IMG/VR virus record: IMGVR_UViG_3300013947_000003
Coordinates: 1 to 64,000 of that record
Direction: 5' to 3' (one strand)
DNA from: a virus
Length of the DNA: 64,000 nt
Shown here: positions 1-64,000 of the stretch, piece after piece
Numbering within the stretch: the stretch's first letter is position 1
How the letters are laid out: the number at the start of each line of letters is the position of its first letter
Position numbers and translations under genes: made by a program
The notes under the pieces: generated by a model
The model's input: only the letters and a program-made list of their open reading frames with translations
Told to the model about the DNA's origin: nothing
The model's database searches: none

Positions 1-3000
1 AGGAAACTACCCAATACTTAAAGAACATTGCCTTCGAACTTCAAAATCTTATTAAAGGAGAAAACACTAATTTAGAAAATGAAGTGTTTGACTTAACTAA
101 AGGATTTTACTGTAAGTTTTTAGAAGGTGTTTATGGGAGATCCTTTATTCATGTTGGGCAATAGCGTATTTTTAAAGCTGGCAGACAAGTAGTAGTTGCA
201 GAACAAAATGTTAAAATATCAGAACTTTTAGATGCTATTAGTGAGGATGGTTCTGATTTAGGAAGACTTCTTGGGGCTATGTATAATTCTTCAGATGCTA
301 TAAACCAAATAGTATTTAAAGCATATAAAGCTGCAGAAACAGAGGCAGCAGTAAGAACAATATCTTTACATGATTAGTTACGTGCTTTAAAGAAACGTGC
401 AAACTCTATTAATATGTCTAATAGTGAATTTTATGAAGTAGATGAAAAGGGTCATTATACCGGGAATTTTCTTGATTTATATAACTATGGTAAGTATGAA
501 CGAGAATATGATGAAATGAAATTAGAATTTAAAAAGAAATTTGCTGAAAAATATAAAGATTATTATGATGAGCGTGATTTAGCAATTAAATTTTCTACAG
601 AATTTGCAGAAGCCAGACATGAGTTTCTAAGGAAAACACACAATCAAAAAGAACTGCCGGGAGGAAAGATTATATGGGTACTCAAAGATGAATATGTAAA
701 CAAAGAATATTTAAGAAAGTTTGGATATAATGAATTATATGACTATGATGATTTATATACCTAGATTTTCAATAAAGGGCATGAAGGCACTTTATCTGAA
801 AAAGAATAGTTACTTTTTGATATTAAAAAACTAAAAAGAGAACTAGATAGAGAGCTTCCTTAGGGAAGCACTGTTTCTAACAGAGCCCCCCAATTTAAAA
901 CTAGTTTATTTCATAGAATGGGTAATGCCTTTATAGGTAATGATAATATTGTCATTAAAGGTAAAAATGCAATACTGGCAGGATTAAATGCTTGTGGTGC
1001 AACATTTGTAATGAATGCAACTGAGGGGGACTTTGGTAGTGATATGCATAATACAGATGATGACTTTTAGATGATAAAAAATCCTTATTATGATGATTAT
1101 ATGCGCCTTGACAGACTTCCTTTATATGGTATAAAAAAAGTATAGAAGTACACTCAATTTTCTACTGACATTTGGAATGGACTAGCTATGTATGGAAACA
1201 TGGCATATAAATATACAGCAAAAGATAAAATTATAAATGTATTAGAACTAGGAAAGTCAGTATTAGGTAACCGAAAAATAGGCGGATATGAATAGTCTAT
1301 TATTGATGGTGCTAAACTTTTAGCTAAAGATGGTGGAAGATACAAAAAAGAAAGTATTAATCCTAAATTAAACTATTTAGAAGAAACACGTGTTGAAGGA
1401 ACCGGAATAAATACAGATGCTCTGCTTAATTCTGTTGAAACTCCAAATTACTATAAAAGATATTTGGCATTTTTGGATAGATAGATGTACCAACATCCTT
1501 ATATGAAAAAGTCATTACGTGATGTAGCAAAAGTTTATGGACAAAATTGGCTTGCAACAGTATTTGGTGCAGGTGGGGGCAGCAAAACAGTATAGAATAT
1601 TATACATGGTACCAATAAACTAACTGGAATAGTGGCACTTGGAGGTAATGCAGGTGTAGCACTTGTCAGTTTAGCAGACGGTTTAGTTGAAATAATAAAA
1701 GAGGCAGGTGCACATGAAAATTTTACACAAGCATCATTATTAGAAGCTATAACAATTTTTGCAAGAATGAATATAGGTAATACTGCTGCATCTATAGGAC
1801 TAAGTATTCCAATATTAAATGTAGCCTCTAATACTAAATTTAATGGCTCTGATCTCCATTTACTAAATAGATTTTGGGAAATAGCAACAACAGCAGAAGA
1901 CGAAGTAAAAAAATGGAATACACAAAATCTTCCCTCTATTGACGCTCTAGCTATGAAAATGTTGTATTCTGGAATGTCTGCCGGTACTCTGGCTATGAAT
2001 ATGATTCCTGCAATAGCAATGTTAAGAACCAATTATATTTATACGGATAAGGGAGAAAAAATCTCGTTATTTGAGTGGTCTATGAAATATGCTAAATAGA
2101 ACGAAACTACTAGCATTGTTGATAAAAATTTTAAAGTTGCATCTATGAGTATGCCAAAAGGTAATTTTTTTAGAAATGCTGAAGATGCGGTTAGATATGA
2201 CATCTTAAATACAGCTAAGAAACATTTAAATGATTTTATAGAATCAGAAGATGAGGCTGTTAAAGATTTTACATTTAATGAAACACAGTTAGACTTAATA
2301 AGAAACGAGAGTGGAGACTCTTTACGTAAGTTAGATATATAGGAAGATTCTAATGGAGATTATACTGTAAATTTAACAAAAGATTAGGCAAAAGAATTTC
2401 TTAAACATACTGAATTTACAATAGATAAACTAACTTGGGGCGTTAAAGATATGGCGCAATTTAAAACATATATGCGGAGTGTGCTTAATAATATGCATGG
2501 TATGTATGACTTTGACAGCTCAAATGTTGCACAACAGACTATATTAGGCGGACTTTGGGCACATATGAAAGGATATGTTTTTGGATTAGTGCGCAGAAGA
2601 TTTGCTACAAGTGGTTATAATATGTATGCTAAAAGTGATGATGGATTTGGAGGAGTTGTTGAAGGAAGTTTAGTTACAGCCTTTAAAGGGTTGACTTCCA
2701 TATTTTACAACAGGAGAACATTTCTTAAATTTATGCTTGCTACATTTTTAGGTGCAGCCGATATTGCTGGCGGAGGTCTTATTAATTCAGCACTTAATAG
2801 ACTGCATTTTGTAGACAGAGATTATCTTCAGGAATGGGGAACTAATATATTAATTAAAGAGGGGTTTTGTTAGCAAGCATACGCCAATATAAAAAGAACT
2901 ATTGGAGATTATATTTTAGCACTACTTCTAAATATGGCCTTTGGTTATTTTAGTTAGCCGCCAGAAGATGATCCTTATTATGATTTGACATATAACAATC

Positions 3001-3914
3001 CTTGGGAATTTATAAATAGAGGAGCGATTAATGCTAAATATATAACCATCAAACAAGCTATAGAAGAGGCAAATTAGGCATATAAAGAAAATAGACTTCC
3101 AAAATATGAATGTTTTGGACGTACTTATGTTAGAATAACTGATTTAATAATGTATAAATTTGATGAAAATGGCGAATCACCGGAGTTGTGTACTGATGAA
3201 GAGTTACTTAAAAGGTTTGGAACACGACAAAATGTTGAGAGAATAAAGAAAATACGAACCAATGAACTTAGAGGTATAAATAGATATCATGATGTTAGGC
3301 CATTAGACACCAGAGCTTGTATAAGATATATAGTAGGAAGAGTTGCTAATGATAATAGTGCTTTTAATGATATATTCTTTTTAACAAATAAAGAGTCTGC
3401 TACTAGACGTGAATTAAAAGGTTTAGCAAATTTTGGTATGGAAATGATAGCTCCTGCTATGATATCTTAGCTTGGAGAGACTTTTTATATGTATGCTAGA
3501 ACTTATAATTTAATAGGGGATGACTATAAATGGATGCATTCTGTTAAAGCTCTTGATGAGCATATAGATAGTTTTATATAGGATAATTATACAAAAAATG
3601 CTCCGTCTAAAAGCACAATTTTAGAGAATCTAATAACAATGTATAAAAAAGATCCAAATTGGGTTAGTAATTCAATATTCAAAGACGATACAGAAGTTTT
3701 AGATTATATGTTAGATAATAATTTATCAAAGTTGTCAGACTTAAATAGTTTGTTTGATGACACTTTTTACTCTAAAAATACTTATCCATATAAAAAGTAT
3801 GATGCTAAAGTAGATAAACATATACAAAAGATGCTTCCTTTTGTACGTTCAATTTGGACAGCTTATAATGCTAAAGATTCTTTTGATTCATTTATGTTTG
3901 CATCTAGAAAATAA
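1..3914 (+). CDS. large hypothetical late/virion protein, 5'-partial, many in-frame TAG codons read as sense
   Basis: Six track ORFs (414-764 through 3639-3914) share frame 3. I translated 765-1631 by eye and every in-frame stop was TAG, never TAA or TGA. The first TAA (3912-3914) sits just before a hairpin terminator. Confidence 0.75.
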
Positions 3915-3935
3915 TAATATATAAAACAATAATAA

Positions 3936-3970
3936 AGGCGAGGGTTTTCACTCTCGCCTTTATTTTTATT
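3936..3970. terminator. bidirectional rho-independent terminator between convergent genes
   Basis: Stem AGGCGAG / CTCGCCT (3936-3959) has T-runs on both strands. It lies between the TAA at 3912-3914 (+) and the TAA at 3966-3968 (-). Confidence 0.7.
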
Positions 3971-6900
3971 CACATTCTAACATCTATTCCTATGATTGAA
4001 TACTTAACTAATCAAAATTAAATTTTCCGTCTTTTGCTCCAAATTTTTTAGCCAATTCTAATTTTCTTTGAGCATCTGTATTCCCCATTTCAGCATCGAA
4101 TTCTAATGCTGCATAACCTCGTAAGGCATCGGTTGCCGCATCATAAGCATTTTCATGAGTGTCTTCTATTTCACCAAGACCCCCTATTGTTCTTTTGCGT
4201 CTTCTAACTTTTGTAATTTTTTCTTTAGACTCTTTTTGTTTGTCTTCTCCCCCTTCTCTTGTATTTGTAGGCCCTTCAGGTCCTTCCGGACTCTATGGAG
4301 GTGTTGGGGACTCATTGTCGTCTCTTTTAACAAGTGCTTTTTCCTCTTCTAAAAGATCATTAAACTATATAGAGACACTTTTTTCTGCTACTAATACTTC
4401 TCCGGCATCTTTGAATCTAGTTCCTTTATACTCTGTGTATGGAGAAGATTCATTTGCTCTATATAAAAGTGTGCCATTTTCTGTAGCTGCATAGCTTCCC
4501 TATTTAGCATAATTATAATCCGAGAATACGTGGAATATTTTAAGACCATTTCTAGCAAAGTTTGCCTATATACCTTTTGATTCTAAAAACTACTAAGCAA
4601 GCATTTTGTATATAGACACCTGCTACCCCCATCTATTTTTATGCTAATCTATGCCAGGGCTATGATGAGTTTTAAAGTCAAATATTACAATATCTCCTTC
4701 GGCATTATATGCTATTAGATCCAATGTTCCTGCAACAGGTATAGTACCAATTTGTTTTCCATCCTAATATACTGGAAGTACTCCGTTTACAGTAAAACCT
4801 CTAGATTCAAAATGATACCCCTATCTAATAAGATTATCTCTAAAGTTTATTGCTTTATCATATAATTGCTTCCATTCAAATTCTTGAGCAATTGATAACT
4901 AGGCAAAAAGTTCTTGAAGTTCCTAAGTAGATTTTCCATCATATTCTCCATCAAAAAGATTTCTTAAGAATGTATCTACAGCATTACCTACGTGTTCACT
5001 AGGAAGCGCCCAGGGATTATTTTCATCATACCTTTTAGGGTTCCCATCTTTATCTCTTTCTGACAGTCTATCAGCTGCAAGTATAGAGGTTACTCTAGCA
5101 TGTGGATCTTTGCCTTCTCTAGTATAAAATTTTTCATCCTCAGTAAGTTGCCATTGTTTAGACTCTTCTTTTAAAATATTAAAAGCTTTCTAAGCTTCTC
5201 TTTGCGCTGCTTGTTGCTATAATAATTGCTACTAAATATTTTTTCCTTCTAAAGAAACTCCTGTGTCAGCATCTACCAGCCCATTGTTAGTTACCACTGC
5301 ATCTCCTTTTGTAGTATTAGATTCGGCATTATCTGTATTTGTTATTTCAGTTCTAGTTGTGTCTATTATAGGGGCGTTATTTGTTTGCTAAGGGGCAGAT
5401 AGTTGTATAACCGTAACATTAGTTTCAACTTTATTTGAATTTCCTCCTAATAATCCGTCATCATAAACAGTACTTAAATAAGTATGTGCAGCCTTAACAG
5501 CTTCTGCAGATGCTTCAATGTCCCCCATAAATGGAGATAATATTTTATCATCTATCTGCCAATTTACGTCTTTAATTAAAGAACCCCCATTATAGAAGAA
5601 GTTGGCTATTGTCTTTGCTACTTCCTGTGGAGTAAAGGGCTGGTCTGTAACAGTTGCTATTTGTTTATGTTCATTAGTAGCATTAGTTTTTAAAAATATA
5701 TTAACTTGAGGTCCATTTTCTGTAACTTCAACCCCTAATATAAAAGAATAGTCTGTAGGAGAGAAATAAACACCATTGGCATTAACAAATGCTTTTGTAA
5801 ACTATTCTGTAAGTTCTTCTAGTTTTTTAATACGAGATTCTTCATCCATACTTGCAAGCTCATTAGCATTGACAGTTTTAAAGAAAGCATTGAGTCTCTT
5901 TCCTATAAATGTAGCTCTACTATTAAATTCCTATCCTACTTCTCCACCATAAAACTATACATAAGCCTCCGGATTATTAAGTACATCTTCCACAACTTCT
6001 AATAATGTACGTCCTGTATATTTACTTCTAGCTTCATCTATTGCAGTAAAATCGTGTAGTCCTTCATTCTCATTACTACCTTCTATTCTTCTAAAAGAAC
6101 GAGCACGTTGTTTTTTTAACTCTTCTTCAGTTTCTTTTCCAGTACGAGCCTCTCTTATATATTCAGAAATAAACTTATTTCTTGCAGCTTTATATGCCTG
6201 TGTTTGCATCAGCTCATATTTGGTCTTACCTTTATATTCAGGGTGCTACTGTAGTATTTCATTTATAGATCTATCTGAAGATGGGGTATAACCTTCTCCT
6301 AAAGCTATAACTGTTCTAGTCTATGATACTTTTTTGATATCACTTGTTATTGGAGTATTATCTTCATCTTGTATTAATTCGTCTGTTTCTTTAATATTTT
6401 GTCTGATATAAAAAGATCTTCCGGAACCATAAGCATTTCTTGCCTATACTTTGGTATTTCTAGTAGAACTTAAAGTAGAATTAAAGGAACTAGGCATTAT
6501 TGCAATAGGCTAAAAGTTTTTAGGACCGTCTTTTGTTTCAAGTACTACTTTACCATTTTTATCCTCAACAACTGCAACCAATGGGGCATCTAATTCCTAA
6601 ATATGCTCCTCTCGTCTTTCTGTTATAGCGCTGGGAGAGTAATAATATACTGTTTTACCCTGTATAGTTGCAGCATGGTCCTATAAATATTTTTCAACTT
6701 CATTGTCTTCCCAATACCTTACTAATGATTCAGAAGCATTCCCTGAACTAATGTATTCTTTCATAGATAAACCTACCATTGTAGAAGAATTGGCCAATCT
6801 AGATAATTCCTACAAATTATCTTTTGTATTAAACCATCTTTTGTTGTTTATATTAACTTGAGAATCTTCTATGTCTAACTATCTATCTATTGCTGCACTT

Positions 6901-9900
6901 CTTAGGTATTTCTACAACTTTTCCCCAACTTTCTATGATAAAGTCTTCTTTGTCTCCTATTTAGTGTTTGCTGCTTTTATAGACTCTTGGGTTTTCTTAT
7001 AATTATCATAGTCGTTTAATATACCTAAAAGAACTTCACCATTTTTGGCTTCATTAGTATTTTCATCATTATTAGAAATGAGGGAGTTTGCCTACTTTCT
7101 TAATGCATTTAAAAAGTCAGCTTCAGACTCATATTCAAACTGCATTCCTCTAAATATATCAAAAAGAACTTGCCTCTGCTCATCGCTAACTTTGCCATTT
7201 GAGTTTATCTTATTATATATAAAAGTCTATGCCTATGAAAGCATACTAAATTCATCTTCAGATGTAGGTTCATTTTTTTTCTTCTTTTCCTCTTCCTTCT
7301 TCTTCTAATTTTCTTTTCTTTTCTTCCTATTCTCTCTTTGTTTTTGCTTTTTTGACTTAGATTCCTAAACAACTTCTTCTGACTCTTTAGCTGTTATCGG
7401 CTTTGCAACTTCTTTTGATGCTTCTGCTTCTTTAATACGTCTTTCAATTTCCTCCTAATAGGCATCCATAACATTATTATAGATGGACATAATTTCTTCT
7501 ACAGAATCAAAACTCATTCTTTCATTTTCATCTTTGGTTTCCTAATCTATTTCATCTATAAATTCTTGGATTAAAAATTTTCCTGTCTCTTTATTAACTC
7601 CTTGCAAAGCATCTATTACAGCATCTCTGTCTGTAAGTGATACTCCCTTACTTCTTAAAAGCTGTAATGCTGAAAATAAAAGTTCTTGTTGCCTATCATC
7701 AATAGAACGTAATTTTGGGTCATTAACAATGAGTCTCATCATAGTCAACTAATCATCTCTGCCTTCAGAATATCTCTCATAGAACTCAGGACTCATATCA
7801 CGTAAAACACGTTGTAAAGTTCTATAATCAACATCATTACTGTCTTCTGCCTCTTCAACTGCAGCAACCCAATCATCATAGTTCTTTATCCTGGCTATAG
7901 ACTCATATCTAAGCTGCCTATATCTTGCTCGTGCAATACGTGCTTCTCTAGTTCCCAATTCGCTAACTATAGTAGGATTTTTAAGAGCCAATGCATACTC
8001 TACCATAGATCTACTTATATTGTCTAGTAATACAGCAGAATCCTTAACAATATCATCAAACTCAGGATCTAAAAGTCTGCCCTAAGCTTTAACATTTTCT
8101 ATAATTCTTGCCTATTCTTCAGAATAATTGGTTAAATCTGAATTTAATATTAGTGCTCTTTGTCTTGCAGAAAGGTTCATTATCTCCTACTCATTAAGAA
8201 CAATTTCGTCACTATTAGCAGACTTTCTGTTTTTAAGTGTATTTACTCGTTTATTTATATTAGAGATCTCATCTTCAGTTTTTCTTATATCTTCTTTTAT
8301 TTTTGAAGTGTCTTTTCTGTCTGCTTTTTTCTTAGAATTTTCCTGTTTTAATTCTTCTCTAAGAGATTTTAGTTTTTCTTGTTTTTTTTCTAATTCTCTT
8401 CCCTACTATGCAACCTTCGCATCTACTATAGACTTGCTGCCATATTTAACAAGGTCATCAATTTGTTCTTGAGTACTTACTCCGTCGTGTCTGCTATTTT
8501 GAAATTCTTCAGACTTAGCAATCTAACTAATTCTATCCTCTAATTGCTTATGACGTTGTTTAAAATTTTCATTGGAAAGTTTCCCATAGATTAATCCTGC
8601 TGCCTAATCTGGTGTAAGCACGCCCAATTGTTTTTCTAAAGACTCTTTTATATCATCAATTTGGTCTAGCATTTTTGAGACATAAACAGCACGATCTTTA
8701 GCTAATTTTAGCTTATCTTCTCTAGACATTGACGGGTCTGCTATAGACTATACTAATGCCTCTTGCTATTCTTCTGTTAGATTATCTATATCAGTCATAT
8801 TTTTAAGCAGCTACATAGTACTGTTATAATATGCAGTACCTTTTAACTATGAAATCATAAGTGCTGAATGAACAAGACCTCTAAATAATGCATCTCGTCT
8901 TTCCATACCTGCACTATAATCTTCTGCTATTTGTATGATTTCACCTGCAGAAAGTACTCCCTATATAGATTTAAACATTTCAAGGCGCTTTTCATCTTCA
9001 TTTATCCAATCCTCTATAGCCTTAGCCTGCGAAATTCTATCCCATGCTCTTTGCTAGACACTTTTATAGTGCATTACAGCATTACTTTGAAAAGGAATTG
9101 CTCTTGCAATAGTCTTTAAAATGCTTTCCTTTTTGGCAGTACCATCATCATTTTTAATAGTGTTTCCATCTTTATCTGTGGCGTATTTTCTATTCCAAAA
9201 CTTTATAGTAGTTTCATATTTACCATCTTTTCCTCTAATAAGATTTCCATCTTTATCAGTTTTATAAGACATATATTTACCCCTAAGCCCGGTGAAGGGA
9301 GAGGGCATTAAAGAGCCTAATGCCCCATAGAATGCCTATTTCCAAGATTCAGGATCTACCATAGCATTAGTTGCAGCCTCACGTGCTGCTGCCCATTCTA
9401 TACCAAAAGTTTCTCCAATCATAGGAGTACTACCATTATAACGTTCTTTCATAAATTGGTGAATATTAGCCATTGCCCCCCCTTCTGCTGCAGCATCTGT
9501 AACAGACTGGAAATATTCTTCAGCACCCTCAGGTATAGCAACTCCTAAAGTGCCATTAATAAAACGTGTAAACGGCTAATACCACAAAGTTCGAGGTTTT
9601 ACAGTGGCTTTTCCTGTTCCTTCAACTTCTGTAGCTACAAAACGTTCTTTTGTAGATATAAATTTACCAAGTTTTGGGCTAACTTTATCTATTCTCCTAG
9701 CAATTGCATTTCTGGCATTACGTAGTGCTTCCTAAGTCCGCTTCATTGTCCACATTTCTGCAGTCATTGTGTGGAACAAACCATTAATCACAGAATTCAT
9801 CATAAGGTTCTATGTGCCTGCAGTTGCAGCAGCATCTTCAATTTGTGCTTTAACATCCTTAAACATATTATAATATGTAGGATCATCCCCACCATTAACA

Positions 9901-12014
9901 CCTGCTGCAATTATATTAAGGTAGTACTATGCAAGTTTTTCAGGATCATTTCCTACTGCTGCTTTAGCCTGTTTTTGTAGCCCTATAATATCAAATTGTT
10001 GCTACTATAAATAGCCTAACATATTATCTGTCAATTCAGAGTAACCGTTTCTAAGAACATTTTTTTCGGTTTGTAGACCTTCTATAATACCCTCATTGGT
10101 ACCAATAATTCCTGGGATTGTTATATTTACTAAATTATCGGCTTTATTAATTCTATTCTGTATTATGGCGAATCTTTTTTCAGCCTCTTCTAGCCCTTCT
10201 ATTTTACTTGCAAGGTCGGTCATCTACTATATTTTATTGGGGACTTTAAATGCCGTAGAAACTCCTTTGAACAAATATTTAGTTGCCAACCCTAATGCTC
10301 TACCTCCCAATGCAGAACCCCAAGTAAAACCACTTTGACCCCAAGCCTCAGATAGTGTGTGTGCAAAAAAGTTACTTATACTATAATCAGTAACATCGTC
10401 AGGATTAGCAAAAGTGTTTATTCCATATTTTTCCCAATCTTCATCAGAGGTAAACAACCCCTTTTCCATTTTTTCACTAGCCCACTCAGACAATGGATTA
10501 TGCATAACTCTATAAGAATATCCATCACCCCAGTTAAAAGGATTAAGAGCAGAACCTATCATACCAATAGTAGAAGCAGCAGTTGTTATAGTTGAATCAA
10601 TTGCTTGTACAGTTGCATTACCCCAGGCTTCATACCAAGGCATGTCTCTATATGCAGCAGCCTCTACTTCTTCAGCTATTCTTTTCTTTCCTGCCTCTTC
10701 TGCTTCTGCTTCTGAAAGTCCATGATTTAAAGCTGCTTCATAAGCTTCCGTATAAGCATATAACACTTTATCATAGTCTTCATTGGTCATCCAATCTTTA
10801 GCCTATTTAGGATCTTGTGTACCGTCATAAATTGCACTATCTACAAGTTTTTTATCCCTTGTTTTTTTGTACCAACCTGTCTACTATGCTATTGACTTTA
10901 TATATTGTAATTTCTCTTGTTTTTCCTCAATATTTTGATTATAATATGCTTCCCATTTACTTTCACTTTGTTTTTTATACTAGTTAGCTTCTTTTTCAGA
11001 TAACACTTGCGCCGTAGTATTATAATCAGAATACTGTTTTACATACTTTTCTCGTTCTTTAGGAGTTAGATCTTTAAATTTTTTATGTTTAGCATTTTTT
11101 ATTTTACTTTCATAATCTAAATTTTTAGAAGCTGCAGAGCTACTAACATTATAAGGAATAGGCTCAGTAGTAGCAAATGCAGATACTCTCAATGCTTCTG
11201 CAACATCTTCTGCATGTTTCTACTCTAAACTCTATAATAAGCTTTTAGGATCAACTCTGCCATTAACTTTATTAACTGTGTATATATTTGGAATATGGGG
11301 TGTGAAAATAAAATTACCATCATCACCTATATATACATCATCATCAGGATTTACAGACACAGCTTTTGGCTAATATACTGATATTTTTCTATCAGCAATT
11401 GCCTAATTAATAGCCATGGCATCCTATATATATTTCTCTAATTCCTATTTCCTCCTATACAACTTTGTATACCTTTTTAATACTTCGGGTTTATCTGCAT
11501 TTTCAAGAATAAATACGTTAGGAAGTCCTACAGCACCTAACTACTAGGTTATTTCCTAATATTCTTGAACTTCTTTATTATAGCTAATACCCAGTTTATT
11601 ATTTAAGGTCTTATCATAATTGGGGTTTAACACACTAGCACTGCCATTAATTTTACCAAGACTTTGTTGGAAATTATTTTCTACAGCAGGCTTTATATTG
11701 GTTGCATTATTAGAGGGTATTGTTGTATTATTATTTACAACAGAAGATTGTGTTGGCTATGTTGTCTATGTTGAGGCTGCAGCAATTTGAGTAGAATTGG
11801 TATTCTGTCCATTATATAAAGCAACCTTTTCATCAAATGAATTGGTTTTATCAAAAGCTCCTAATGCACTTTTTCCGTATTTCTATCTATACTAATATCT
11901 TAAAAATGCATTCTTTTTTTGTTCTTCTGACATACTTTTAATGTCATTATAATAAGTTTTAGCCCACTTATCATACTCTGACATACTTATATTTGTATTA
12001 TAAAAATTATTCAT
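3966..12014 (-). CDS. giant virion protein (~2682 aa with TAG=sense); possibly an ejected cargo or RNAP-type protein as in crAss-like phages, function not verified
   Basis: All minus-strand track ORFs from 5955 to 11192 share one frame (end coordinate mod 3 = 2). The junctions I checked are TAG only. The ATG is at 12012-12014 and the first TAA at 3966-3968 abuts the terminator. I did not check all 2.7k codons. Confidence 0.65.
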
Positions 12015-12028
12015 AATTAATAATTATT

Positions 12029-13207
12029 TTAAGACACTCCTTCAAGGTCCTTCCCTTTTTGTGTTCTGCCACTATTATCTTTATTACCATTGTTGTTAGT
12101 CTCTTTTGTCTGAGGCATTAAAAGGGGGTATAGTACACCTTTAGCAGTATCGAAATAATAAGACTGCATAATATTATTTTTAGGACCGTACATTCTCATA
12201 TAGTACTTATATTCGTCATCTCCGTTAGCGGTAACTCTTCCAGTAGGCTTTTTAAAATAAATGTTATTCATATCAGTACCATTTCTTGCTGCTATATTAG
12301 ATACAAATGTATTAGGAGAGGGAGTTACTGTACTTAAATCTAAAAGCCAAGACTATGGTTGATTTTGTTCAAACTATGCTCTACTTAATGCTAACTGAGC
12401 AGACTGCATACTACGTGAGAATGTGGGATCTTCAGAATAAGAAATACTTTGTGCATATGCAGTGTTATCAAGGAATCCTGAAATTATATTCTATAAAGCT
12501 TTGTTTTGATCTTCTTTATTTAACTGACTAACTCCAAATTCTTCAAGTATCCTGTCTTTAGCTTTAACAAACTCTGAATTTTTATTTGCAGTATTAATTA
12601 ACTACTGTAACTCTTCAGAAGTATAACCCCTTCTTTGCATATTTTCAAAGAAATACCCTTTAAGATCTCCAGTTGCTTTCTACATAGTATGTATAAAATG
12701 TCTGCCAGATTCAGAGTTGGCAAATCCTAAAGCTGCTGTATATAGATCTTCTCCTTTAACAGTATTATAAGTTGAACTGCTTTTTGCCATATCAGAAAGT
12801 GACATTGTTCCATAATCCTTATCAAAATATACTCCTCTTTTCCCCTAAGCTCTTAATAGTCTTTGCTCCTTAGCTAACTCTTCTCTTTTCCGTGCTAGTT
12901 CTTCTAAAGGCTTAAAAGTTCCTGCATAATCTAATCTTGCTTGATTTATATCCCGAACAACTCTTCTAGTCTAACCATTAGCCATAGCATCTGCATAACT
13001 TAAAAGTCTATTTTTATAGTCCTACAACTAAGCATATTGTACAGGGTCTCTATACTAATCAATTAACGTTCCTAATTTAGAGGAAGCCTCAAGAAGTTTT
13101 TCCTGTTTGTCTAAATTCTTTTCATATGATTCTATGTATTTACCATAAGGTTTATATAAATCATCAAATGAAAGAGGTTTAAAATTATTGTCTATTACTA
13201 AATACAT
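12029..13207 (-). CDS. hypothetical virion protein (392 aa, about 13 in-frame TAG)
   Basis: Translated fully by eye from ATG 13205-13207 to TAA 12029-12031. Reading TAG as Q gives sensible contexts (LIDQYRDP, ELQQLINT, SRAQFEQNQPQSW). Confidence 0.75.
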
Positions 13208-13209
13208 AA

Positions 13210-16068
13210 TTACTGTTTCTATTTATTATTACCTTTAGTGGTATTATATCCCCAATATCTAAGAATATCATCAGATATAGGAGCGCCAGATTCTATTAAA
13301 CCTGCCATCATATTTCTATTCATATTTTCATATCCAAGATCTCCAATAAATTTAAGAAGTCCTGATATATTAGCTGCCTTTGCAGCATCTGCAGTGTCTT
13401 TAATTTTTTGTTTTGCCTCTGCTGCAGCTAAAAGGTTCTTAGTGTATTCCCACTTATTAGAATTTAAAGTTGCTTGATTTGCTTTATCTGCTTCTAACTA
13501 TCCTTGTGCATTGAACTAATCTGTAGCAGTTGCTTGTTTAACACTTTCTATTCTATTCTGTAGATTTTCTTTATTAACCTAAGCAATGGCATTTCCTATA
13601 CTGCCAATTGTGTTATAATTATTTGAAAGTATTCCAGCTAAAGCTGTAGCTCTATTTGCGCCACTATTATTAACAATCGCCCTCTATGCTCCTGCAGACT
13701 ATGCTTTTATTTGATTGGCTAAAGACTAAATATCCAGAGGTGTGTAGGGAAGGTAGTTGTACGTTTTATTAAACCCAACAGGCTAGTAGGTCCTACTGTT
13801 TTTTAAAGAGGCATCTATAGCAGCAAAATTACTATAATCAGGTTTATTAGTAATACCTAATAAATCTGTTAATGTTCCTGCCGCTAAACCCAAACCGGAA
13901 GCATATCTTAGCCACTCAGGACGTCTTTTTATTGGAGCAGCTTCTAGAAAGGCTCTTTCCTATGTTGCGGGTTTCTATACAAAATAATGATCTGTGTATG
14001 TAGTATCTCCTTCTACAACCCCTGTTTTTGTTTTAGATGGATCATATAACCAACCGATATTATTTGGATCTTTAGACCATTTACTATAATTAGGGATTAA
14101 AGTAGTCTAAGGCATACCGTGTTCATCGAGCATATAAGTATAATACCTATCTCCAAATTTAGGTTCTGTTTTTCCGGGATTTAGTTTTTTATACCAATAT
14201 CCTAAAGCATCCATACCAAATTTATGTGCATCAGAAAAAGCAGAAGAATTACCTGTGGGGCCATCATACATCAATCCCATATTTCTGTCTTTTCCCAACA
14301 ACTCATCCATAGTAGGAGCTATTTTATTCCTTAGAAAATAGTTCTAAGCATTCTTAGGATTACTCCACCAGCCTTTTGCATATTGCAGCCCTTCATCAGA
14401 TCTGAGCCATTCTATAAATCTAGGATCTTTATATATATTAGCATATTGTCTAGTTTGTGGATTATACAAATGCTCTCCCTCAAACTGGAAATTAGACCAT
14501 TTACCATATATATCTGGATTATATCTGGCTGTTGGTCCTCCAGGATATTTAGAATACTGTGTTTTAACAAAATCTTGAGAGTTTAGTGCCTATATAACAT
14601 CATTTATTATATCCTTCCCTACCCCTATATACTAAGGCTATTCTCCAAGCCCATCAAATAAATTTAAAGAGCCACCATGCGCAAACTCTGTATATGCAGG
14701 AAACCCTTCCTACTACTATTGTTGTAACATCTATTGTTGTTCTTCCTATTCTAACTGCTAATTATAAGCCTACTATAGTTGTTGTTGCTAAGCAGCCATT
14801 AAAACTTCAGATTGTTGTTGGGGGGTCATATTATTATATGCCTGTCTTATTTTTTTCTGTTCAGCCTAAATTCTTTTTTCCTCAGTATCCTAAATTAACA
14901 TATTAAGGAAAAACTCTCTTCCTGCTATACTAATAGGATCATTGGGTCTCTCTTCAGATTCTTTAGTTACTTTCATGGCTACTTCAGATATAGGCAATGG
15001 TTTTTTGCTTTTTATGCCATAATCCTTAAGTCTATTTACAGACAGTTTTAATCTATGAGGAAATACATAATCAGGTTGCCCATCGGTTAATTTAATGACT
15101 TCATCTTGTTCTACTAGGTTAGGAGTGCCATCCTAAGCTATTCCCATTAATACCCCTCTGTTAGGATTCTATTCATGTGTTCCTCCTTCTCCAATATAAT
15201 TAATCCCAGTACTGAAATTAGCTCCATTAGTCATTAAATCGCCTCCAAAAGCGTGTTCCCAGCCTGCAGCATTTCTAGCAAAGTTTGCTTTTTTTATCAT
15301 AGCACTACTATAATTTTCTTTGTTATTTAAAATATGGTTTGCAAATTCCTATACGCCCATATTATGTTTTTTGGCAGCGGCAGTAAAAGTACCTTTTCTT
15401 GAAGGCTTTATTCTAATATTACCACCATTGGCAAAAGATGCCTGTAACTGCTAATTTTTATTCATTACTGCATTATGTGCAGCATTGTTCTAAACATTTG
15501 TCTACCAAGCAAAAGCACTATCCTAAGCCTCTCTTAAAGCATTTGCTTTTTTAGCAACTTTATTAGAAAACCATCCATCAGTTCCTATATACTTATTACT
15601 AAACTCCATAGCTTTATTTGATGTAGCCGCCTCACCTGCTAATGAATCTAAACTCATATTACTGTCCAATTGATATGCTTTTGCTTCATCTATACCTGCT
15701 TGAACATTAGCTATGTTCTACTCATTAAATTTAGCGCCAAACATTCTATTAGTAAGACCTCCCACAACATTTAGTGCTGCGCTTGCCACTGCTCCCCAAG
15801 GTCCCGGTATTGCGCTTGCAATACTACTAAGCCCCTATAAAGCATTTCCAACACCTGAAGACAGCCCTCCAGATATAGCACTACCAACTGCAGCACTCGC
15901 AGGTCCTGCAACAGACTGTGCTATACTTCCAAAGTTTAAGCCTGTATTGGCTTTGGCAGTAGGGGCTTCAATATTAGGAGATAGGAGGCCTTTTTGCATT
16001 GCTTGCTACTTTAAAACCTCCGGGCTTGTACCCCCAAAATTATATGATATTTTCGATAAATCAAACAT
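13210..16068 (-). CDS. large tail/cargo-associated protein (952 aa) with a poly-Q tract
   Basis: Runs from ATG 16066-16068 to TAA 13210-13212, two nt before the next ATG. It has dozens of in-frame TAG codons and a poly-Q tract at 14710-14799 built from TAG, CAA and CAG. Confidence 0.75.
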
Positions 16069-16090
16069 GTTGTCATAATTATTTATTGTA

Positions 16091-16098
16091 CAAAGATA
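16091..16098 (-). promoter_or_regulatory. Bacteroidota-type -7 promoter box TAnnTTTG (TATCTTTG)
   Basis: The reverse complement of caaagata lies 23 nt upstream of ATG 16068 and just downstream of a terminator hairpin. Confidence 0.5.
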
Positions 16099-16129
16099 TA
16101 TAAAGTTCTTTATATCAACAACTAAATAA

Positions 16130-16168
16130 CTTAAAAAATAATAGGGATATAAGTGTTACCTATATCCC
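16130..16168 (-). terminator. rho-independent terminator
   Basis: On the minus strand, stem GGGATATA / TATATCCC is followed by TATTATTTTTT. It is nested within an outer inverted repeat AAATAACTTAA / TTAAGTTATTT. Confidence 0.7.
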
Positions 16169-16175
16169 CATTAAG

Positions 16176-19100
16176 TTATTTAGTATAATGTACTGTTATA
16201 CTATTTATTTTTGCAGTTTTTGTATTATTTAATTTTAAAGAAATTTCTGTCCAAGGATTTCTAATTCTCTGTCTTCCAACTCTTGGCAACTATGTTCTCC
16301 AAAGTCTAAATTTCTTTTTAAAGTTATCTCCTTTGGCTTCTTGATAGTCATTAGTTACAGTAACTTCTTTTATAGGACAAAGGTTTTCATCGTCATAAAA
16401 TTCTTTGTTGTTATAATATACACCACCATCTATATCTAAGGTGTCAAATATTTTAACAATATCTGATTTATCAGTACTTATAAATGATATACTTGAAGTA
16501 TCGTCTCCTAAGTATGTATCACCATTAAACAATTCATATACATCAGAATCTGCAGGATTCTCTTCTCCACGAAAACCAACAAGCTTGCCCCCTAAACATT
16601 CTGTTCCCAAAATGCCATTAAGTGAATATTTAGAGATATAAGTTCCTAATAACGCTGAATAGTTTAATGCACTTCTAGTATCATTAGGAAGATAATACAC
16701 ATCATTATATCTGTAATCATAAGCTAATCTTATCCCTGATACTGTAGGTTTATATTTAGGTGTCCATATAGCACTTAAATTATTATTTTTATGCCATTGA
16801 AACATTTTGTTAGGCGTTGATAAATCCTATACTTGCTACCCATTAAACCCATATAATCCTGAATTATTCCCATCAATAAAGTAAACCATTTCCTTACCTT
16901 TACAAATACCAAATGGGTTTTGCATGCCTATAGTATTATTAATAATTCTAATACCGCTTACTTTATCACTATTTGCAATTTCTATAGGAACACCATCTGA
17001 AGACTATATCTATACTCTGTCATTATATAAAATCTAATTTAAAGCATTATTCTATAAACAGAATATATTATCTCCTAGTGAAAATAAATCTGTTATTGGC
17101 CCATTAGCACCGTCAACATTTAATGTATTAGCTAATGATATGTTAGTCCAAACATCAGTATCTGCACCACTAGATTTAGTTAAACTCCAAGTTATTTGGT
17201 TGTGAAAACTATTCTAAGAATAAAATTCATCAGGCAGTTTATTATAATTAAAGAAATTGTCTTTCTACGAGTATACAGGATTTATTTTGTTAAAATTAGT
17301 ATTATTAGTAGTCCAATTAGTTAACATACCAATTCTATTATCATACCTGCCATCAAAATTAATCCAAGATTCACAAAGAAAAGATCCTATTTCCACAACC
17401 TAATTTTCATCATCTAAATTAGCAGCATAGGTCTTTAAACAATCATATCTACCAAAGAAACAATCTCCATACTCTATAGAGAGTGCCTATGGTTCAGTAT
17501 AACTTCTTTGTATTCTAACAGCTTTTCCTGCAGGAACCCACATATTATTATTTAATGCTTGTTCTGAGACGCCTCCAAATAAATTTTTATTATAATCGCT
17601 TTCTTCATCATCTGCTCCCTTCCTTACTAATTCTGCTAATAATAAATAAGGAGCAGGTTTTTTAAAATCAGTATTACTTAAACTATGTTTAAATGGTTCG
17701 GGAAGTTCTTCTTCTGCCTCAACCTCTTTCCATAGAAGGTCTCTTTTAAATTTAAAAGTTTCGGGTTTCTGATTAGTATCTTGAGTAGGGGTAGTTATAG
17801 TGCCATTACTGTCAACAGGTGCTTCAGACAGTTTACATCCTACAATTTTACTGTTTGCCCAAACTTCTCCTTCTTCATCTTCTTCTGGCTTAAATGGAAA
17901 TGTTGTCAACTCTTTCTATACAAATCCATACAATTTTCCATTTGCTTCTATATGATTTAACTTTGCATAAACGTAGTTGTTAGCAACGTCTCTCTCTATG
18001 GCTCCTAAAGATTCTGCATTAACGGTTATTTTAATATTTATACCAAAGTAATCAGGTTCATTTTCAAATATAGCTATAATTGCTTGTTTAATATCATCAT
18101 TTGATGGGGTTTCTGGGCTAATATTTAAACTTAAATCACTTGCAGGGAAACATAAAGTACAATCGGGTTGTATTTTAAATAATGGTGGAGCATTATTTAC
18201 CTAATCGGGAATATATCCTGTTTTAGTTTCTATATTATTGTTTTCCTATAATACACCATTATTCAATCTACAAATTGCCCAAGTATTATAAGCAGTATTA
18301 GACTCTTTAGGTTTTTGGGAAATAACCCATCCGGTTATATTAGACATATAAGTGGAATCTATATATACACCTATATACTAAATTTCCATAGTTTCATATC
18401 CGGAATCTCCAGTATAGTCCTTTTCAGGATCTATTTGATTACCACTGTATTTATAATACCAATCAGGAAGAGTATACTCCTTATCACCACTAAAGTCTTC
18501 ATAGAACTTAACTCTAGGTAGTAGGGTAGCATAGGCTTCTTTACTTTTATTCTCTTTATCATCTGTTACTTCTACACAATCATTTGGCAAACTTATTACT
18601 AAATGAGGAGAAGATAGATATTTCATTCTTACTGGAGAACTGCTATAAAGAGGACCTGAAAATCCAGAATCAGTATCAGTATTACTTCCTATGTAGTACT
18701 CTTCTGATGCTGTTAATAAAGTGTCTACATTGCCCTAATACTATACAGATTGCTATAGATACGGCAAGTCTAAATAGTTGATCGTTTGTTCTCCATAGTT
18801 CATTACCAACTATATATCTTTAGGATTATATGTTAATATATTAGGAGAAATTTCAGCAGAATTAAATACTTTAATATTAGATATTTGTTTCTTTAACAGA
18901 ATAGAAGATTGTGCATCTCCTTTATCATGATTACTGTCATTATTTAAAGAACCAGTTCTCTACCAAGTACTTACAAGCCAGCTTTCATTATACTTAGATG
19001 TTATTACTTTGTCATCTTTTTCTATTACAGCATAATCTCGCCACCAACTCCCTCCAACAGCACCTCCGTTAATATCAAATACACTATTTGGATTATTTAT

Positions 19101-20912
19101 ATAGCCTACAGGTTTAAATACAAAACCTCCTGAAGGGGATTTAGCGGGAGATTTAGTTTCTATATTCACATTACCATATATAGAGTTTAAAGGAACTGCA
19201 CCTATAATCTAAAGTTCATAGCCTGTATAATCTATAGACCATAAGTCTTCATTATAACTTAAATCAGGAGAATTAAAAGTAACTATATTCTCATCTATAT
19301 AAAACTGGGAATTGTATTTATTATCTGCAAACTTAGGTATTTCGTTTGTAGGTGTTGTGTTCCCAATTTCCTCTTTGTTTAAAACATCAAAATTGTTAAA
19401 CTAAATATAATCACCTCTTTTTTCACCATATAGTGCACTGCCTTCATATTTTTTATTATACACAGGTCTGAAAAACCAAGAAGATTGTGCAAATGGAGCA
19501 TTTGTCATCCTGCCATAATAATTAAAAACTGTGGGGCATAAAACTCCTTGTGCTAAAGATCTTTTATCTGTGAATTTAGGATATACTACAACAGCTCTTA
19601 GTTTTCTAATTCCCAAATCATATAACTCTTTTTGAAAATTTGCAATGCCTAACTATATTTCTGCAGTTCCTGTAGTAATCATAAGCTGCCCCTAAGTATA
19701 GTCTAAACTAACAACCGGGTAGACCTAATTAATAATTATATCCCCCATATATACAGGAACTGACCAAGTACCGTCTTTATACTACCCCTGTATTCCTATT
19801 CTATATTTCTAATTATATTTAAATATTCCAGAATACTCTTTATTTAGGTTCTATATTTTATAATAATACTAATTAACACTAAATTTTTGCTTTTCCCCCT
19901 ATCTTCTATCCCCCTCCTAAATTTCTTGTTTATCTTTAAATAATTGCATAAACTTTAGATCTTTCGAAGGTAAAGTGAGATTGCCTAAAAATAAAGTATT
20001 ATCTTTCTATGTTATAGCTCCTGCATAAAACTCCTTTCCTCCTATATATAATAGTAATGTAGGATCAATAGTTTCCTGATAATCTCCATTATCTGTAACA
20101 GTTGCAGAAGATTCTGTTATTTTTAGATCTTTAACAATATGTACAGAAGGAGTTTGATTTAAAGAAGTTCTGTGTATAGAATATATTCTTACAAAATCAA
20201 AATTTGTATCTATATTTTCAATGGTTATTTTAAATGAATTAGAATATCTTTTAGAAGGATCACCTGCTTTGTCTATATCTGAAATATAATATAATGGTGA
20301 TACTATAGCAAGATTAGACTCTTGGCCGTATAAATTATAATACGTTATTCCATATTGTATTACCCCGGGACTGAATACCCCGCCACCATAAGTCTTTTCT
20401 ATATTTAGGGTTTCATTTAACTATAGTTCAGGAACAAAATCAAATATACTAGTATTAGTTATTTTAGAATCAGGAGTTTCAATATATTTTGAGATGTTTA
20501 TAACTCTAGGAGGCCTAGTTGGCTATACCCAATATACTTTTTGTGTCTTTTCATTTTCATAAACAAACAGAGTTTTTAATCCGACATCTCCATCTAATAT
20601 AGGAGAGGCAATTTGGGCAATTATTTCTTCATTGTATTTTTCATTAATATATTCAACTTTGTAAATATATGTTGCAGTATCTTGAGTAAATACTATAGCC
20701 ATATTATCAGTTATTTTACAATGTCCAATATAATTACCTGTCATACTAGAACTAACTAAATTAGCCCCCTTTTCAGTAGTTATAGAAAACTATGTTGGAT
20801 TGTCTCTATCTGTGATTCTAATATTTAAAGCATCTCTAAGAGCTGCAGGTTCTTGATATATTTCTGCAGAGTCTTGTTGTAAGCTCTAAAATATATGTTT
20901 ATCTACTTCCAT
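16176..20912 (-). CDS. giant tail protein (about 1578 aa), tail fibre / tail-associated
   Basis: Six track ORFs (16290-16805 through 20523-20744) share one frame. The start is AAGGAGG-n5-ATG at 20910-20912. The TAG at 16290 reads through to TAA 16176-16178, immediately before the terminator hairpin. Confidence 0.7.
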
Positions 20913-21607
20913 TAATGCCTCCTTATTTTTTCTTGTATACTATTAGTCCTAAATCCTCTATTATGCTCAGTAACTCTGGAAATTAATGTATTCCAACTAT
21001 TAGTAAACGCCTACATTTGATCTACTGTAGGCATTATCAAACTTGATTGTGCTTGACCTACGGCCCAAGCATATTCCTACTGAACATTTTGATAAACATT
21101 AGCATTTATCTTCTGTAAATCAAACAGTATAGTAAATGTTTGTTTTTTTATATATAATTCCAATGCCCTAATAAATGCTGCATTATCAGGAATTAAAGGA
21201 TATCCTTCTTCATCTACTGCAATGGCTCTATATGCTATTTCTATAGTACCTTCTTTTATAGAAGTAAAAATGCAATTGCCTTGCAGTTTATAGCAAAAAC
21301 CTGAATCTTGTTTGTAGGATGACATGTGAAAATTGTCAGTACTATATACAAACGTCTATTCTAGCTGTCTGTCACAATTCTACACTAAGGTTCTTACCTA
21401 TATCATTTCATAAAAATCACAAGGCAATAGTGCCCTATAATCTTTTATCTCTAGCTATTCAGTTTTTTCAATAAACATATTAGGCATTCCTACTATGCGT
21501 ATAAACTGCTGTGCATAGTTAATCGCTCTTTCTAAACTTACATCCTAAAGTAAGGGATGATTTAATATGTTATCTAAAACCTCTTTTATTGATATATAAT
21601 TAACCAT
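20912..21607 (-). CDS. virion structural protein (231 aa)
   Basis: Translated by eye from ATG 21605-21607 to TAA 20912-20914, which overlaps the next ATG (TAATG). It has about 9 in-frame TAG codons. Confidence 0.7.
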
Positions 21608-22127
21608 ATAACCAAGTATCTATTTTATTATCTTTTAATAAAGCTGCAAGTTGTCTTTTAAATGTTCTATTAGGATAGAAGAAAAATACCTATTTATTTT
21701 TATAATTTGCTTTAATTTTACTATATATGATTTTAAATATATACTATGCAGTATTATAAATGAGAATCCTTTTATCAAATGCTTCCTTATCTTGATTCCA
21801 ATATTCTAAAGTTTCTCCCCAATTTATTGCTTTTTTAATTTTAAGCTTTCCGTCTTTTATCACCACTTTAGTTTTGTTTTTAACAAGTTCTATTCTGCCC
21901 ATCTTATGTGGCAAAACAATACACTGCTTAGTAAAAAATTGTTGAATCAGCTCTTTATTAATATTTCTGATTATAAAGTAAAACTGGTGCTAAGTAATTG
22001 GACCTCCTATATCAAGCCATTTGTTTCTTCTAATCCATTTATAAACATCATATACACCAAAAGAATTTCTTACTTTGTGAATCTTTGGACCATGTGCCTT
22101 AACTATCTAAAGTTTAAAATCATCCAT
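21600..22127 (-). CDS. hypothetical protein (175 aa)
   Basis: The ATG at 22125-22127 forms an ATGGATGA overlap with the upstream TGA. The TAA at 21600-21602 overlaps the next ATG. The plus-strand ORF 21906-22175 is its antisense shadow. Confidence 0.6.
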
Positions 22128-22866
22128 TACCACGCGACTAACTCTAATTTCCGTCAATTTGTTCTTGTAAATTAGATTTAACATTTTGACGTATATAAGA
22201 CATTAAATCTGAAAGGGCGTCTTTATCATCATTTTCAGAATCCTCAGGTCTATAAGAGGCTCCCAACAACAACTACACAACTGCATTTATAGCATTGCCA
22301 ACTAAAGCTTCTTCTAAAGGAAATTCCTTATCTAAAAAGTCTTGGCATTTATTATCCTCAGTGTTACAGCTTTCTGCAACTTTATCAGGCTCTTCAAATA
22401 TACCTGTCATCTTTAAATTTTTTAAATACAGATGCTGAGGATTACTTCCTTTTAAATATAAATAGTTGTCAGGCCCTATTGATGCATATATTATATTTTT
22501 AAGCCATTTATTATGACCAACATACTTCATTCTTTCTCTAGAAACTAAAGTAATGGAAGTATTATAAAAGTCTTCAGAGTATAAATTAAATGTTCCTATA
22601 TTTAACAGCGTAGGAATAACATTCTTACTTCTGAGATAGGAAGTATTCCTACAAATACCTCCATCTGTTTTTATTTCTAATGGAATACACAAAGTCTAAT
22701 AATTAGACTATGATACCTCCCTTTTAATAGTTGAGTATTTCTGTTCTAGTATGGCGGCTCTTACTTTAGAAAGTAAAAACTTTACGTGGTCTTCTGTAAA
22801 GTAAGAATCTTCTGAAGATAGCTTAACCTGATCTAGACACATATATATTATTTCTCTATAAGTCAT
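22120..22866 (-). CDS. head-tail/neck-type structural protein (248 aa)
   Basis: The start is ATG 22864-22866 (MTYREIIYMCLDQVKLSSED...). Track ORF 22273-22692 continues through three TAG codons to TGA 22120-22122, which overlaps the next start. Confidence 0.65.
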
Positions 22867-22888
22867 ATCATTTATAATTAAGGACTTG

Positions 22889-22896
22889 CAAATATA
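22889..22896 (-). promoter_or_regulatory. -7 box TATATTTG
   Basis: Lies 23 nt upstream of ATG 22866, inside the loop of the AAGGACTTG / CAAGTCCTT hairpin (22880-22925). Confidence 0.4.
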
Positions 22897-22944
22897 ATTA
22901 TATTAATTAATATTCACAAGTCCTTTATTAATATTATCAGATTA

Positions 22945-23277
22945 TTATAATGGACGTCTTATTTGATCATCCATAACTCGTAACTTATTGTCTTCCTAAG
23001 AAATCCTACAATTAGTATTATAAAATAGTATTGGTTTACTAACTAAATTTTCAACAATTATTGGATACGGAATTAAACAATCTTTACCATATAAACAATA
23101 TACTGCTTTTTGTAAATATTGATAATCTTCTTCTGTAAGATAGTAATACAAAGGTTCTTCAAAGAATTCCTATATTATACTATATGCCAACAGTCTGTTT
23201 ACAGATGCTGTAGATAAATAACCGGTTCTTTCAAGTATTTTAAAATACTACTCTAAAGATTTATATAAATCATCCAT
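22945..23277 (-). CDS. hypothetical protein (110 aa)
   Basis: Translated by eye. The ATG at 23275-23277 overlaps the upstream TGA (ATGGATGA). The stop is TAA 22945-22947. It has 3 in-frame TAG codons. Confidence 0.6.
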
Positions 23278-23833
23278 TACATCCACAGGGTTTTGAAGTT
23301 GTTATAATCTATTTATTGTTTCCATAAAACTGCTCCCAAATATTAATAGCTTCTTGATAGTGTCCTGTATCTATTGAAGTTTGTAGCATTTTATATCGTA
23401 AAAAAGCATTTATTAAATTAGTAGGAACTGTGCAAGTATTCGAAAGTTCTTTAATATACTACATCATAATGTCATATATACTTTTTACATCATATACAAC
23501 CCCCATAATATATTCAGAATCACATCCACAGGGAGTATCGGGACTTGGGGAACCACTGGTTTCTATATAAACAAATAAAAGTTTTTCATTTAATGAAGAT
23601 AGTTTTATATCCATTAAATCTTTTGCAGATAAACATAATTCTATCTCTTTAGTATTTTCTACTTCTATTTTATGAAATCCGGATTCCTAAGAAGGCCAAC
23701 TAACATAATAATCCGTCCCTATAAGTATTTTTGAAATATACACATCTTTATAATAAGAACTATTATCAACAAATGCTGATATAATTAATTTCCCTCTTTC
23801 CTAGTCTATTCTTAATTCTTTAAAATGTACCAT
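23270..23833 (-). CDS. hypothetical protein (187 aa)
   Basis: Translated by eye from ATG 23831-23833, directly after a terminator, to TGA 23270-23272. It has 4 in-frame TAG codons. Confidence 0.6.
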
Positions 23834-23871
23834 AATAAAAAGAAAGGGGAGGGGATAATAATCCCTTCCCC
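23834..23871 (-). terminator. rho-independent terminator
   Basis: A GGGGAAGGGA / TCCCCTCCCC hairpin is followed by TTTCTTTTTATT on the minus strand, directly after the TGA at 23893. Confidence 0.7.
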
Positions 23872-23892
23872 TTATATTTAAGTTGTTAATAA

Positions 23893-24834
23893 TCAATAAG
23901 TACCTTCTACGTAGGTGATGCCCGATGTATCTAAAAACTTAGTGGCAACACTAGCATCATCTTTGTCATTAGTTACAGTAAGACCATTAGGAACTGCTAT
24001 AGTAAGAGTTTTCTCAGACTTTTGCGGGCCTTCATTAGGACCTGTATAGCAGTAATGAATGTCATACAAAGTATATTCCTTGGTAGCATCTACTTTATAC
24101 TTAGTAGGAATTACATTAGGCCATCCTATATTTCTATATTGATCGCCTCTTTCACCTAAACAGAAGTATTCAAGATCTGCAACCATCTTACCATTCTTAA
24201 ATGTCTTAGTTACAGTTCTATCAAGGGTTGCAGTGCCCCAAACTACTTCATCGCCCTGCTAAATTATAGTGCCTGGAGTAACATCAAAATCTACATAGTT
24301 TACAGGCATAGTACCCAAATTCCAAGCTTGCTCTACTTCGGCAATATAGAAACTAGTAAGGTCGTCAGGTACAGTTTTTTCGGTAAGAGGAGTCGCAAGA
24401 GTATTGTCAGCATAGAAAGCTACTAACGGAGCTACTTCTCTACTAAAGTTTTTAATAAGAGATTTAATCATTGCTTGATAAAACTGTCCTTTAGTCATGC
24501 CTGCAACAGCATGTACTGCACCATACTTAAAGTAGAAGTCTTCTTCAGACATGCCAAGATAATTCTTGATAGTAATTCTAAGAATGTAATCCTGACCAGA
24601 AATGGGATCATCAGTAAGCTCCACTTTATATGCTTTAACCGTATGTTCAAGCTTTTCAGAAGAGGTTTTAGTTGCCCAAAGAACTTTATCAGAGGTGAAT
24701 ATATCACTTCTTATAGGAGTGCCCAAAGCATCTGTAGTCTGTAAATAAATTTGATTTTTTGCGTTCTTAGTAAGTTTATCACCAGCACTTACTACGTAAA
24801 AATGTCTAACTTGATTTGTTGAAAAAACAGCCAT
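23893..24834 (-). CDS. abundant head-associated structural protein (313 aa; auxiliary capsid or head-fibre candidate)
   Basis: Track ORFs 24259-24834 and 23893-24186 are in the same frame and joined by one TAG. A strong terminator follows. The function is inferred from position only. Confidence 0.6.
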
Positions 24835-24858
24835 AATAATATTTGTGTTAAATTAAAC

Positions 24859-25533
24859 TTATTTTGTTGCACTACTTTTAGCTTTGATTGCCAGGCTAAC
24901 GGCACCATCTAAAATCATTTGATGTAGTACAGCATTCAATTTGCATTCGTTTTTTGTTGAAATACCTGATATTGTAAGACCATCAGGAAGGTCTTCTAAA
25001 ATTATAGGTTCCGGCTACTATAAATATCTATAGGTATATGAAGTTATAGTGGTACCATCAGGGGGATATAATACTACTGCTTCCCCCTAATTAGTTTCAA
25101 ATCTATCAACTCTAAGGATTCTATTATTATAATTTCCTCTAAATGGATTACGTCTTATTCTATTTAGTTCATCATGTCTTACAGGAATTACATCTGCATT
25201 AATCTCACAGTTTCCATTTGTAATTGTAGCCTCTTCATGTACAACAAACCAAACATTGTCTTCAGTATCAAAAACTACTGTATAAGTTCCATCAATATTG
25301 TCTATAAAGGATGCTTTTTTAGTTTTAACTAAAATATTTAAGTATCTTCTTAACTCTTGAGTTTCCTCAAAACCCGAAAATGATGAATTCCCACTATAAA
25401 GTGACTTTACAATTTCTTCCTAAGCTTTAGTTAAAAATACTGATTTCTCATACTCGTTTAATACAAGTGCTCCATCTTTAGAATAACTATTTAAAAGTAG
25501 ATCAAATTGATTGGAAAATTCTTCTATTGTCAT
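24859..25533 (-). CDS. structural protein, paralogue 2 (224 aa)
   Basis: The N-terminus MTIEEFSNQFDLLLNS...EYEKSVFLTKAQEEIV parallels the upstream gene. The ATG overlaps the upstream TGA (ATGA). The stop is TAA 24859-24861. Confidence 0.65.
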
Positions 25534-26486
25534 TGTTCTCTATTACCGTTATTTACTATTCCCAATTCAGTACTACTAATCTAACCTACAGATATTGTAG
25601 AATTTATGTCTCCCTAATAAACTGCTTTTGCAAGTTCAACAGCTCTCTAAAGAACGTCTTTATGAAATTCTTCAGGAAGTTCACAAGGATTGTCTTCTTT
25701 TAAATATTTGATCTTACCCCTAATAGATAAACCTGCTTCTATAGAATTTAAATCCTCAGAAAGTATTATAGGATAGGGGTTCTTTATATACTTTATATGG
25801 TATATAAAACAATCATTGTTTATTTTATTAGGACCAAATATTAAATGTACACTTTTATAAAAATCAGGATTAATGGCTCCTTCTCCATGATAAAAAGTAG
25901 GATCATTAAATTCACATAATTTCCATACCTAGCTTTTAGTTGGGTATCTATAAGCTCTACTTTGTGCTAGCTGATACTCAACTGTTGTAATGGGAATTAC
26001 AGGATATGTATGTTTTAATTTAACTCTTTCAGCCGCATCTTTATTATATTCTACTATCTATACCCAATCCTATAAAATGAACAAGATATCAGAAGAACTT
26101 ACCTCTTGTGTGGTGATAGGAAAGTACTAGTAATTGACCCCTTTATATAAAGGAGATAATTTTAATTGATATTCATATGGATTTAGTTTCTGCTACACCT
26201 AACCAGTACTATTAATACCCTCTTTACTAATGGGGTTGTATTCCGTACCTAAAACCATTGTTTGAGCGTGTTGTATTAGAGTATAGAAGAAAGCGTCTCT
26301 ATAAATACCATCTCCAAAACCTTCCTGAATTTTATTTAAATTTTTATTAAAATATGCTCTTACTAACTCTTCTTGTGCTTTAGTAAGAAACACACTTTTT
26401 TCATATTCATCTAAACTAGGAGCCTAGTTTGAAGTTATGCTATTATAAAGCACATCAAATTCAGAAGAAAATTCTTTTACTGTCAT
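25530..26486 (-). CDS. structural protein, paralogue 1 (318 aa)
   Basis: Begins MTVKEFSSEFDVLYNS...EYEKSVFLTKAQEELV. Translated by eye with about 11 TAG codons. The stop is TGA 25530-25532. Confidence 0.65.
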
Positions 26487-26512
26487 AATTTAACTATGCT
26501 CCTTTGAGCTGT

Positions 26513-27496
26513 TTAAAGGTTTAATTTAGCCTCTATTGAAAATTTAATATCTTGATGTTTAGGATTATTAAGATATCTGGCAGCAATTCCTAATGTAGGT
26601 TCTTCATTAGCCTCACATAGAGGAGTGTTATCACTTCTTAAATATAAATAATCACCCCTCTTAGAAATAATACCATTGCTAATAGCCTTCTTTAAAAGAA
26701 CTTTTGTTTGAAGTAAAGGATCTGTAATTACTTTAATAAACATTTTACTATTAGCTTGAATTAAATCATTTATTTTAGTCTGTAGGTATTCAAGTTTAAC
26801 ATTAGGAGCTACTGTACGTCCTTCAAGAGTTTCTACTATAAGACTTAATGTATCTATATCATTTTCTATCTTACCATATTCTGCATAGCATCTCATAGTA
26901 ACAGACATTTTTTGCTTAGCATTGTTTACTTCATCTCCCTCAGAAATAATAACAAACTAATAGCTTGCTTTAGGGGTATTTTGCAAAGCATCTAATGAAG
27001 GTGCAATAAGGTTTTTATTAGCTAATAAAATCTTATATTTTATATAATCTTCTGGAGAAGACAGATCTAAAAAGTTGTCTTGTTTATGTAAAGTAACTTT
27101 AGAGATTCCTTGATCATTTGAATCATCCCAGAAGTTGTTTTCTTTTTTATAAATACTTAAAGCATTATATTCCAACTGCATGGTTTCTTCTAGAAACTGC
27201 TTCTCTTTATCTGTAAGCACATTTACATATACTCCTGAACTTAATCTGGGCACAGTAAAGGTTCTAGTTGCATTTTCTGCCATACCTCCATAGAGAATAT
27301 GCTTAGGGTTAGTTACCATGCTGCTAGCTTTGGGTATATATCTAATTATAACCCTTTCATTTCTTAAACAGTTAGGAACCACTTCATCATATGAATACTC
27401 AGGTTCCTTACTTTGCTTTTTATTAACTCTTTTTGGCATTGCCTGTAGAGGCAATTCATTATTTTCTAAATCTAATTCTTCCTCTTCTTTTTTCAT
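26513..27496 (-). CDS. hypothetical head-module protein (327 aa)
   Basis: Track ORFs 26957-27496 and 26513-26908 are in the same frame and joined by the TAG at 26957. The stop is TAA 26513-26515. Confidence 0.65.
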
Positions 27497-27529
27497 ACTT
27501 CTCCAAATTTAAAGGTTTATATTATTTAT

Positions 27530-27554
27530 AGGCTAGGGGATATACCCCTAACCT
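27530..27554 (-). terminator. hairpin downstream of the MCP stop (terminator-like)
   Basis: A 10-bp stem AGGTTAGGGG / CCCCTAGCCT lies 20 nt after the TAA at 27574. No clean T-run follows. Confidence 0.4.
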
Positions 27555-27573
27555 ATAATAATATAATAGTTTA

Positions 27574-30500
27574 TTAACCCTGCAGGCATGCAGGTATTAA
27601 TGACATTGTTCTGGTAGGGTCTAATACACAGATGCCAAAGGTTGCCATTCTGTGGAACACAGCAGCATCCTCATCAAAGCTCATGTATTGATTACCAATT
27701 TGTCCGGTAAAGGGATTTCTCAAACCGAACTAGTACCCTCTATATTCAGGCTGACCCTTAATCTGACATTTAAAGATATTAGGCTAATCCATAGAGCCAA
27801 TATCCATAATATCAAATCTATAAGACATGGCAGGACCACCATTAGGATGTTGTATCTTATTTCTAACAGGATCGTCGTACCCAATGTGTTATCGTATAGT
27901 TTTTTATCTACACTTCTTATACTTTATCATTGTATAAGTTCAGCATATATCATCATCCATATAGGATGCCGAACACTCTTGGGGAAATTATATTCTACTG
28001 TGTAGTTTCATTCCCTATGCGTTACACTGATTCTAGCACTTTAACTCTAGAATTTAGCACGGTATTGTCCGCCCCTACTTTCTGTAATTCATTGTAAAGT
28101 TCAATAGGTATTTGTATTATAGACCGTTCAAAAAAAGTTCTATTAAATTCTAACTTTAACCACTTCCAAGTTTTGCCGCTAACTATGTTTCTTATAGTTA
28201 TATGTCCTACTTTATATAATTTACTTATTAGTTTTATGCTAAATCCATAATTTAATAAAGTTGGTATAAGTAAAACCATTTCTTCAGTTAGTGGAGAAAG
28301 GTTCATATAAACCCTTTTATTTTCATCTATATTAAATTTAGCTGTGTACTATACATTATATTCTGTGGTACACCATTCTAAATTATTTACATTGTTATTT
28401 TTCCTATTGAAATCCTTATGATTTACATCGGGTAGGTTTTCGGGATTTGGTAGAAAAGCCGTCGCTACCAATCTATGTGTTTTTATGGTTTTTCTATTGC
28501 CATTGTCATCTACTAAAGTGTTTTGTAAGTAGTGGCCAGAATCTTCTGTTGGAGTTATGTATCTGTTTATAAACTCACTGTAGACTCTGCCATTACTATA
28601 TATTCTGTAGTGACTGTATCCCTTTATTTTTTTAAATTGTTCTTTCATAAATGTTTATTTATTAGAATAATTATTTGAAGGAGTTTACCGTTTTTGCTCG
28701 ATTTTCTTAACAGGTTTCCCTATTAAGCCGCCGTACTTAACGGATCAACGTCAATTTTCACTCTTACACCATTAGGAGCAAGATATTCAACAAACTAGTA
28801 ACCAGCACTAAGTGCATTGCTATGAAGTTTGTTCTGAGTTTTCTGTACGATTCCTAATTGATCACCATTTAATGTAAATGTGGTCCATCCTGAAATAGTA
28901 TCAAGAACTGCTTTATGGAATGCTATTGCACCCTTCTCACCAGTCTTTATAATGAAAGTTCTCTCACCAAAGTCTAACTTAGCAGCAGACAATTGATATA
29001 AGGCATCTTCAAGCAGTTTAAGACTGAAGTTATTATAATAGATGGTATTAGATACCTCCATCTACTCGAATAAACCAGCCCCGGTCTTAATTGCATTACC
29101 TGATTTGCCCATATTCATATATTCACCATTCTGAGTTCTATTGCTTCTACCGAATGCAAGGGCATTGTTCTTATATTCAGAGAACTGTTGTTCTAGCTGC
29201 CAATCTACATAGAACATCCACTTATTAACTACGTCTTTCTTATAGCCGTTAGTAGTTTCTTTTGCAACCGGAATACCACAAGCAATTTTCTTGTTAAGCA
29301 TAGAACCGGGTACCTTATGCTGAATTCTAATGGTAGACCATTCGTTACGCATAGATACAGGACTTGTGAATCTTATCATTTGTTACCTAAGAGGCTCTTT
29401 ATCCTCTTATTCTATATGTTGCCATATAGTTCGGAGCACATTTTAACCTTCAACTTTACTTGCTAAGGTCTGGACACTCGTGGAATAATTATACTGTCTT
29501 TAATTTTCCATTTGTATTTTTTACAGGAACATCAAACATCTTTAAAATTTGTTTTAATGTACTAAAACAAATCCCATATTTGTGCATTGTGTATTGCATA
29601 TTGACATTATGTGTTTTATAGTCTTCTGCAATGCTTCTACACTTTTCTTTATTCCTAAGTATATAATTTTTAGTAGTAACCTAAACACCATTAATACTTA
29701 AAAATCTTTTTATAGTTGAGCCTGCAACTTTATAAAGTCTGGATAACTTACTTAATGAATACCCACTTTTATACTGATTTATTAATGCCTCTCTTTCTTG
29801 ATCTGTTGGGCTAAATGTCCTGTCTTTTATTTCAACCTTATATAATTTAAGAACTCTTATAATGGTAGCTTTATCTACTTTATATTTAGCCCCAATCTTA
29901 TTACTGCTTATGCCTTTATTATACATGCTAATAATATCTTCTACTATATTTCTATCAGTATAAACATAAGACCTTTTACCTCCACCACCTAATGTGGAAT
30001 TATAGCCATTAAAGAAAGAATCATATTTATTTATATAGTAAATTTCAAAATCATCTAAATCTTTTACATTAACTCGTGCAACTTCTTCTATCTTAAAGTG
30101 TTCTTGCCCGAGCTCTCTAATTGCCTTATGAAATTTACTATTATCCATTAAGTTCTGTGATTTCTTTAAATGCCACTCCCACCTATTCTCTAATAGATAT
30201 ATAGTTTGTCCTATATAAACACTGGCATTTAAATCATTAGTTACTTTATAAATTATTCCTATCATACAAACAAAAAATTAAATATCCTCATATTCTGCTC
30301 TCTACACTACTTAATCTAGTTGGGATTAAGTTAGCACGGAATTGTCTAAACAAGAGAGTTCTTCCGTTTTTGCCCAATTTATTTATCATGTATTTCTACA
30401 TGAGGTGACATAAGATTGCTTTATGCAACAAGTCTATCACCGACTTTTCTACTAAGCTCTTTCTCTACGAAAGCAGCTTCAACTGAGAATCTTTCACCAC

Positions 30501-32668
30501 TGAGAAGTCTTTCAGAGGGAACACCTGTAGTGTTACCACCAGCAAGTTCTACAGTGTAAACAAAGTTGGTTCCCTCACTCTTGGGGTCACCTAAAATACG
30601 GAATTGATAGAGTTCGTTAAGCTCACCTACAATGTATTCCAAATGTTATCCTATAGGCTTTTTATCCTATAGTTCTATTACTTTACCATCGTAATAGTTC
30701 GGGGTAAATTTTCATCCTTTTCAGGAGTTGAGCACTCGTGGAAATATTATATTCTACGTTGGCCTTTTATTAACTAGCACAAATAACTTTTACTTATTTT
30801 CCATTTATTAATAATATCTTTTCTTGAAACTCCTTGATTTATTTCTTGTATTATCTACTATCTTTGTTCCTACGTTAATTTATAGGTTCTTGTTTTTCTA
30901 AGTATTATATTATTTCTTAATAACAGGTCTTTTATGGTGTATTTATCTACACTAAATATCTTTCCTATCTCTCTTAATGATTTACCTTTAGTATATTCCT
31001 CTATTATAGAGGTAGTTGGTAAATCTTTAAATGTTTTCTAAAACTATCCTCCTTTTGTTGAATTATAACCATTATAATAGGAATTATATTTCTATATCCA
31101 ATATATTTCTCGTTCATTTAAATTACTCTTGTTTACTATTTCTATCACTTCTAGTGTGAAATTCTATTTACCATATTTTTTGATTGCTTTATGAATTGTC
31201 ATATTAGCAACAGCTTCTCCACATTTTTTTGAACAATGCTAATAGAAGCGTTCCTTCACATCTTGAACAGTTTGTCCTATATAGACTTTACCATTAATTT
31301 TGTTTGTTATTTTATAAATAACGCCATTTGTAGTTTCAATTTCTACCCTCTACATTACTTTAATTTTTTACATTAAAGTTAACTCGGTATTACCCATTAG
31401 CTGGGGTGGGCTTCACCGATTTTGCTCAATTTTCTTTAAGTATATTACTATACTTAGATGGCGAATACTTCACCATCGGCAAACCAGTCTTCTGCAAAGA
31501 CTAATTCAAAGGGGGCTGTATGAGCACCTACCATCTTTTCACTTCCAGCAGTTACTACTGCACCATCTTCATCTCTTGCACACACAAGAGGGATGTTTCT
31601 TCTAGAGGAACCTATTACATCCCACGTGTATTCACTGTCATCATCGAATTCTTTAACAGGAAACTACGAAAGGAATGTATCAAGTGTTTTACCTCTGTAC
31701 CAAGCTAAAAGCTGTACCATAAGATTGGATGCCTTCTAAGGAGCAAGGCCAAAAATAGAACCGAGATGGTTCTCTTTAGTTAACATTCTGTTATCCTAAA
31801 AGCTTTTTATCTTTTAGTTCTTTCACTTTACCATTGTGAAAGTTCAGCATACATTTTCATACTGTTTAGTATGTTGGGCACTCGTGGAAGAATTATATTC
31901 TACGTTGTTATAGATGCAGGCTTTTCTAAAAGTTGAATAAGGGATATTTGCTAATTTAGCAGCGCTTCTTAAAGTTCTACCTTTTAACAAACACTCTAGT
32001 AAGACTTCCTTTGAAATATTATTAAATTTGGCACTAGACTCATGCCTATCTCTAATAATAACTCCTACATTTTTTAGTTCAGTACAAATAATATATCTAG
32101 ATACTTCAAATTTTTTTGCTATCTCTTCTAAAGTAAATTTTTTATTAATGTATAAATTTATTAAATCAGAAATACTCAAAATTTTTCTTTTAAATCTAGG
32201 TGTATTACCGCCTATACTAGCATTATAACCTTTGGATTTATCAGTAGAATTATATAATTCTATATAGTACATTTCTTTATAATCTAGATCTTCTAAATCA
32301 CATGTTTCTAACATTTCTATATAGAATTTATCTACTCCATACTTTTTCATAGCTCTATTAATAATTTGCTTACCATATTGTGCATGCCTAAGATGCTCCT
32401 TCCATCTTTGTTCTACACTAGTTCTGGTTTGCCCTATATAAACCTTATTATTAATAGTGTTTCTGATTATGTAAATAAATCCGTTCATAGTTTCATCTTC
32501 TATGCGTTACACTGTCCATAGATATTATTCTATGTCTTAGCACGGTGTTGTCCTTTACTATTGGAGGATTTCACCGTTTTTACCCAATTTTACAAGGGCT
32601 TAACTTGTGAGTCAACCCTTCCAATGCTGGAATCCAACCATTTGGAACTTACCTAATTTACCAGCCAT
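27574..32668 (-). CDS. major capsid protein (HK97-like, crAss-type), 5 exons: join(32668..32615, 31783..31472, 30639..30436, 29376..28740, 27881..27574), 504 aa
   Basis: Exon fragments appear in the track (30421-30642, 29062-29379, 28795-29061). The C-terminus reads ...FHRMATFGICVLDPTRTMSLIPACLQG*. Splicing at U.G 5' sites and terminal-G 3' sites keeps the frame at all four junctions (54+312+204+637+308 = 1515 nt). A scaffold gene lies immediately upstream. Confidence 0.75.
27882..28739 (-). mobile_element. group-I-like intron A (858 nt) with an HNH endonuclease ORF
   Basis: Shares conserved core blocks with the other three insertions (AAAATYGRGCAAAAACGG, ACCGTGCTAA, CCACGAGTG, GGTAAAGT, terminal hairpin plus GATAACA..TG). 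P1 is CCGT / GCGG with a U.G pair. Confidence 0.6.
28022..28648 (-). CDS. HNH homing endonuclease (NUMOD4/HNH-like), one in-frame TAG
   Basis: The N-terminal motif ...HRLVATAFLPNPENLPDVNHKDFNRKNNNVNNLEW is HNH-like. Track ORFs 28349-28648 and 28022-28306 are in the same frame and joined by a TAG. Confidence 0.7.
29377..30435 (-). mobile_element. group-I-like intron B (1059 nt) with a GIY-YIG ORF
   Basis: P1 is exon GGTGAT / guide GTCACC, with the terminal U.G at the splice site. The intron ends ...AACAAATG, and exon 4 resumes in frame at ATAAGATTC. Confidence 0.6.
29489..30265 (-). CDS. GIY-YIG homing endonuclease with three HTH repeats (258 aa with TAG readthrough)
   Basis: Begins MIGIIYKVTN...VYIGQT..RW.EH. 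The TAG at 29681 is followed by 60 more codons encoding a third copy of the HTH repeat (YTMHKYGICFSTLKQILKMFDV), ending at TAA 29489-29491. Confidence 0.7.
30640..31471 (-). mobile_element. group-I-like intron C (832 nt) with a TAG-rich GIY-YIG ORF
   Basis: P1 is exon GATGGT / guide GCCATC (U.G). The intron ends ...AACATTTG, and exon 3 resumes at GAATACATT in frame. Confidence 0.6.
30747..31355 (-). CDS. GIY-YIG homing endonuclease (202 aa), readable only with TAG=sense
   Basis: Starts ATG TAG ... and reads NGVIYKITNKINGKVYIGQT...YNGYNSTKGG. It has at least 9 in-frame TAG codons, including codon 2. The stop is TAA 30747-30749. It is invisible in the standard-code ORF track. Confidence 0.6.
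31784..32614 (-). mobile_element. group-I-like intron D (831 nt) with a GIY-YIG ORF
   Basis: P1 is exon AAGGGT / guide GCCCTT (U.G), 18 codons into the MCP. The intron ends ...ACAGAATG, and exon 2 resumes at TTAACTAAA in frame. Confidence 0.6.
31844..32488 (-). CDS. GIY-YIG homing endonuclease (214 aa), no TAG
   Basis: Begins MNGFIYIIRNTINNKVYIGQT...RWKEH...YNASIGG and has C-terminal HTH repeats. It ends at a TGA inside the intron 3' core. Confidence 0.8.
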   Translation of the reverse strand: MNGFIYIIRNTINNKVYIGQTRTSVEQRWKEHLRHAQYGKQIINRAMKKYGVDKFYIEMLETCDLEDLDYKEMYYIELYNSTDKSKGYNASIGGNTPRFKRKILSISDLINLYINKKFTLEEIAKKFEVSRYIICTELKNVGVIIRDRHESSAKFNNISKEVLLECLLKGRTLRSAAKLANIPYSTFRKACIYNNVEYNSSTSAQHTKQYENVC

Positions 32669-32690
32669 AAATTATATTATATTAAAAATT

Positions 32691-33827
32691 TTAAACATCT
32701 AAAGTCCAACCTTTTCCTATAAAGGATTCAGGATCTTTACTGCCTCCCATAAAATTAAGGTTTCCATCAGAAGATCTTTGAGTATTATTAAGAACATTTT
32801 CCAGTTCGCTAATACCCCTTTTTACTTCTTTTTTAACCTTACCTTTTATAAAACCACTTAAATCTTTAAACCCATTTGTTAATGTAAAAATAAGTCCCAG
32901 ATTTTTAATAAAGTCTACTTTATTCTCCATTTCATACTGTTGAATTGCAGTATAAAGTTCTCCAGTGCTTTTATCTTTATGCACAGGCTTCATTATATTA
33001 TCCAGAATCCTTTGTCTTGTATTTCTATCTACTTCTAAATCACCAAAAAATTTTTTATCTTCAAGTATAGATTTTTTAAGAGTTTCTATTTGTTCGGCCT
33101 ATTCTCTTTTGCTCTTCTCGGCTTCTTCTTCTGCATCTTTTACAACTTTATTATATGCAGTTTTATAAAAATCTATATTTCCTTGAAGAGCTTCTTTTGC
33201 ATCTTCTATATCTGTTCCGCCCTTTATAGATTTATCTACCTCTCTTTGAGCTTTATCCTAAGAATATCCTCTATTAATAAAATCCTAGTATATTAATTTC
33301 TTTCTTAAATCTTCACCTTGATCACTTTCTTCTTCTATAGCAGATTGCTAAATACTGTCTAAATAATTTAAAGCTCCTTCATATTGTTTAATAAGATCTG
33401 GTTCTACACCAACACCTAAAGCTTTATTTATTCTTTTATATTTATCATCTAATTCTGAAGAAATCTTACTTTCAATAAGTGTTCTAAAATCTTCCGGTGT
33501 TTCTATTTTAGAAATGTCTTCTTCATTAAGGTCAGGGAAAATACCATCATCTGCAAAAGCTTTAGCAATGGAAGAATAAAATTTAGGAGAAGTGCCCTTT
33601 TCAGATGTGGTACTTTCCTGTTCCTTAATTGTATCTTCTTCACTACTTACGCTCTCTGGTGAATCCTCAAATAAATTATCTGGATTAACCTCAGTAGTAT
33701 TTTCTTCTTTTTTCTCTTCTTCAGGGGCTCCTTCTACAGTTTCTGTAGTATCCTCCTGTACATCTTCATTAAACAGGTTTTCTATTTCTGAACCTGTATA
33801 AATATTATCAAATGATAAACCTTCCAT
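32691..33827 (-). CDS. scaffolding protein candidate (378 aa, acidic N-terminus, coiled-coil)
   Basis: Track ORFs 33348-33827 and 32691-32993 share one frame and are joined through TAG codons. The TAA at 32691 lies 22 nt upstream of the MCP ATG. Confidence 0.6.
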
Positions 33828-33857
33828 TTATTCTCCTTTTATCTAGTTTATTCAATA

Positions 33858-33865
33858 CAAAATTA
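33858..33865 (-). promoter_or_regulatory. -7 box TAATTTTG
   Basis: Lies 31 nt upstream of ATG 33827 and downstream of the terminator at 33918-33953. Confidence 0.5.
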
Positions 33866-33917
33866 CTATATTTTAGATTATATTACGCTGTAATTAATAA
33901 AACCTTAATAGTAATAT

Positions 33918-33953
33918 TAACAAAAATATAAGGTGGGGGAAATTCCCCACCTT
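33918..33953 (-). terminator. rho-independent terminator
   Basis: An AAGGTGGGG / CCCCACCTT hairpin is followed by ATATTTTTGTT on the minus strand, right after the TAA at 33959. Confidence 0.75.
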
Positions 33954-33958
33954 ATACC

Positions 33959-34360
33959 TTAAAGTTCAACTATAGATTCTAGAGCATCTTCAAACATCTA
34001 TTGTGCTAAATTACCACTAAGATGTGCAGCTTCTTCTGAATAAGGATTAATATCCAAAGCTTCACATAAATGCATTTCTAAATGATTCTTTTCATGTACC
34101 AAAGTGTTTAAAAACTCTGCAATGCTACTAGCTTTATGTATAACAATAATGGTCATGTGATTATCAAAGCTGGAAAAAGTTAATCCTGTATCTAATTCTG
34201 CTTTATCTAAATTTGTTTTTACGGAGTCTATAGTACTCTAATTCTTGCTCATCTAAGAGACCTTTTTAATAATTTCGTTTCTCTACTAAAAATCCAAAAC
34301 ATAATAGATATTTACATCCCAGTTATATTTAGTCACTTTGAATTTTTGGCATAGTCCCAT
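33959..34360 (-). CDS. small HExxH-motif protein (133 aa), possible metallopeptidase
   Basis: Translated by eye. Contains the motif VHEKNHLEMH. The ATG overlaps the upstream TAA (TAATG). It has 5 in-frame TAG codons. Confidence 0.5.
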
Positions 34361-34566
34361 TATTTATATTTCTCTTTAAGTTTCTCTAATTTTTCCTCAA
34401 AGCCTTCTCTATAGCTTCTTCCGCTTCTTTCTCCGTAACCTTCTAGTTCTCTCATGGCTTTTCTATAACCATGTTCACAGCCTTCTTTAAATGCTTTTTC
34501 CAGCATTTCTTCACTGTCACGAGATCTTTCATTATAATCTTCTGTTATATGATAAATTCTTCCCAT
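34360..34566 (-). CDS. small charged hypothetical protein (68 aa)
   Basis: Track ORF with a TAA stop that overlaps the next ATG. Confidence 0.55.
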   Translation of the reverse strand: MGRIYHITEDYNERSRDSEEMLEKAFKEGCEHGYRKAMRELEGYGERSGRSYREGFEEKLEKLKEKYK

Positions 34567-34717
34567 AGTTTAATCAGTTTTAGTTTCTTTTTTAAGAGTG
34601 GCCATTACTTCTTTTATGCTTCCCATTAATTCAGACATTTGTTGTTTTAACGCATTAATCTCTTGCTTCTATTTTTTCTATTCAGCAAACTCAGGATTTA
34701 AAGTCTATAATAAACTT

Positions 34718-35077
34718 TCACAATCCTATACTATTTTTTTTATGGTAGTCTACACTATTTAATATACCCAAACTTTTCTATCTTAATGAGTCCACTTCTG
34801 CATTCATAGCTTCTCTAGAAGTTGTTATTACCAATGCACCATTTACTGTACCCTAATCTGCAACATCTAGATTAGCCGGTAATTTCTATAAAGTAATATT
34901 ATTATCATTTATTTTAACCACAACATCTACAACCATTTCCTACGGATTTATAAAATTAGTTACTGGAAATTTTGGTTGTGGCTGTGATATGCTTACAACT
35001 TGTCCTACTTCTATATAAGGAGACGCCTCTTTATGAAGTATATATATTTGACTATTAGCTCTTAAATTTTGAAACAT
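34718..35077 (-). CDS. hypothetical protein (119 aa)
   Basis: Translated by eye from ATG 35075-35077 to TGA 34718-34720, with 4 in-frame TAG codons. Confidence 0.5.
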
Positions 35078-35089
35078 ATTAATATTTTA

Positions 35090-35512
35090 TTATGCCGTAG
35101 CCGACGTTATTACTAAAGTTAAAGAATCATTAATTGTGTAAGATAATGCACATCCACAATTAATATTAGAACCGTATTGTTCTCTTCCAACATTTGTTAG
35201 AGTTATTGTGGTAGGAACAGTAGTCTACCCCTAAAATGCAACTACATAATTCTCTGTAAATAGTTGTGTATGAGCATTACATCCGCATTTACCATCTTGT
35301 GTAACAACTGTTATTACTACTTTCACAGGAATAAAAACTGTTGTTTCTACCAACCTTGGAGTTCCAGTAGTGTAAACTACTGAAACCTACGGTTGAATAG
35401 TGGAATCAATACAAAATGGCCTACATAACTTCTCTTTATAAGTCGCCATAAAAGACAACTGATTAGCAACAGGGGCTGTTGCTAATCCTACAGGTGATAT
35501 TGTTACTGCCAT
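35090..35512 (-). CDS. hypothetical protein (140 aa)
   Basis: Translated by eye from ATG 35510-35512 to TAA 35090-35092, with 3 in-frame TAG codons. Confidence 0.5.
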
Positions 35513-35524
35513 AATGATTAATTA

Positions 35525-36430
35525 TTAACAATTACAACTACCTGTAGTATAAGGATATCCATAATTATTGCAGCCACATCCATAAGGGTTTGGAACTACA
35601 TAAGCAGGAGAGGGAGAAGGTCTAACCTAACTTACTATATTAGCAGTCTATGCCTACTGAGAAGCTGCCAAAGCAAGTTGACTATTTTCCTATCTAAGAG
35701 CATCAATCTTATTCTGCATCTCTCTCATTTCTAACTAACAGAACTTATCATTAATAAGAGTAGTTTGCGCGGCTATAGCATTCTTTAAATCACAAGTCTA
35801 CTATGCAGTAGCATATGCTGTAGAAGAAAATCCTCTCTCAACAGAACTATTTACAAAATTTATAGCATTCTATAAAGTGTTAGTTTGATTTACATTAGAT
35901 AACTGATTCTCATAATTAGTTTTAGTTATAGAATCCTAAATACTGCAGCAACATTGTGCTAATTGACTGCCTAACTGACAATTTCCGCTCTAGATAGAAT
36001 TGATAATCTGTTGGCCTGTCATACCAACCTGACTACCCACAGTTTGTATAGAGGATTGTACTTGACCTATAGCAGTTTGAAGAGTATTTACATCACAATT
36101 TAAAGTAGTGGCAAGTTGACTTAAAGCCTAACCATTACCATTAATAGCCTGTAAAAGAACTTCTCTACCAAAATCATTATTCAATTGGTTAGGTATACCA
36201 TCAGCATTTCCACCAAACATACCATTACCTCTACCTCCCCAAAGCCAGAACATTATGATTACCCAAATCCACCACATGCCTCCACCTCCCCAAGCATCTT
36301 GGTTTTTAGAAGCATTTGTAAGCATTGCCATAAGATTAGGATCAATACCTTTATTCTGCATTAGACTAGCAATAAGAGCAGAGGAATCAAAGCCCTTATC
36401 TGCTGTATCAAAAACATAAGTTTTTTCCAT
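35525..36430 (-). CDS. hypothetical membrane-anchored, Cys-rich protein (301 aa)
   Basis: Track ORF 36128-36430 has a W/G-rich hydrophobic segment (WWIWVIIMFWLWGG). It continues through about 11 TAG codons to TAA 35525-35527, ending ...YGCGCNNYGYPYTTGSCNC. Confidence 0.55.
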
Positions 36431-36471
36431 ATATAAATAATAAAGAAGTTAATAAATAAGTGATCACTGCA

Positions 36472-36479
36472 CAAAGGTA
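36472..36479 (-). promoter_or_regulatory. -7 box TACCTTTG
   Basis: Lies 42 nt upstream of ATG 36430 and downstream of the 36518-36552 hairpin. Confidence 0.4.
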
Positions 36480-36517
36480 TTATTTATATGTCAAAATTAA
36501 CAACAATGCTAAACAAC

Positions 36518-36552
36518 AAAGGCAATACTCTGTATTATAGAATATTGCCTTT
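36518..36552 (-). terminator. hairpin terminator after the endolysin gene
   Basis: An AAAGGCAATA..TATTGCCTTT stem is followed by GTTGTTT on the minus strand, 11 nt after the TAA at 36563. Confidence 0.55.
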
Positions 36553-36562
36553 AGTATTGTTT

Positions 36563-36973
36563 TTATAAATCCTTATACTCAGTTTTTGCATCAAAAGAAG
36601 GGCACGCTTTATTGGCATATTCTCTATGCCCGTGTATAGTAGCGTTAGGATATTTCTTTCTAAGATCTTTTATAAGTTTTATTAAAGAAGCTTTTTGAGC
36701 AGCTGTTCGAGTGTCTTTAGGTGTTTTACCGTCTTTCGCTACGCCTCCTATATAACATACTCCTATAGAATATGCATTATGACCTGAGCAATGGGCTCCT
36801 ATTCTTTCTATTGGTCTACCTGTATGTATAGAGCCATCTCTATAAACAACATAATGGTAACCAATATCACTAAATCCTCTTTGTTTATGCCACTACCTTA
36901 TTTGATTTACTGTATAATCCTTTCCTTCAGGAGTAGCAGAACAGTGTATTATAATTTCATTTATTATTCTCAT
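36563..36973 (-). CDS. N-acetylmuramoyl-L-alanine amidase (PGRP / T7-lysozyme-type endolysin), 136 aa
   Basis: Translated by eye: IIHCSATPEG..WHKQRGFSDIGYHYVVYRDGSIHTGRP..IGAHCSGHN.YSIGVCYIGG. It has one in-frame TAG (IRQWH). Confidence 0.8.
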
Positions 36974-37259
36974 ATTTATTTATATATAAATCTAAATCCT
37001 TTTTATACCAAAATAATTCTTTAAAGCCCGCTTGTTTCATTCCTTTAGGCAATCTTCCTTGTCTAACATAATTATCAAAAGAAGCCCTACTGATATTTAA
37101 ATATTGGTAAGCCTAATATTTACTCAGTCTTTCTTGTTTATCAGAAAGAACTCTTAAAGATTTTAGTATTTGTTCTTCTTCCTCTTTTGTTAAATCACAA
37201 CTTCCTTTATCTATATTTTCTATAAAACCTTTTAATAAATGTCGGATTATTTTTAACAT
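36957..37259 (-). CDS. small HTH (excisionase/AlpA-like) DNA-binding protein (100 aa)
   Basis: Contains the motif YQYLNISRASFDNYVRQGRLPKG and one TAG. It overlaps both neighbouring genes. The start codon is uncertain. Confidence 0.45.
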
Positions 37260-37620
37260 AACTATATAATAAATAAAATAACATAATTCCTGTAATTATA
37301 ATATGAAAAACAAATAGATGAAAATCCGAAATATTAATTCCTATATGATAATCAATTAAGTTTAAAGTTTCTATAACAAATATATACCATAAAAATATTT
37401 TATGATATGTACAAAATCTAAAAACAATTGCAGATACATATATAAATACCCAGGGTAAAAAAGACATTCCACCAAGACAACTTAACAGCCATGTATCTAT
37501 ATCAAAATAAGCAAATAAAGTGTTGAAGAAATAACATAAAGCTCCTAATATTGGAATTAGCTTTAGTAATTTCAACAACACTTTATATAAAATCTTATTT
37601 AAGTTTTCCTCCTTTAGCAT
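37207..37620 (-). CDS. multi-pass membrane protein (holin candidate)
   Basis: Track ORF with about 4 hydrophobic segments, next to the endolysin and spanin-like genes. Confidence 0.5.
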   Translation of the reverse strand: MLKEENLNKILYKVLLKLLKLIPILGALCYFFNTLFAYFDIDTWLLSCLGGMSFLPWVFIYVSAIVFRFCTYHKIFLWYIFVIETLNLIDYHIGINISDFHLFVFHIIITGIMLFYLLYSYVKNNPTFIKRFYRKYR

Positions 37621-37658
37621 ACTATCCTTTCTTTAGTCCTGCTTTCGGAGTTAGAGGC

Positions 37659-38051
37659 TTAGGCCTTCTTGTCTTTGTTTTTGTTTTTGCCATTTTCATC
37701 TTTTTTAGGCTAGCTCATAATTCTAAGCTAGCAGGTTAAATCAGTACATATTTGAGTAGTTAACTATATTACCGCAGTTTTAAGATCTTCAAGTTCTCTC
37801 TTTAAATTATCATTATCCTATCTTAAAGTGACAATTTCAATACGAAGTTCCTTGTTTTCCTATAGTGCAGTATCCAATCTTTCTTTATTGTCGTTACTTA
37901 ACTTTTCATAAAACTCTAAAGATGCTTCCATATTACTTATTACTGAATTATCTACTTCACTATTATATTTCTTTCTTGCTAAAAACCATGATAACCAGCT
38001 TCCTGCTGTAGTAGAAACTACTCCAATTACTGCTATAATAATTTCAGTCAT
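37659..38051 (-). CDS. N-terminal TM plus coiled-coil protein (holin or i-spanin-like, 130 aa)
   Basis: Track ORF 37860-38051 (TM segment IIIAVIGVVSTTAGSWLSWFLA) continues through TAG codons to TAA 37659-37661. Confidence 0.5.
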
Positions 38052-38055
38052 CGGA

Positions 38056-38442
38056 TTAAGATTTTTTTAGTTTATACCATGTTATTGCGGCACCTCCTAT
38101 TATAAATGCAGCACCTAACCACATTAATAACTTTTGATACCATTTAATTTTATTAACTTCTTTCACTTCAGTTTTTGTTATATATATCGGCGTTTCAATA
38201 GAGTCTTTCTGTATCATAGTATCAGTATGATTTAGATATTTATAAATGTACTTATACTTATATAAGTACAAGGTATCACCATTTACAAATCTGTCAATAC
38301 TATCATGAACATATATACTGTCTATTTTTAATGTATTTATATATTCTGTTTTTACTTTTTCTATAGGAACTTCTTTTTCTATTATTTTAGTAGACCCACA
38401 AGCAACTAGAAAAACAAGAATAATTATTAATAAATATCTCAT
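38056..38442 (-). CDS. lipoprotein with C-terminal TM: unimolecular-spanin-like
   Basis: Has a lipobox LVAC|GS at the N-terminus and a C-terminal TM segment LLMWLGAAFIIGGAAITW. Confidence 0.55.
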   Translation of the reverse strand: MRYLLIIILVFLVACGSTKIIEKEVPIEKVKTEYINTLKIDSIYVHDSIDRFVNGDTLYLYKYKYIYKYLNHTDTMIQKDSIETPIYITKTEVKEVNKIKWYQKLLMWLGAAFIIGGAAITWYKLKKS

Positions 38443-40004
38443 AGTTTGTTTTTTGTATACATTATCTAATGTAACGTTCCATTATATACATTAGGTTCCA
38501 CAATAATTATATTGTCTTTATGGGTTACCATACTTCCGTTGCCTCCAAGGGGACTGCTAGACTTTCCTGTAGGAATTCCTTTAGATATGTTTTTAAATGT
38601 CATTTTAGATGCTTTAGTATTAAACATTGCAGTATTTAAGTTTTCACACTCAAAATCTATTGTACCTAAATAAACAGATCCGTCTTCATTTCCATTTTCA
38701 AAACATCTATTATAATAACAACACACCAGCTTTATACTTTGTTCATCAGACAAATAATTTTTAACATAAGTTATTCTAGGTAATGCTCCCTATAAATGTC
38801 CCCCTGCAGTATTTATTTTAATAGGAACTAAAGGTTGATCTGCATTACCATTAATACCGTCAGTAATAGTACTGCATAAAGGATCTATAATATTTCCTCC
38901 AAATCCTAACCAAAACAATTTATTATACTAGTTTCCGACATTACCCACTGCACGTATTACATAAAATATATGTCCAGATTCTGTGATTGTAAAATCAGGT
39001 TCAGAAACTAAAGTAGTATTACCATGTAATATAGAGGGCGTAATTGTAGCATCCCATTCTACTCCTGAAAAATCAGCTAGTTTCATTCCATCAAAAGTCT
39101 CAAAATCTTCAGTATGAACCAAATATATAGATCTCCAACAACCATCTGCAGAAAAATTTAATCTGTTTCTTGCGTAAGCCATAAAGTAATACAGCTTATT
39201 AAATTTGATTACTTTATTAGTGGGTATAACATGCATGTTATTGATAACAAGGTCTAAATCTTTAGATGTCCAAGTTTTACCACCATCTATAGATTTATAT
39301 AATGTTGTTATTTGGTCGCTTGTAAACTTTAGAGATATTATAACTTCGTTAAGCTCTTTATCTGTAAAATTAACACAGACGCAGTCTCCAAACATACTTG
39401 CAGCAGCATTGGGAACCTCATTATCATATATAAGTTCTTCAGTAGTATTTTCGTATATTTTATAAACTCGGTCTCTATAATTAGTTATAGAGTATAAAGT
39501 AGCTTTTTCCTGTCTTTCAAGTCTATACAAATACTGTTTATCATAGTATTGGTCTTCTCCTACTATATATTCCCAAGAAGGACTCCAAGGAGTTGTCTAT
39601 TTAGTAGCATCAACTTTATTAAAATACTTTATATCTTCTTCAATCTTTTCATTAATACTATCAATATCTTCTGCTTGTTTTTCAACTTTAGAAGTAAGAG
39701 CCTTAATAGCAGTGTTTAGAGTATTTAATTTATTATCAGTATTTGTTTTCCAAACATTTAATTCCTATATGGCTGCTTTATTGTCTGAAATGTCTTTTTC
39801 AATAGTTTGAAAATGAAAAATAGTATCTTGAAGGATATTATCCTTAATTGTGCTAAGATTAACTCTTACATTTTTAGCATTCTACACTATTACTATAGAG
39901 TCCTCATCTTTAATAGAACTTTTTAAATCAAACTCTAAATCTTTAACTCCTTTAGAATTTAACCATTTTTCTATTTTCTCTAATTCTAATCTTCCTAAAA
40001 ACAT
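38439..40004 (-). CDS. tail fibre / receptor-binding protein with coiled-coil and BNR (Asp-box) motif (521 aa)
   Basis: Track ORFs 38928-39530 and 38466-38753 share one frame. Contains an Asp-box SIDGGKTW. The TAG at 38466 reads through to TGA 38439-38441, which overlaps the next ATG (CTATGAGA). Confidence 0.65.
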
Positions 40005-40717
40005 TATTCTACAGCTATTAATTGTATTTTTATTTTTCGACTACCATTATTAATAATACTACTAGTATCAGTCATTTTGGGAATGGTTACTTGCAAATAT
40101 GCTTTAGTTCCAGCAGTTGCAACTCCTTCTGAGTTTTTCCAACTTGAAGTAATAACATCGCTTTTATATACGCGTTCTCTGTCCTAAGTAAGTACATCCC
40201 CCACTTCATGTTTACACCATATTACTATAGGTTCTAAAAAATAGTCTTGTATTCCTATATAAGGAGCACTATTCCAATAAATACTATACCCATTAAATTC
40301 TTTTATATCAGACTAGTAATCATACAAACCATTATTCAACATAGGTACCGCCACAGTTTTAGAACTTCCTACTTTTAGGTCTTTAAAAAAGTTTCTAATA
40401 CCAAGAGTAAATACAGGCATTGTTAGTTGATCATATTTAGAAGCATAACTAGCACAATCTCTTTTTGATATATAATTCGCATTAATACCTTTTACCTCAG
40501 TTTCTAAAGATGATACACTATACACAAAGTCATCCATATTTCCTACAGGGGACCAGCTACCGTCTATATAATGGTAGATTATATCATTATCAGAATGTAA
40601 CTCATAAGATTCTTCATCCTAATCGCTTTTTATTTTCTGTTTACCTGCTTTTATCCAAAGTACATTTGTTTGTTTGGGAGGATTGGCAGAATATATAATA
40701 TTTTCGTACTTTATCAT
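40004..40717 (-). CDS. tail fibre-like protein (237 aa)
   Basis: The N-terminus MIKYENIIYSANPPKQTNVLWIKAGK is paralogous to the upstream gene. The TAA at 40004-40006 overlaps the next ATG. Confidence 0.6.
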
Positions 40718-40719
40718 AA

Positions 40720-41502
40720 TTAATCTATTAAGGTTACTATTACTTTATTCAAACTTGCATTTGCTTCAATTTCAGTCACACTATAAAACTCTACCTTAAT
40801 CCTTTTTTGTATATGTTCTACACTACTACCAACATCAATAGTAGTTTCTGTAATATATGTAGGTCTTAATTCCTAACTATAATTAGTTTTAAAAGCAAAG
40901 TTTGTAGAAGTAAAATCTAACTTACAAGGAACTCCTGTTTGTGTATTACCACTTAAAGTATTTGTTATGATTATATATGGAACATGATAATAATAAATTG
41001 CTTTTCCCACAGCTTCCCATTTATTATTGCTGGTAATAGTGGGTGTTATAGCAATATCACGTGTGATGCTAACTGTATCCATAGAAAGTTCATGAAGGTT
41101 ATCAATCTAAATTACAGGTATAGCCAAAGAAGACTCAGTGCCTTTATAAGTAGTAAAGTTGTCACTAAGCACATTAACACTGTTATTAAGGGTAGTAACG
41201 GTATTATTTACAGTAGTAACAGTATTATTTACAGAAGTAATAGACTCTTTAATATTGTCCGTCTCACTTTGAAGAGTTACAATATCTTCTTTTATACCTG
41301 ATATATAGTCAGCCGTATCATCCGCATTATTTACAGACCTCCAATTTCCGTCTACAAATTGATACAGTTTACTCCCAGGATATTCACTTTTATCCTCTTC
41401 AGGATTTTGTAAAGATTCAACGTATTTACCTGCTTTTATCCACAAAACATTATGTTCTTCAGGAGCTTTTTTTGAATATACTATATCTTTATATTTTATC
41501 AT
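40720..41502 (-). CDS. tail fibre-like protein (260 aa)
   Basis: Track ORFs 41107-41502 and 40873-41082 are in the same frame and joined by TAG. It begins MIKYKDIVYSKKAPEEHNVLWIKAGK. The stop is TAA 40720-40722. Confidence 0.6.
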
Positions 41503-43904
41503 TTACTATTAGTATTAGTAGGTTTATTTATTTGCTTTAATTTAAGAGCCTCATCGGCTTTATTTTTACGTTTAGTTTCAGCTAATTTATCTTTTTCTAA
41601 TTCCTATTTAGAATTAAACTATCTAATTTTTTCGTCAAGTTCAGCTTTTGCTTGTTCCGGATCTTCTTTATAGAAATTCTAATTAGCCATAGATTCAGCA
41701 TTTATTTCTGCAACAAGTATTCTGGTTTCATTGTCTCTTTGATTTATGGAATCTTTAAGTTCCATTTCTGCCTATTTTTGCTGCGCTTCCTGCTGTATTT
41801 GTTGCTGTGCCAATTCTTGTTGCTGTTGCTATTGTTGCTATGCTCTCTATAACATGTCTTCTTCATTCTTTTGGACCATTCTTTGTTTCTCGGCTAATGA
41901 AGTACTATTGTATAATTTCATAATAGTAGAGAAGTTAAGTGTTTGATTCTATAGGGCTGCCTATGCTAGCATATCTAACTTTTGTTTAAGCTCCTGCATA
42001 CCATCACTATTATCAACAACTAAACCATAGTCAGCTTCAGCAAACTCATCACCATCAATTTCAGTAACTTTCATAGTATTATCTGCTAATAAATACTAGA
42101 ACTTCTTACTTCTTCCTTTAAGTGCAATTTTTGCAGTTTCTAAAAAGCATTCTAAAGCTCTTCTTTTAACATCGTCATGGACCATAAACAGCCATTCAGT
42201 AATATGAGAAGACTGTAAAGTAGCCCTTTCCACACCACCAACAGTTTCTCTATTACTAATCTAGCCTTCTCTTTGTCTAGAAATGCCTGCAACATCAGAC
42301 ATTTCCTACTTAATATACTCCAATAGATTTACATATTGCTATATGGTATTACCAACATCTGCGTTAAATGCTCCCTGTTGTGCATTATTTAAAGCCCCTG
42401 AAAGCTTTCCCATAGCTGCTCCTGAATTGCCTTCTTTAAAACTATCAGAAACAACAATACCGGAAGTTTTAGCAAAATACATCCACTTTTCTATATCCCA
42501 TCCAGTAGGAACTTTGGCTAAATCTAGATTAATTAGAACACCCCAATTTCTAGCAAGTAGTTTATTAAGTCTGTCGTGTATAACATCATATAAGTAATTA
42601 TATGATTTCATCTTATCAACTAAAGAAAATGGTTTTGAATCATTAAGATTATAAACAGATCCTACAATACCAAAATGGCATCTTGAAGGATTGGAGAGTC
42701 TATTATACTAAACTACCCTAGGACGCATATTTACATAAATATCTGTGCCTATTTTAGTTCCTTCCCAAGCTTCATTTATATAAAAAACTGTTTCTTCCTC
42801 ACCCTCTTCTGTTTTTGTTATATAAGTTTCCGGATAAAAATTAAATACTTCTTCACCTGTTTCTGGATCATAAGATTTAACTTTTTTTATTTTTCTTCTA
42901 GATTTCCAATAAACTCTAAGAACCCTTATATTACCATTCATATCAAAAGGAAGAAGCGAATCATTAACTCCATCAAGTTCTCCTGTAATATTAGAAAAAA
43001 AATCAGTTTGGGAATTAAATGTTTCACCTAACATAGAACCATTTATAAATCCATATCTTTCATCTATATTATCCATAGAATCAGTAGATCCTTGCCCCAA
43101 ATTGTCAGGCATTTCTTCTATATACTCTCTGTCCTTTTCTGACAATACATCATAATAAGTATCTATTATCTTCCCGGGGCTCCAATAATCCTCAAGTATT
43201 ATAATATCTGCATCTTCTAATCTATTAGAATATCCAGATCTAAATGCGCGTATTTTTAAAGGGTTTATTCTTTCAATGACGGGTTCTCCACCAACAATAT
43301 CACATTGATATATTTCTTCACCAACAGTCATTCCGTCCATAAATCCTTGGTTAAATATCAAAGGCATGTTAAGTTCCTTAACATAGTGGTGTAATAATGA
43401 ATTGGCCCTTATTTCTCTCATATCTTGCCATTCTAGAGAAAAATAATCTCCCATCTATTGAATGCGTTGATTAAACTCTTCCTCAGAAGAGGAAGTATCC
43501 TAAACAGCTTTTTGAAGTTCCTAATATATTTGATCCCTTTTATTGTTTTCTATTTCAGATATAGAATTAGGATTTGTAATAACAACTCTATAATCAAATA
43601 CTCTGGCAGATTCTTCGCCTCTCAGAACATCTAGTTTGCTATTCATGATAGGATAGTGTTGTATTTTATCAGGAATAAATCCAGCCTGAAGATGCTCGGG
43701 ATTTAATATCATCATAAGGTCACTCATATGAAGTTTACCATTAATTAAATCATAATTAATCTTCTTATGAATAACACTGTTCCTAACAGGTGAATAGTTG
43801 AAAAATGTCTTAGAGTCTGCCCAATCACAATGAAGTTTACGCCATTTTTTATTCTTTTTATTAAATGGCAACTATTGTGGGGGTAATTTAACAAAATTAC
43901 TCAT
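41499..43904 (-). CDS. portal protein (801 aa)
   Basis: Three track ORFs share one frame. Its size and its position after TerL fit a portal. It has a C-terminal poly-Q tract made of TAG, CAA and CAG (41772-41855). The TGA overlaps the next ATG (ATGA). Confidence 0.75.
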
Positions 43905-43929
43905 ATATCTTTCAACTTTAAATTTTATA

Positions 43930-43937
43930 CAAAGGTA
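43930..43937 (-). promoter_or_regulatory. -7 box TACCTTTG
   Basis: Lies 26 nt upstream of the portal ATG at 43904. Confidence 0.45.
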
Positions 43938-43983
43938 TCATATAATAAACAAATACACAACATAATAATTATTTTATTAACTA

Positions 43984-46221
43984 TTATAAAGTATTAAGTT
44001 TAAACTGTCTATAATTTTTTTCAAAGAATGGGTCTATCTCAAGTCCTTTAGGTTTTACCTAAGCTCTTCGCATATCCCCTTGATATAATATCATCTTTTC
44101 TTCTCTAAAGAGCATTAACTAAACTAATGACATCAATCTATCAACATTTATATCAGGGTTAAATAATATAAGTTCTTTTAGTAAAGCTCTATTTTTAATA
44201 AATGATAAATTAGGCACAGTATAAGAAACTTCATGACCATTCTATTCTTCATTTATAGTAACAGGCTTTAATAACCAATCTCTAATTAAAGTTAGTCCAA
44301 AGTTTTTAATAGGTACTGTTGCCTAAACTCCCTTACTAGAATTACCAAAATTAGAGGACTTTATCAACTATTTATTCCTTAAATATTCAGGTGTATCAGC
44401 CAACATGTACAAACTATTAGTTCTACTAAAGTAAGAAAATGTGTTCTTTTTATTACTTTCATAGAGTAATTGACAATTATAAAATAAACATATCTTTCTA
44501 GCTATCTCATTTAAATCATCTACAAACATAGGTCTGCCTGTGTACTCTGCAACTATTCTATCAGTCCATAGGTCCATTACAAACAAAGAACCTAAAGACA
44601 TTGTATTAGATTCATCATTTTCATAATTATCTAGAGATGCTATATACCTATCCTATGGAATCTTACCTTGTACTTCCTAAGGCATTTCAAATATTTCTAA
44701 AGCTCCGGTACTTTTATTATCCTTTAATGGGAAGTCTCTAATAGGTTTATCATAACTAGGCTAGAACTCTACTTCATGTTTTTTATTAAATACAAGATTT
44801 CCTATATAAGTATCATCGTAGAAATTAGGGTTATTATCAATTTCATTTAATCTAGCTGTTAATTCTGTTATAGGAAATATATTGCCTTTAGCTCTCTGAA
44901 TAGCTTCCTACGGTGTTATAGGAATTTCAGCAATACGTTTAGTAATAGCATTAATATTAGTTGAATTATATTTAACAAGATACCTATCTTTTAGTATTTG
45001 TACTAATGCCTTAATAACATCGCTATTACCATCTTTATCATAACAATCAGCCCTATTTAAATATCCAGGAAAAAAGTATGTAAACTATTTCCTTCCCTAT
45101 CCCTCTTTATCATAAATATTATCAATCCCTAAAACATTGTAGCCTTTAGGATTATACATAAGTTCCTGCATAGAACTAAAGTCAGAGTCATTATCACCTG
45201 CTGTACCCCAAGCAGCAATAATTCCCCACACACTATCACCATCTTCTACAGAAGGCCTTAATACCTACCATAGATTTAATAACCTAGGGAACGTGCCACT
45301 CTCCTCGATTATATATAAAACTCCTCTAGAACCTCTAAGTTTAGATTCATCATCTTTAGAAGTAATACCCATAACACTATTTTCTGTACCCATTCTAACA
45401 CCTGTTTCAACATCTAAATAGCCCATAGTCCATTGCATATTCTAAAGACTAGATGTTAATCTTCTAGAGGGAAATTGAGTATTACTAGCACAGAAATCTA
45501 TATAATACTAAAACATGTCTAGAATCTAATTAGCCCCTTGTATATATTTTCTTTCAGATGCAGTTACGACACACTATACTTTCTTATTTACTTCGTAACC
45601 TTCTCCTAATATAAATCTTTTAGCTAACAAAGAAGCACCACAAAAAGACTTACCACAACCACGTCTTGATAGTTCCATATAATGATGTCCTCGATCTCTA
45701 CACTATTGTAAAAAATGAAATTTATAATAGTGCCCTTCCCAAAATAATGGCATACCTACAGAACGTATTGTTTTACCTTTTGCATCTTTTTTTATAAGCT
45801 ACATAGGGCAGTAGTTTAAAAAGAAATACATATCACCGGTAATCCACTCACCATCAGATGGCCTTACATACCCTTCATAGCATCTTCTAATTTCCTCTCT
45901 AATCCATTTACCAAATTCACTATTAGGATTAGCATTAGGTTTTAAATCTGTTAGTCTTCCTGTTTTCTAAAAATGTATTGCTGTGGGTCTAAAATAATCC
46001 GTATCTTCTAATATGTGGGGTTTTGTTATGTCAATAATGATTTTACCTTCTTCATCTCTAGGAAGATCTTTAGCATAGGGTCTATCAGCAGAAATTAGCT
46101 TTTTTATATAAGGAACATTATTAATATAATCAAAGAACTGCTCCTTAACTTCTTCATTCATAGAATCAAGCAGTTCCTAAGTTATACTAGTCTAGCATTT
46201 ATTTAATCGAAAGTTCTCCAT
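43984..46221 (-). CDS. terL: terminase large subunit (745 aa)
   Basis: Track ORFs 45967-46161 and 44368-44601 share one frame. Contains a Walker A-like motif RRGCGKSF. It has about 20 in-frame TAG codons. The start is ATG 46221 (46161 is an alternative) and the stop is TAA 43984-43986. Confidence 0.8.
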
Positions 46222-46483
46222 TTAATACCAGTTTTATTATTTCTTGTATTATATATAAATCAAACTTTTTCTAAAAACTCTCTAAGGAAGTGGTTGATAC
46301 TTTATCTGTTTTAGTAAACCTTTCTATAAGCTCTCCTTTACTTTTAGTTATTTCATACAACTCCCCTGTGAAAGTCTTAATAATCTTCATTGTAGAATGT
46401 GTCTCCATAGTTTTTCTAACAACAAGATTTTTACCAACTGCTTTCCCTATAGTATTTATTACTTCATTAAAGGTTAAGTCCAT
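46199..46483 (-). CDS. small hypothetical protein (94 aa)
   Basis: The track ORF continues through the TAG at 46271 to TAA 46199-46201 and overlaps the terL start. Confidence 0.5.
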
Positions 46484-47015
46484 CTTCAAATAACTTTTTT
46501 TCGCCCGAACCTCTCATTTTTCCTGAACTAACCATTTCAGTGGTAATGGCTTTTTCTGCATCTGCAAGGTCCTTAACTAATTGTGGAATCATTTTAATAG
46601 TAGAGGTTATACTATTTATAGTATAAATAGGCTTTCCTTTATCATCTGAGGCATTAAGATCAACATCTCTAAGGAATGTTCTAACCTTATCTACTGCAAT
46701 ACGAGTATCCTCAAGAAGAAGCGCAGAGGGGGATTTAAAGGACTCATAAAACTACATAGCTTCTTGAACTTGTTTATCAGGTTTCCAATCCTTTAATCCC
46801 TCTCCCTCTATAACTGCTTTTGCCCTTTCTTTTGGGTCAATAATATATTGATAATCACTTCTAGGATCGCACATAAAATAAATATAAGCCAATTCCTAAA
46901 GTGCTTTATTTTTACCATTAGTTTTATCTCTAGACCATATTAATTTGAATGGCTTAAGCATTAGTGCTTCTTCCGAGATAACAACTTTATATGCATCATA
47001 TTTAAACAACTTCAT
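46467..47015 (-). CDS. hypothetical protein (182 aa), small-terminase candidate by position only
   Basis: Translated by eye with 2 in-frame TAG codons. It is the first gene after the terminator at 47024-47052. Confidence 0.5.
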
Positions 47016-47023
47016 AAATAATA

Positions 47024-47052
47024 AATTAAAAAAGCCTCTCAACTGAGAGGCT
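47024..47052 (-). terminator. rho-independent terminator
   Basis: An AGCCTCTC-AGTT-GAGAGGCT hairpin is followed by TTTTTAATT on the minus strand, directly after the TAA at 47060. Confidence 0.8.
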
Positions 47053-47059
47053 TTGTCCT

Positions 47060-47470
47060 TTAAAGAATAATGTCTTTATTAGGATGGATAATTGAAGTAT
47101 CTTCAGTTTCCTCCCATTCTTCTACTACAAATTCTATATCTCTGTCCTACAGTAGTAAACAGGGCTTATTATCAATTACAACAATATCAAATCTATATTC
47201 AATAACCGGATTGTCTGATATAATACCGTCTTTAAGACTGCCGTCTTTATGCTTTTTGATTGCAAATCTGTTTGGGTTTATTGAGACAAGATCTCCTACT
47301 TTAATGCCTCTAACAGAATCTCCAACAGCTAATACTTTTTGATACTCTTTTACAGTACCTGCTTTTTTTGTAACATCTATAATATTTCCTATTTTACCAT
47401 CTTCCTCATATACATCCATAGTTGTAACAAGGGCAGTAAACATAGGTTTAATTTTTTTTACTATCAACAT
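47060..47470 (-). CDS. GroES/gp31-like co-chaperonin (136 aa with one TAG readthrough)
   Basis: Shows a GroES-like pattern: IKPMFTALVTT...KEYQKVLAVGDSVRGIKVGDLV. The track ORF stops at a TAG, and 29 further codons then end at a TAA directly before a strong terminator. Confidence 0.55.
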
Positions 47471-47690
47471 ATGCTTTTATTCTTTTATATTTATCATAAG
47501 GGCAAGCTAACTTACCTAATGATGGAATATTAAAACTAGTAGTTAATTTAGAAAACTCTTCCTCTGATAAGTTTTCTTTTAAAGGTAACTCTTCTATGTG
47601 TTTTCTAATACATAGCCAAAAGGCTTTATAGGTTTTCTCCACCACATTTACTGGTAAATTTAACTCTTTTGCTATCTCTTCTATAGTCAT
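47448..47690 (-). CDS. small HTH-like protein
   Basis: Track ORF with no TAG and a TAA stop. The start overlaps the upstream TGA. Confidence 0.5.
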   Translation of the reverse strand: MTIEEIAKELNLPVNVVEKTYKAFWLCIRKHIEELPLKENLSEEEFSKLTTSFNIPSLGKLACPYDKYKRIKAYVDSKKN

Positions 47691-48070
47691 TCTGTAAAAT
47701 CAAATAACAGCATAAACTTAAAATTACCCTCGTCTTTTGTAATATTAGGTATGAATTTAGGATTTATTTTATCATCTATAATGATCTTCTTATCCCTAAG
47801 TTTAGACATTATAACCTGAAAATGAGAACTTGTAATACCACAATCTTCTCTTACAGCCTTTTTAATCTCCTCACTCATTAATACCCTATTAAGTAATTCC
47901 TCACTTGTAATATTGAGGCTTAATTGATACCTGTGTTTTACAAATGAGGAAATTACTTCAATCTCTCTATTTGTGAGATTATGAAAGGGCTTAAGAAACT
48001 CAAACCAATATTTAAAGAACTTTTCTTTTGTAGTGGGAATCCTAACAACATTGTTAATCTTCCCTAACAT
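47687..48070 (-). CDS. putative winged-helix DNA-binding protein
   Basis: Track ORF containing the segment GITSSHFQVIMSKLRDKKII. Confidence 0.45.
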   Translation of the reverse strand: MLGKINNVVRIPTTKEKFFKYWFEFLKPFHNLTNREIEVISSFVKHRYQLSLNITSEELLNRVLMSEEIKKAVREDCGITSSHFQVIMSKLRDKKIIIDDKINPKFIPNITKDEGNFKFMLLFDFTE

Positions 48071-48071
48071 A

Positions 48072-48329
48072 TTATTCTTCTGCTTGAGTTTCTTCTTTTA
48101 CAGGAGTCATAATCTCAACAATCTCCTTAACACACTTATCTACAAATTCCTTATCAAAGCTAATTTCATTTTCAATTACCTTAAAAAGATAATCAAGACG
48201 CTTAAAAAGAGTAGTAGTGCTAAATTGTTGAAGTTTATTATATAATGCATTATTATCCTGCTGAAGCTGTTCTGCAACTGCTTTAAGTTGTTCGTACGTA
48301 AGCTCCTTTACTTCTTTATTATCTTCCAT
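48072..48329 (-). CDS. hypothetical coiled-coil protein
   Basis: Track ORF with a TAA stop. Confidence 0.5.
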   Translation of the reverse strand: MEDNKEVKELTYEQLKAVAEQLQQDNNALYNKLQQFSTTTLFKRLDYLFKVIENEISFDKEFVDKCVKEIVEIMTPVKEETQAEE

Positions 48330-48332
48330 TGC

Positions 48333-48563
48333 TTATAAAGTATTATTTAAATATTTAAATCCGTATTTATTTTTATAAAGAGTTTCCCACTCTTTAATAT
48401 TTAATTCTCCTGTATCTGTTCCTCCACAGTTATCACAGTATACAAGATCGTCTAAGCCCATTCTGAGTATCCTTAAAGACAAGCATTTCTTACAGTATAC
48501 AACAGGTTCCTCATCATACTTTGTAGGCTCCTTGAATTCTAAAGTATCAATTGGTTCCTCCAT
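48333..48563 (-). CDS. zinc-ribbon protein
   Basis: Track ORF with CKKC...CDNC (two CxxC pairs). Confidence 0.55.
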   Translation of the reverse strand: MEEPIDTLEFKEPTKYDEEPVVYCKKCLSLRILRMGLDDLVYCDNCGGTDTGELNIKEWETLYKNKYGFKYLNNTL

Positions 48564-48723
48564 CTTTATAGTATACTAATATAAAACTACCATTTTCTTT
48601 GACTAAAGATACTATGTCTTCTCTTTTAACATTTAGGTTATTTGCTTTTACTACCAACTATCGAATATTAGTTGCAGATATGGCAGTCATAACCTTTCCA
48701 TCTTTAACCATAGGTTCCATCAT
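48547..48723 (-). CDS. small hypothetical protein (58 aa)
   Basis: Translated by eye with one TAG. The ATGATG start overlaps the upstream TGA. Confidence 0.4.
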
Positions 48724-48902
48724 TTCTTTATTTTACCGCCTGAAGCCATCTTCATAGCATTGGCTCTTCTTTCTAATGCTGCTGCTTGTGCTTTAGCGGC
48801 CTTAATAGCAGCATTCTTTCTACTAGGACTATTCATAATTTCCTAGTATTGTGCTAATGTATGAGCATCACTTTCAGCTTGCCATTTTTTATCAATTTTC
48901 AT
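48720..48902 (-). CDS. small hypothetical protein (60 aa)
   Basis: Translated by eye with one TAG. Both ends form ATGA-type overlaps. Confidence 0.4.
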
Positions 48903-49081
48903 CTTTTTACACTTATTTTATTAAGTTCATCATAGAAATTTAGTACAAACTACTCATTTTCTAGTGAGTGTATTTCTATAATTTTATCTATAAAGTTAAG
49001 ATCGTCTAGTATAGCCAGCATGGCATGTTTAAGATATTCAATACTGGGCTTATTAAAATTATCAAGAATAGTCTGTTCCAT
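48899..49081 (-). CDS. small hypothetical protein (60 aa)
   Basis: Translated by eye with one TAG. The ATG is at 49079-49081. Confidence 0.4.
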
Positions 49082-49095
49082 AATATTAAATTTAG

Positions 49096-49168
49096 TCGCC
49101 CCACTCAGAGTCGAACTGAGATCTTCAGATTTAGAGTCTGTAGTAATAAACCGTTATACTATAGGGCA
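49096..49168 (-). tRNA. suppressor tRNA, anticodon CUA (reads UAG)
   Basis: Folded by hand. Acceptor is UGCCCUA / UGGGGCG and the T arm is CUCAG-UUCGACU-CUGAG. The anticodon stem is CAGA / UCUG with loop CUCUAAA, which puts C-U-A at positions 34-36. Total length is 73 nt. Confidence 0.8.
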
Positions 49169-49172
49169 TTAA

Positions 49173-49406
49173 TTAAAATATATATTTATACATTAGTATA
49201 TAAAAAGCAACTGCTAAGAACTGCCCTACTATGCCCCCTGCTAATGTCATTAAAATATCCAGTTCGTCAAATTTATTTCCATATTGCTTGTCTTTAAATT
49301 CCATTCCTATGGCCAAGCCTAATACAAATAATATTGTGCCAATAAATCCTGCAGGTATTGCATAAAAGAAATGTTTGTTCCTGTTACTTTCCGTAAACCA
49401 ACTCAT
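49173..49406 (-). CDS. small membrane protein (77 aa)
   Basis: Track ORF with two hydrophobic segments, lying between tRNA genes. Confidence 0.5.
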   Translation of the reverse strand: MSWFTESNRNKHFFYAIPAGFIGTILFVLGLAIGMEFKDKQYGNKFDELDILMTLAGGIVGQFLAVAFYILMYKYIF

Positions 49407-49421
49407 AATATTTATTTTTTG

Positions 49422-49486
49422 CGGTTCCTAGTAGATTCGAACTACTATCTTCCATTTCAGGAGTAATACCATTATACTAAGGAACC
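49422..49486 (-). pseudogene. truncated tRNA-like element (65 nt)
   Basis: It has a perfect acceptor (GGUUCCU / AGGAACC) and T arm (AGUAG-UUCGAAU-CUACU). Only about 31 nt lie between them, and no canonical 5-bp/7-nt anticodon arm can be drawn. Confidence 0.4.
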
Positions 49487-49566
49487 AAGCTCCCTCCTTC
49501 CGTCTTCTCAGATTAAGGGAGGTTATTGTACAAATTAACAACAATTAAACATCTTTCCACCGTGTG

Positions 49567-49638
49567 TCTCCCCAGAAAGACTCGAACTTTCAATGTGGGA
49601 TTAGAAATCCCAAGTTATATCCCTTTAACTATGGGGAG
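49567..49638 (-). tRNA. tRNA-Arg (anticodon UCU)
   Basis: Hand fold: acceptor CUCCCCA / UGGGGAG, D stem GUUA / UAAC, anticodon stem UGGGA / UCCCA with loop UUUCUAA, and T arm GAAAG-UUCGAGU-CUUUC. Confidence 0.8.
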
Positions 49639-49704
49639 CTTAATCAGAGTATTAAGATGCCACAAAGTAAAGTATAATATTTTAATTATACAAATATTTT
49701 AACA

Positions 49705-49890
49705 TTATTTAAGATTATTATTTATTTCATTGCTTAATTGTTTCATTTGTTCTTGGGTATTATCTATTCCGCCCCCATCAGCAAATTTATTATAAGTTTC
49801 TTTAATACTATTTACATCCCTAAGACCACTCTGAACACCAAGACGTATTATAATAGCCCTATCTCTCATTGGTAAGTTTTCCCAAGCCAT
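49705..49890 (-). CDS. small hypothetical protein
   Basis: Track ORF with a TAA stop. Confidence 0.45.
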   Translation of the reverse strand: MAWENLPMRDRAIIIRLGVQSGLRDVNSIKETYNKFADGGGIDNTQEQMKQLSNEINNNLK

Positions 49891-49941
49891 ATATATATTA
49901 AAATTAAAGGGTATAGGGTTAAAGCCCCATACCCTTATATA

Positions 49942-50514
49942 TTATTGAATATTTACAAAATCTATCATTAAAAATTCTTTATCAGTGCCTTCCTCTATAT
50001 TCTTTTTATTATTAAACTTAGCATATATCCAAGGCCACCAATCATCTAAATAAGTCCCTGTACATGGAGTACCTAGAGTATTGTTAGATGAATACTTATC
50101 CTCATAAGTAGGATTATGTTTAAATTCATAAACTACTGTCCAAGACTCTTTGTCAATACCTCCACAGAACTTTACTCTAGGATACTTTTTTACTAAAGTA
50201 TCACAGTAATGCTGAAAGAGTTGTATATCCTCTTCATCTAATTTCCTTTCTAGAACTAGTCTAACATAACAATTTCTTTTCTTATTAAGGAAGTCTAAGA
50301 ATGTTTCTATATCTCCTTTATAAGCCATAAGACCATGCCTTATTTCTACATTAAAATCCCTATCAAAACTAATCCTAAAATCAAAAAATCTAATACCTAG
50401 CTTATACTGCTCCTCTATAGATTTACTTTGACACCTTGCTACAAATCTAAAAGGATATAGATACCATTTCTTAGGAGGTAAATATGTTAGAGAATTGTGT
50501 GATGCTATGATCAT
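49942..50514 (-). CDS. PLC-like phosphodiesterase-fold protein (weak call)
   Basis: Track ORF. The N-terminal segment ASHNSLTY resembles the PI-PLC X-domain catalytic His motif. It has no TAG. Confidence 0.35.
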   Translation of the reverse strand: MIIASHNSLTYLPPKKWYLYPFRFVARCQSKSIEEQYKLGIRFFDFRISFDRDFNVEIRHGLMAYKGDIETFLDFLNKKRNCYVRLVLERKLDEEDIQLFQHYCDTLVKKYPRVKFCGGIDKESWTVVYEFKHNPTYEDKYSSNNTLGTPCTGTYLDDWWPWIYAKFNNKKNIEEGTDKEFLMIDFVNIQ

Positions 50515-51275
50515 CTTATAATAATATTTTTTGTAGAAAATCCTTCTTTTATTTGTACTTTAGGAAGTATTGTAACTGTATAATCATACCCGATGCCATT
50601 ACATATAGCATTTGGATTGGTTTCTGTAATATAGAATGTTTCTCTTCCTGTAGTATAATTTGCTAGATCCTAGCATTCTGTACTTATACTATAACCTCCA
50701 GAACTTTCTGTAAACTGATCAGATGTGGTTAAAGTTGCTACAGTACTTAGTACACCTATATTAAAATCTGGGGAATATGAGTTATAATATAAAAATGAAT
50801 ATTTATTACTAAATAATTCAGTCCTACTTAATATTAAATTTGGAGAAGTGTCTTTTTGGTAGTCTAGAAGATTTTTATAAGAATCATTATGATCTGGTAC
50901 CCCTATATAAACATTTGCTGTAAGTTTTACTCCTTCAGGGAAATCATTTCTTAATACCTGTATACCCCGATATATTCTAAAATTATCACCTTCTACATTG
51001 CCTGCCAGCATCCCCGAATAATTGTCAGCAAAGGGAAGATTTGAAGTGTCAGTACTTGGAATAACAGTTTTAAAGTAATCACCTATTACAACAGTATATA
51101 TATCATCTTTATCTATATAATAAACAGGATCAGTAATAGCAAAATTGGCTTTTGGGCTATCATCTCCAATACTATCAAGAACTTCCCAATACTTCAAATT
51201 ATTCTTCTGCTCTTCAAGACTACCACCACCAGAGACAATAGTCTTACCATTTCTTTTACCTATAATATGTTTCAT
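50511..51275 (-). CDS. hypothetical protein (254 aa), first gene of the minus-strand block
   Basis: Track ORF 50670-51275 continues through one TAG to TGA 50511-50513, which overlaps the next ATG (AGATGATC). Confidence 0.6.
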
Positions 51276-51339
51276 CTTTTACTTAATTTTAAGCATATTA
51301 TTAGCGTTCCTATTAATCAACCTTTATTATAAAAATTAG

Positions 51340-51600
51340 AGATTATAGAGAGACCTGCCCCACTTTTCGCCAAATTGGGAGCCTGGCATAGGTAATTATA
51401 GCCCTTGGGGCGTTTATATAATATTAGTCTACCTCTCTTATCTCTAGCTTCCATTTACCTCTGCCCTACTACTAGTACCCTTTATTCTCCTAGGTTGGCC
51501 GGAAGACCCGCAGACTATAATTACCTCATCTCTAACACTCTATGGTGTTTAAAGGCTATGTGATTAACAGTACTTGACCGTTCACTTCTTATAAGAAGCA
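51340..51600. other. GC-enriched non-coding segment with nested long-range helices (candidate structured RNA or leader)
   Basis: No ORF occurs on either strand. A 12-bp pairing joins AGGTAATTATAG (51390-51401) with CTATAATTACCT (51515-51526). This is enclosed by ATAGAG / CTCTAT and contains local GC hairpins. Confidence 0.3.
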
Positions 51601-51763
51601 CTGCAAAGTTACATAAAATATTTTTAAAAAACAAACTATTAATAAAATCCTAATAATACTATTAATGAAAAATGTTCAATGTTTAGAATATTAACACTTA
51701 TTAAATTTCTTTTCTAGAGTAGTTAAAATATGTATATCACTGTTAATAATTTAATTTTTTATT

Positions 51764-51951
51764 TTTTATATTTGTAAGGATGTGGAGGGTAAAATAATAA
51801 AAATTTTTATACTTATAGGAATGAGGTATTTTAATTTTTTATATCTGTAAAATGGAGTATTCTAAGTTTATAAAAATAAAAGTTTTTTATTTGTAAAGAT
51901 GGGGGCATTTTTAAATTTTTTATATATTTATATAAACGAGGTATTATTACC
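51764..51951 (+). repeat. five degenerate tandem repeats (32-48 bp) with core TTTTTATA-yTTrTAr-GrATG-rGG-TA
   Basis: The units start near 51764, 51804, 51835, 51883 and 51916. The array ends exactly at the left copy of the 13-bp direct repeat. Confidence 0.6.
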
Positions 51952-51964
51952 CACTCCTCCCCAC
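51952..51964 (+). repeat. left copy of the 13-bp direct repeat CACTCCTCCCCAC
   Basis: Identical to 58045-58057. It lies at the AT-to-GC compositional transition. Confidence 0.85.
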
Positions 51965-52130
51965 CCCTGGCGAGCCAGGGGGATATCCCCCGGGGGGCTA
52001 TATATCACAGTAGTCCCAACATGGCCCATACAGCCGAACATTGCTGCTATGGCCCAATTAATGCTTGCTAGTGTTCACTCAACTTCAGGAGTGAGGGAGC
52101 TGACCTATTCAGCCTTATAATTAACATGTT

Positions 52131-52141
52131 TCACTTAAAAA
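52131..52141 (+). promoter_or_regulatory. conserved upstream element TCACTTAAAAA
   Basis: Member of the WCACTTAAAAC motif family (six copies, all on the plus strand). Confidence 0.4.
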
Positions 52142-52414
52142 CCATATAGGATATGAAAACAAAGCATTTCCTTATGGGGGCAAAGCAATAATTGCCTCAG
52201 CATTATTCTTTGCTGGGGCAATTGCATATGTCTTCATCATTTGGACATCCTCCAAAGATGAGGACTAATGCCCCATGTTGGGTTGCCAACACCCAACGTA
52301 TGTAGATAAAATTGGCCAACATTATTCATTCTCCCCATCTCCTCTTTTTATTATTAACCCAAACCTTCACACTGGGAATATAGTCTATCTAGACTGGTTA
52401 AAGTGTATAAAAAA

Positions 52415-52891
52415 ATGCGATATATGTGGACGATAGAAAATGGGTACGGCCTGCTGCAAAAATGCAGCAATGCTGCAACCCTAGAAGGGGTCTTCACAGA
52501 AATTTTAGAAGAGATCCGGGAGCACTTTATAGTGTGCTCTATATGGACATCGTTTAGCGACAGGTATCCTATAAGGATACCTTTCACGGCAACTTCACTC
52601 CTCGGCGAATACTTCGCCGGGGAGGTGGTATATGATAAGGCGGAAAACCGCCTCATCATATATGAGGATGAATATTCTGCCCCCTCTAAAGAGGTGGCAA
52701 GACGGTGGTGCGAGGGGCCCACCAAACCCAAAGAGTTGCTCTTATATTGGAGCAACTCTCCATTTAGGGCAGATGTGCAGAGGGCCTACAGCCACACAGC
52801 TCTCTGTGTGGCATTCCTGGCCACGGGGGAAGTGGCCTCCTCATACGAGGAGGCGTGGAATATTGTTAGAGAGGCTGCTGAGCAGTCTTAA
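52415..52891 (+). CDS. island ORF 1, hypothetical (158 aa)
   Basis: Track ORF 52403-52891, trimmed to the first ATG. It has a TAA stop followed by a hairpin (52935-52960). Confidence 0.55.
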   Translation: MRYMWTIENGYGLLQKCSNAATLEGVFTEILEEIREHFIVCSIWTSFSDRYPIRIPFTATSLLGEYFAGEVVYDKAENRLIIYEDEYSAPSKEVARRWCEGPTKPKELLLYWSNSPFRADVQRAYSHTALCVAFLATGEVASSYEEAWNIVREAAEQS

Positions 52892-53212
52892 CAATATCCC
52901 CAGGATGAGCTCAAGAGCGATTGAATAAAAGGCCCTACAAAGCCTTTTACTTCACTCTTGAGTTCACCAAAGGTGGGTGGCCTGTTGGGTTTGTAGGCAC
53001 CCCAACATTAGACAAAAACCTACAGCACACTGCTCCCTCAGTAATATTCTATGCCCTCCATTAATTGGTTGTAGCCCTCAGTTTGCATATTGTATTATAT
53101 ATATGTAAACTTCTCTTTAGTTATGCATAGTTTCAGGTCATTCTTATCCATAGAATGGCTTGTTACTAATGCTGTATGTCTCGTTGATTTATTAACTCTT
53201 AACCTCAAAGAT

Positions 53213-53521
53213 ATGGAGTTACATAATTATACTCCTCACACAATCTCTTTGAATAATGGCACACAGTTCCCCTCTGAAGGGTTGGCTCGTGTGGCCAATA
53301 CATTCACAGAGTTTGTGGAAGGTATCTGTGAGGTACACTTTGGAGACATCCAAGGACTTCCTGAGCCTCAGGAAGGTGTCCTGTATATAGTGTCTGCACT
53401 TGTATTGTCTGCAGCTAAGGCTGCTGGCCGTACAGATTGTGTGGCACCTGCGACAGGACATCCTGATTGCATCCGTGATGCAAAAGGATTTATCCTGAGT
53501 GTGCCTGGCTTTGTTCGATAG
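53213..53521 (+). CDS. island ORF 2, hypothetical (102 aa)
   Basis: Track ORF trimmed to ATG 53213 (MELHNYTPHTISL...). It ends at a TAG. Confidence 0.55.
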   Translation: MELHNYTPHTISLNNGTQFPSEGLARVANTFTEFVEGICEVHFGDIQGLPEPQEGVLYIVSALVLSAAKAAGRTDCVAPATGHPDCIRDAKGFILSVPGFVR

Positions 53522-53636
53522 AATAGAGCCTTCACGGAGTTTTCACCTTGCAAAATAATGGGAGTTTTGTAAGGGCTTTCCTTGGCAACAGAATAAAGCC
53601 AGGTTCCCATAATGTTTAATTCATAATATTATAATA

Positions 53637-53882
53637 ATGTTAGCATTGTTACAATATAATGAAAGCGAGGTCTATAGCAGCAGCCTCTTTCTTAACAAAG
53701 AAGAGGCTAAACTGCAATTCGCCAAGCTCAAAGAAGAGTTTGCCAAAGAGGAAGGCAATACCTTCGAAGAACTTGGTGAGGGCCATTTTACATGGTGTTC
53801 TTGGGACAGCCTGGAATTCCAATATGTAAAATTGGTGGACCTCGGTCCCTCCTTAAGGGAATACTTTGGAGTAAACCTTTGA
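53637..53882 (+). CDS. island ORF 3, hypothetical
   Basis: Track ORF with a TGA stop. Confidence 0.5.
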   Translation: MLALLQYNESEVYSSSLFLNKEEAKLQFAKLKEEFAKEEGNTFEELGEGHFTWCSWDSLEFQYVKLVDLGPSLREYFGVNL

Positions 53883-54085
53883 GAACTTTGGGTTTATGCT
53901 TTCCCAAAGTATAGATAAAAAAGCACAATATTAAAAAACTTATATCCCTATGAGTTTCTTTTATTAAAAGTTTTAGATTAGGGACCTTGTTTTAATCTCG
54001 GTTTCACACCACTATATTATATAGTGTGTTATAGTGGTGGCTTTATTAAAGTATATCACACACTACCACCAAAACATATACATCT

Positions 54086-54232
54086 ATGGAAACATTTGAT
54101 GTTATGTGCCTCCTAACAGTATTGCTTATAATAGCAATTCTGGGAGGCATTGTGTTCCTCCTAGAGGCCACCCCACTGTGGAAGAAGTTTCAAAACTTCA
54201 TTCTCCACATATGGGGTGGAGAGGAAGACTAA
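54086..54232 (+). CDS. island small TM peptide (48 aa)
   Basis: Reads METFDVMCLLTVLLIIAILGGIVFLLEATPLWKKF.... It is below the track length cutoff and has one hydrophobic helix. Confidence 0.35.
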   Translation: METFDVMCLLTVLLIIAILGGIVFLLEATPLWKKFQNFILHIWGGEED

Positions 54233-54348
54233 CTCACTCTCCTCTCTCCTCACCTCTACTCCTCATTCACTTAATTCTAACCAAAACCTCCCAGGTAGTA
54301 AGGGTGTATTCCCAAGCTTATAAAGCTGTTAAGACCTGTTCAAAAATC

Positions 54349-54738
54349 ATGACAAAATTTAATTTTGCTTACAATCGTCTTCGTGAAGCCTACATGGCAT
54401 TCACACACAGCCGTTCGTACAACTCCTTTCAGGCATGGTATAATGAGTGCCACTACATAGATTGGGTGTGGGGGTATTATGGGGGAATTTTCGAAAGGGC
54501 GGACTACTATAGTAGTCCGCAAAAAGAAAGAGCGCAGAGGGAGTGGGAGAGCTTCCTCCTAAGGACCGCTAAGATATTTGATATCTTAGCGGACTGCACA
54601 GACTGGCACGAATCTGTGCCGTACTTCTATAAGAACGGAGACCCAGAGGCGACTCTCCGTCAATTCTTCCCAGAACTGGAAGAAGCAGACAGAATAAAGA
54701 GGGAATCCTCTTTAGGGAAGGACTACTTCCCATTCTAA
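54349..54738 (+). CDS. island ORF 4, hypothetical (129 aa)
   Basis: Track ORF 54106-54738 trimmed to ATG 54349 (MTKFNFAYNRL...). The upstream extension overlaps the TM peptide and looks non-coding. Confidence 0.5.
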   Translation: MTKFNFAYNRLREAYMAFTHSRSYNSFQAWYNECHYIDWVWGYYGGIFERADYYSSPQKERAQREWESFLLRTAKIFDILADCTDWHESVPYFYKNGDPEATLRQFFPELEEADRIKRESSLGKDYFPF

Positions 54739-54799
54739 TACTCCTAGAAAAAAACTAGTACCCCTAGAGTTTCTACATGAGTAGTTTTAAATAGGGGTT

Positions 54800-54810
54800 T
54801 CACTTAAATC
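54800..54810 (+). promoter_or_regulatory. conserved upstream element TCACTTAAATC
   Basis: Ends 10 nt before ATG 54821. Confidence 0.45.
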
Positions 54811-54820
54811 CTATAAAACA

Positions 54821-55108
54821 ATGAAAAAAGGATTTTATGAGTTCAAAGAAGAACTCCTTCAGCAAATAGATGCTGAAATAGAAAATGCACCTCAACAGTC
54901 AATAACTGTTGAGGAATTTGAGGAATACCTCAACATCCACAATAAAGTAACTAAGTGTGTTGACACCATAGGGCTACTAAAGCTAGCCCAAACCTTTTAC
55001 AGGACACGCTTGTTTAGTGTTTGTAGTACCCCGGACTCCCCAACAACGTCTTCCATAGAGTACTATCTGGGGAAGCTCCAAGAAGTAAGGAGGGAGCTTT
55101 ATGGATGA
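54821..55108 (+). CDS. island ORF 5, hypothetical
   Basis: Track ORF. Its TGA overlaps the next ATG (ATGGATGA). Confidence 0.55.
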   Translation: MKKGFYEFKEELLQQIDAEIENAPQQSITVEEFEEYLNIHNKVTKCVDTIGLLKLAQTFYRTRLFSVCSTPDSPTTSSIEYYLGKLQEVRRELYG

Positions 55109-55364
55109 GAGGCTCTATGAGTTATTGTTGGATTTGACAATCCACATGGCTCAAAGGAGATTCGATCAAAGGATCTCCAAAAGAGATCTCTCTACATGGG
55201 ATCTCTATGAGATATATGAGGAGCTAGACCTCCTCTATAACATGAAACGCACTGAATGGCCTACATTAGTGCGCCTTTCAAAAAAGTACATTGTGTACTT
55301 ATTAAACCAAGAAGGGACAGATAAACTGTTCTTTAAGTCCCTCCTGCAAAACCTAAAAGTATGA
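55101..55364 (+). CDS. island ORF 6, hypothetical
   Basis: Track ORF, translationally coupled on both sides. Confidence 0.55.
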   Translation: MDERLYELLLDLTIHMAQRRFDQRISKRDLSTWDLYEIYEELDLLYNMKRTEWPTLVRLSKKYIVYLLNQEGTDKLFFKSLLQNLKV

Positions 55365-55603
55365 GCGAATACTGGGAATGTCTCCAAAAGGATATCAAGG
55401 AGACCAAAGCAGCTGTGGAGGACCTCAACAAACATCTTGAGAAAATCCGCCGTCTAAAAAGAGCTACTCCACAAGAACACGTGGAGAAACAAGAGGAGTT
55501 AAAACAAATAGAGCGAGAGCTCTCTAATGACCTAGACTACTATGAGTTGAAACTCCAAGACCTCACAAAAGAAGAGTGTATGTACGAGTACTTCTGCTCT
55601 TAA
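55361..55603 (+). CDS. island ORF 7, coiled-coil hypothetical
   Basis: Track ORF whose start forms an ATGA overlap. Confidence 0.55.
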   Translation: MSEYWECLQKDIKETKAAVEDLNKHLEKIRRLKRATPQEHVEKQEELKQIERELSNDLDYYELKLQDLTKEECMYEYFCS

Positions 55604-55699
55604 AATCTGAGCAATTCACTTGGTGGGCTTAAATAGTATGGGCCCACCAAGGCTTTGTATAAGTCAACACATACTACCACATCTAAAACTTATAATACA

Positions 55700-55903
55700 A
55701 TGGAAAAGTTTTCAGATGACCCTATTTGGGTAACAAAAGATGGAGTTAAACTCCATCTTTCTGAGATGTCAACCAGGCATCTCATTAACAGTTTAAACCT
55801 TCTAAGGATTAACTGTGGGTGGAGAGAGCGCTTTGTAGTTCCCATGCTTCGGGAACTTAAAAGGCGTAACATGTTATTTGACTGGTGGTTCTATAATCTC
55901 TAG
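55700..55903 (+). CDS. island ORF 8, hypothetical (67 aa)
   Basis: Track ORF trimmed to ATG 55700 (MEKFSDDPIWVTKDG...). It ends at a TAG. Confidence 0.5.
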   Translation: MEKFSDDPIWVTKDGVKLHLSEMSTRHLINSLNLLRINCGWRERFVVPMLRELKRRNMLFDWWFYNL

Positions 55904-55954
55904 TTAGCATAGAACTAATACCTTCCTAAGTTCTCAAGTTCTTAAAGGGAAGGT

Positions 55955-55965
55955 TCACTTAAAAC
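55955..55965 (+). promoter_or_regulatory. conserved upstream element TCACTTAAAAC
   Basis: Ends 11 nt before ATG 55977. Confidence 0.45.
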
Positions 55966-55976
55966 GCATAACAACA

Positions 55977-56261
55977 ATGGAAAACAAAACAAATGGAAGG
56001 TGTTTAGCTATCATAGATAGCATCACCTATAATCTTAGGATGCTAGTAGCCACACCGAAACATCCTAATGGAGGTGTATTCTATGTGTGGGCAGCAATAC
56101 AAGCCCACTATCCATATGAGGTACACTTCATTACAGAGTACCAAGGGATGTACCTTGTAGATCCTCGGGTACTCTGCAAAGCAGATAGGAGTACCATAGA
56201 TAATATGGAACTAGAGGCTAAAAGCCTTAGAATCTTAGTATACGAACAAAAAATAAAATAA
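55977..56261 (+). CDS. island ORF 9, hypothetical
   Basis: Track ORF with a TAA stop. Confidence 0.55.
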   Translation: MENKTNGRCLAIIDSITYNLRMLVATPKHPNGGVFYVWAAIQAHYPYEVHFITEYQGMYLVDPRVLCKADRSTIDNMELEAKSLRILVYEQKIK

Positions 56262-56319
56262 TATATAACACTCTAACTAAAGCTTGTAGGCTGCTCTAGT
56301 GTGGAACCTTCAAATAATT

Positions 56320-56613
56320 ATGAACATACAGCGTTCCTTCACACTTCTTATCTACTCCATCCTGGCAAATAAGCCCCACACACTCTTTGCAGATAGCTTA
56401 TATCCTGTTAGAGGGATGGCTTTTAAACAAGGAGGCCACCTCTATACCTCAAAGATACATCTGGGGTATATGTTCTACCTAAGCACCCCATACTCAAATG
56501 GTAGGTGCTTTGACCTGCTTGTAATAAGGCAGGGAGAGCAGGTTGATGAACACTGGGGAATAGTGCTTCCCGTAGACACTTTAAAATCTATTATCAATTA
56601 CCTAAAATACTAA
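56320..56613 (+). CDS. island ORF 10, hypothetical
   Basis: Track ORF 56299-56613 trimmed to the first ATG. Confidence 0.45.
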   Translation: MNIQRSFTLLIYSILANKPHTLFADSLYPVRGMAFKQGGHLYTSKIHLGYMFYLSTPYSNGRCFDLLVIRQGEQVDEHWGIVLPVDTLKSIINYLKY

Positions 56614-56624
56614 CCACCAAAACA

Positions 56625-63737: not shown

Positions 63738-64000
63738 AACACTTGATCCTAAAGAAACTGTAGTATTTAATGTATTAAAAAAGCGTCTACCTTTTAAAGG
63801 GAGTAGGGCCATCTACAACACAGAGAATAAAAACCTCTTTAATGTAGATGATTATAGCACTATAGTAACATATTTATTAGGCATTAATGATAAAATGCCC
63901 AACGTAAAAAATGTTATTATAGATGACATGACTTATGTTATGCGTAAAGAATATTTTAAAACAGCTAAAATAACAGGCTTTAATAAGTTTGTGGACATAG
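63679..64000 (+). CDS. P-loop ATPase, 3'-partial
   Basis: Begins MANICMILGKSGSGKSTSIK.... It stays open to the window edge, so it is absent from the ORF track. Confidence 0.6.
   Translation, partial: MANICMILGKSGSGKSTSIKTLDPKETVVFNVLKKRLPFKGSRAIYNTENKNLFNVDDYSTIVTYLLGINDKMPNVKNVIIDDMTYVMRKEYFKTAKITGFNKFVDI

Follow-up and report, generated by a model that had tools for sequence, protein, structure and literature searches.

Late-gene TAG recoding in a crAss-like gut phage, and a candidate accessory gene beside its suppressor tRNA

The reassignment of TAG to glutamine with the help of suppressor tRNAs, in late genes only, has been described for the beta, delta and zeta crAss-like phages (PMC7886860), and its validation at the peptide level exists (PMC9523058, Peters et al. 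2022). In the recoded crAss-like phages known so far (PMC7886860; bioRxiv 10.1101/2021.08.26.457843; PMC9523058), in-frame TAG is found only in late structural, lysis and RNA-polymerase genes, the replication genes keep to the standard code, a CUA suppressor tRNA is encoded by the phage, genomes with and without recoding are interspersed at short phylogenetic distance, and recoding occurs together with endonuclease-bearing insertions in conserved genes. The DNA analysed here, a stretch of 64,000 nucleotides (IMGVR_UViG_3300013947_000003:1-64000, hereafter the window) which represents about two thirds of a genome, the remaining third or so falling outside it, shares all of these traits and shows no essential difference from those phages; the original prediction had already taken such recoding to be established among them, and the literature bears this out. 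Since TAG recoding has been described for the beta group, the finding itself is ordinary.

To judge from its sequence, the phage is a crAss-like gut phage of the Crassvirales, Steigviridae/Asinivirinae-like and of the 'beta' group, with TerL, portal, MCP and giant RNA-polymerase genes that are homologous to and syntenic with those of classified Steigviridae (beta group) members. The best match in the GenBank phage set has 74% nucleotide identity, the window's genome itself being absent from that set. Pamirivirus faecium cr116_1 (MT774389), cr128_1 and Kolpuevirus 'frurule' (OQ198718), all of them Steigviridae, Asinivirinae, are colinear with the window in late-block gene order, have TerL proteins 46-74% and portal proteins 65-70% identical to its own, and carry a tRNA array at the equal position; furthermore, the MCP of cr116_1 is annotated as split, like that of the window. 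They differ in that their TerL and portal contain 0 TAG, the code being the standard one, and the array of cr116_1 has tRNA-Gln(UUG) where the window has tRNA(CUA). The nearest public relative is the IMG/VR contig IMGVR_UViG_3300045988_177920 (94 kb; loci L049 and L064), which is colinear with the window over 41.4-51.5 kb at about 88% nucleotide identity and is likewise recoded, with 17 TAG in its TerL, although the latter has a 1-kb insertion that is missing from the window TerL.

When TAG is read as sense, the stop-to-stop ORFs of at least 300 aa increase from 2 in the standard code to 15 (the longest being 2686, 1589, 1304, 982, 813 and 746 aa), whereas in a control in which TGA is made sense their count is unchanged. 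Greedy gene calls on 1-51275 gave a coding density of 55% with table 11 (100 ORFs, median 78 aa), 95% with TAG as sense (50 genes, median 196 aa) and 60% in the TGA-sense control, and in 51276-64000 the density is about 77%, the same with either code. The late block, of 16205 codons, contains in frame 331 TAG, 324 CAA and 118 CAG, so that TAG accounts for 43% of its glutamine-type codons, and the interruptions inside homology-anchored late genes are 331 TAG, 0 TAA and 0 TGA. The original prediction had claimed that only TAG interrupts the genes it checked, and the comparison of coding density and ORF length that it proposed comes out in its favour; every interval it named is covered by ORFs bounded solely by TAA or TGA, the sizes it gave for TerL (745 aa), portal (801 aa) and MCP (about 504 aa) are also those obtained upon read-through, and the hairpins it placed next to the gene ends at 3966, 16176 and 47060 do follow these stops without delay (3931-3964, 16173-16139 on the minus strand, and 47054-47031 on the minus strand). 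The features of the late block are the following:

3-3914 (+): homologous to the frurule 'RNA-polymerase subunit' and still open where the window begins, 17-18 in-frame TAG
3931-3964: hairpin of 15 bp where two genes converge, likely a terminator for both directions
3966-12014 (-): giant gene of 2682 aa with 81 in-frame TAG, likewise homologous to the frurule 'RNA-polymerase subunit'
12029-16068 (-): two genes, 392 aa (10 TAG) and 952 aa (36 TAG), homologous to crAss genes 48 and 49
16176-20912 (-): 'stabilization protein' homologue, 1578 aa, 36 TAG, followed by a terminator hairpin at 16139-16173
20912-27496 (-): structural run of tail tubular, IHF-like and gene 74/75 homologues, 1-10 TAG per gene
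27574-32668 (-): MCP gene in five coding pieces, 6 TAG, with four intervening sequences and an endonuclease ORF in each
37659-38051 (-): homologue of the cr116_1 'lysis regulatory protein/holin', TAG being 5 of 6 glutamine-type codons
41499-43904 (-): portal protein, 801 aa, 18 TAG, no in-frame TAA or TGA
43984-46221 (-): large terminase (TerL), 745 aa, 21 TAG, no in-frame TAA or TGA
47060-47470 (-): GroES-like gene, with a terminator hairpin after it at 47031-47054 (-)
47448-48329 (-): three small TAG-free genes inside the late block (292 codons; TAG 6.0 expected, 0 observed)

The proteins so obtained behave as single units in comparison with their homologues. The read-through TerL matches phrog_6681 over residues 95-725 and the portal matches phrog_6547 over residues 6-799, BLASTP to cr116_1 gives alignments of 736 aa for TerL and 808 aa for the portal with every TAG inside, and TerL, portal and the five-piece MCP can be aligned over their whole length with homologues from standard-code Steigviridae despite their in-frame TAG; single alignments cross the TAG positions, as predicted, and these do not lie at protein termini. 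Between the window and L049, second codon positions differ by 1.3% and third positions by 28%, which shows strong purifying selection on the read-through proteins.

The length of the MCP, about 504 aa, corresponds to the 507 aa of the frurule MCP minus 3 from net alignment gaps, and its pieces (32668-~32615, 31783-~31463, 30639-30436, 29376-28738 and 27879-27574, minus strand) are separated by sequences that hold:

31844-32488 (-): GIY-YIG endonuclease ORF, intervening sequence 1, 0 TAG
30747-31355 (-): GIY-YIG endonuclease ORF, intervening sequence 2, 10 TAG, a TAG density among the highest in the late block
29489-30265 (-): GIY-YIG endonuclease ORF, intervening sequence 3, 1 TAG
28022-28648 (-): HNH_3 endonuclease ORF, intervening sequence 4, 1 TAG

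The endonuclease ORFs and the order of the exons are consistent with putative introns, and the group I intron covariance model of Rfam gave no match at E<=1 in 27400-32800.

At its right-hand end the late block meets a short array of tRNA genes, beyond which the code appears to change:

48899-49081 (-): 60-aa ORF, 1 TAG, 13 nt after the suppressor tRNA, of a small helical-hairpin protein family
49095-49168 (-): suppressor tRNA, anticodon CUA, U1.G72, A73 (ARAGORN 'Pyl'; Rfam tRNA 52.4 bits)
49173-49406 (-): TAG-free 77-aa ORF, flanked by the tRNA-like element and the suppressor tRNA, with long hydrophobic stretches and likely a membrane protein
49422-49486 (-): tRNA-like element, with acceptor, D and T arms intact but the anticodon arm replaced by a 10-nt stub
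49566-49638 (-): tRNA-Arg(UCU)
49705-51275 (-): same-strand genes upstream of the suppressor tRNA, readable in either code, 0 confirmed sense TAGs
49907-49936: terminator hairpin within the preceding gene stretch
60813-63737 (+): early replication genes (SF2 helicase, 197-aa protein, DnaB-like helicase), TAG-free, of sizes that match cr116_1

The CUA tRNA, found by two programs, sits exactly at the code boundary, where the confirmed sense TAGs end, and the four same-strand genes at 49173-51275 have, in 582 codons, one ambiguous TAG (TAC in the closest relative) against the 11.9 predicted by the late-block rate (P=9e-5). The TAG-sense block had been drawn over 1-51275, which holds as far as the suppressor tRNA, but its right boundary lay about 2 kb too far to the right, since 49173-51275 is TAG-depleted. 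The suppressor tRNA at 49095-49168 (-), that is, the proposed mechanism, was missing from the original prediction. In-frame TAG is present in TerL in 6 of 42 TerL relatives; a CUA tRNA was found in 4/4 of the recoded loci with enough flank and in none of the standard-code loci, 8 of which have tRNA-Gln(UUG) instead. The order of tRNA-Arg, tRNA-like element, ORF, suppressor tRNA and small ORF is common to the window and L049, and the tRNA-like element with about 75 nt upstream is 97% identical in the two (local average 88%). However, the suppressor tRNA is just 72% identical at this orthologous site, where its T loop is atypical, in contrast to 93% in the unrelated contig L104.

The neighbours of the suppressor tRNA had no match in Pfam, PHROG or NCBIfam, no gene for a release factor or an aminoacyl-tRNA synthetase was found among the window genes examined (about two thirds of the genome), and every window ORF of 250 aa or more could be assigned, be it through structural or replication homologues in crAss phages or otherwise. 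A code-change module with RF1/RF2 or an aminoacyl-tRNA synthetase beside the suppressor tRNA was considered, and was not encountered in the window. The 'code change module' of the Jade phages (Borges et al.), which consists of suppressor tRNA, TrpRS and RF1 and precedes the lysis cassette, is similar in being a standard-code-compatible suppressor-tRNA unit directly upstream of recoded genes, but the recoding it is used for is TGA-to-Trp and its translation factors can be recognised as such, whereas in the window the partner of the tRNA is a protein of 50-60 aa with no recognisable domain. This small-ORF family, which is unannotated, adjoins CUA tRNAs in crAss-like, Lak and other phages; the protein is of about 50 aa, with the C-terminal motif NEQ[FYW][VF][LI][DN][FWY]xDxLNxxSV, and its gene starts 7-21 nt past the tRNA in Steigviridae crAss-like phages, ~180-kb phages, several smaller unclassified phage contigs and other contigs, while in the Lak megaphages a weak member lies at most 0.5 kb from the second CUA tRNA.

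On the exchange of codons among relatives, TAG in the late block is the third glutamine codon, as had been proposed. The 47 window TAGs that can be compared in L049 correspond to 28 TAG, 12 CAA, 6 CAG and 1 TAC (46/47 TAG or glutamine-type), and in reverse the TAGs of L049 correspond in the window to CAA (14), CAG (5), GAA (3) and TAT (1); at shared glutamine sites TAG against CAA/CAG differs at 37/97 (about 38%), approximately equal to the 37% of fourfold-degenerate sites that differ. At the TAG positions of the window TerL, 65% of the codons of standard-code relatives are CAA or CAG, and the residue aligned to TAG is Q in 29% (cr116_1) and 18% (frurule), over a background of 3%. That the interruptions should be mere damage, whether from a decaying or defective phage or from sequencing or assembly errors, with the 'genes' as pseudogenes, has in its favour that table 11 breaks the block into ORFs of about 80 aa, but it is practically negligible, and the data on codon positions and codon exchange refute it: each of the 331 interruptions is a TAG, the reading frame is kept throughout, 28/47 TAGs are kept in an independent assembly that is 88% identical, with glutamine codons in the rest save one TAC, and the divergence by codon position bespeaks purifying selection. 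Decoding as pyrrolysine, Tyr, Glu or Lys would be scarcely credible as well. ARAGORN calls any CUA tRNA 'tRNA-Pyl', the TAG at codon 202 of 50511-51275 is TAC in L049, and E and K come next after Q among the aligned residues; nevertheless, 18/19 non-identical cases swap with CAA/CAG, the BLOSUM62 score of Q (472) is twice that of E (240; K 98), and U1, the weak 1:72 pair and A73 are as in the tRNA-Gln(UUG) of standard-code relatives. Pyrrolysine in particular was rejected on these swaps and on the lack of pyl genes (pylS/pylBCD domains) among the scanned proteins. It would also be possible that there is no temporal switch and that the host, or the infected cell, reads TAG as glutamine from the start, the whole genome being in code 15, because TAG-free genes fit either code and the TAG stop in early genes is putative. 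We hold this to be very unlikely, given a phage-encoded suppressor tRNA located at the boundary, the 0 TAG against 28 expected in 1394 early codons, the four early ORFs that end at TAG, one of which overlaps the ATG of the next gene by 8 nt, the absence of in-frame TAG from TerL in 36/42 relatives, and the cultured relative Kolpuevirus frurule, which infects Bacteroides cellulosilyticus and has TerL and portal without in-frame TAG. In the early genes TAG would be a true stop; the one homology check of such a stop found no homologue.

With regard to the small ORF, which is a candidate accessory factor for the code switch and looks new, there are two readings. It is a tentative and rather doubtful possibility that tRNA(CUA) and the helical-hairpin protein form a mobile two-gene cassette, in which the protein would be an accessory factor dedicated to raising amber suppression to the efficiency that genes with dozens of TAGs demand. 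We give roughly an even chance to the ORF being unrelated to decoding, either as a hitch-hiking or homing-related gene or as a conserved neighbour of a tRNA cassette mobilised by GIY-YIG endonucleases. A homing endonuclease gene next to the tRNA genes of a phage can cause the tRNA region to be inherited preferentially, and SegB, a free-standing GIY-YIG endonuclease, lies in the tRNA gene cluster of phage T4; a mobile suppressor cassette would be explained in this way, although the window suppressor tRNA has no adjoining endonuclease and the endonucleases of the window belong to the MCP gene. In GenBank the window suppressor tRNA finds its best match in Lak-A2 (Prevotella phage, MK250019), also with anticodon CUA and with the same acceptor stem and T arm, but on an unrelated backbone where a GIY-YIG endonuclease separates two CUA tRNAs. 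In Lak phages, L058, L015 and L105 it is such an endonuclease, and not the small ORF, that immediately follows the CUA tRNA, the small ORF of L008 is fused in frame with a GIY-YIG domain, and the identities with L104 and L049 make it clear that the allele of the suppressor tRNA can move or be replaced. On the other hand, the pairing of tRNA and small ORF persists though all other neighbours differ, it is found in at least 5 unrelated phage backbones, some without a nearby endonuclease, its spacing remains within 7-21 nt, and protein-level selection is clear on the C-terminal helix.

In summary, it is highly probable that this is a crAss-like phage of two codes, in which the early genes, together with a small number of minus-strand genes that lie upstream of 49.17 kb, can be read in the standard code, and the late block 3-49081 is read with TAG as glutamine by way of its own CUA tRNA. 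The late block comprises the structural, packaging, lysis and virion RNA-polymerase genes of a virulent phage, and its TAGs would be decoded by the tRNA at 49095-49168 (-), presumably charged with glutamine by the glutamine-charging machinery of the host. Since the late TAGs would need this suppressor, the late proteins would remain incomplete until it accumulates, and late-gene translation would thereby be coupled to the programme of the phage (following Borges et al., bioRxiv 10.1101/2021.08.26.457843). With 81 TAGs in one gene, a read-through of at least 99% per codon is calculated to be needed for a full-length yield of 44%. The tRNA would be the first element of a short unit continued, 13 nt further on, by the gene of the conserved 60-aa helical protein, and the latter, which accompanies CUA tRNAs in numerous unrelated phages with TAG recoding, may help suppression, perhaps by antagonising the RF1 of the host or by aiding the charging or delivery of the tRNA. 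The apparent novelty thus resides in the family of small ORFs beside CUA tRNAs and not in TAG recoding; if the cassette were real, the gene of the small protein would be a beacon for hidden non-canonical suppressors in most recoded phages, where the suppressor tRNA is undetectable.

The original prediction held that the late genes of this phage can be translated only if TAG is a sense codon; the observation is confirmed and its interpretation supported. At 32% GC, the window carries a minus-strand gene block that spans 4 to ~51.3 kb and converges with a single plus-strand gene at 3-3914, and stop-to-stop ORFs of at least 300 aa increase from 2 in the standard code to 15 with TAG as sense (the longest of 2686, 1589, 1304, 982, 813 and 746 aa), reading TGA as sense bringing no gain. 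All the intervals described as interrupted by TAG only are spanned by ORFs whose terminal codon is TAA or TGA and whose sole internal interruptions are TAG. Re-calling the genes with a greedy procedure over 1-51275, as had been proposed, raises coding density from 55% under table 11 (100 ORFs, median 78 aa) to 95% with TAG as sense (50 genes, median 196 aa), against 60% in the TGA-sense control, and density in the early region (51276-64000) is steady at ~77%. The 16205 in-frame codons of the late block include 331 TAG against 324 CAA and 118 CAG, TAG thus being 43% of the Gln-type codons. The three terminator hairpins mentioned earlier are present, and they appear below with the other features needed here:

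3931-3964, terminator hairpin
16173-16139, minus strand, terminator hairpin
47054-47031, minus strand, terminator hairpin
49936-49907, minus strand, extra terminator hairpin beyond those three
27574-32668, minus strand, major capsid protein (MCP) gene in five pieces, with four insertions of ~0.8-1.1 kb each
49095-49168, minus strand, tRNA with a CUA anticodon (the suppressor tRNA)
48899-49081, minus strand, small ORF of 60 aa

The phenomenon is already known. Some crAss-like phages read TAG as Gln or TGA as Trp, in most cases confined to their late genes, many of these recoded phages carry suppressor tRNAs, and the code switches at short phylogenetic distance, recoding being combined with introns and inteins (Yutin et al., PMC7886860); recoding has been proposed to control when late and lysis genes are expressed (Borges et al., bioRxiv 10.1101/2021.08.26.457843), and code 15 has been validated by metaproteomics (Peters et al., PMC9523058). 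That TAG-to-Gln recoding is established in crAss-like phages is therefore borne out by the literature (PMC7886860, PMC9523058) and, since these three descriptions fit, the window is a further member of the known recoded phages, adding another case of amber recoding in the late genes of a beta-group crAss-like phage. The patchy distribution of in-frame TAG among its relatives in IMG/VR, where it occurs in the large terminase (TerL) of 6 of 42, agrees with the same papers, as does a holin-like gene in which 5 of the 6 Gln-type codons are TAG. For annotation the finding is decisive yet routine: the late block has to be called with TAG as Gln if two thirds of the window is not to be wrongly annotated as fragments of ~80 aa.

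The nearest phages in GenBank are the Steigviridae/Asinivirinae crAss-like cr116_1 (Pamirivirus faecium, MT774389; 74% nucleotide identity over TerL and portal), cr128_1, and Kolpuevirus 'frurule' (OQ198718), whose host is Bacteroides cellulosilyticus. When all TAG-sense ORFs were compared by BLASTP with the ORFs of cr116_1 and frurule, the late block proved colinear with both, including two giant 'RNA polymerase subunit' genes, the stabilization protein, the tail tubular protein, IHF-like proteins, genes 74-77, the holin-like protein and a GroES-like protein. The sizes expected on read-through are also upheld, with TerL (745 aa) matched by phrog_6681 over residues 95-725 and the portal (801 aa) by phrog_6547 over residues 6-799, and with no in-frame TAG in either gene of the standard-code homologues; the MCP, expected at 504 aa, totals ~504 aa over its five pieces, against 507 aa in frurule. 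Each MCP insertion bears one homing-endonuclease ORF (three GIY-YIG, one HNH_3), and the MCP of cr116_1 is likewise annotated as split. Group I introns were considered for these insertions and discarded, there being no Rfam match to one in the MCP insertions of the window. The GIY-YIG ORF at 30747-31355 contains 10 TAG codons, against 0-1 in the other three. The TerL of the window is uninterrupted, unlike that of relatives in which insertions of ~1 kb are found at three positions (L049 6927-7945; residue ~192 in L044, L045 and L047; residue ~588 in L051; L-numbers denote comparison loci).

As for what TAG encodes, the homologous residue at the TAG positions of the window is Q in 29% of cases in cr116_1 and 18% in frurule, against a background of ~3%, and the BLOSUM62 totals over 431 aligned cells favor Q (472) over E (240) and K (98). 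The strongest evidence on the meaning of TAG is the codon comparison with L049, the locus of a close recoded relative (IMG/VR contig UViG_3300045988_177920), ~88% identical in nucleotides and colinear with the window over 41.4-51.5 kb. Facing 47 TAGs of the window, L049 has TAG 28 times, CAA 12, CAG 6 and TAC once; conversely, where L049 TAGs face another codon, the window has CAA 14 times, CAG 5, GAA 3 and TAT once. TAG is thus mismatched with CAA or CAG at 37 of the 97 shared Gln-type sites (38%), and the two sequences differ at 37% of fourfold-degenerate sites and at just 1.3% of second codon positions. By these exchange rates TAG behaves as a neutral synonym of CAA and CAG in the late genes, with no clear bias in the nucleotide context of sense TAGs at -1 or +4 relative to CAA/CAG. 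The proposed reading of TAG as Gln is supported by both the exchange and the scores.

The code boundary is marked by the suppressor tRNA. The first ORF after it already has a TAG, conserved in L049, and upstream of it the 582 codons of the four genes on the same strand (49173-51275) contain one ambiguous TAG against 11.9 expected, so that the right-hand limit of the late block, which had been placed at 51275, should shift to the suppressor tRNA, at ~49.1 kb. Further on, the replication genes (60813-63737) are TAG-free and match their cr116_1 counterparts in size, and TAG is the terminal codon of four early ORFs; in a homology check on the TAG stop of the early gene 60431-60820, no homologue was detectable in cr116_1. 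No release factor or synthetase gene was found within the window. Inside the recoded block, three small genes at 47448-48329 (minus strand) have no TAG against 6 expected (P=0.003), and may have to be translated before the suppressor becomes available. The stretch 52000-58000 has 39-43% GC, against ~30% elsewhere, and is crowded with short plus-strand ORFs; this ORFan island gave no Pfam match, its PHROG matches were two function-unknown families, both to one ORF, and a DNA search against GenBank phages matched its flanks alone, 156 nt without annotation at 51.3-51.5 kb and a tRNA-Leu at 58.2 kb. The window adds clean quantitative evidence that late genes use TAG as a neutral synonym of CAA/CAG and that early genes exclude it.

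The suppressor tRNA, called by both ARAGORN and Rfam, has counterparts with a CUA anticodon in all four recoded TerL relatives with enough upstream flank and in none of the standard-code loci, eight of which have a tRNA-Gln(UUG) in the corresponding tRNA array. As to whether it derives from that resident tRNA-Gln, the two share U1, a weak 1:72 pair (U1.G72, against U1-A72) and A73, at an overall identity of just 55-67%. Compared with L049 (3053-3124), it is the most divergent element, at 72% identity between sequences otherwise 88% identical, the L049 copy having an atypical T loop and, in its anticodon stem, several double changes; a 93% identical copy lies at 502-577 of L104, a 1.3-kb metagenome contig with unrelated flanks. 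These sequences suggest that the suppressor tRNA has undergone allele replacement or has been transferred. The T-arm/acceptor sequence CTCAGTTCGANTCTGAGTGGGGC was considered as a horizontally spread, suppressor-specific signature and rejected. Its matches in IMG/VR are CUA tRNAs in 10 of 12 cases, and 185,579 bacterial and archaeal genomes hold only two (one tRNA-Phe, one tRNA-Trp); in metagenomes they are mixed (CUA 12-13 of 41, tRNA-Gln 7, other types 18) and, outside the pattern, the suppressor tRNA is hardly more similar to other suppressors (identity 0.63-0.72) than to tRNA-Gln(CUG) (0.56-0.62) or to other types (0.50-0.57), so CTCAGTTCGANTCTGAGTGGGGC is not specific to suppressors.

Other tRNA forms occur in the window. 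Within 49415-49565, a tRNA-like element at 49422-49486 (minus strand) has perfect acceptor, D and T arms and a 10-nt stub in place of the anticodon arm; counting the ~75 nt upstream as well, its identity to L049 is 97%, against a local average of 88%, and its exact pattern occurs in IMG/VR only in the source contig of L049. The neighbouring tRNA-Arg differs from that of L049 at 8 positions, with several compensatory stem changes. A fifth tRNA, called by Rfam at 59364-59431 (plus strand, 44.9 bits) and not by ARAGORN, measures 68 nt; its T loop is short and its anticodon loop unusual.

The part worth pursuing is the pairing of the suppressor tRNA with a conserved small-protein partner. The small ORF starts 13 nt after the tRNA and is kept beside CUA tRNAs in contigs with otherwise unrelated genes; the pairing, first seen in L104, recurs at 7-16 nt in 10 distinct contigs among the loci selected by tRNA. 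Eleven small-ORF clusters were selected solely by their protein; in nine of them a canonical CUA tRNA ends just upstream, with a gap of 13-21 nt in eight and a called gene that overlaps the tRNA in the ninth (P0116). The remaining two (L119 and L121) have only the T-arm and acceptor 3′ half at a like distance, preceded by a conserved core of ~90 nt, and neither ARAGORN with its intron option nor Rfam finds a tRNA in them. The core (GACTTGGAAGCAA...GGCGCAAGCA...GTGCAGCGTGAACGACT) stands in the place of the suppressor tRNA (L119 1290-1480, L121 1375-1540), with variable hairpins and then the tRNA 3′ half, and this element is a possible non-canonical suppressor. A partial match to the RAGATH-1 hammerhead lies at 3119-3162 of L119.

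A family HMM scanned over six-frame translations of 123 loci was positive in 41, including Lak megaphages and the recoded crAss relatives L040 and L058, and 40 of these have a CUA tRNA or were fetched via the small protein; L119-L122 have the tRNA 3′ half only. In the exception, L071, the contig ends within the tRNA, whose anticodon is not readable. Some 75 loci without a CUA tRNA, more than 30 of them standard-code relatives of this phage, gave no match. The by-locus table (23/7 vs 1/75) yields a Fisher P=4e-16, the loci not all being independent.

Across 15 distinct nucleotide versions of the protein's C-terminal motif the codons vary, with Ser encoded by AGT and TCN and Leu by TTA and CTN, and this synonymous variety makes selection at the protein level evident. 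The AlphaFold2 model is a confident two-helix hairpin (pLDDT 86), for which Foldseek returned no PDB hit and a best BFVD match of E=2.6. The ORF has no Pfam, PHROG or NCBIfam match, tblastn of two members found nothing in GenBank phages, none of the 382 proteins in a family profile search has a Pfam domain or an informative name, and no description was found in the literature searched. Dependence of the small ORF on its own suppressor, through a conserved in-frame TAG, was also considered and fails, the TAG at the conserved position being confined to the window and L049, with CAA or CAG in other members; L017 has a different, non-conserved TAG near the C-terminus.

We propose, from this conserved linkage, that the small ORF could encode an accessory factor in suppression. 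The main rival to such an accessory role is that it hitch-hikes in a mobile tRNA cassette, and in several loci a GIY-YIG endonuclease fills or adjoins the slot after the CUA tRNA, which would offer a possible route for cassette mobility. This gene lies 13-31 nt after the tRNA in Lak megaphages and several other contigs (L007, which is Lak-A2, L013, L092, L058, L015, L105 and L008), and in L008 the endonuclease and the small ORF form one in-frame fusion.

A full-length yield of 44% for the gene with 81 TAGs needs read-through of at least 99% per codon. A conserved, linked and unannotated partner gene would be a concrete candidate for how host RF1 is beaten at up to 81 TAGs per gene, and it may also bear on why, in most recoded phages, no suppressor tRNA is detected.

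What the first reader, a model, noticed from the sequence alone, without database searches (positions are those of the whole stretch)
14710..14799. TAG is interleaved with CAA/CAG inside poly-glutamine tracts, which identifies the inserted residue
The minus-strand reading of 14799-14710 is MAA-Q-QQQ-L-QQ-AYN-QQ-LE-Q-EE-QQQ-ML-QQQQQ. Nine of the 17 Gln positions are TAG, including three consecutive TAGs at 14710-14718, and the other eight are CAA or CAG. The portal C-terminus (41772-41855) shows the same mixture (MLQRAQQQQQQQQELAQQQIQQEAQQKQ). A low-complexity homopolymer in which TAG substitutes freely for Gln codons is internal evidence that TAG means Gln. It argues against another amino acid or a programmed stop.
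Basis: seen in the sequence. Interest (0 to 1): 0.65.

Follow-up and report, generated by a model that had tools for sequence, protein, structure and literature searches.

The report
Amber codon read as glutamine

Summary
On the minus strand, 14799-14710 reads MAA*QQQL**AYN*QLE*EEQQ*MLQQ***, with 9 TAG, 7 CAA and 1 CAG in 30 codons. The portal tract is also as described. The interpretation that TAG means Gln is supported by tests that do not assume it. Against five standard-code crAss genomes, 851 TAG-aligned cells are 24% Gln, a 6.7-fold enrichment; nothing else exceeds 1.6-fold. Blinded CAA and CAG give 32-35% Gln. Where at least four references agree, TAG faces Gln in 17 of 27 columns. In three recoded relatives, TAG exchanges with CAA/CAG and almost never with other codons. 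In one of them the three consecutive TAGs are CAG-CAA-CAA.

The tract lies inside a 952-aa cargo protein C1 (PhicrAss001 gp45 homologue), not at a start. It is a clade-specific Gln/Glu-rich helix after the portal-binding domain.

A tRNA with anticodon CUA lies at 49095-49168. Such tRNAs co-occur with recoded terminases in relatives: 4 of 4 recoded loci against 0 of 34 standard-code loci. Recoding is largely confined to the late block.

This is genetic code 15, already described for crAss-like phages and confirmed by mass spectrometry. The finding is real, correctly read and ordinary.

The parts
14710..14799 (-). Gln/Glu-rich tract, residues 424-453 of cargo protein C1: 9 TAG, 7 CAA and 1 CAG in 30 codons, ending in TAG TAG TAG. 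It is predicted to be part of one alpha-helix, residues 416-453.
   Evidence: codons and shuffles; TAG/CAA/CAG exchange with relatives L008 and L009; helix H416-453, pLDDT about 65-76 within a low-confidence model.
13210..16068 (-). Gene for cargo protein C1, the PhicrAss001 gp45 homologue. It is 952 codons long with 36 in-frame TAG and ends at TAA.
   Evidence: Pfam PF25725 crAss_CARG1 matches residues 272-408, E = 2e-37. Synteny with frurule gene49 and crAss001 gp45.
41772..41855 (-). Gln-rich tract of the portal protein, residues 684-711: 4 TAG and 13 CAA/CAG. The tract is conserved as a Gln/Ala/Glu-rich stretch in standard-code relatives.
41499..43904 (-). Portal gene, 801 codons with 18 in-frame TAG. 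Seven of the TAG positions face an invariant Gln in all four standard-code references.
43984..46221 (-). Large terminase gene, 745 codons with 21 in-frame TAG. 12-15 of the TAG positions are Gln in standard-code relatives at 73-77% identity.
49095..49168 (-). Amber-suppressor tRNA with anticodon CUA. It is a class I canonical cloverleaf with U1.G72 and A73, and lies about 2.9 kb upstream of the terminase on the late-gene strand.
   Evidence: ARAGORN. Rfam tRNA match, 52.4 bits. Sequence. Orthologous CUA tRNAs occur in 4 recoded relatives and in none of 34 standard-code loci.
279..49472 (.). TAG-recoded late block holding virion RNA polymerase subunits, cargo proteins, muzzle, ring proteins, capsid, lysis genes, portal and terminase. 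It contains 320 in-frame TAG in 37 ORFs of at least 100 codons. TAG makes up 44% of Gln-type codons.
51899..63999 (+). Early and replication block that is nearly free of in-frame TAG and readable in the standard code. It includes a DnaB-like helicase and an SNF2/DEAD helicase.

Best explanation
The window comes from a crAss-like phage (Crassvirales, near the Steigviridae genera Pamirivirus and Mahlunavirus). Its late genes are written in genetic code 15, in which TAG is a sense codon for glutamine, synonymous with CAA and CAG.

The phage carries a tRNA with anticodon CUA. By inference, the host glutaminyl-tRNA synthetase charges it with Gln. It then reads UAG in competition with release factor 1.

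Early and replication genes are nearly TAG-free, so the unmodified host machinery can translate them. Late genes carry up to 81 TAG each, so they yield full-length protein only once the suppressor is active.

The flagged stretch is a Gln/Glu-rich helical insertion in cargo protein C1. TAG is drawn there at the same share as everywhere else among Gln codons, which is why TAG and CAA/CAG look interleaved.

Shown here: TAG is sense, TAG means Gln, a CUA tRNA is present and co-occurs with recoding, and recoding is largely limited to the late block. Inferred: which synthetase charges the tRNA, when the tRNA is expressed, and how release factor 1 is outcompeted.
For: (1) TAG is sense. Under the standard code the longest ORF is 396 aa and ORFs of at least 100 aa cover 49% of the window. 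With TAG open, ORFs reach 2,685 aa. There are 337 in-frame TAG in the called genes.

(2) TAG means Gln, shown without circularity. Window proteins with TAG masked as X were compared with five genomes shown to use the standard code. Of 851 TAG cells, 205 are Gln (24.1% against a 3.6% background, 6.7-fold). The next residue is Glu at 1.29-fold. Log-likelihood is -2325 for Gln and -2709 for the runner-up. Where at least 4 references agree, TAG faces Gln in 17 of 27 columns, against 31 of 42 for ordinary Gln codons. In the blinded control, CAA gives 32% Gln and CAG 35% Gln, with the same Glu and Lys runners-up. Ten of ten sense codons were identified correctly. Capsid exons give 26 Gln of 30 cells and the portal 38 of 71. 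The terminase gives 57-71% Gln at 73-77% identity.

(3) TAG behaves as a synonymous codon. Against recoded relatives L008 and L009, window TAG faces TAG 179, CAA 77 and CAG 30 times out of 381. CAG faces TAG in 40% of cases and CAA in 27%. The figures for other codons are AAG 1.8%, GAG 2.2%, TAT 0.3%, and TTG, TCG, TGG and TAC 0%. Against L148 (94-96% aa identity), 47 of 48 TAG sites are TAG, CAA or CAG. 38% have switched to CAA/CAG, comparable with the 28% synonymous-codon turnover at other residues.

(4) In the tract itself there are 17 aligned TAG cells: 6 TAG, 9 CAA/CAG, 1 GAG and 1 ATG. The triple TAG is CAG-CAA-CAA in L008.

(5) tRNA(CUA) evidence is. It co-occurs with TAG-bearing terminases in 4 of 4 loci that have enough flank, and in 0 of 34 standard-code loci (Fisher p = 1.4e-5). 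The suppressor family's best single match among 94 related-phage tRNAs is tRNA-Gln(UUG), at up to 73% identity.

(6) Literature: TAG read as Gln in crAss-like phages was predicted (PMC7886860; bioRxiv 10.1101/2021.08.26.457843) and confirmed by LC-MS/MS peptides (PMC9523058).
Against: No peptide data exist for this phage. The tRNA's amino-acid identity cannot be settled from sequence. Its acceptor stem is as close to phage tRNA-Lys(UUU) as to tRNA-Gln(UUG), at 12 of 15 positions each. By mean identity a single tRNA-Arg(CCU) ranks first. It has A73 and U1.G72 rather than the G73 and U1-A72 of E. coli tRNA-Gln (the E. coli features are from my own knowledge).

TAG columns match Gln somewhat less often than blinded CAA/CAG do (25% against 32-35%). 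Gln-type codons including TAG make up 5.0% of late codons, against 3.6% Gln in the aligned orthologues. So many TAGs sit at variable sites. No release-factor or synthetase gene was seen among the few early ORFs scanned, so how release factor 1 is overcome remains open.
Confidence: 0.95

Rival explanations
1. TAG is a sense codon for another amino acid: Glu, Lys, Tyr, Trp, Leu or Ser (the one-base neighbours of TAG), or pyrrolysine as ARAGORN's label suggests.
For: ARAGORN labels the tRNA 'Pyl', but only because of the CUA anticodon. The tRNA acceptor stem resembles phage tRNA-Lys(UUU) as much as tRNA-Gln. Glu is the second most common residue opposite TAG. One TAG in the tract faces GAG in L008.
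Against: Enrichment opposite TAG is 6.7-fold for Gln against 1.29 for Glu, 0.92 for Lys, 0.42 for Tyr, 0.51 for Leu and 0.96 for Ser, and Trp does not appear among the residues aligned to TAG. The log-likelihood gap to the runner-up is 384 units. Blinded Glu, Lys, Tyr, Leu, Trp and Ser codons give quite different profiles. Exchange of TAG with AAG, GAG, TTG, TCG, TGG, TAT or TAC is 2.2% or less, against 27-40% with CAA/CAG. The tRNA has a short variable arm, which excludes bacterial Leu, Ser and Tyr types. It has an ordinary D loop containing GG and a TTCGA T loop, unlike tRNA-Pyl (tRNA-Pyl features from my own knowledge).
Confidence: 0.02
2. The TAGs are genuine stops. Either the late genes are fragmented pseudogenes of a dead phage, or they are expressed only through rare programmed read-through.
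For: Under the standard code the region does break into short ORFs. Host release factor 1 would recognise every UAG.
Against: Reading frames of up to 2,682 codons contain 81 TAG but no TAA or TGA. The same frames are kept, with TAG positions turning over synonymously, in many independent contigs. TAG positions are conserved Gln in orthologues. With 81 TAGs, 95% read-through per codon would yield only 1.6% full-length product, so rare read-through cannot make these virion proteins.
Confidence: 0.01
3. TAG means Gln, but the decoding tRNA is host-encoded or a second unrecognised phage tRNA. On this view the CUA tRNA at 49095-49168 is not the main decoder.
For: Published surveys find recoded phages without a detectable suppressor (PMC7886860; bioRxiv 10.1101/2021.08.26.457843). 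The window covers only about two thirds of a genome of roughly 95 kb. The tRNA's identity is not provable from sequence.
Against: A well-formed CUA tRNA is present (52 bits to the Rfam tRNA model). Orthologues sit at the same place upstream of the terminase in every recoded relative with enough flank. They are absent from 34 standard-code relatives that carry up to 19 other tRNAs.
Confidence: 0.05
4. The dense TAG run in the C1 tract is a selected translational gate that delays C1 synthesis, rather than neutral synonymous codon choice.
For: The tract has three consecutive TAGs and 9 TAG in 30 codons, the densest TAG window in the gene. Published work proposes that recoding times late and lysis gene expression (bioRxiv 10.1101/2021.08.26.457843).
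Against: The TAG share among Gln-type codons in the tract (9 of 17) equals that in the rest of the gene (27 of 54). The TAG positions are not conserved: relatives have CAA/CAG at 9 of 17 aligned cells, and the triple TAG is CAG-CAA-CAA in L008. The clustering is explained by Gln clustering.
Confidence: 0.05

Closest known systems
Genetic code 15 (amber read as Gln) in crAss-like phages: Yutin et al. 2021 (PMC7886860), Borges et al. (bioRxiv 10.1101/2021.08.26.457843), Peters et al. 2022 (PMC9523058)
   Same: In-frame TAG is confined mainly to late structural and lysis genes. A phage-encoded CUA suppressor tRNA is present. Early and replication genes use the standard code. The lineage belongs to the beta/Steigviridae group, with relatives of about 94-96 kb. 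TAG is read as Gln.
   Different: Nothing of substance. This is another genome of that kind. Its closest deposited phage genomes (cr116_1, cr128_1, Kolpuevirus 'frurule') use the standard code. This illustrates the known code switching over short evolutionary distances.
E. coli supE (glnV) amber suppressor: tRNA-Gln with anticodon CUA (my own knowledge)
   Same: A tRNA with anticodon CUA inserts Gln at UAG. C34 and U35 of the Gln anticodon are retained. The first acceptor pair is weak, with U at position 1.
   Different: supE is a mutant host tRNA giving partial suppression. Here a phage gene must support near-complete decoding of hundreds of TAGs. The discriminator is A73 and the first pair is U1.G72. 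Descent from tRNA-Gln is suggested but not proven.
TGA-to-Trp recoded phages (code 4: Lak, Jade and Agate phages, and some crAss-like zeta and delta phages)
   Same: Stop-codon recoding is limited to late genes and uses a phage suppressor tRNA. One relative found here (L151) has 9 in-frame TGA in its terminase.
   Different: A different stop codon and a different amino acid. In this window TGA and TAA remain stops.
Ciliate, diplomonad and dasycladacean nuclear code 6 (TAA/TAG read as Gln) (my own knowledge)
   Same: TAG is decoded as Gln by tRNAs derived from tRNA-Gln. TAG is one transition away from CAG.
   Different: Code 6 is a genome-wide cellular reassignment with an altered eukaryotic release factor. 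It is not a stage-specific viral switch inside a standard-code host.

Membership tests
TAG-to-Gln (code 15) recoded crAss-like phage | Conserved phage genes are interrupted by in-frame TAG only, and become full-length when TAG is read as sense. | tested here: met
   longest ORF 396 aa under the standard code against 2,685 aa with TAG open.
TAG-to-Gln (code 15) recoded crAss-like phage | TAG positions correspond to Gln in standard-code orthologues. | tested here: met
   (24% Gln, 6.7-fold enrichment; 17 of 27 conserved columns), blinded control (terminase 57-71% Gln).
TAG-to-Gln (code 15) recoded crAss-like phage | A suppressor tRNA with anticodon CUA is encoded by the phage. This is common in the family but not universal. 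| tested here: met
   It co-occurs with recoding in relatives.
TAG-to-Gln (code 15) recoded crAss-like phage | Recoding is concentrated in late structural and lysis genes, while early and replication genes are compatible with the standard code. | tested here: met
   0.3-5 TAG per 100 codons across 279-49000, and almost none across 51.9-64 kb.
TAG-to-Gln (code 15) recoded crAss-like phage | Crassvirales hallmark genes and gene order. | tested here: met
   Portal and terminase are 72-74% identical in nucleotide sequence to cr116_1, cr128_1 and Kolpuevirus. The window is collinear with the frurule and crAss001 late blocks. crAss-specific Pfam families (ring, muzzle, cargo 1 and 2, auxiliary capsid) are recorded for relatives, and crAss_CARG1 was matched here.
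TAG-to-Gln (code 15) recoded crAss-like phage | Peptides containing Gln at TAG positions. | not testable with these tools
   This needs proteomics. It has been done for two other crAss-like phages (PMC9523058).
Pyrrolysine decoding (ARAGORN's label for the tRNA) | The special tRNA-Pyl architecture: a small D loop without GG, a 3-nt variable loop, a 6-bp anticodon stem and one base between the acceptor and D stems. | tested here: not met
   two bases (TA) follow the acceptor stem, the D loop has about 9 nt and contains GG, the variable loop has 4 nt and the T loop is TTCGACT. The match to the general tRNA model is 52 bits. tRNA-Pyl features are from my own knowledge.
Suppressor derived from tRNA-Gln (supE-like) | A tRNA body carrying Gln identity elements, or clear descent from a tRNA-Gln. 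| tested here: inconclusive
   U1, G2-C71 and a D arm of the type GTGTAATGGTAGCAC are shared between the suppressor family and tRNA-Gln(UUG) of standard-code relatives. The best single identity is 73%. However, mean identity ranks a tRNA-Arg(CCU) first, and the acceptor stem is equally close to tRNA-Lys(UUU).

The most novel reading that the evidence does not exclude
Single late genes carry 36-81 TAG codons and runs of three. Useful yields of full-length protein therefore need more than about 99% read-through per codon. That is hard to reach by tRNA competition alone. It would imply that this phage lineage also neutralises host release factor 1 through an unidentified product encoded among its uncharacterised early ORFs. 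Nothing here tests this. No release-factor or synthetase gene was seen in the few early ORFs scanned.
Probability: 0.25. Interest if true: 0.6.

Novelty: already known. Interest (0 to 1): 0.12.

Why it matters
For annotation, the window must be translated with code 15 rather than code 11. Otherwise the portal, terminase, capsid, cargo proteins and virion RNA polymerase fall apart into fragments. For biology it adds one more example of a documented code switch between early and late phage genes, and nothing new in kind. On its own it is weak evidence and needs the alignment test.

Tried and rejected
(1) Homologues from the large protein database. The close ones, P0001 to P0023, are themselves code-15 translations: searches report 'translates_to_query: no'. 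Using them to read off Gln at TAG would be circular. I used DNA of standard-code genomes and codon-level alignments instead.

(2) Standard-code orthologues for the C1 tract itself. The tract is a clade-specific insertion, so its TAG columns align poorly or fall in gaps.

(3) Genome-wide adjacency of TAG to CAA/CAG. It is significant overall (9.4% against 5.2%, p = 0.002) but not after removing C1 and the portal (p = 0.12).

(4) tRNA identity. A blastn search of the tRNA against phage records gave only partial hits to a tRNA-Trp and to unannotated records of unrelated phages. Two pattern scans of viral contigs found either nothing or generic anticodon-stem matches. Nearest-neighbour comparisons lean towards tRNA-Gln but do not exclude Lys or Arg bodies.

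(5) Nucleotide context of TAG. There is only a weak shift at the base after TAG, with fewer A and more G than after CAA/CAG (p = 0.05). No clear anti-termination signature emerged.

(6) TAG as a stop in genes upstream of the tRNA. ORF 50511-51275 continues past its TAG in the homologue of L148, where Tyr is aligned, so that TAG is internal. Other early ORFs that end at TAG were left unresolved.

(7) AlphaFold model of C1. Overall confidence is low (mean pLDDT 56.5, pTM 0.25). I used it only to say that the tract is predicted to be helical.
Full report
**1. The observation**

On the minus strand, 14799-14710 translates under the bacterial code as MAA*QQQL**AYN*QLE*EEQQ*MLQQ***. The codons are 9 TAG, 7 CAA and 1 CAG out of 30, ending in TAG TAG TAG at 14718-14710. 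The second example, 41855-41772, reads ML*RA*QQ*QQQQELAQQQIQQEAQQK*.

Two details need correcting. The 'MAA' is not an N-terminus: the frame is open upstream, and the tract is residues 424-453 of a 952-codon ORF (16068-13210) with 36 TAG and no TAA or TGA. The portal tract is residues 684-711 of 801.

Nine TAG in 30 codons was reached in only 4 of 20,000 within-gene codon shuffles. The TAG:CAA/CAG ratio in the tract (9:8) is the same as in the rest of the gene (27:27).

**2. What the window is**

G+C content is 32%. Under the standard code the longest ORF is 396 aa. With TAG open, ORFs reach 2,685 aa.

The portal and terminase region is 72-74% identical in nucleotide sequence to the crAss-like phages cr116_1 (Pamirivirus), cr128_1 (Mahlunavirus) and Kolpuevirus 'frurule'. 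The window is collinear with their late blocks.

In-frame TAGs (337 in all) are concentrated in the late block 279-49,000. They are nearly absent from the plus-strand early and replication block from 51.9 kb onward. That block includes a DnaB-like helicase and an SNF2/DEAD helicase.

**3. What the flagged protein is**

ORF 13210-16068 is the homologue of PhicrAss001 gp45, cargo protein C1. Pfam crAss_CARG1 matches residues 272-408 with E = 2e-37. The gene sits between the muzzle gene and the cargo 2 and virion RNA polymerase genes.

In PhicrAss001, gp45 residues 425-552 form a domain bound to the portal inside the capsid, and the protein is thought to be ejected first (PMC10172136). Window residues 214-414 align with gp45 residues 372-558. 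The Gln tract begins just after that domain. It is an insertion of about 37 residues before a conserved (F/Y)AxGG motif, and it is absent from the five standard-code relatives. It is conserved in 22 close relatives.

An AlphaFold model has low overall confidence (mean pLDDT 56.5). It predicts residues 416-453 as one helix with pLDDT of about 65-76, followed by a disordered stretch.

**4. Which residue TAG encodes**

Database proteins of the close relatives could not be used. They are code-15 translations of TAG-containing DNA, so reading Gln from them would be circular. Three independent tests were run instead.

(a) Standard-code orthologues. Window proteins with TAG masked as X were aligned by tblastn to five crAss genomes verified to use the standard code.
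- Of 851 TAG cells, 205 are Gln: 24.1% against a 3.6% background, a 6.7-fold enrichment.
- No other residue exceeds 1.3-fold. Gaps are 1.6-fold.
- Log-likelihood is -2325 for Gln and -2709 for the next candidate, Glu.
- Where at least four references agree, TAG faces Gln in 17 of 27 columns. Ordinary Gln codons score 31 of 42.
- Seven portal TAGs face an invariant Gln. The capsid exons give 26 Gln out of 30 cells.
- In the portal's own Gln tract the standard-code phages carry real Gln at the TAG positions.
- In a blinded control, CAA gives 32% Gln and CAG 35% Gln with the same runners-up. Ten of ten masked sense codons were identified correctly.
- In standard-code terminases at 73-77% identity from IMG/VR, 12-15 of the 21 TAG positions are Gln. 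That is at least as good as the ordinary Gln codons.

(b) Recoded relatives at the codon level. Against L008 and L009, which share 56-94% amino-acid identity with the window depending on the gene, window TAG faces TAG 179, CAA 77 and CAG 30 times out of 381.
- Window CAG faces TAG in 40% of cases and CAA in 27%.
- The figures for other codons are AAG 1.8%, GAG 2.2%, TAT 0.3%, and TTG, TCG, TGG and TAC 0%.
- Against L148 (94-96% identity), 47 of 48 TAG sites are TAG, CAA or CAG. 38% have switched to CAA/CAG, similar to the 28% synonymous turnover at other residues.

(c) The tract itself. There are 17 aligned TAG cells: 6 TAG, 9 CAA/CAG, 1 GAG and 1 ATG. The triple TAG is CAG-CAA-CAA in L008.

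**5. The decoder**

A tRNA with anticodon CUA lies at 49095-49168 (-) and scores 52 bits against the Rfam tRNA model. ARAGORN's 'Pyl' label reflects the anticodon only, because the cloverleaf is ordinary. Its short variable arm excludes the Leu, Ser and Tyr types.

Forty-one relatives were retrieved through the terminase.
- Six have in-frame TAG in the terminase. All four of those with enough upstream DNA carry a related CUA tRNA.
- None of the 34 terminase loci without in-frame stops carries one, although some hold up to 19 tRNAs (Fisher p = 1.4e-5, without correction for shared ancestry).
- One relative, L151, has in-frame TGA instead.

The suppressor family's best single match is tRNA-Gln(UUG) of the standard-code relatives (73%; shared U1, G2-C71 and D arm). 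Similarity to Lys and Arg tRNAs is not much lower. The tRNA's identity is therefore inferred from the codon evidence, not shown directly.

**6. Mechanism and its open step**

The picture matches the published model. Early genes are read with the host code. The suppressor then allows late genes to be completed (PMC7886860; bioRxiv 10.1101/2021.08.26.457843). Gln at TAG has been confirmed by peptides in two crAss-like phages (PMC9523058).

With 81 TAG in the virion RNA polymerase gene, 95% read-through per codon would give 1.6% full-length product, and 99% would give 44%. How release factor 1 is outcompeted is not explained by anything seen here.

TAG columns are a little less conserved than CAA/CAG columns. 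Gln-type codons including TAG total 5.0% of late codons, against 3.6% Gln in the aligned orthologues. This suggests that many TAGs are newer Gln substitutions at variable sites.

**7. Verdict**

The tract alone is only suggestive, because adjacency statistics lose significance without the two example proteins. The alignment and codon-exchange tests are decisive. The phenomenon is already known for this phage group, including Steigviridae (PMC7886860; bioRxiv 10.64898/2026.08.21.746148), so novelty and interest are low.

Noticed in passing
window 27577-32668 (-): The major capsid protein gene is split into five pieces: 32668-32603, 31783-31463, 30639-30436, 29376-28738 and 27879-27577. These match residues 1-22, 19-125, 123-190, 191-406 and 407-507 of the frurule capsid protein. 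Each of the four gaps, 0.8-1.1 kb long, holds an ORF (31844-32488, 30747-31355, 29489-30265, 28022-28648). Three of these ORFs resemble GIY-type endonucleases of frurule. They are probably group I introns with homing endonucleases, as annotated in cr128_1 and cr116_1. Rfam found no intron model at the gathering threshold.
   Followed up: partly
window 30747-31355 (-): The intron-borne endonuclease-like ORF has the highest TAG density in the window, 10 TAG in 202 codons. The neighbouring intron ORF 31844-32488 has none.
   Followed up: no
window 59364-59431 (+): A fifth tRNA-like sequence was found by Rfam (44.9 bits) but not by ARAGORN at default settings. At a relaxed threshold it folds as tRNA-Thr(AGT). 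It has a short D loop without GG, a 4-bp anticodon stem and an atypical T loop (GTCATAT). It lies directly after tRNA-Met (59244-59318).
   Followed up: partly
window 56625-57083, 53123-53521, 60431-60820 (+); 50511-51275 (-): Several ORFs outside the late block end at TAG under the standard code. In 56625-57083 the TAG is followed two codons later by TAA. Whether TAG acts as a stop there is unresolved. In 50511-51275 the TAG at codon 202 is internal: the L148 homologue reads through with Tyr aligned.
   Followed up: partly
L151 (IMGVR_UViG_3300020045_000632), terminase match 772-3042: A relative with 46% terminase identity has 9 in-frame TGA and no TAG. This is a switch to the other recoded stop codon within the same terminase family.
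   Followed up: no
L148 5053-5124 compared with window 49095-49168: L148 has a terminase about 96% and a portal about 94% identical in protein sequence to the window's. Its CUA tRNA is nevertheless only about 69% identical to the window's. The acceptor and T stems are kept, but the D arm and anticodon stem differ. The tRNA is diverging much faster than the flanking genes, or it was exchanged.
   Followed up: partly
window 13210-14700 (-), C1 residues about 455-715: C1 carries an extra segment of about 260 residues that is absent from PhicrAss001 gp45 and frurule and only partly present in cr116_1 and IAS virus. Residues 520-700 are modelled with pLDDT of about 70-90 and include a beta-rich part (637-698). 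Its function is unknown.
   Followed up: no
whole late block 279-49000: Gln-type codons (CAA, CAG and TAG) make up 5.0% of late codons, against 3.6% Gln in the aligned standard-code orthologues. TAG columns match Gln less often than blinded CAA/CAG columns (25% against 32-35%). Recoding seems to have raised Gln content at variable sites.
   Followed up: partly
P0001-P0023 (protein database); L003, L008, L009: The large protein collection already stores these phages' proteins translated with TAG as Q. For example, P0001 equals the window's C1 with Q at all 36 TAG positions plus one A/T difference. Such entries cannot serve as independent evidence for the code.
   Followed up: yes
window 48333-48632 (-): The three TAGs at codons 7, 10 and 19 of this 99-codon ORF lie upstream of where most homologues begin to align (about residue 35-39). 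Four standard-code relatives align from residue 18, with Met at codon 19. The real start may be downstream, which would leave these TAGs untranslated.
   Followed up: no

What the first reader, a model, noticed from the sequence alone, without database searches (positions are those of the whole stretch)
27574..32668. The major capsid gene is interrupted by four related group-I-like introns, each carrying a homing endonuclease
MCP coding segments are separated by four insertions of 831-1059 nt: 27882-28739, 29377-30435, 30640-31471 and 31784-32614.
- **Shared RNA-level blocks.** The insertions share, in the same order on the minus strand, AAAATTGGGCAAAAACGG-like, ACCGTGCTAA, TTCCACGAGTG, GGTAAAGT and a terminal hairpin followed by GATAACA-n-TG.
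- **Splice-site pairing.** At each 5' junction the last six exon bases can pair with a downstream guide sequence, with a terminal U.G pair: AAGGGT/GCCCTT, GATGGT/GCCATC, GGTGAT/GTCACC, and a weaker CCGT/GCGG. Each insertion ends in G.
- **Frame restoration.** Using exactly these sites restores one continuous 1515-nt (504-aa) ORF. One junction splits a codon (T|GG = Trp).

Four introns in one capsid gene is an unusually high load, although introns and inteins have been reported as frequent in crAss-like phages.
Basis: partly seen in the sequence, partly recalled or inferred. Interest (0 to 1): 0.75.

Follow-up and report, generated by a model that had tools for sequence, protein, structure and literature searches.

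The report
Four group I introns split capsid gene
The major capsid gene of this crAss-like gut phage is interrupted by four related self-splicing (group I) introns, each carrying its own homing endonuclease gene; this is real and well supported, but it is a further example of something already reported for crAss-like phages rather than a new kind of thing.

Summary
Joining the five minus-strand segments gives a 1515-nt, 504-aa product. It matches Pfam Crass_capsid end to end (E=4e-211). It aligns without an indel at any junction to uninterrupted capsid proteins (crAss001 Gp32, cr85_1).

One correction: the spliced frame has six in-frame TAG codons. It is continuous only under the TAG-to-Gln recoding this phage uses throughout the window; a CTA-anticodon tRNA lies at 49095-49168.

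The four insertions share a group I core: P1 with a U.G pair, P10, P3-P9, a P3/P7 pseudoknot and a terminal G. A covariance model built from them found over 100 further complete copies in viral contigs. On those, 94.8% of cells pair (34-46% in slid controls) and 49 of 55 pairs show double changes.

Rfam RF00028 finds none of them.

Three introns encode GIY-YIG endonucleases and one an HNH endonuclease.

Four introns is not exceptional. Bajarodcaudo virus 1 and one IMG/VR contig have five in this gene, and Yutin et al. 2021 described a crAss capsid gene in five fragments.

Verdict: new member of a known kind. Splicing itself is inferred, not shown.

The parts
32615..32668 (-). Capsid (MCP) exon 1, aa 1-18; ends ...AAGGGT
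   Evidence: identical 18 aa in L002, L003, L083, L188, L190
31784..32614 (-). Intron 1 (831 nt), inserted after aa 18. P10 guide 32605-32600, P1 guide 32599-32594. No P2. 5' core runs to 32490; 3' core 31891-31784; ends in G.
   Evidence: ORF-less copies at the same site in L002 254-506 and L003 521-800
31844..32488 (-). Intron 1 endonuclease ORF, 214 aa: GIY-YIG domain plus helix-turn-helix tail, no TAG codons. It sits in the P7.1a loop. Its 3' end runs through P7.1', P3', P8 and P7' to a TGA in J7/9.
   Evidence: (PF01541 42.4 bits, cut-off 22.6)
31472..31783 (-). MCP exon 2, aa 19-122; two in-frame TAG codons
30640..31471 (-). Intron 2 (832 nt), inserted after aa 122. P10 guide 31468-31463, P1 guide 31462-31457, P2 hairpin 31456-31437. 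3' core 30745-30640.
   Evidence: same site occupied in L002
30747..31355 (-). Intron 2 endonuclease ORF, 202 aa, GIY-YIG. It has 10 in-frame TAG codons and no TAA or TGA, so it is readable only with TAG recoding. The start codon lies just 5' of the P7 strand.
   Evidence: (PF01541 47.1 bits)
30436..30639 (-). MCP exon 3, aa 123-190
29377..30435 (-). Intron 3 (1059 nt), inserted after aa 190. P10 guide 30416-30410 (7 bp), P1 guide 30409-30404, P2 30403-30386. 3' core 29487-29377. P9 has a GCAA tetraloop.
   Evidence: same site occupied in L208, L210, L212
29489..30265 (-). Intron 3 endonuclease ORF: GIY-YIG plus helix-turn-helix domains. 258 aa with one TAG read through; 194 aa if TAG stops.
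   Evidence: (PF01541 27.8 bits)
28740..29376 (-). MCP exon 4, aa 191-402 plus the first base of codon 403; two in-frame TAG codons
27882..28739 (-). Intron 4 (858 nt), inserted inside codon 403. P1 guide GCGG 28731-28728 (4 bp), P10 GUAC 28736-28733 (offset by one base), P2 28727-28706. The endonuclease ORF lies in the P5 loop, not in P7.1. A junction one base further 3' (27881-28738) cannot be fully excluded.
28022..28648 (-). Intron 4 endonuclease ORF: HNH_3 family. 208 aa with one TAG read through; the standard code gives two ORFs of 99 and 94 aa. Its 3' end overlaps P4', P6 and J6/7.
   Evidence: (PF13392 30.9 bits, cut-off 24.8)
27574..27881 (-). MCP exon 5, aa 403 (last two bases) to 504, plus the TAA stop; two in-frame TAG codons
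49095..49168 (-). tRNA with anticodon CTA (TAG suppressor), needed to translate the spliced capsid mRNA and three of the four endonuclease ORFs in full
   Evidence: ARAGORN; Rfam tRNA, 52.4 bits
27511..27572 (-). Long, near-perfect hairpin directly after the capsid stop codon; a candidate transcript end or stabiliser
   Evidence: sequence; hairpin visible in the chance Rfam alignments; not called by the terminator scan

Best explanation
The capsid gene is transcribed as one roughly 5.1-kb late pre-mRNA holding four group I introns of one subfamily. The subfamily is IA-like, with a T4 td-like P4-P6 domain and an extra P7.1 hairpin between P7 and P3'.

Splicing, as inferred from the anatomy:
1. 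Each intron folds into the P3-P9 core with the P3/P7 pseudoknot.
2. Its internal guide sequence pairs with the last 4-6 exon bases (P1, ending in a U.G pair).
3. An external guanosine bound at the invariant G-C pair of P7 attacks after that U.
4. The guide sequence then holds the next exon (P10), the terminal G of the intron enters the same site, and the exons are joined.

The spliced 1515-nt mRNA is translated into a 504-aa crAss-type capsid protein. Its six TAG codons are read as Gln by the phage's own CTA-anticodon tRNA.

Each intron carries a free-standing endonuclease gene in a terminal loop. Introns 1-3 have GIY-YIG genes in the P7.1a loop, and intron 4 has an HNH gene in the P5 loop. 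These enzymes presumably cut intron-less capsid alleles of co-infecting relatives, so that repair copies the intron in (homing).

Shown here: the exon structure and colinearity, the conserved and covarying RNA structure, the P1/P10 pairings, the endonuclease domains and the recoding.

Inferred: actual splicing, endonuclease activity and homing.
For: Exons.
- The spliced product matches PF23898 Crass_capsid over positions 2-494 of 496 in one stretch, E=4.2e-211.
- tblastn covers residues 1-504 in one piece at 73-81% identity in 109 phage records.
- There are no gaps at any junction against crAss001 and cr85_1.

RNA structure.
- P3, P4, P7 and P7.1 are fully paired in all six aligned cores, with compensatory changes between introns 1-4. 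For example, P7 is GCAUA/UAUGC, GGGUA/UACCC and GAGCA/UGCUC.
- Model R1 finds 119 hits in 100 viral loci, over 100 of them complete ORF-less copies.
- On that alignment 94.8% of cells pair, against 34-46% when the partners are slid. 49 of 55 pairs have double changes, and 0 of 500 shuffles reach the observed values.
- P7 was not part of the model and is 98.5% paired, with an invariant G-C pair next to a bulge.

Guide sequences.
- Introns 1-3 have a contiguous perfect P10+P1.
- The intron 4 pairing covaries with its homologue in L206-L212.
- P10 of intron 1 covaries with a synonymous exon change in L002.

Link to canonical group I.
- R1 aligns element by element to an RF00028-positive intron, L002 4649-4928, E=6e-07.
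- R1 weakly hits the td P4-P6 region, E=0.004.

Endonucleases and recoding.
- Pfam domains score above their cut-offs in all four ORFs.
- All 12 internal stops in the endonuclease ORFs are TAG.
- Reading through TAG raises open frames of at least 150 codons from 13.3 kb to 52.8 kb of the window.

Intron life cycle and precedent.
- ORF-less derivatives of intron 1 sit at the same site in cr128_1 and bajarodcaudo virus 1.
- Most close relatives are uninterrupted.
- Metatranscriptome reads support group I splicing in other Bacteroides phages (PMC12880540).
Against: Rfam RF00028 does not detect any of the four introns, nor their ORF-less relatives, even at E<=10.

There are no RNA data for this phage, so splicing is inferred.

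Intron 4 has only a 4-bp P1, and its P10 is offset by one base. A junction one base further 3' would give a better P1/P10 and Leu instead of Trp at residue 403. Trp is seen in 0 of 74 uninterrupted relatives (F 67, Y 4, L 2, M 1).

The endonuclease ORFs overlap core helices, which could interfere with folding during translation.

The start codon of the intron 2 endonuclease is uncertain.
Confidence: 0.9

Rival explanations
1. The gene is split and never spliced. Free-standing endonuclease genes have broken the capsid gene into five separately translated pieces that assemble in the virion. The conserved flanking sequence would belong to the mobile endonuclease cassettes, not to ribozymes.
For: GenBank annotators list the pieces as separate 'major capsid protein' CDSs in cr128_1 and bajarodcaudo virus 1. 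Free-standing endonucleases are known to split phage genes (general knowledge of T4-type phages).
Against: Exons 2-5 have no start codons or ribosome-binding context at their 5' ends, and one junction lies inside a codon. ORF-less 253-280-nt copies of the insertion persist at the same site, so the conserved sequence is not an endonuclease cassette. The RNA helices covary, and the guide sequences pair with both flanking exons. An 18-aa first fragment is implausible as a separate capsid subunit.
Confidence: 0.03
2. The introns, or some of them, are decayed and no longer splice. On this reading the window comes from a defective or mis-assembled genome with a dead capsid gene.
For: The sequence is of metagenomic type with no functional data. 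Intron 4 has a weak P1. The intron 2 endonuclease has 10 TAG codons, which could look like decay.
Against: All four cores keep every helix fully paired. The exons are 73-81% identical to functional capsid proteins, with no frameshift or non-TAG stop. All internal stops are TAG in an AT-rich sequence where decay would mostly give TAA. Homologous introns at the same sites recur in independent contigs.
Confidence: 0.04
3. The insertions are another class of intervening element: group II introns or inteins.
For: Both classes occur in phage genes, and crAss-like phages carry inteins (PMC7886860).
Against: No reverse transcriptase or maturase ORF is present. The only group II match anywhere was a 15.6-bit chance hit in L002, and there was none in the window. 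The endonuclease ORFs are in other frames, have their own start and stop codons, and lack Hint domains. The RNA core has the group I topology.
Confidence: 0.01

Closest known systems
Intron-split capsid genes of crAss-like phages (Yutin et al. 2021, PMC7886860: Zeta-group cMAG OLRF01000054, capsid gene in five fragments; Delta-group capsid introns)
   Same: The host gene is the same and the fragment count is the same (five fragments, four insertions). The insertions carry endonuclease genes. Stop-codon recoding co-occurs in both host and intron ORFs.
   Different: This phage belongs to the Beta group (Steigviridae, Asinivirinae-like; nearest relatives are cr85_1, cr128_1 and crAss001). That paper did not highlight this group as intron-rich. 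The published cases were recognised from protein domains only, whereas here the RNA core and both splice sites are defined.
Interrupted capsid genes of cr128_1 (NC_055885) and bajarodcaudo virus 1 (PQ006092), and of IMG/VR contigs L208, L210 and L212
   Same: The capsid proteins are orthologous (about 77% identity). The introns belong to the same family (R1 hits). Sites aa18 and aa122 are shared with L002 and L003; sites aa190 and aa402 are shared with L208, L210 and L212.
   Different: The combination of occupied sites differs: 18, 122, 190 and 402 here, out of nine sites seen in all. Intron 1 here still carries its endonuclease, while in those two GenBank genomes it is an ORF-less remnant. 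The relatives also carry an RF00028-type intron at aa456, which is absent here.
Phage T4 td intron (subgroup IA2) with I-TevI
   Same: Both are group I introns in an essential phage gene, with a GIY-YIG endonuclease ORF looped out of the core. The P4-P5-J5/4-P4'-GCUAA segment is very similar (sequence; R1 hit E=0.004). The 3' tail is of the ...AACAnnnUG type.
   Different: The P7 and J8/7 sequences differ: GCAUA / GAAAAUGUAUGC here, against GACUA / GAAGAUAUAGUC. There is a single extended P7.1/P7.1a hairpin with conserved UGAAAC and AGAAUAUAAU loops. The ORF position differs too: the P7.1a or P5 loop here, against P6 in td (td position from my own knowledge). It is not a member of the same subfamily by model score.
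Intron-interrupted capsid genes in other phages and viruses (Cluster J mycobacteriophages, PMC3706429; Jug phages, PMC12880540)
   Same: Group I introns interrupt structural or late genes. Metatranscriptome or RT-PCR evidence shows that such introns splice.
   Different: Those cases have one intron per capsid gene, not four, and the hosts and intron lineages are unrelated.

Membership tests
Group I self-splicing intron | 5' splice site follows a U that forms a U.G wobble with the internal guide sequence (P1) | tested here: met
   Met in all four: AAGGGU/GCCCUU, GAUGGU/GCCAUC, GGUGAU/GUCACC (6 bp each) and CCGU/GCGG (4 bp).
Group I self-splicing intron | Intron ends in G (omega-G) | tested here: met
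   Met in all four. The homologue of intron 4 in L206-L212 ends in G only in the same register.
Group I self-splicing intron | P10: the guide sequence 5' of the P1 strand pairs with the start of the 3' exon | tested here: met
   Introns 1-3: 6-7 bp, contiguous with P1. Intron 4: 4 bp offset by one base, covarying with L206 (GUAC/GUAC against GUAA/UUAU). P10 of intron 1 covaries with L002 (GUUAA/UUAAC against GUCAG/UUGAC).
Group I self-splicing intron | Conserved core P3-P4-P5-P6-P7-P8-P9 with the P3/P7 pseudoknot | tested here: met
   All helices are present. On 104 distinct sequences 94.8% of cells pair, 49 of 55 pairs show double changes and 0 of 500 shuffles reach the observed values. P7 was not fitted by the model and is 98.5% paired.
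Group I self-splicing intron | Guanosine-binding site: a conserved G-C pair in P7 next to a bulged nucleotide | tested here: met
   Columns 268:481 are G-C in 97 of 99 sequences. A bulged base separates this pair from the covarying 266:482 pair (AU 56, GC 39). That it binds guanosine is an inference.
Group I self-splicing intron | Match to the Rfam RF00028 covariance model | tested here: not met
   No hit in the window at gathering score or at E<=10. No hit in the ORF-less copies of L002 and L003, nor in 14 other complete family members. Control: RF00028 also misses a T4-type td intron, though it does find other introns in L002 and L003. Model R1 aligns to one of those, E=6e-07.
Group I self-splicing intron | Guanosine-dependent self-splicing demonstrated | not testable with these tools
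   Needs an in vitro transcription and splicing assay, or RNA-seq.
Subgroup IA2 (T4 td type) | Extra helices P7.1 and P7.2 between P7 and P3', and sequence similarity to td, nrdB or sunY | tested here: inconclusive
   One extended hairpin (P7.1 plus P7.1a) lies between P7 and P3' and covaries. R1 hits only the P4-P6 region of td, at 14.3 bits, E=0.004. Subtype-specific models were not available.
GIY-YIG homing endonuclease (I-TevI-like) | GIY-YIG catalytic domain plus a C-terminal DNA-binding module, encoded inside an intron | tested here: met
   PF01541 scores 42.4, 47.1 and 27.8 bits (cut-off 22.6) for the ORFs of introns 1-3. Helix-turn-helix families match the C-terminal halves, mostly below their cut-offs. 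Cleavage activity was not tested.
HNH homing endonuclease (I-HmuI-like) | HNH domain encoded inside an intron | tested here: met
   PF13392 HNH_3 scores 30.9 bits (cut-off 24.8) for the intron 4 ORF.
crAss-type major capsid protein | Full-length match to PF23898 and colinearity with crAss001 Gp32 | tested here: met
   702 bits over positions 2-494 of 496. Residues 1-504 align at 73% identity in one piece.
Intein | In-frame insertion with a Hint splicing domain, translated together with the host protein | tested here: not met
   The insertions contain stops in the exon frame. The endonuclease ORFs have their own start and stop codons, and no Hint domain was found.

The most novel reading that the evidence does not exclude
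The four introns belong to a large, coherent subfamily of phage group I introns that the standard Rfam model does not see at all.

The subfamily has a distinctive P7 and J8/7 sequence and a P7.1/P7.1a hairpin with conserved UGAAAC and AGAAUAUAAU loops. It missed 0 of 14 complete ORF-less copies only in the sense that RF00028 found none of them.

It is widespread. At least 100 complete copies occur in IMG/VR, in crAss-like, Staphylococcus, Clostridioides, Bacillus and Oenococcus phages, often several per gene.

If this subfamily is also absent from catalogues seeded from RF00028 hits, group I intron counts in phage genomes are systematically too low. Many 'fragmented' phage genes would then be ordinary spliced genes.

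The crAss capsid gene, with nine distinct insertion sites in 504 codons, would be a natural system for studying how such introns pick and hold sites.
Probability: 0.3. Interest if true: 0.5.

Novelty: new member of a known kind. Interest (0 to 1): 0.35.

Why it matters
For annotation. The capsid gene of this phage, and of relatives now deposited as strings of 'major capsid protein' fragments, can be given exact exon coordinates and a single 504-aa product. To do so, an annotator must handle introns and TAG recoding at once.

For intron biology. The case shows a homing-endonuclease life cycle within one gene family:
- endonuclease-bearing, endonuclease-deleted and empty sites all occur;
- nine insertion sites are known in the gene;
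- two different endonuclease families sit in two different loops of the same ribozyme scaffold.

It also shows that endonuclease genes have adapted to the phage's alternative code. One has 10 TAG codons, which ties its expression to the phage's suppressor tRNA.

For methods. Absence of an RF00028 hit should not be used to reject a phage group I intron.

Tried and rejected
Rfam searches.
- Scans of the whole window (gathering score) and of 27300-33000 (E<=10) found only tRNAs and chance snoRNA or miRNA matches.
- I first took this as possibly due to the ORF insertions. The ORF-less homologues are missed too, so the cause is divergence of this subfamily from the model.

Other attempts.
- MAFFT alignment including the exon flanks and P1/P2 (A1) misaligned the variable 5' end. 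I dropped it for a trimmed core alignment (A2).
- The promoter and terminator scan of the region gave counts no different from shuffles for promoters, and no convincing minus-strand terminator inside the introns. It is uninformative for a Bacteroidota phage.
- The search for related loci with the capsid protein ranks uninterrupted genes first. It cannot serve as an unbiased census of introns per gene.
- A literature search for 'bajarodcaudo' found nothing.

Alternative junction for intron 4.
- I considered a junction one base further 3' (Leu403), because it gives 5+4 contiguous P1/P10 pairs.
- I rejected it as the first choice. The homologous intron in L206-L212 would then end in A, and the conserved ...UG 3' end would be lost.
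- It is not excluded.

I considered group II introns, inteins and unspliced split genes; see the rival explanations.
Full report
**What is in the sequence**

Joined, the segments make 1515 nt. This is not an open frame under the standard code, because it holds six in-frame TAG codons. With TAG read through, it encodes 504 aa.

The 504-aa product is a full-length crAss-type capsid protein:
- It matches Pfam PF23898 (Crassvirus major capsid protein) over positions 2-494 of 496, E=4.2e-211.
- tblastn against 50,697 phage records covers residues 1-504 in a single piece at 73-81% identity in uninterrupted genes of crAss001, IAS virus, cr85_1 and others.
- A three-way protein alignment shows no gap at any of the four junctions. 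They fall in conserved motifs: HWKG|LTKENH, DWFADG|EYIVG, RKVGD|IRFTSP and VDP|WYDDP.

The six TAG positions align with Gln in cr85_1 (6 of 6) and crAss001 (5 of 6). A tRNA with anticodon CTA lies at 49095-49168. Reading through TAG raises the open frames of at least 150 codons from 13.3 kb to 52.8 kb of the window.

**The insertions are one family of structured RNAs**

|---|---|
| AAAATTGGGCAAAAACGG | J2/3, P3, J3/4, P4 |
| ACCGTGCTAA | P4' and the joining segment before P6 |
| TTCCACGAGTG | P7.1' and the run into P3' |
| GGTAAAGT | Loop of P9 |
| Terminal hairpin | P9.1 |
| GATAACAnnnTG | 3' tail, ending in G |

In an alignment of the four cores (ORFs excised) plus two ORF-less relatives, P3, P4, P7 and P7.1 are 100% paired, with compensatory differences between the four introns:
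- P7 is GCAUA/UAUGC in introns 1 and 4, GGGUA/UACCC in intron 2 and GAGCA/UGCUC in intron 3.
- P3 is UUGGGU/GCCCAA, UUGAGC/GCUCAA, UUGGGC/GUCCAG and UCGAGC/GUUCGG.

A covariance model of this core (R1: 230 positions, 49 pairs, with P7 deliberately left out because it forms a pseudoknot with P3) gave these results:
- In the 64-kb window it hits only the four insertions.
- In 100 viral contig stretches, fetched with a short 3'-core pattern, it found 119 matches. Over 100 of these are complete ORF-less copies of 200-290 nt scoring 90-224 bits.

On that alignment:
- 94.8% of cells form standard pairs, against 34-46% when partners are slid by 1-3 columns.
- 49 of 55 pairs show changes on both sides.
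- No shuffle out of 500 reaches the observed values.
- P7, which the model did not fit, is 98.5% paired.
- One P7 pair is G-C in 97 of 99 sequences. It sits next to a bulged base, in the position of the guanosine-binding pair of group I introns.

**Splice sites**

Each 5' exon ends in U, and that U pairs with G of a guide sequence within the first 32 nt of the intron. Each intron ends in G.

In introns 1-3 the six P1 pairs are directly preceded by six or seven bases that pair perfectly with the start of the next exon (P10): AGUUAA, GUAUUC and AUCUUAU. This contiguous 12-of-12 arrangement was reached in at most 0.2% of random 60-nt stretches of the window, a rate consistent with stretches that overlap the real sites. 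P10 of intron 1 covaries with a synonymous exon change in bajarodcaudo virus 1: guide GUCAG with exon UUGAC, against GUUAA with UUAAC.

Intron 4 is weaker. Its P1 is CCGU/GCGG and its P10 is GUAC/GUAC, offset by one base.
- A junction one base further 3' would give nine contiguous pairs and Leu403 instead of Trp403.
- Five IMG/VR contigs carry the homologous intron at the same site.
- Trp is seen in none of 74 uninterrupted relatives at this position (F 67, Y 4, L 2, M 1), so this junction needs RNA or peptide evidence.

**Relation to canonical group I introns, and the Rfam result**

Rfam RF00028 does not detect any of the four introns. It also fails on:
- the ORF-less homologues of intron 1 in cr128_1 and bajarodcaudo virus 1;
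- 14 of 14 other complete family members at E<=1;
- a T4-type td intron in its genomic context, which is the textbook self-splicing phage intron.

RF00028 does detect a different intron, at capsid codon 456, in the two relatives (77 and 43 bits). Model R1 aligns to that RF00028-positive intron element by element, E=6e-07:

| Element | Canonical intron | This family |
|---|---|---|
| After P4' | AGCCAA | AGCUAA |
| J6/7 into P7 | GUUCAACGACUAU | GUGUAACGCAUAG |
| J8/7 into P7' | GAAGAUAUAGUCUGAAC | GAAAAUGUAUGCUGAAC |

J2/3, P3, P4, P8 and P9 also correspond. R1 also gives a weak hit on the td P4-P6 region (E=0.004), whose sequence is visibly similar.

The family is thus a divergent, IA-like branch of group I introns.

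**Endonuclease genes**

| Intron | ORF (window, minus strand) | Length | Family | Bits (cut-off) | In-frame TAG | Position in ribozyme |
|---|---|---|---|---|---|---|
| 1 | 32488-31844 | 214 aa | GIY-YIG | 42.4 (22.6) | 0 | P7.1a loop |
| 2 | 31355-30747 | 202 aa | GIY-YIG | 47.1 (22.6) | 10 | P7.1a loop |
| 3 | 30265-29489 | 258 aa | GIY-YIG | 27.8 (22.6) | 1 | P7.1a loop |
| 4 | 28648-28022 | 208 aa | HNH_3 | 30.9 (24.8) | 1 | P5 loop |

The scores come, and the ORFs and TAG counts. None of the ORFs has an internal TAA or TGA. This argues for recoding rather than decay.

The three GIY-YIG proteins are only 32-37% identical to each other, and the intron cores are 58-74% identical. The four introns are therefore family members, not recent copies of one another.

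The ORFs overlap core helices at their ends. In cr128_1 the intron at codon 18 keeps a fused remnant, the start codon plus the last roughly 20 codons of the intron 1 endonuclease. That is the expected trace of endonuclease loss.

**How unusual is it?**

The same capsid gene is interrupted in other genomes:
- Three times in cr128_1, at codons 18, about 292 and 456.
- Five times in bajarodcaudo virus 1, at codons 18, 122, about 292, about 338 and 456.
- Four times in IMG/VR contig L208, at codons 61, 190, 402 and 456.
- Five times in IMG/VR contig L212, at codons 61, 149, 190, 402 and 456.

Together these give nine insertion sites, of which this phage uses 18, 122, 190 and 402. Most close relatives are uninterrupted (though that ranking is biased towards uninterrupted genes).

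Prior literature:
- Yutin et al. 2021 described a crAss-like capsid gene split into five fragments, and intron ORFs carrying recoded stops. They also reported a Beta-group genome that had acquired a TAG suppressor (PMC7886860).
- A 2023 review repeats this (PMC10136315).
- Splicing of predicted group I introns in other Bacteroides phages has metatranscriptome support (PMC12880540).

**Verdict**

The phage itself is new: at most 74% nucleotide identity to deposited genomes in the portal and terminase genes. The phenomenon is a further member of a known kind.

The least ordinary by-product is that this intron subfamily is abundant in phages of several host phyla yet invisible to RF00028. A recent comprehensive group I database was seeded from RF00028 hits (PMC11835236). 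Whether that database holds this subfamily could not be checked here.

Noticed in passing
window 1-64000; tRNA at 49095-49168 (-): TAG is used as a sense codon throughout the window. Stop-to-stop frames of at least 150 codons cover 13.3 kb under the standard code and 52.8 kb with TAG read through. One frame, 3969-12023 (-), holds 81 TAG codons in 2685 codons. A CTA-anticodon tRNA is encoded in the window. ARAGORN labels it Pyl, but the capsid alignment indicates Gln.
   Followed up: partly
window 27511-27572: A long, near-perfect AT-rich hairpin with a GGGG/CCCC core lies directly after the capsid stop codon. It attracted chance Rfam miRNA and snoRNA matches. It is a possible transcript end or RNA stabiliser.
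   Followed up: no
L003 (NC_055885 cr128_1) 521-800; L002 (PQ006092) 254-506: ORF-less copies of intron 1 sit at the same capsid site. The cr128_1 copy keeps a fusion of the endonuclease start codon with its last roughly 20 codons (MIRKACIYNHIEYNSST...), which is a footprint of internal deletion of the endonuclease gene. Neither record annotates an intron here.
   Followed up: partly
L214 (NC_029048 phiCD211) 2501-2625 and 2654-2919: In the Clostridioides phage tape-measure gene, an unannotated 3' core of this intron family lies 28 nt upstream of an annotated 'Intron_gpI' RNA. The two intervening elements are tandem or nested, and only one is recognised by the Rfam-based annotation.
   Followed up: no
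L081 6696-7724, L087 3102-4130, L049, L079, L082: Several viral contigs carry three copies of the same intron family within about 1 kb or within one locus. Multi-intron genes built from this family are therefore common outside crAss-like phages. The host genes were not identified.
   Followed up: no
L071 1846-2055 (-): A complete copy of the intron family (137.8 bits) lies inside a dense tRNA gene cluster, between tRNAs at 1020-1092 and 2350-2420. Whether it interrupts a tRNA gene was not examined.
   Followed up: no
window 59364-59431 (+): Rfam calls a fifth tRNA (44.9 bits) that ARAGORN does not report.
   Followed up: no
window 28740/27881 (codon 403): The spliced codon is TGG (Trp), where 67 of 74 uninterrupted relatives have Phe and none has Trp. 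The homologous intron-bearing allele in L206-L212 would have Tyr. Intron-bearing alleles thus differ from the consensus exactly at the insertion site. This is as expected if exon bases are constrained by P1/P10 pairing or are co-converted during homing.
   Followed up: partly

Follow-up and report, generated by a model that had tools for sequence, protein, structure and literature searches.

Known suppressor systems and the phage under study

The closest described systems are the code-15 suppressor tRNAs of crAss-like phages in the Beta/Steigviridae, Delta and Zeta groups (PMC7886860; 10.1101/2021.08.26.457843; PMC9523058), in which TAG is read as Gln, recoding is mostly confined to late genes, an early block stays compatible with the standard code and the tRNA(CUA) gene lies ahead of the structural genes. 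That TAG stands for Q was shown by metaproteomics in two crAss-like phages (PMC9523058), and the published model holds that early genes are translated in the host code before the phage tRNA permits the production of late proteins (Yutin 2021 PMC7886860; Borges 2021 10.1101/2021.08.26.457843). In Jade phages, the 'code change module' described by Borges et al. combines a suppressor tRNA, an aaRS and a release factor; there too the suppressor lies just upstream of recoded late genes, in a region that stays compatible with the standard code. E. coli supE is also a tRNA-Gln-derived amber suppressor with a weak 1-72 pair that is charged by GlnRS despite A36, but it is a chromosomal point mutant with G73 that acts at low efficiency and competes with RF1, whereas the phage gene studied here must support hundreds of sense UAGs.

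The DNA analyzed here, referred to as the window, comprises 64,000 nucleotides (positions 1 to 64,000 of IMG/VR record IMGVR_UViG_3300013947_000003) and comes from a crAss-like phage of the same order. By megablast its terL and portal genes matched cr116_1, cr128_1 and Kolpuevirus, with ~74% DNA identity to the nearest GenBank phage. Against cr116_1 (Pamirivirus faecium, Steigviridae) the amino acid identity was 71% for TerL and 66% for portal, and the gene layout was collinear across ~40 genes, which places the phage in the Crassvirales (Steigviridae-like). Phage cr116_1 is annotated with long uninterrupted genes and therefore uses the standard code; at the position equivalent to that of the suppressor it carries a 13-tRNA array that includes tRNA-Gln(UUG). 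The window does not differ in principle from the code-15 systems and is a clear instance of a mechanism already well documented in crAss-like phages. What sets it apart is its distance from known phages and a suppressor allele clearly different from that of its closest IMG/VR relative (IMGVR_UViG_3300045988_177920, hereafter L033; TerL 95%).

Our main reading, to which we give a probability of roughly 0.88, is that the gene encodes a functional elongator tRNA(CUA), of Bacteroidales-type tRNA-Gln descent, which would be charged with Gln by the host GlnRS and decode UAG as Gln for the late genes. The gene lies in a small regulator and tRNA cluster at 47.4-49.7 kb, at the head of the minus-strand structural block and 2.9 kb upstream of terL (Table 1). 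An earlier reading made from the letters of the window (the sequence-only reading) had put it in a middle-gene region upstream of TAG-rich late genes; its position ahead of those genes held good, and the 'middle-gene' label is not one that sequence can demonstrate. A terminator-like hairpin on the upstream side of the cluster suggests that the tRNA cluster may start a new transcription unit, apart from the two upstream genes. Promoter scans gave no excess over expectation, either for sigma-70 promoters (31 found vs 27.8 expected from shuffles) or for the Bacteroides-type motif TTTG-N17-23-TANNTTTG (7 found vs 4.2 expected). Neither a release factor nor an aaRS, amidotransferase, tRNA-modifying enzyme or other recognizable code-change factor was identified by PHROG and Pfam among 26 ORFs scanned beside the tRNA and within the early block, ~30 kb of the genome lying outside the window; this differs from the Jade module, with its aaRS and release factor.

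Table 1. Positions of the features discussed, in window coordinates.
Feature	Position	Strand	Basis or remark
1211-aa gene, end of large-protein module	279..3914	+	17 in-frame TAG
Late structural/packaging/tail block, TAG-dependent	3966..47470	-	ORF and codon analysis
portal	41499-43904	-	18 in-frame TAG
terL	43984-46221	-	21 in-frame TAG
Three overlapping ORFs of 58-60 codons	48899-49081, 48720-48902, 48547-48723	-	ORF reading; one TAG each
tRNA-Sup(CUA), amber suppressor	49096..49168	-	ARAGORN; Rfam RF00005, 52.4 bits; family covariation
tRNA-like gene between tRNA-Arg and suppressor, anticodon arm reduced to CC-UGAAAU-GG	49422..49486	-	Rfam, 45.6 bits
tRNA-Arg(UCU), same small cluster	49566/49567-49638	-	ARAGORN; Rfam, 59.9 bits
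Terminator-like hairpin between 190-aa gene (49942-50514) and tRNA cluster	49907..49936	-	Consensus scan only
Early/replication block, standard-code compatible	51899..63737	+	No TAG inside genes
tRNA-Leu(UAA)	58199..58285	+	ARAGORN; Rfam
tRNA-Met(CAU)	59244..59318	+	ARAGORN; Rfam
tRNA-like gene just after tRNA-Met, 5-nt anticodon loop UAGUA	59364-59431	+	Rfam, 44.9 bits; not called by ARAGORN

Three observations on the wider genome are recorded here. At window 52000-58000 the GC content was 0.39-0.43, compared with ~0.30 elsewhere, and the small plus-strand ORFs there lack TAG, matches in Pfam and homologues in cr116_1; this early region may have been acquired or may evolve fast. The major capsid protein (MCP) gene was apparently split (28723-31786, minus strand), with pieces at 31454-31786 and 28723-29379 that match the cr116_1 MCP and ORFs 29489-30265 and 30747-31355 in the ~2 kb between them. 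The cr116_1 MCP is also split, at a different site, by an ORF related to window 28022-28648, and the differing split sites suggest mobile introns. Lastly, the terL match extended over ~3.2 kb vs 2.2 kb in five relatives (L028, L029, L031, L033 and L035), which implies a ~1 kb terL insertion (intron, intein or homing endonuclease) in those five that is absent from the window.

Fold and charging identity of the suppressor tRNA

ARAGORN called a minus-strand tRNA at 49095-49168 with anticodon cta, one of four tRNAs in total and the only tRNA(CUA) that it found in the window. The RF00005 model matched over its full length (model positions 1-71; E = 2e-8; gathering score 29) and its alignment put the anticodon C34-U35-A36 at window 49134-49132, in the 7-nt loop CUCUAAA with U33. 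The acceptor stem, UGCCCUA/UGGGGCG, contains the pairs U1.G72 and U6.G67 and is followed by discriminator A73; the anticodon stem has 5 bp, the variable region 4 nt, the D loop AACGGUUUA carries G18 and G19, UUCGACU forms the T loop and no CCA is encoded. This cloverleaf is also the MFE fold, with two stem mismatches, U13.U22 in the D stem and A27.A43 in the anticodon stem. Across an alignment of 18 suppressors and 4 tRNA-Gln, 95.9% of cells were paired and 17 of the 21 pairs showed changes on both sides (compensatory); none of 500 shuffles matched the observed pairing and covariation, and slid registers came nowhere close. By model score, by its anticodon loop, G18G19 and T-loop motif and by its compensatory stems, the suppressor is a canonical elongator tRNA. 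The sequence-only reading had drawn the same 73-nt minus-strand cloverleaf, with CUA in CUCUAAA and a UUCGA T loop, and both programs agreed with it; the covariance model accepted the fold in that register, and direct reading of the sequence gave the same U1, U1.G72 pair and A73.

Database searches with the gene itself returned little: an exact IMG/VR search with the anticodon arm and variable region gave three matches, none of them a tRNA, and BLAST against GenBank phages gave weak partial matches alone (Lak-A2 at 77%; tRNA-Trp T arms).

ARAGORN labeled the gene tRNA-Pyl because of its CUA anticodon and on no other ground. As hallmarks of tRNA-Pyl we took a 6-bp anticodon stem, a 3-nt variable loop, a short D loop without G18G19, the lack of T-Psi-C, and pylS/pylBCD nearby. 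The 5-bp anticodon stem, 4-nt variable region, G18G19 and UUCGA T loop led us to reject this identity on structure, and no pyl genes were present among the 26 ORFs scanned beside the tRNA and in the early block.

The charging identity had been held to be unreadable from the sequence, a verdict that came from the use of E. coli, with its G73, as the reference. When identity elements were compared with those of host tRNA-Gln, this view largely did not hold. The host sample consisted of 120 bacterial loci with a tRNA-Gln bearing the D arm seen in phage tRNA-Gln, and among 52 tRNA-Gln from Bacteroidota-titled loci, 51 had U1-A72 together with A73; G73 occurred solely outside that phylum. A73 is thereby explained by the Bacteroidales tRNA-Gln link. 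The acceptor of Prevotella tRNA-Gln(UUG), UGUCCUA/UGGGACA with A73, is nearly copied by the suppressor, in which just two things have changed: the 3-70 pair is C-G and not U-A, and position 72 is G and not A. Common to the suppressor and the Prevotella-type tRNA are U1, G2-C71, C4-G69, C5-G68, the U6.G67 wobble, A7-U66, U8, G10, A73 and the lack of an encoded CCA; elsewhere the suppressor has CUA not UUG and A37 and A38 not G37 and U38. U1.G72 was absent from all 120 sampled host tRNA-Gln loci. A second tRNA(CUA) is present on each of the large contigs L048 and L055; in its acceptor and D arm it is identical to Prevotella tRNA-Gln, and it looks like a possible intermediate form.

Recognition by GlnRS relies on U35, on the acceptor stem and 10-25, and on the discriminator (PMC9976931). 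At these identity positions the suppressor has a weak 1-72 pair with U1, G2-C71 (found in 8/8 phage tRNA-Gln), G10 and A73 as in host tRNA-Gln; the fixed G10 of the host sample is no more than a consequence of the search pattern, which demanded it. Its anticodon keeps U35 and has A36 in place of G36, as does every amber suppressor. G36 is a GlnRS determinant in E. coli, and E. coli supE shows that A36 is tolerated. The run A36-A37-A38 is the target motif of MiaA, and A37 of the suppressor would probably carry i6A. Whole-sequence similarity to 165 phage tRNAs did not single out Gln for the window copy (Thr 0.72, Lys 0.70, Arg 0.70), while for other suppressor family members Gln was often first or second. 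Those members share the D arm GUGUAAUGGUAGCAC with Prevotella-type tRNA-Gln, whereas the D arm of the window copy has diverged and is unlike that of host tRNA-Gln. GlnRS is present in Bacteroidetes, most of which lack GatCAB (PMC3927822), and direct charging by GlnRS would therefore be expected. From the identity positions and the protein alignments described below, the charging identity appears largely readable as Gln.

TAG as a sense codon in the late genes

Reading TAG as sense lengthened the longest ORF of the window from 397 to 2686 aa and yielded ORFs of 2686, 1589 and 1304 codons; TGA as sense had no such effect. Under the standard code, ORFs of at least 100 aa sum to ~32 kb, with fragments in place of intact terL, portal and giant-protein genes. 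The late genes (the minus-strand block together with the plus-strand 1211-aa gene) contained 323 in-frame TAG in 14,855 codons, 81 of them in a single 2682-aa ORF, and TAG made up 43.5% of CAA+CAG+TAG, being the commonest Gln-type codon there. Their own stops were TAA (29/38) or TGA (9/38) and never TAG. No TAG occurred in the 2,615 codons of the 17 early-block genes, and recoding is restricted to the late block. Four early-block ORFs (window 53521, 55903, 57083 and 60820, plus strand) stop at TAG under the standard code and have a TAA 3-17 codons further on; these endings fit a true TAG stop early on and harmless short extensions after suppression begins. No difference was found between the bases that follow in-frame TAG and those that follow CAA/CAG (chi-square p = 0.08), giving no sign of a selected readthrough context.

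The sequence-only reading also had the short genes that flank the tRNA carrying one TAG each. This was found for the three small downstream ORFs, which are probably, from their position, the first users of the suppressor; in L033 two of their TAGs are kept and the third, in the second ORF after the tRNA, is CAG. It did not apply to the upstream ORF 49173-49472, whose TAG sits inside a tRNA-like element; translation of this gene probably starts beyond that TAG, at 49403, which would leave it without any TAG. Of two tRNAs described as neighbors that match the codon usage, tRNA-Arg(UCU) and tRNA-Leu(UAA), both are real, and AGA accounts for 73% of Arg codons and TTA for 49% of Leu codons in the late genes, but tRNA-Leu lies 9 kb off on the other strand.

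Among the 42 IMG/VR loci with a TerL relative that we then compared, six had in-frame TAG in terL or portal and none had in-frame TGA or TAA. A tRNA(CUA) was present upstream of terL in four of the six recoded loci, the other two being on contigs with <3 kb of upstream sequence, and in 0/36 standard-code loci, many of which carry tRNA-Gln(UUG) instead. The tRNA(CUA) strictly co-occurs with TAG recoding among the TerL relatives examined. Furthermore, TAG as sense raised ORF coverage in all 19 suppressor-bearing loci to which it was applied, while four standard-code controls barely changed.

Under our main reading, the early genes, without internal TAG, would be translated by the unmodified host in the standard code. 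The suppressor would accumulate in the infected cell and be charged with Gln by the host GlnRS, and UAG would then be decoded as Gln, allowing terminase, portal, capsid, tail and giant proteins to be made. Since early genes keep to the standard code and late genes are TAG-rich, late protein output would be gated by suppressor accumulation. Host RF1 would have to be overcome in some way: by our own arithmetic, 95% readthrough per codon over the 81 UAGs of one ORF leaves <2% full-length product.

Yutin et al. (PMC7886860) and the Zeta crAss paper (PMC12386605) have proposed that such a tRNA mainly harms the host through readthrough of host UAG stops, in host and defence proteins, the decoding of phage TAG being secondary or due to another factor; phages with tRNA(CUA) but without recoding have been reported (PMC12386605). 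As the chief role of the tRNA in this phage we consider this unlikely, as 43% of the late Gln-type codons are TAG, which makes a UAG decoder indispensable to the phage, and as within this clade recoded genomes alone carry the tRNA(CUA) (4/4 vs 0/36). The two roles are compatible and not exclusive.

The amino acid at TAG was assessed from protein alignments. Relative to cr116_1, Gln occupied 69 of 213 aligned TAG positions (Gln background 3.8%). For the 39 TAG sites of TerL and portal, aligned with 36 standard-code IMG/VR homologues, Q made up 610 of 1254 residues (49%) and was the majority residue at 25 sites; it was invariant at TerL-10 (23/23), portal-399 (31/31) and portal-652 (30/30). The next commonest residues were E (8.5%) and K (7.7%). 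At the same sites TAG, CAA and CAG interchange in recoded relatives, and from this exchange and the aligned Q we conclude that TAG = Gln.

It is very improbable that a functional tRNA inserts some other residue at UAG (Lys, Glu, Trp or pyrrolysine). LysRS likewise reads U35, E and K follow Q in the alignments, the nearest isotypes of the window copy by whole-sequence similarity (0.70-0.72) are Thr, Lys and Arg, and ARAGORN applied its tRNA-Pyl label. Against this stand the 49% share of Q and its invariance at several sites, the swapping of TAG and CAG between close relatives, a tRNA-Gln-like acceptor with A73, and the missing tRNA-Pyl hallmarks. In addition, there is no long variable arm, so the tRNA is not of Ser, Leu or Tyr type, and A73 is not the G73 of phage Trp, Asn and Asp tRNAs. 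The CUA anticodon, the TAG codons of TerL and portal, their alignment with Gln and the co-occurrence with recoding mark the gene as a code-15 suppressor, and the core of the sequence-only reading, a phage amber suppressor ahead of TAG-rich late genes, was borne out.

The suppressor family and its meaning for crAss-like phages

An acceptor-only search of IMG/VR (TGCCCTAT-N50-62-AGTGGGGCGA) returned 24 loci, seven of which were one protein-coding sequence family matched by chance. The remaining 17 were all tRNAs with anticodon CUA and an invariant acceptor. They lie on contigs of 8-178 kb, some of them fragments, with sizes that span ordinary and Zeta-sized crAss-like genomes.

In L033 the ~1 kb around the tRNA was 90% identical to the window, but identity inside the suppressor was 70% (Fisher p = 4.5e-6 vs flanks) and fell to 53% over the stretch running from the D arm's 3' half up to the variable region. 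Both alleles retain the anticodon loop, the acceptor and the T stem, and the stem changes were compensatory. The D arm, the A27.A43 mismatch and the variable region of the window copy matched alleles on L054 and L065, while its T arm matched L033. Either allele exchange or unusually fast evolution could explain this mosaic allele.

Several tRNA-like genes of aberrant form lie near the tRNAs of the window. The element at 49422-49486 has 6 nt in place of 13 model positions and was not called by ARAGORN. It was 95% identical in L033, compared with 97.5% for the spacer 49487-49566 and 88-90% for the neighboring ORFs. Its acceptor GGUUCCU/AGGAACC with G73 is that of full-length phage tRNA-Asp(GUC) in IMG/VR (L191, L192), and a search for relatives gave full-length tRNA-Asp(GUC) alone, the gap bounds of the pattern excluding short copies; this element is possibly a decayed tRNA. 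Besides the element just after tRNA-Met (Table 1), a candidate was seen by eye at 59064-59183 (plus strand), with acceptor AGGUAUA/UAUACCU, a D arm, a T arm (AUAGG-UUCAAAU-CCUAU) and ~50 nt inserted between CCAUU and AAUGG at the place of the anticodon loop; its MFE fold retains the acceptor stem alone. Aberrant tRNA-like genes also occur beside the suppressor in other recoded loci (L015 57-112, L052 5522-5593, L058 706-776, L061 5946-6018 and L069 1914-1984), one a 56-nt copy without an anticodon arm and others with 6- or 8-nt anticodon loops. None were found in six standard-code relatives (131 kb, 49 tRNA matches). They may be the debris of a shrinking tRNA array, or something functional.

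Two further RNA observations concern other contigs: ARAGORN called a tmRNA in the crAss-like contig L014 (1880-2269, minus strand), and in the 174-kb suppressor-bearing contig L048 Rfam matched a Hatchet ribozyme (81.8 bits) and a tmRNA (47.8 bits) at 13016-13099 and 13597-14158, respectively, on the plus strand.

That the window copy is a decaying, non-functional tRNA, with TAG decoded by something else, for example a suppressor of the host or a phage tRNA that escaped detection, is scarcely credible: its two stem mismatches, its 70% identity to the L033 allele against 90% in the flanks, the truncated tRNA-like genes close by and the detection of suppressor tRNAs in only ~40% of TAG-recoded phages (10.1101/2021.08.26.457843) are outweighed by the compensatory nature of the divergence, the retained anticodon loop, acceptor and T stem, a score well over threshold, the lack of any other tRNA(CUA) in the window, and an acceptor whose invariance across the 17 IMG/VR loci indicates selection.

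Returning to a functional, Gln-inserting suppressor, a broader history can be sketched, which we offer tentatively and think more doubtful than probable. A single suppressor lineage, captured from a Prevotellaceae-type tRNA-Gln, might be present in crAss-like phages whose genomes differ greatly in size (58-178 kb contigs), having fixed a phage-specific acceptor signature, U1.G72 with C3-G70, that all 17 IMG/VR loci share and the 120 host tRNA-Gln loci lack; its D arm and anticodon stem would turn over fast and recombine, its acceptor end would be under selection, and the truncated tRNA-like genes would be functional partners. If so, selection on the acceptor end may boost charging by GlnRS, compensating for A36, or may instead serve escape from a host tRNA-targeting defence. 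The invariant U1.G72 acceptor, the mosaic, fast-diverging allele and the presence nearby of tRNA-like genes whose anticodon arms are truncated may be new.

As the principle is established, a single instance adds little alone, and the value of this one lies in its details: the Bacteroidales tRNA-Gln link, the phage-specific U1.G72 acceptor, and hundreds of UAGs set against host RF1 without an evident phage release factor. Recognizing the suppressor matters in practice, as annotation in the standard code shatters terL, portal and the giant proteins. For the phage, the suppressor would allow it to run a code unlike that of its host, delaying structural and lysis proteins until the switch.
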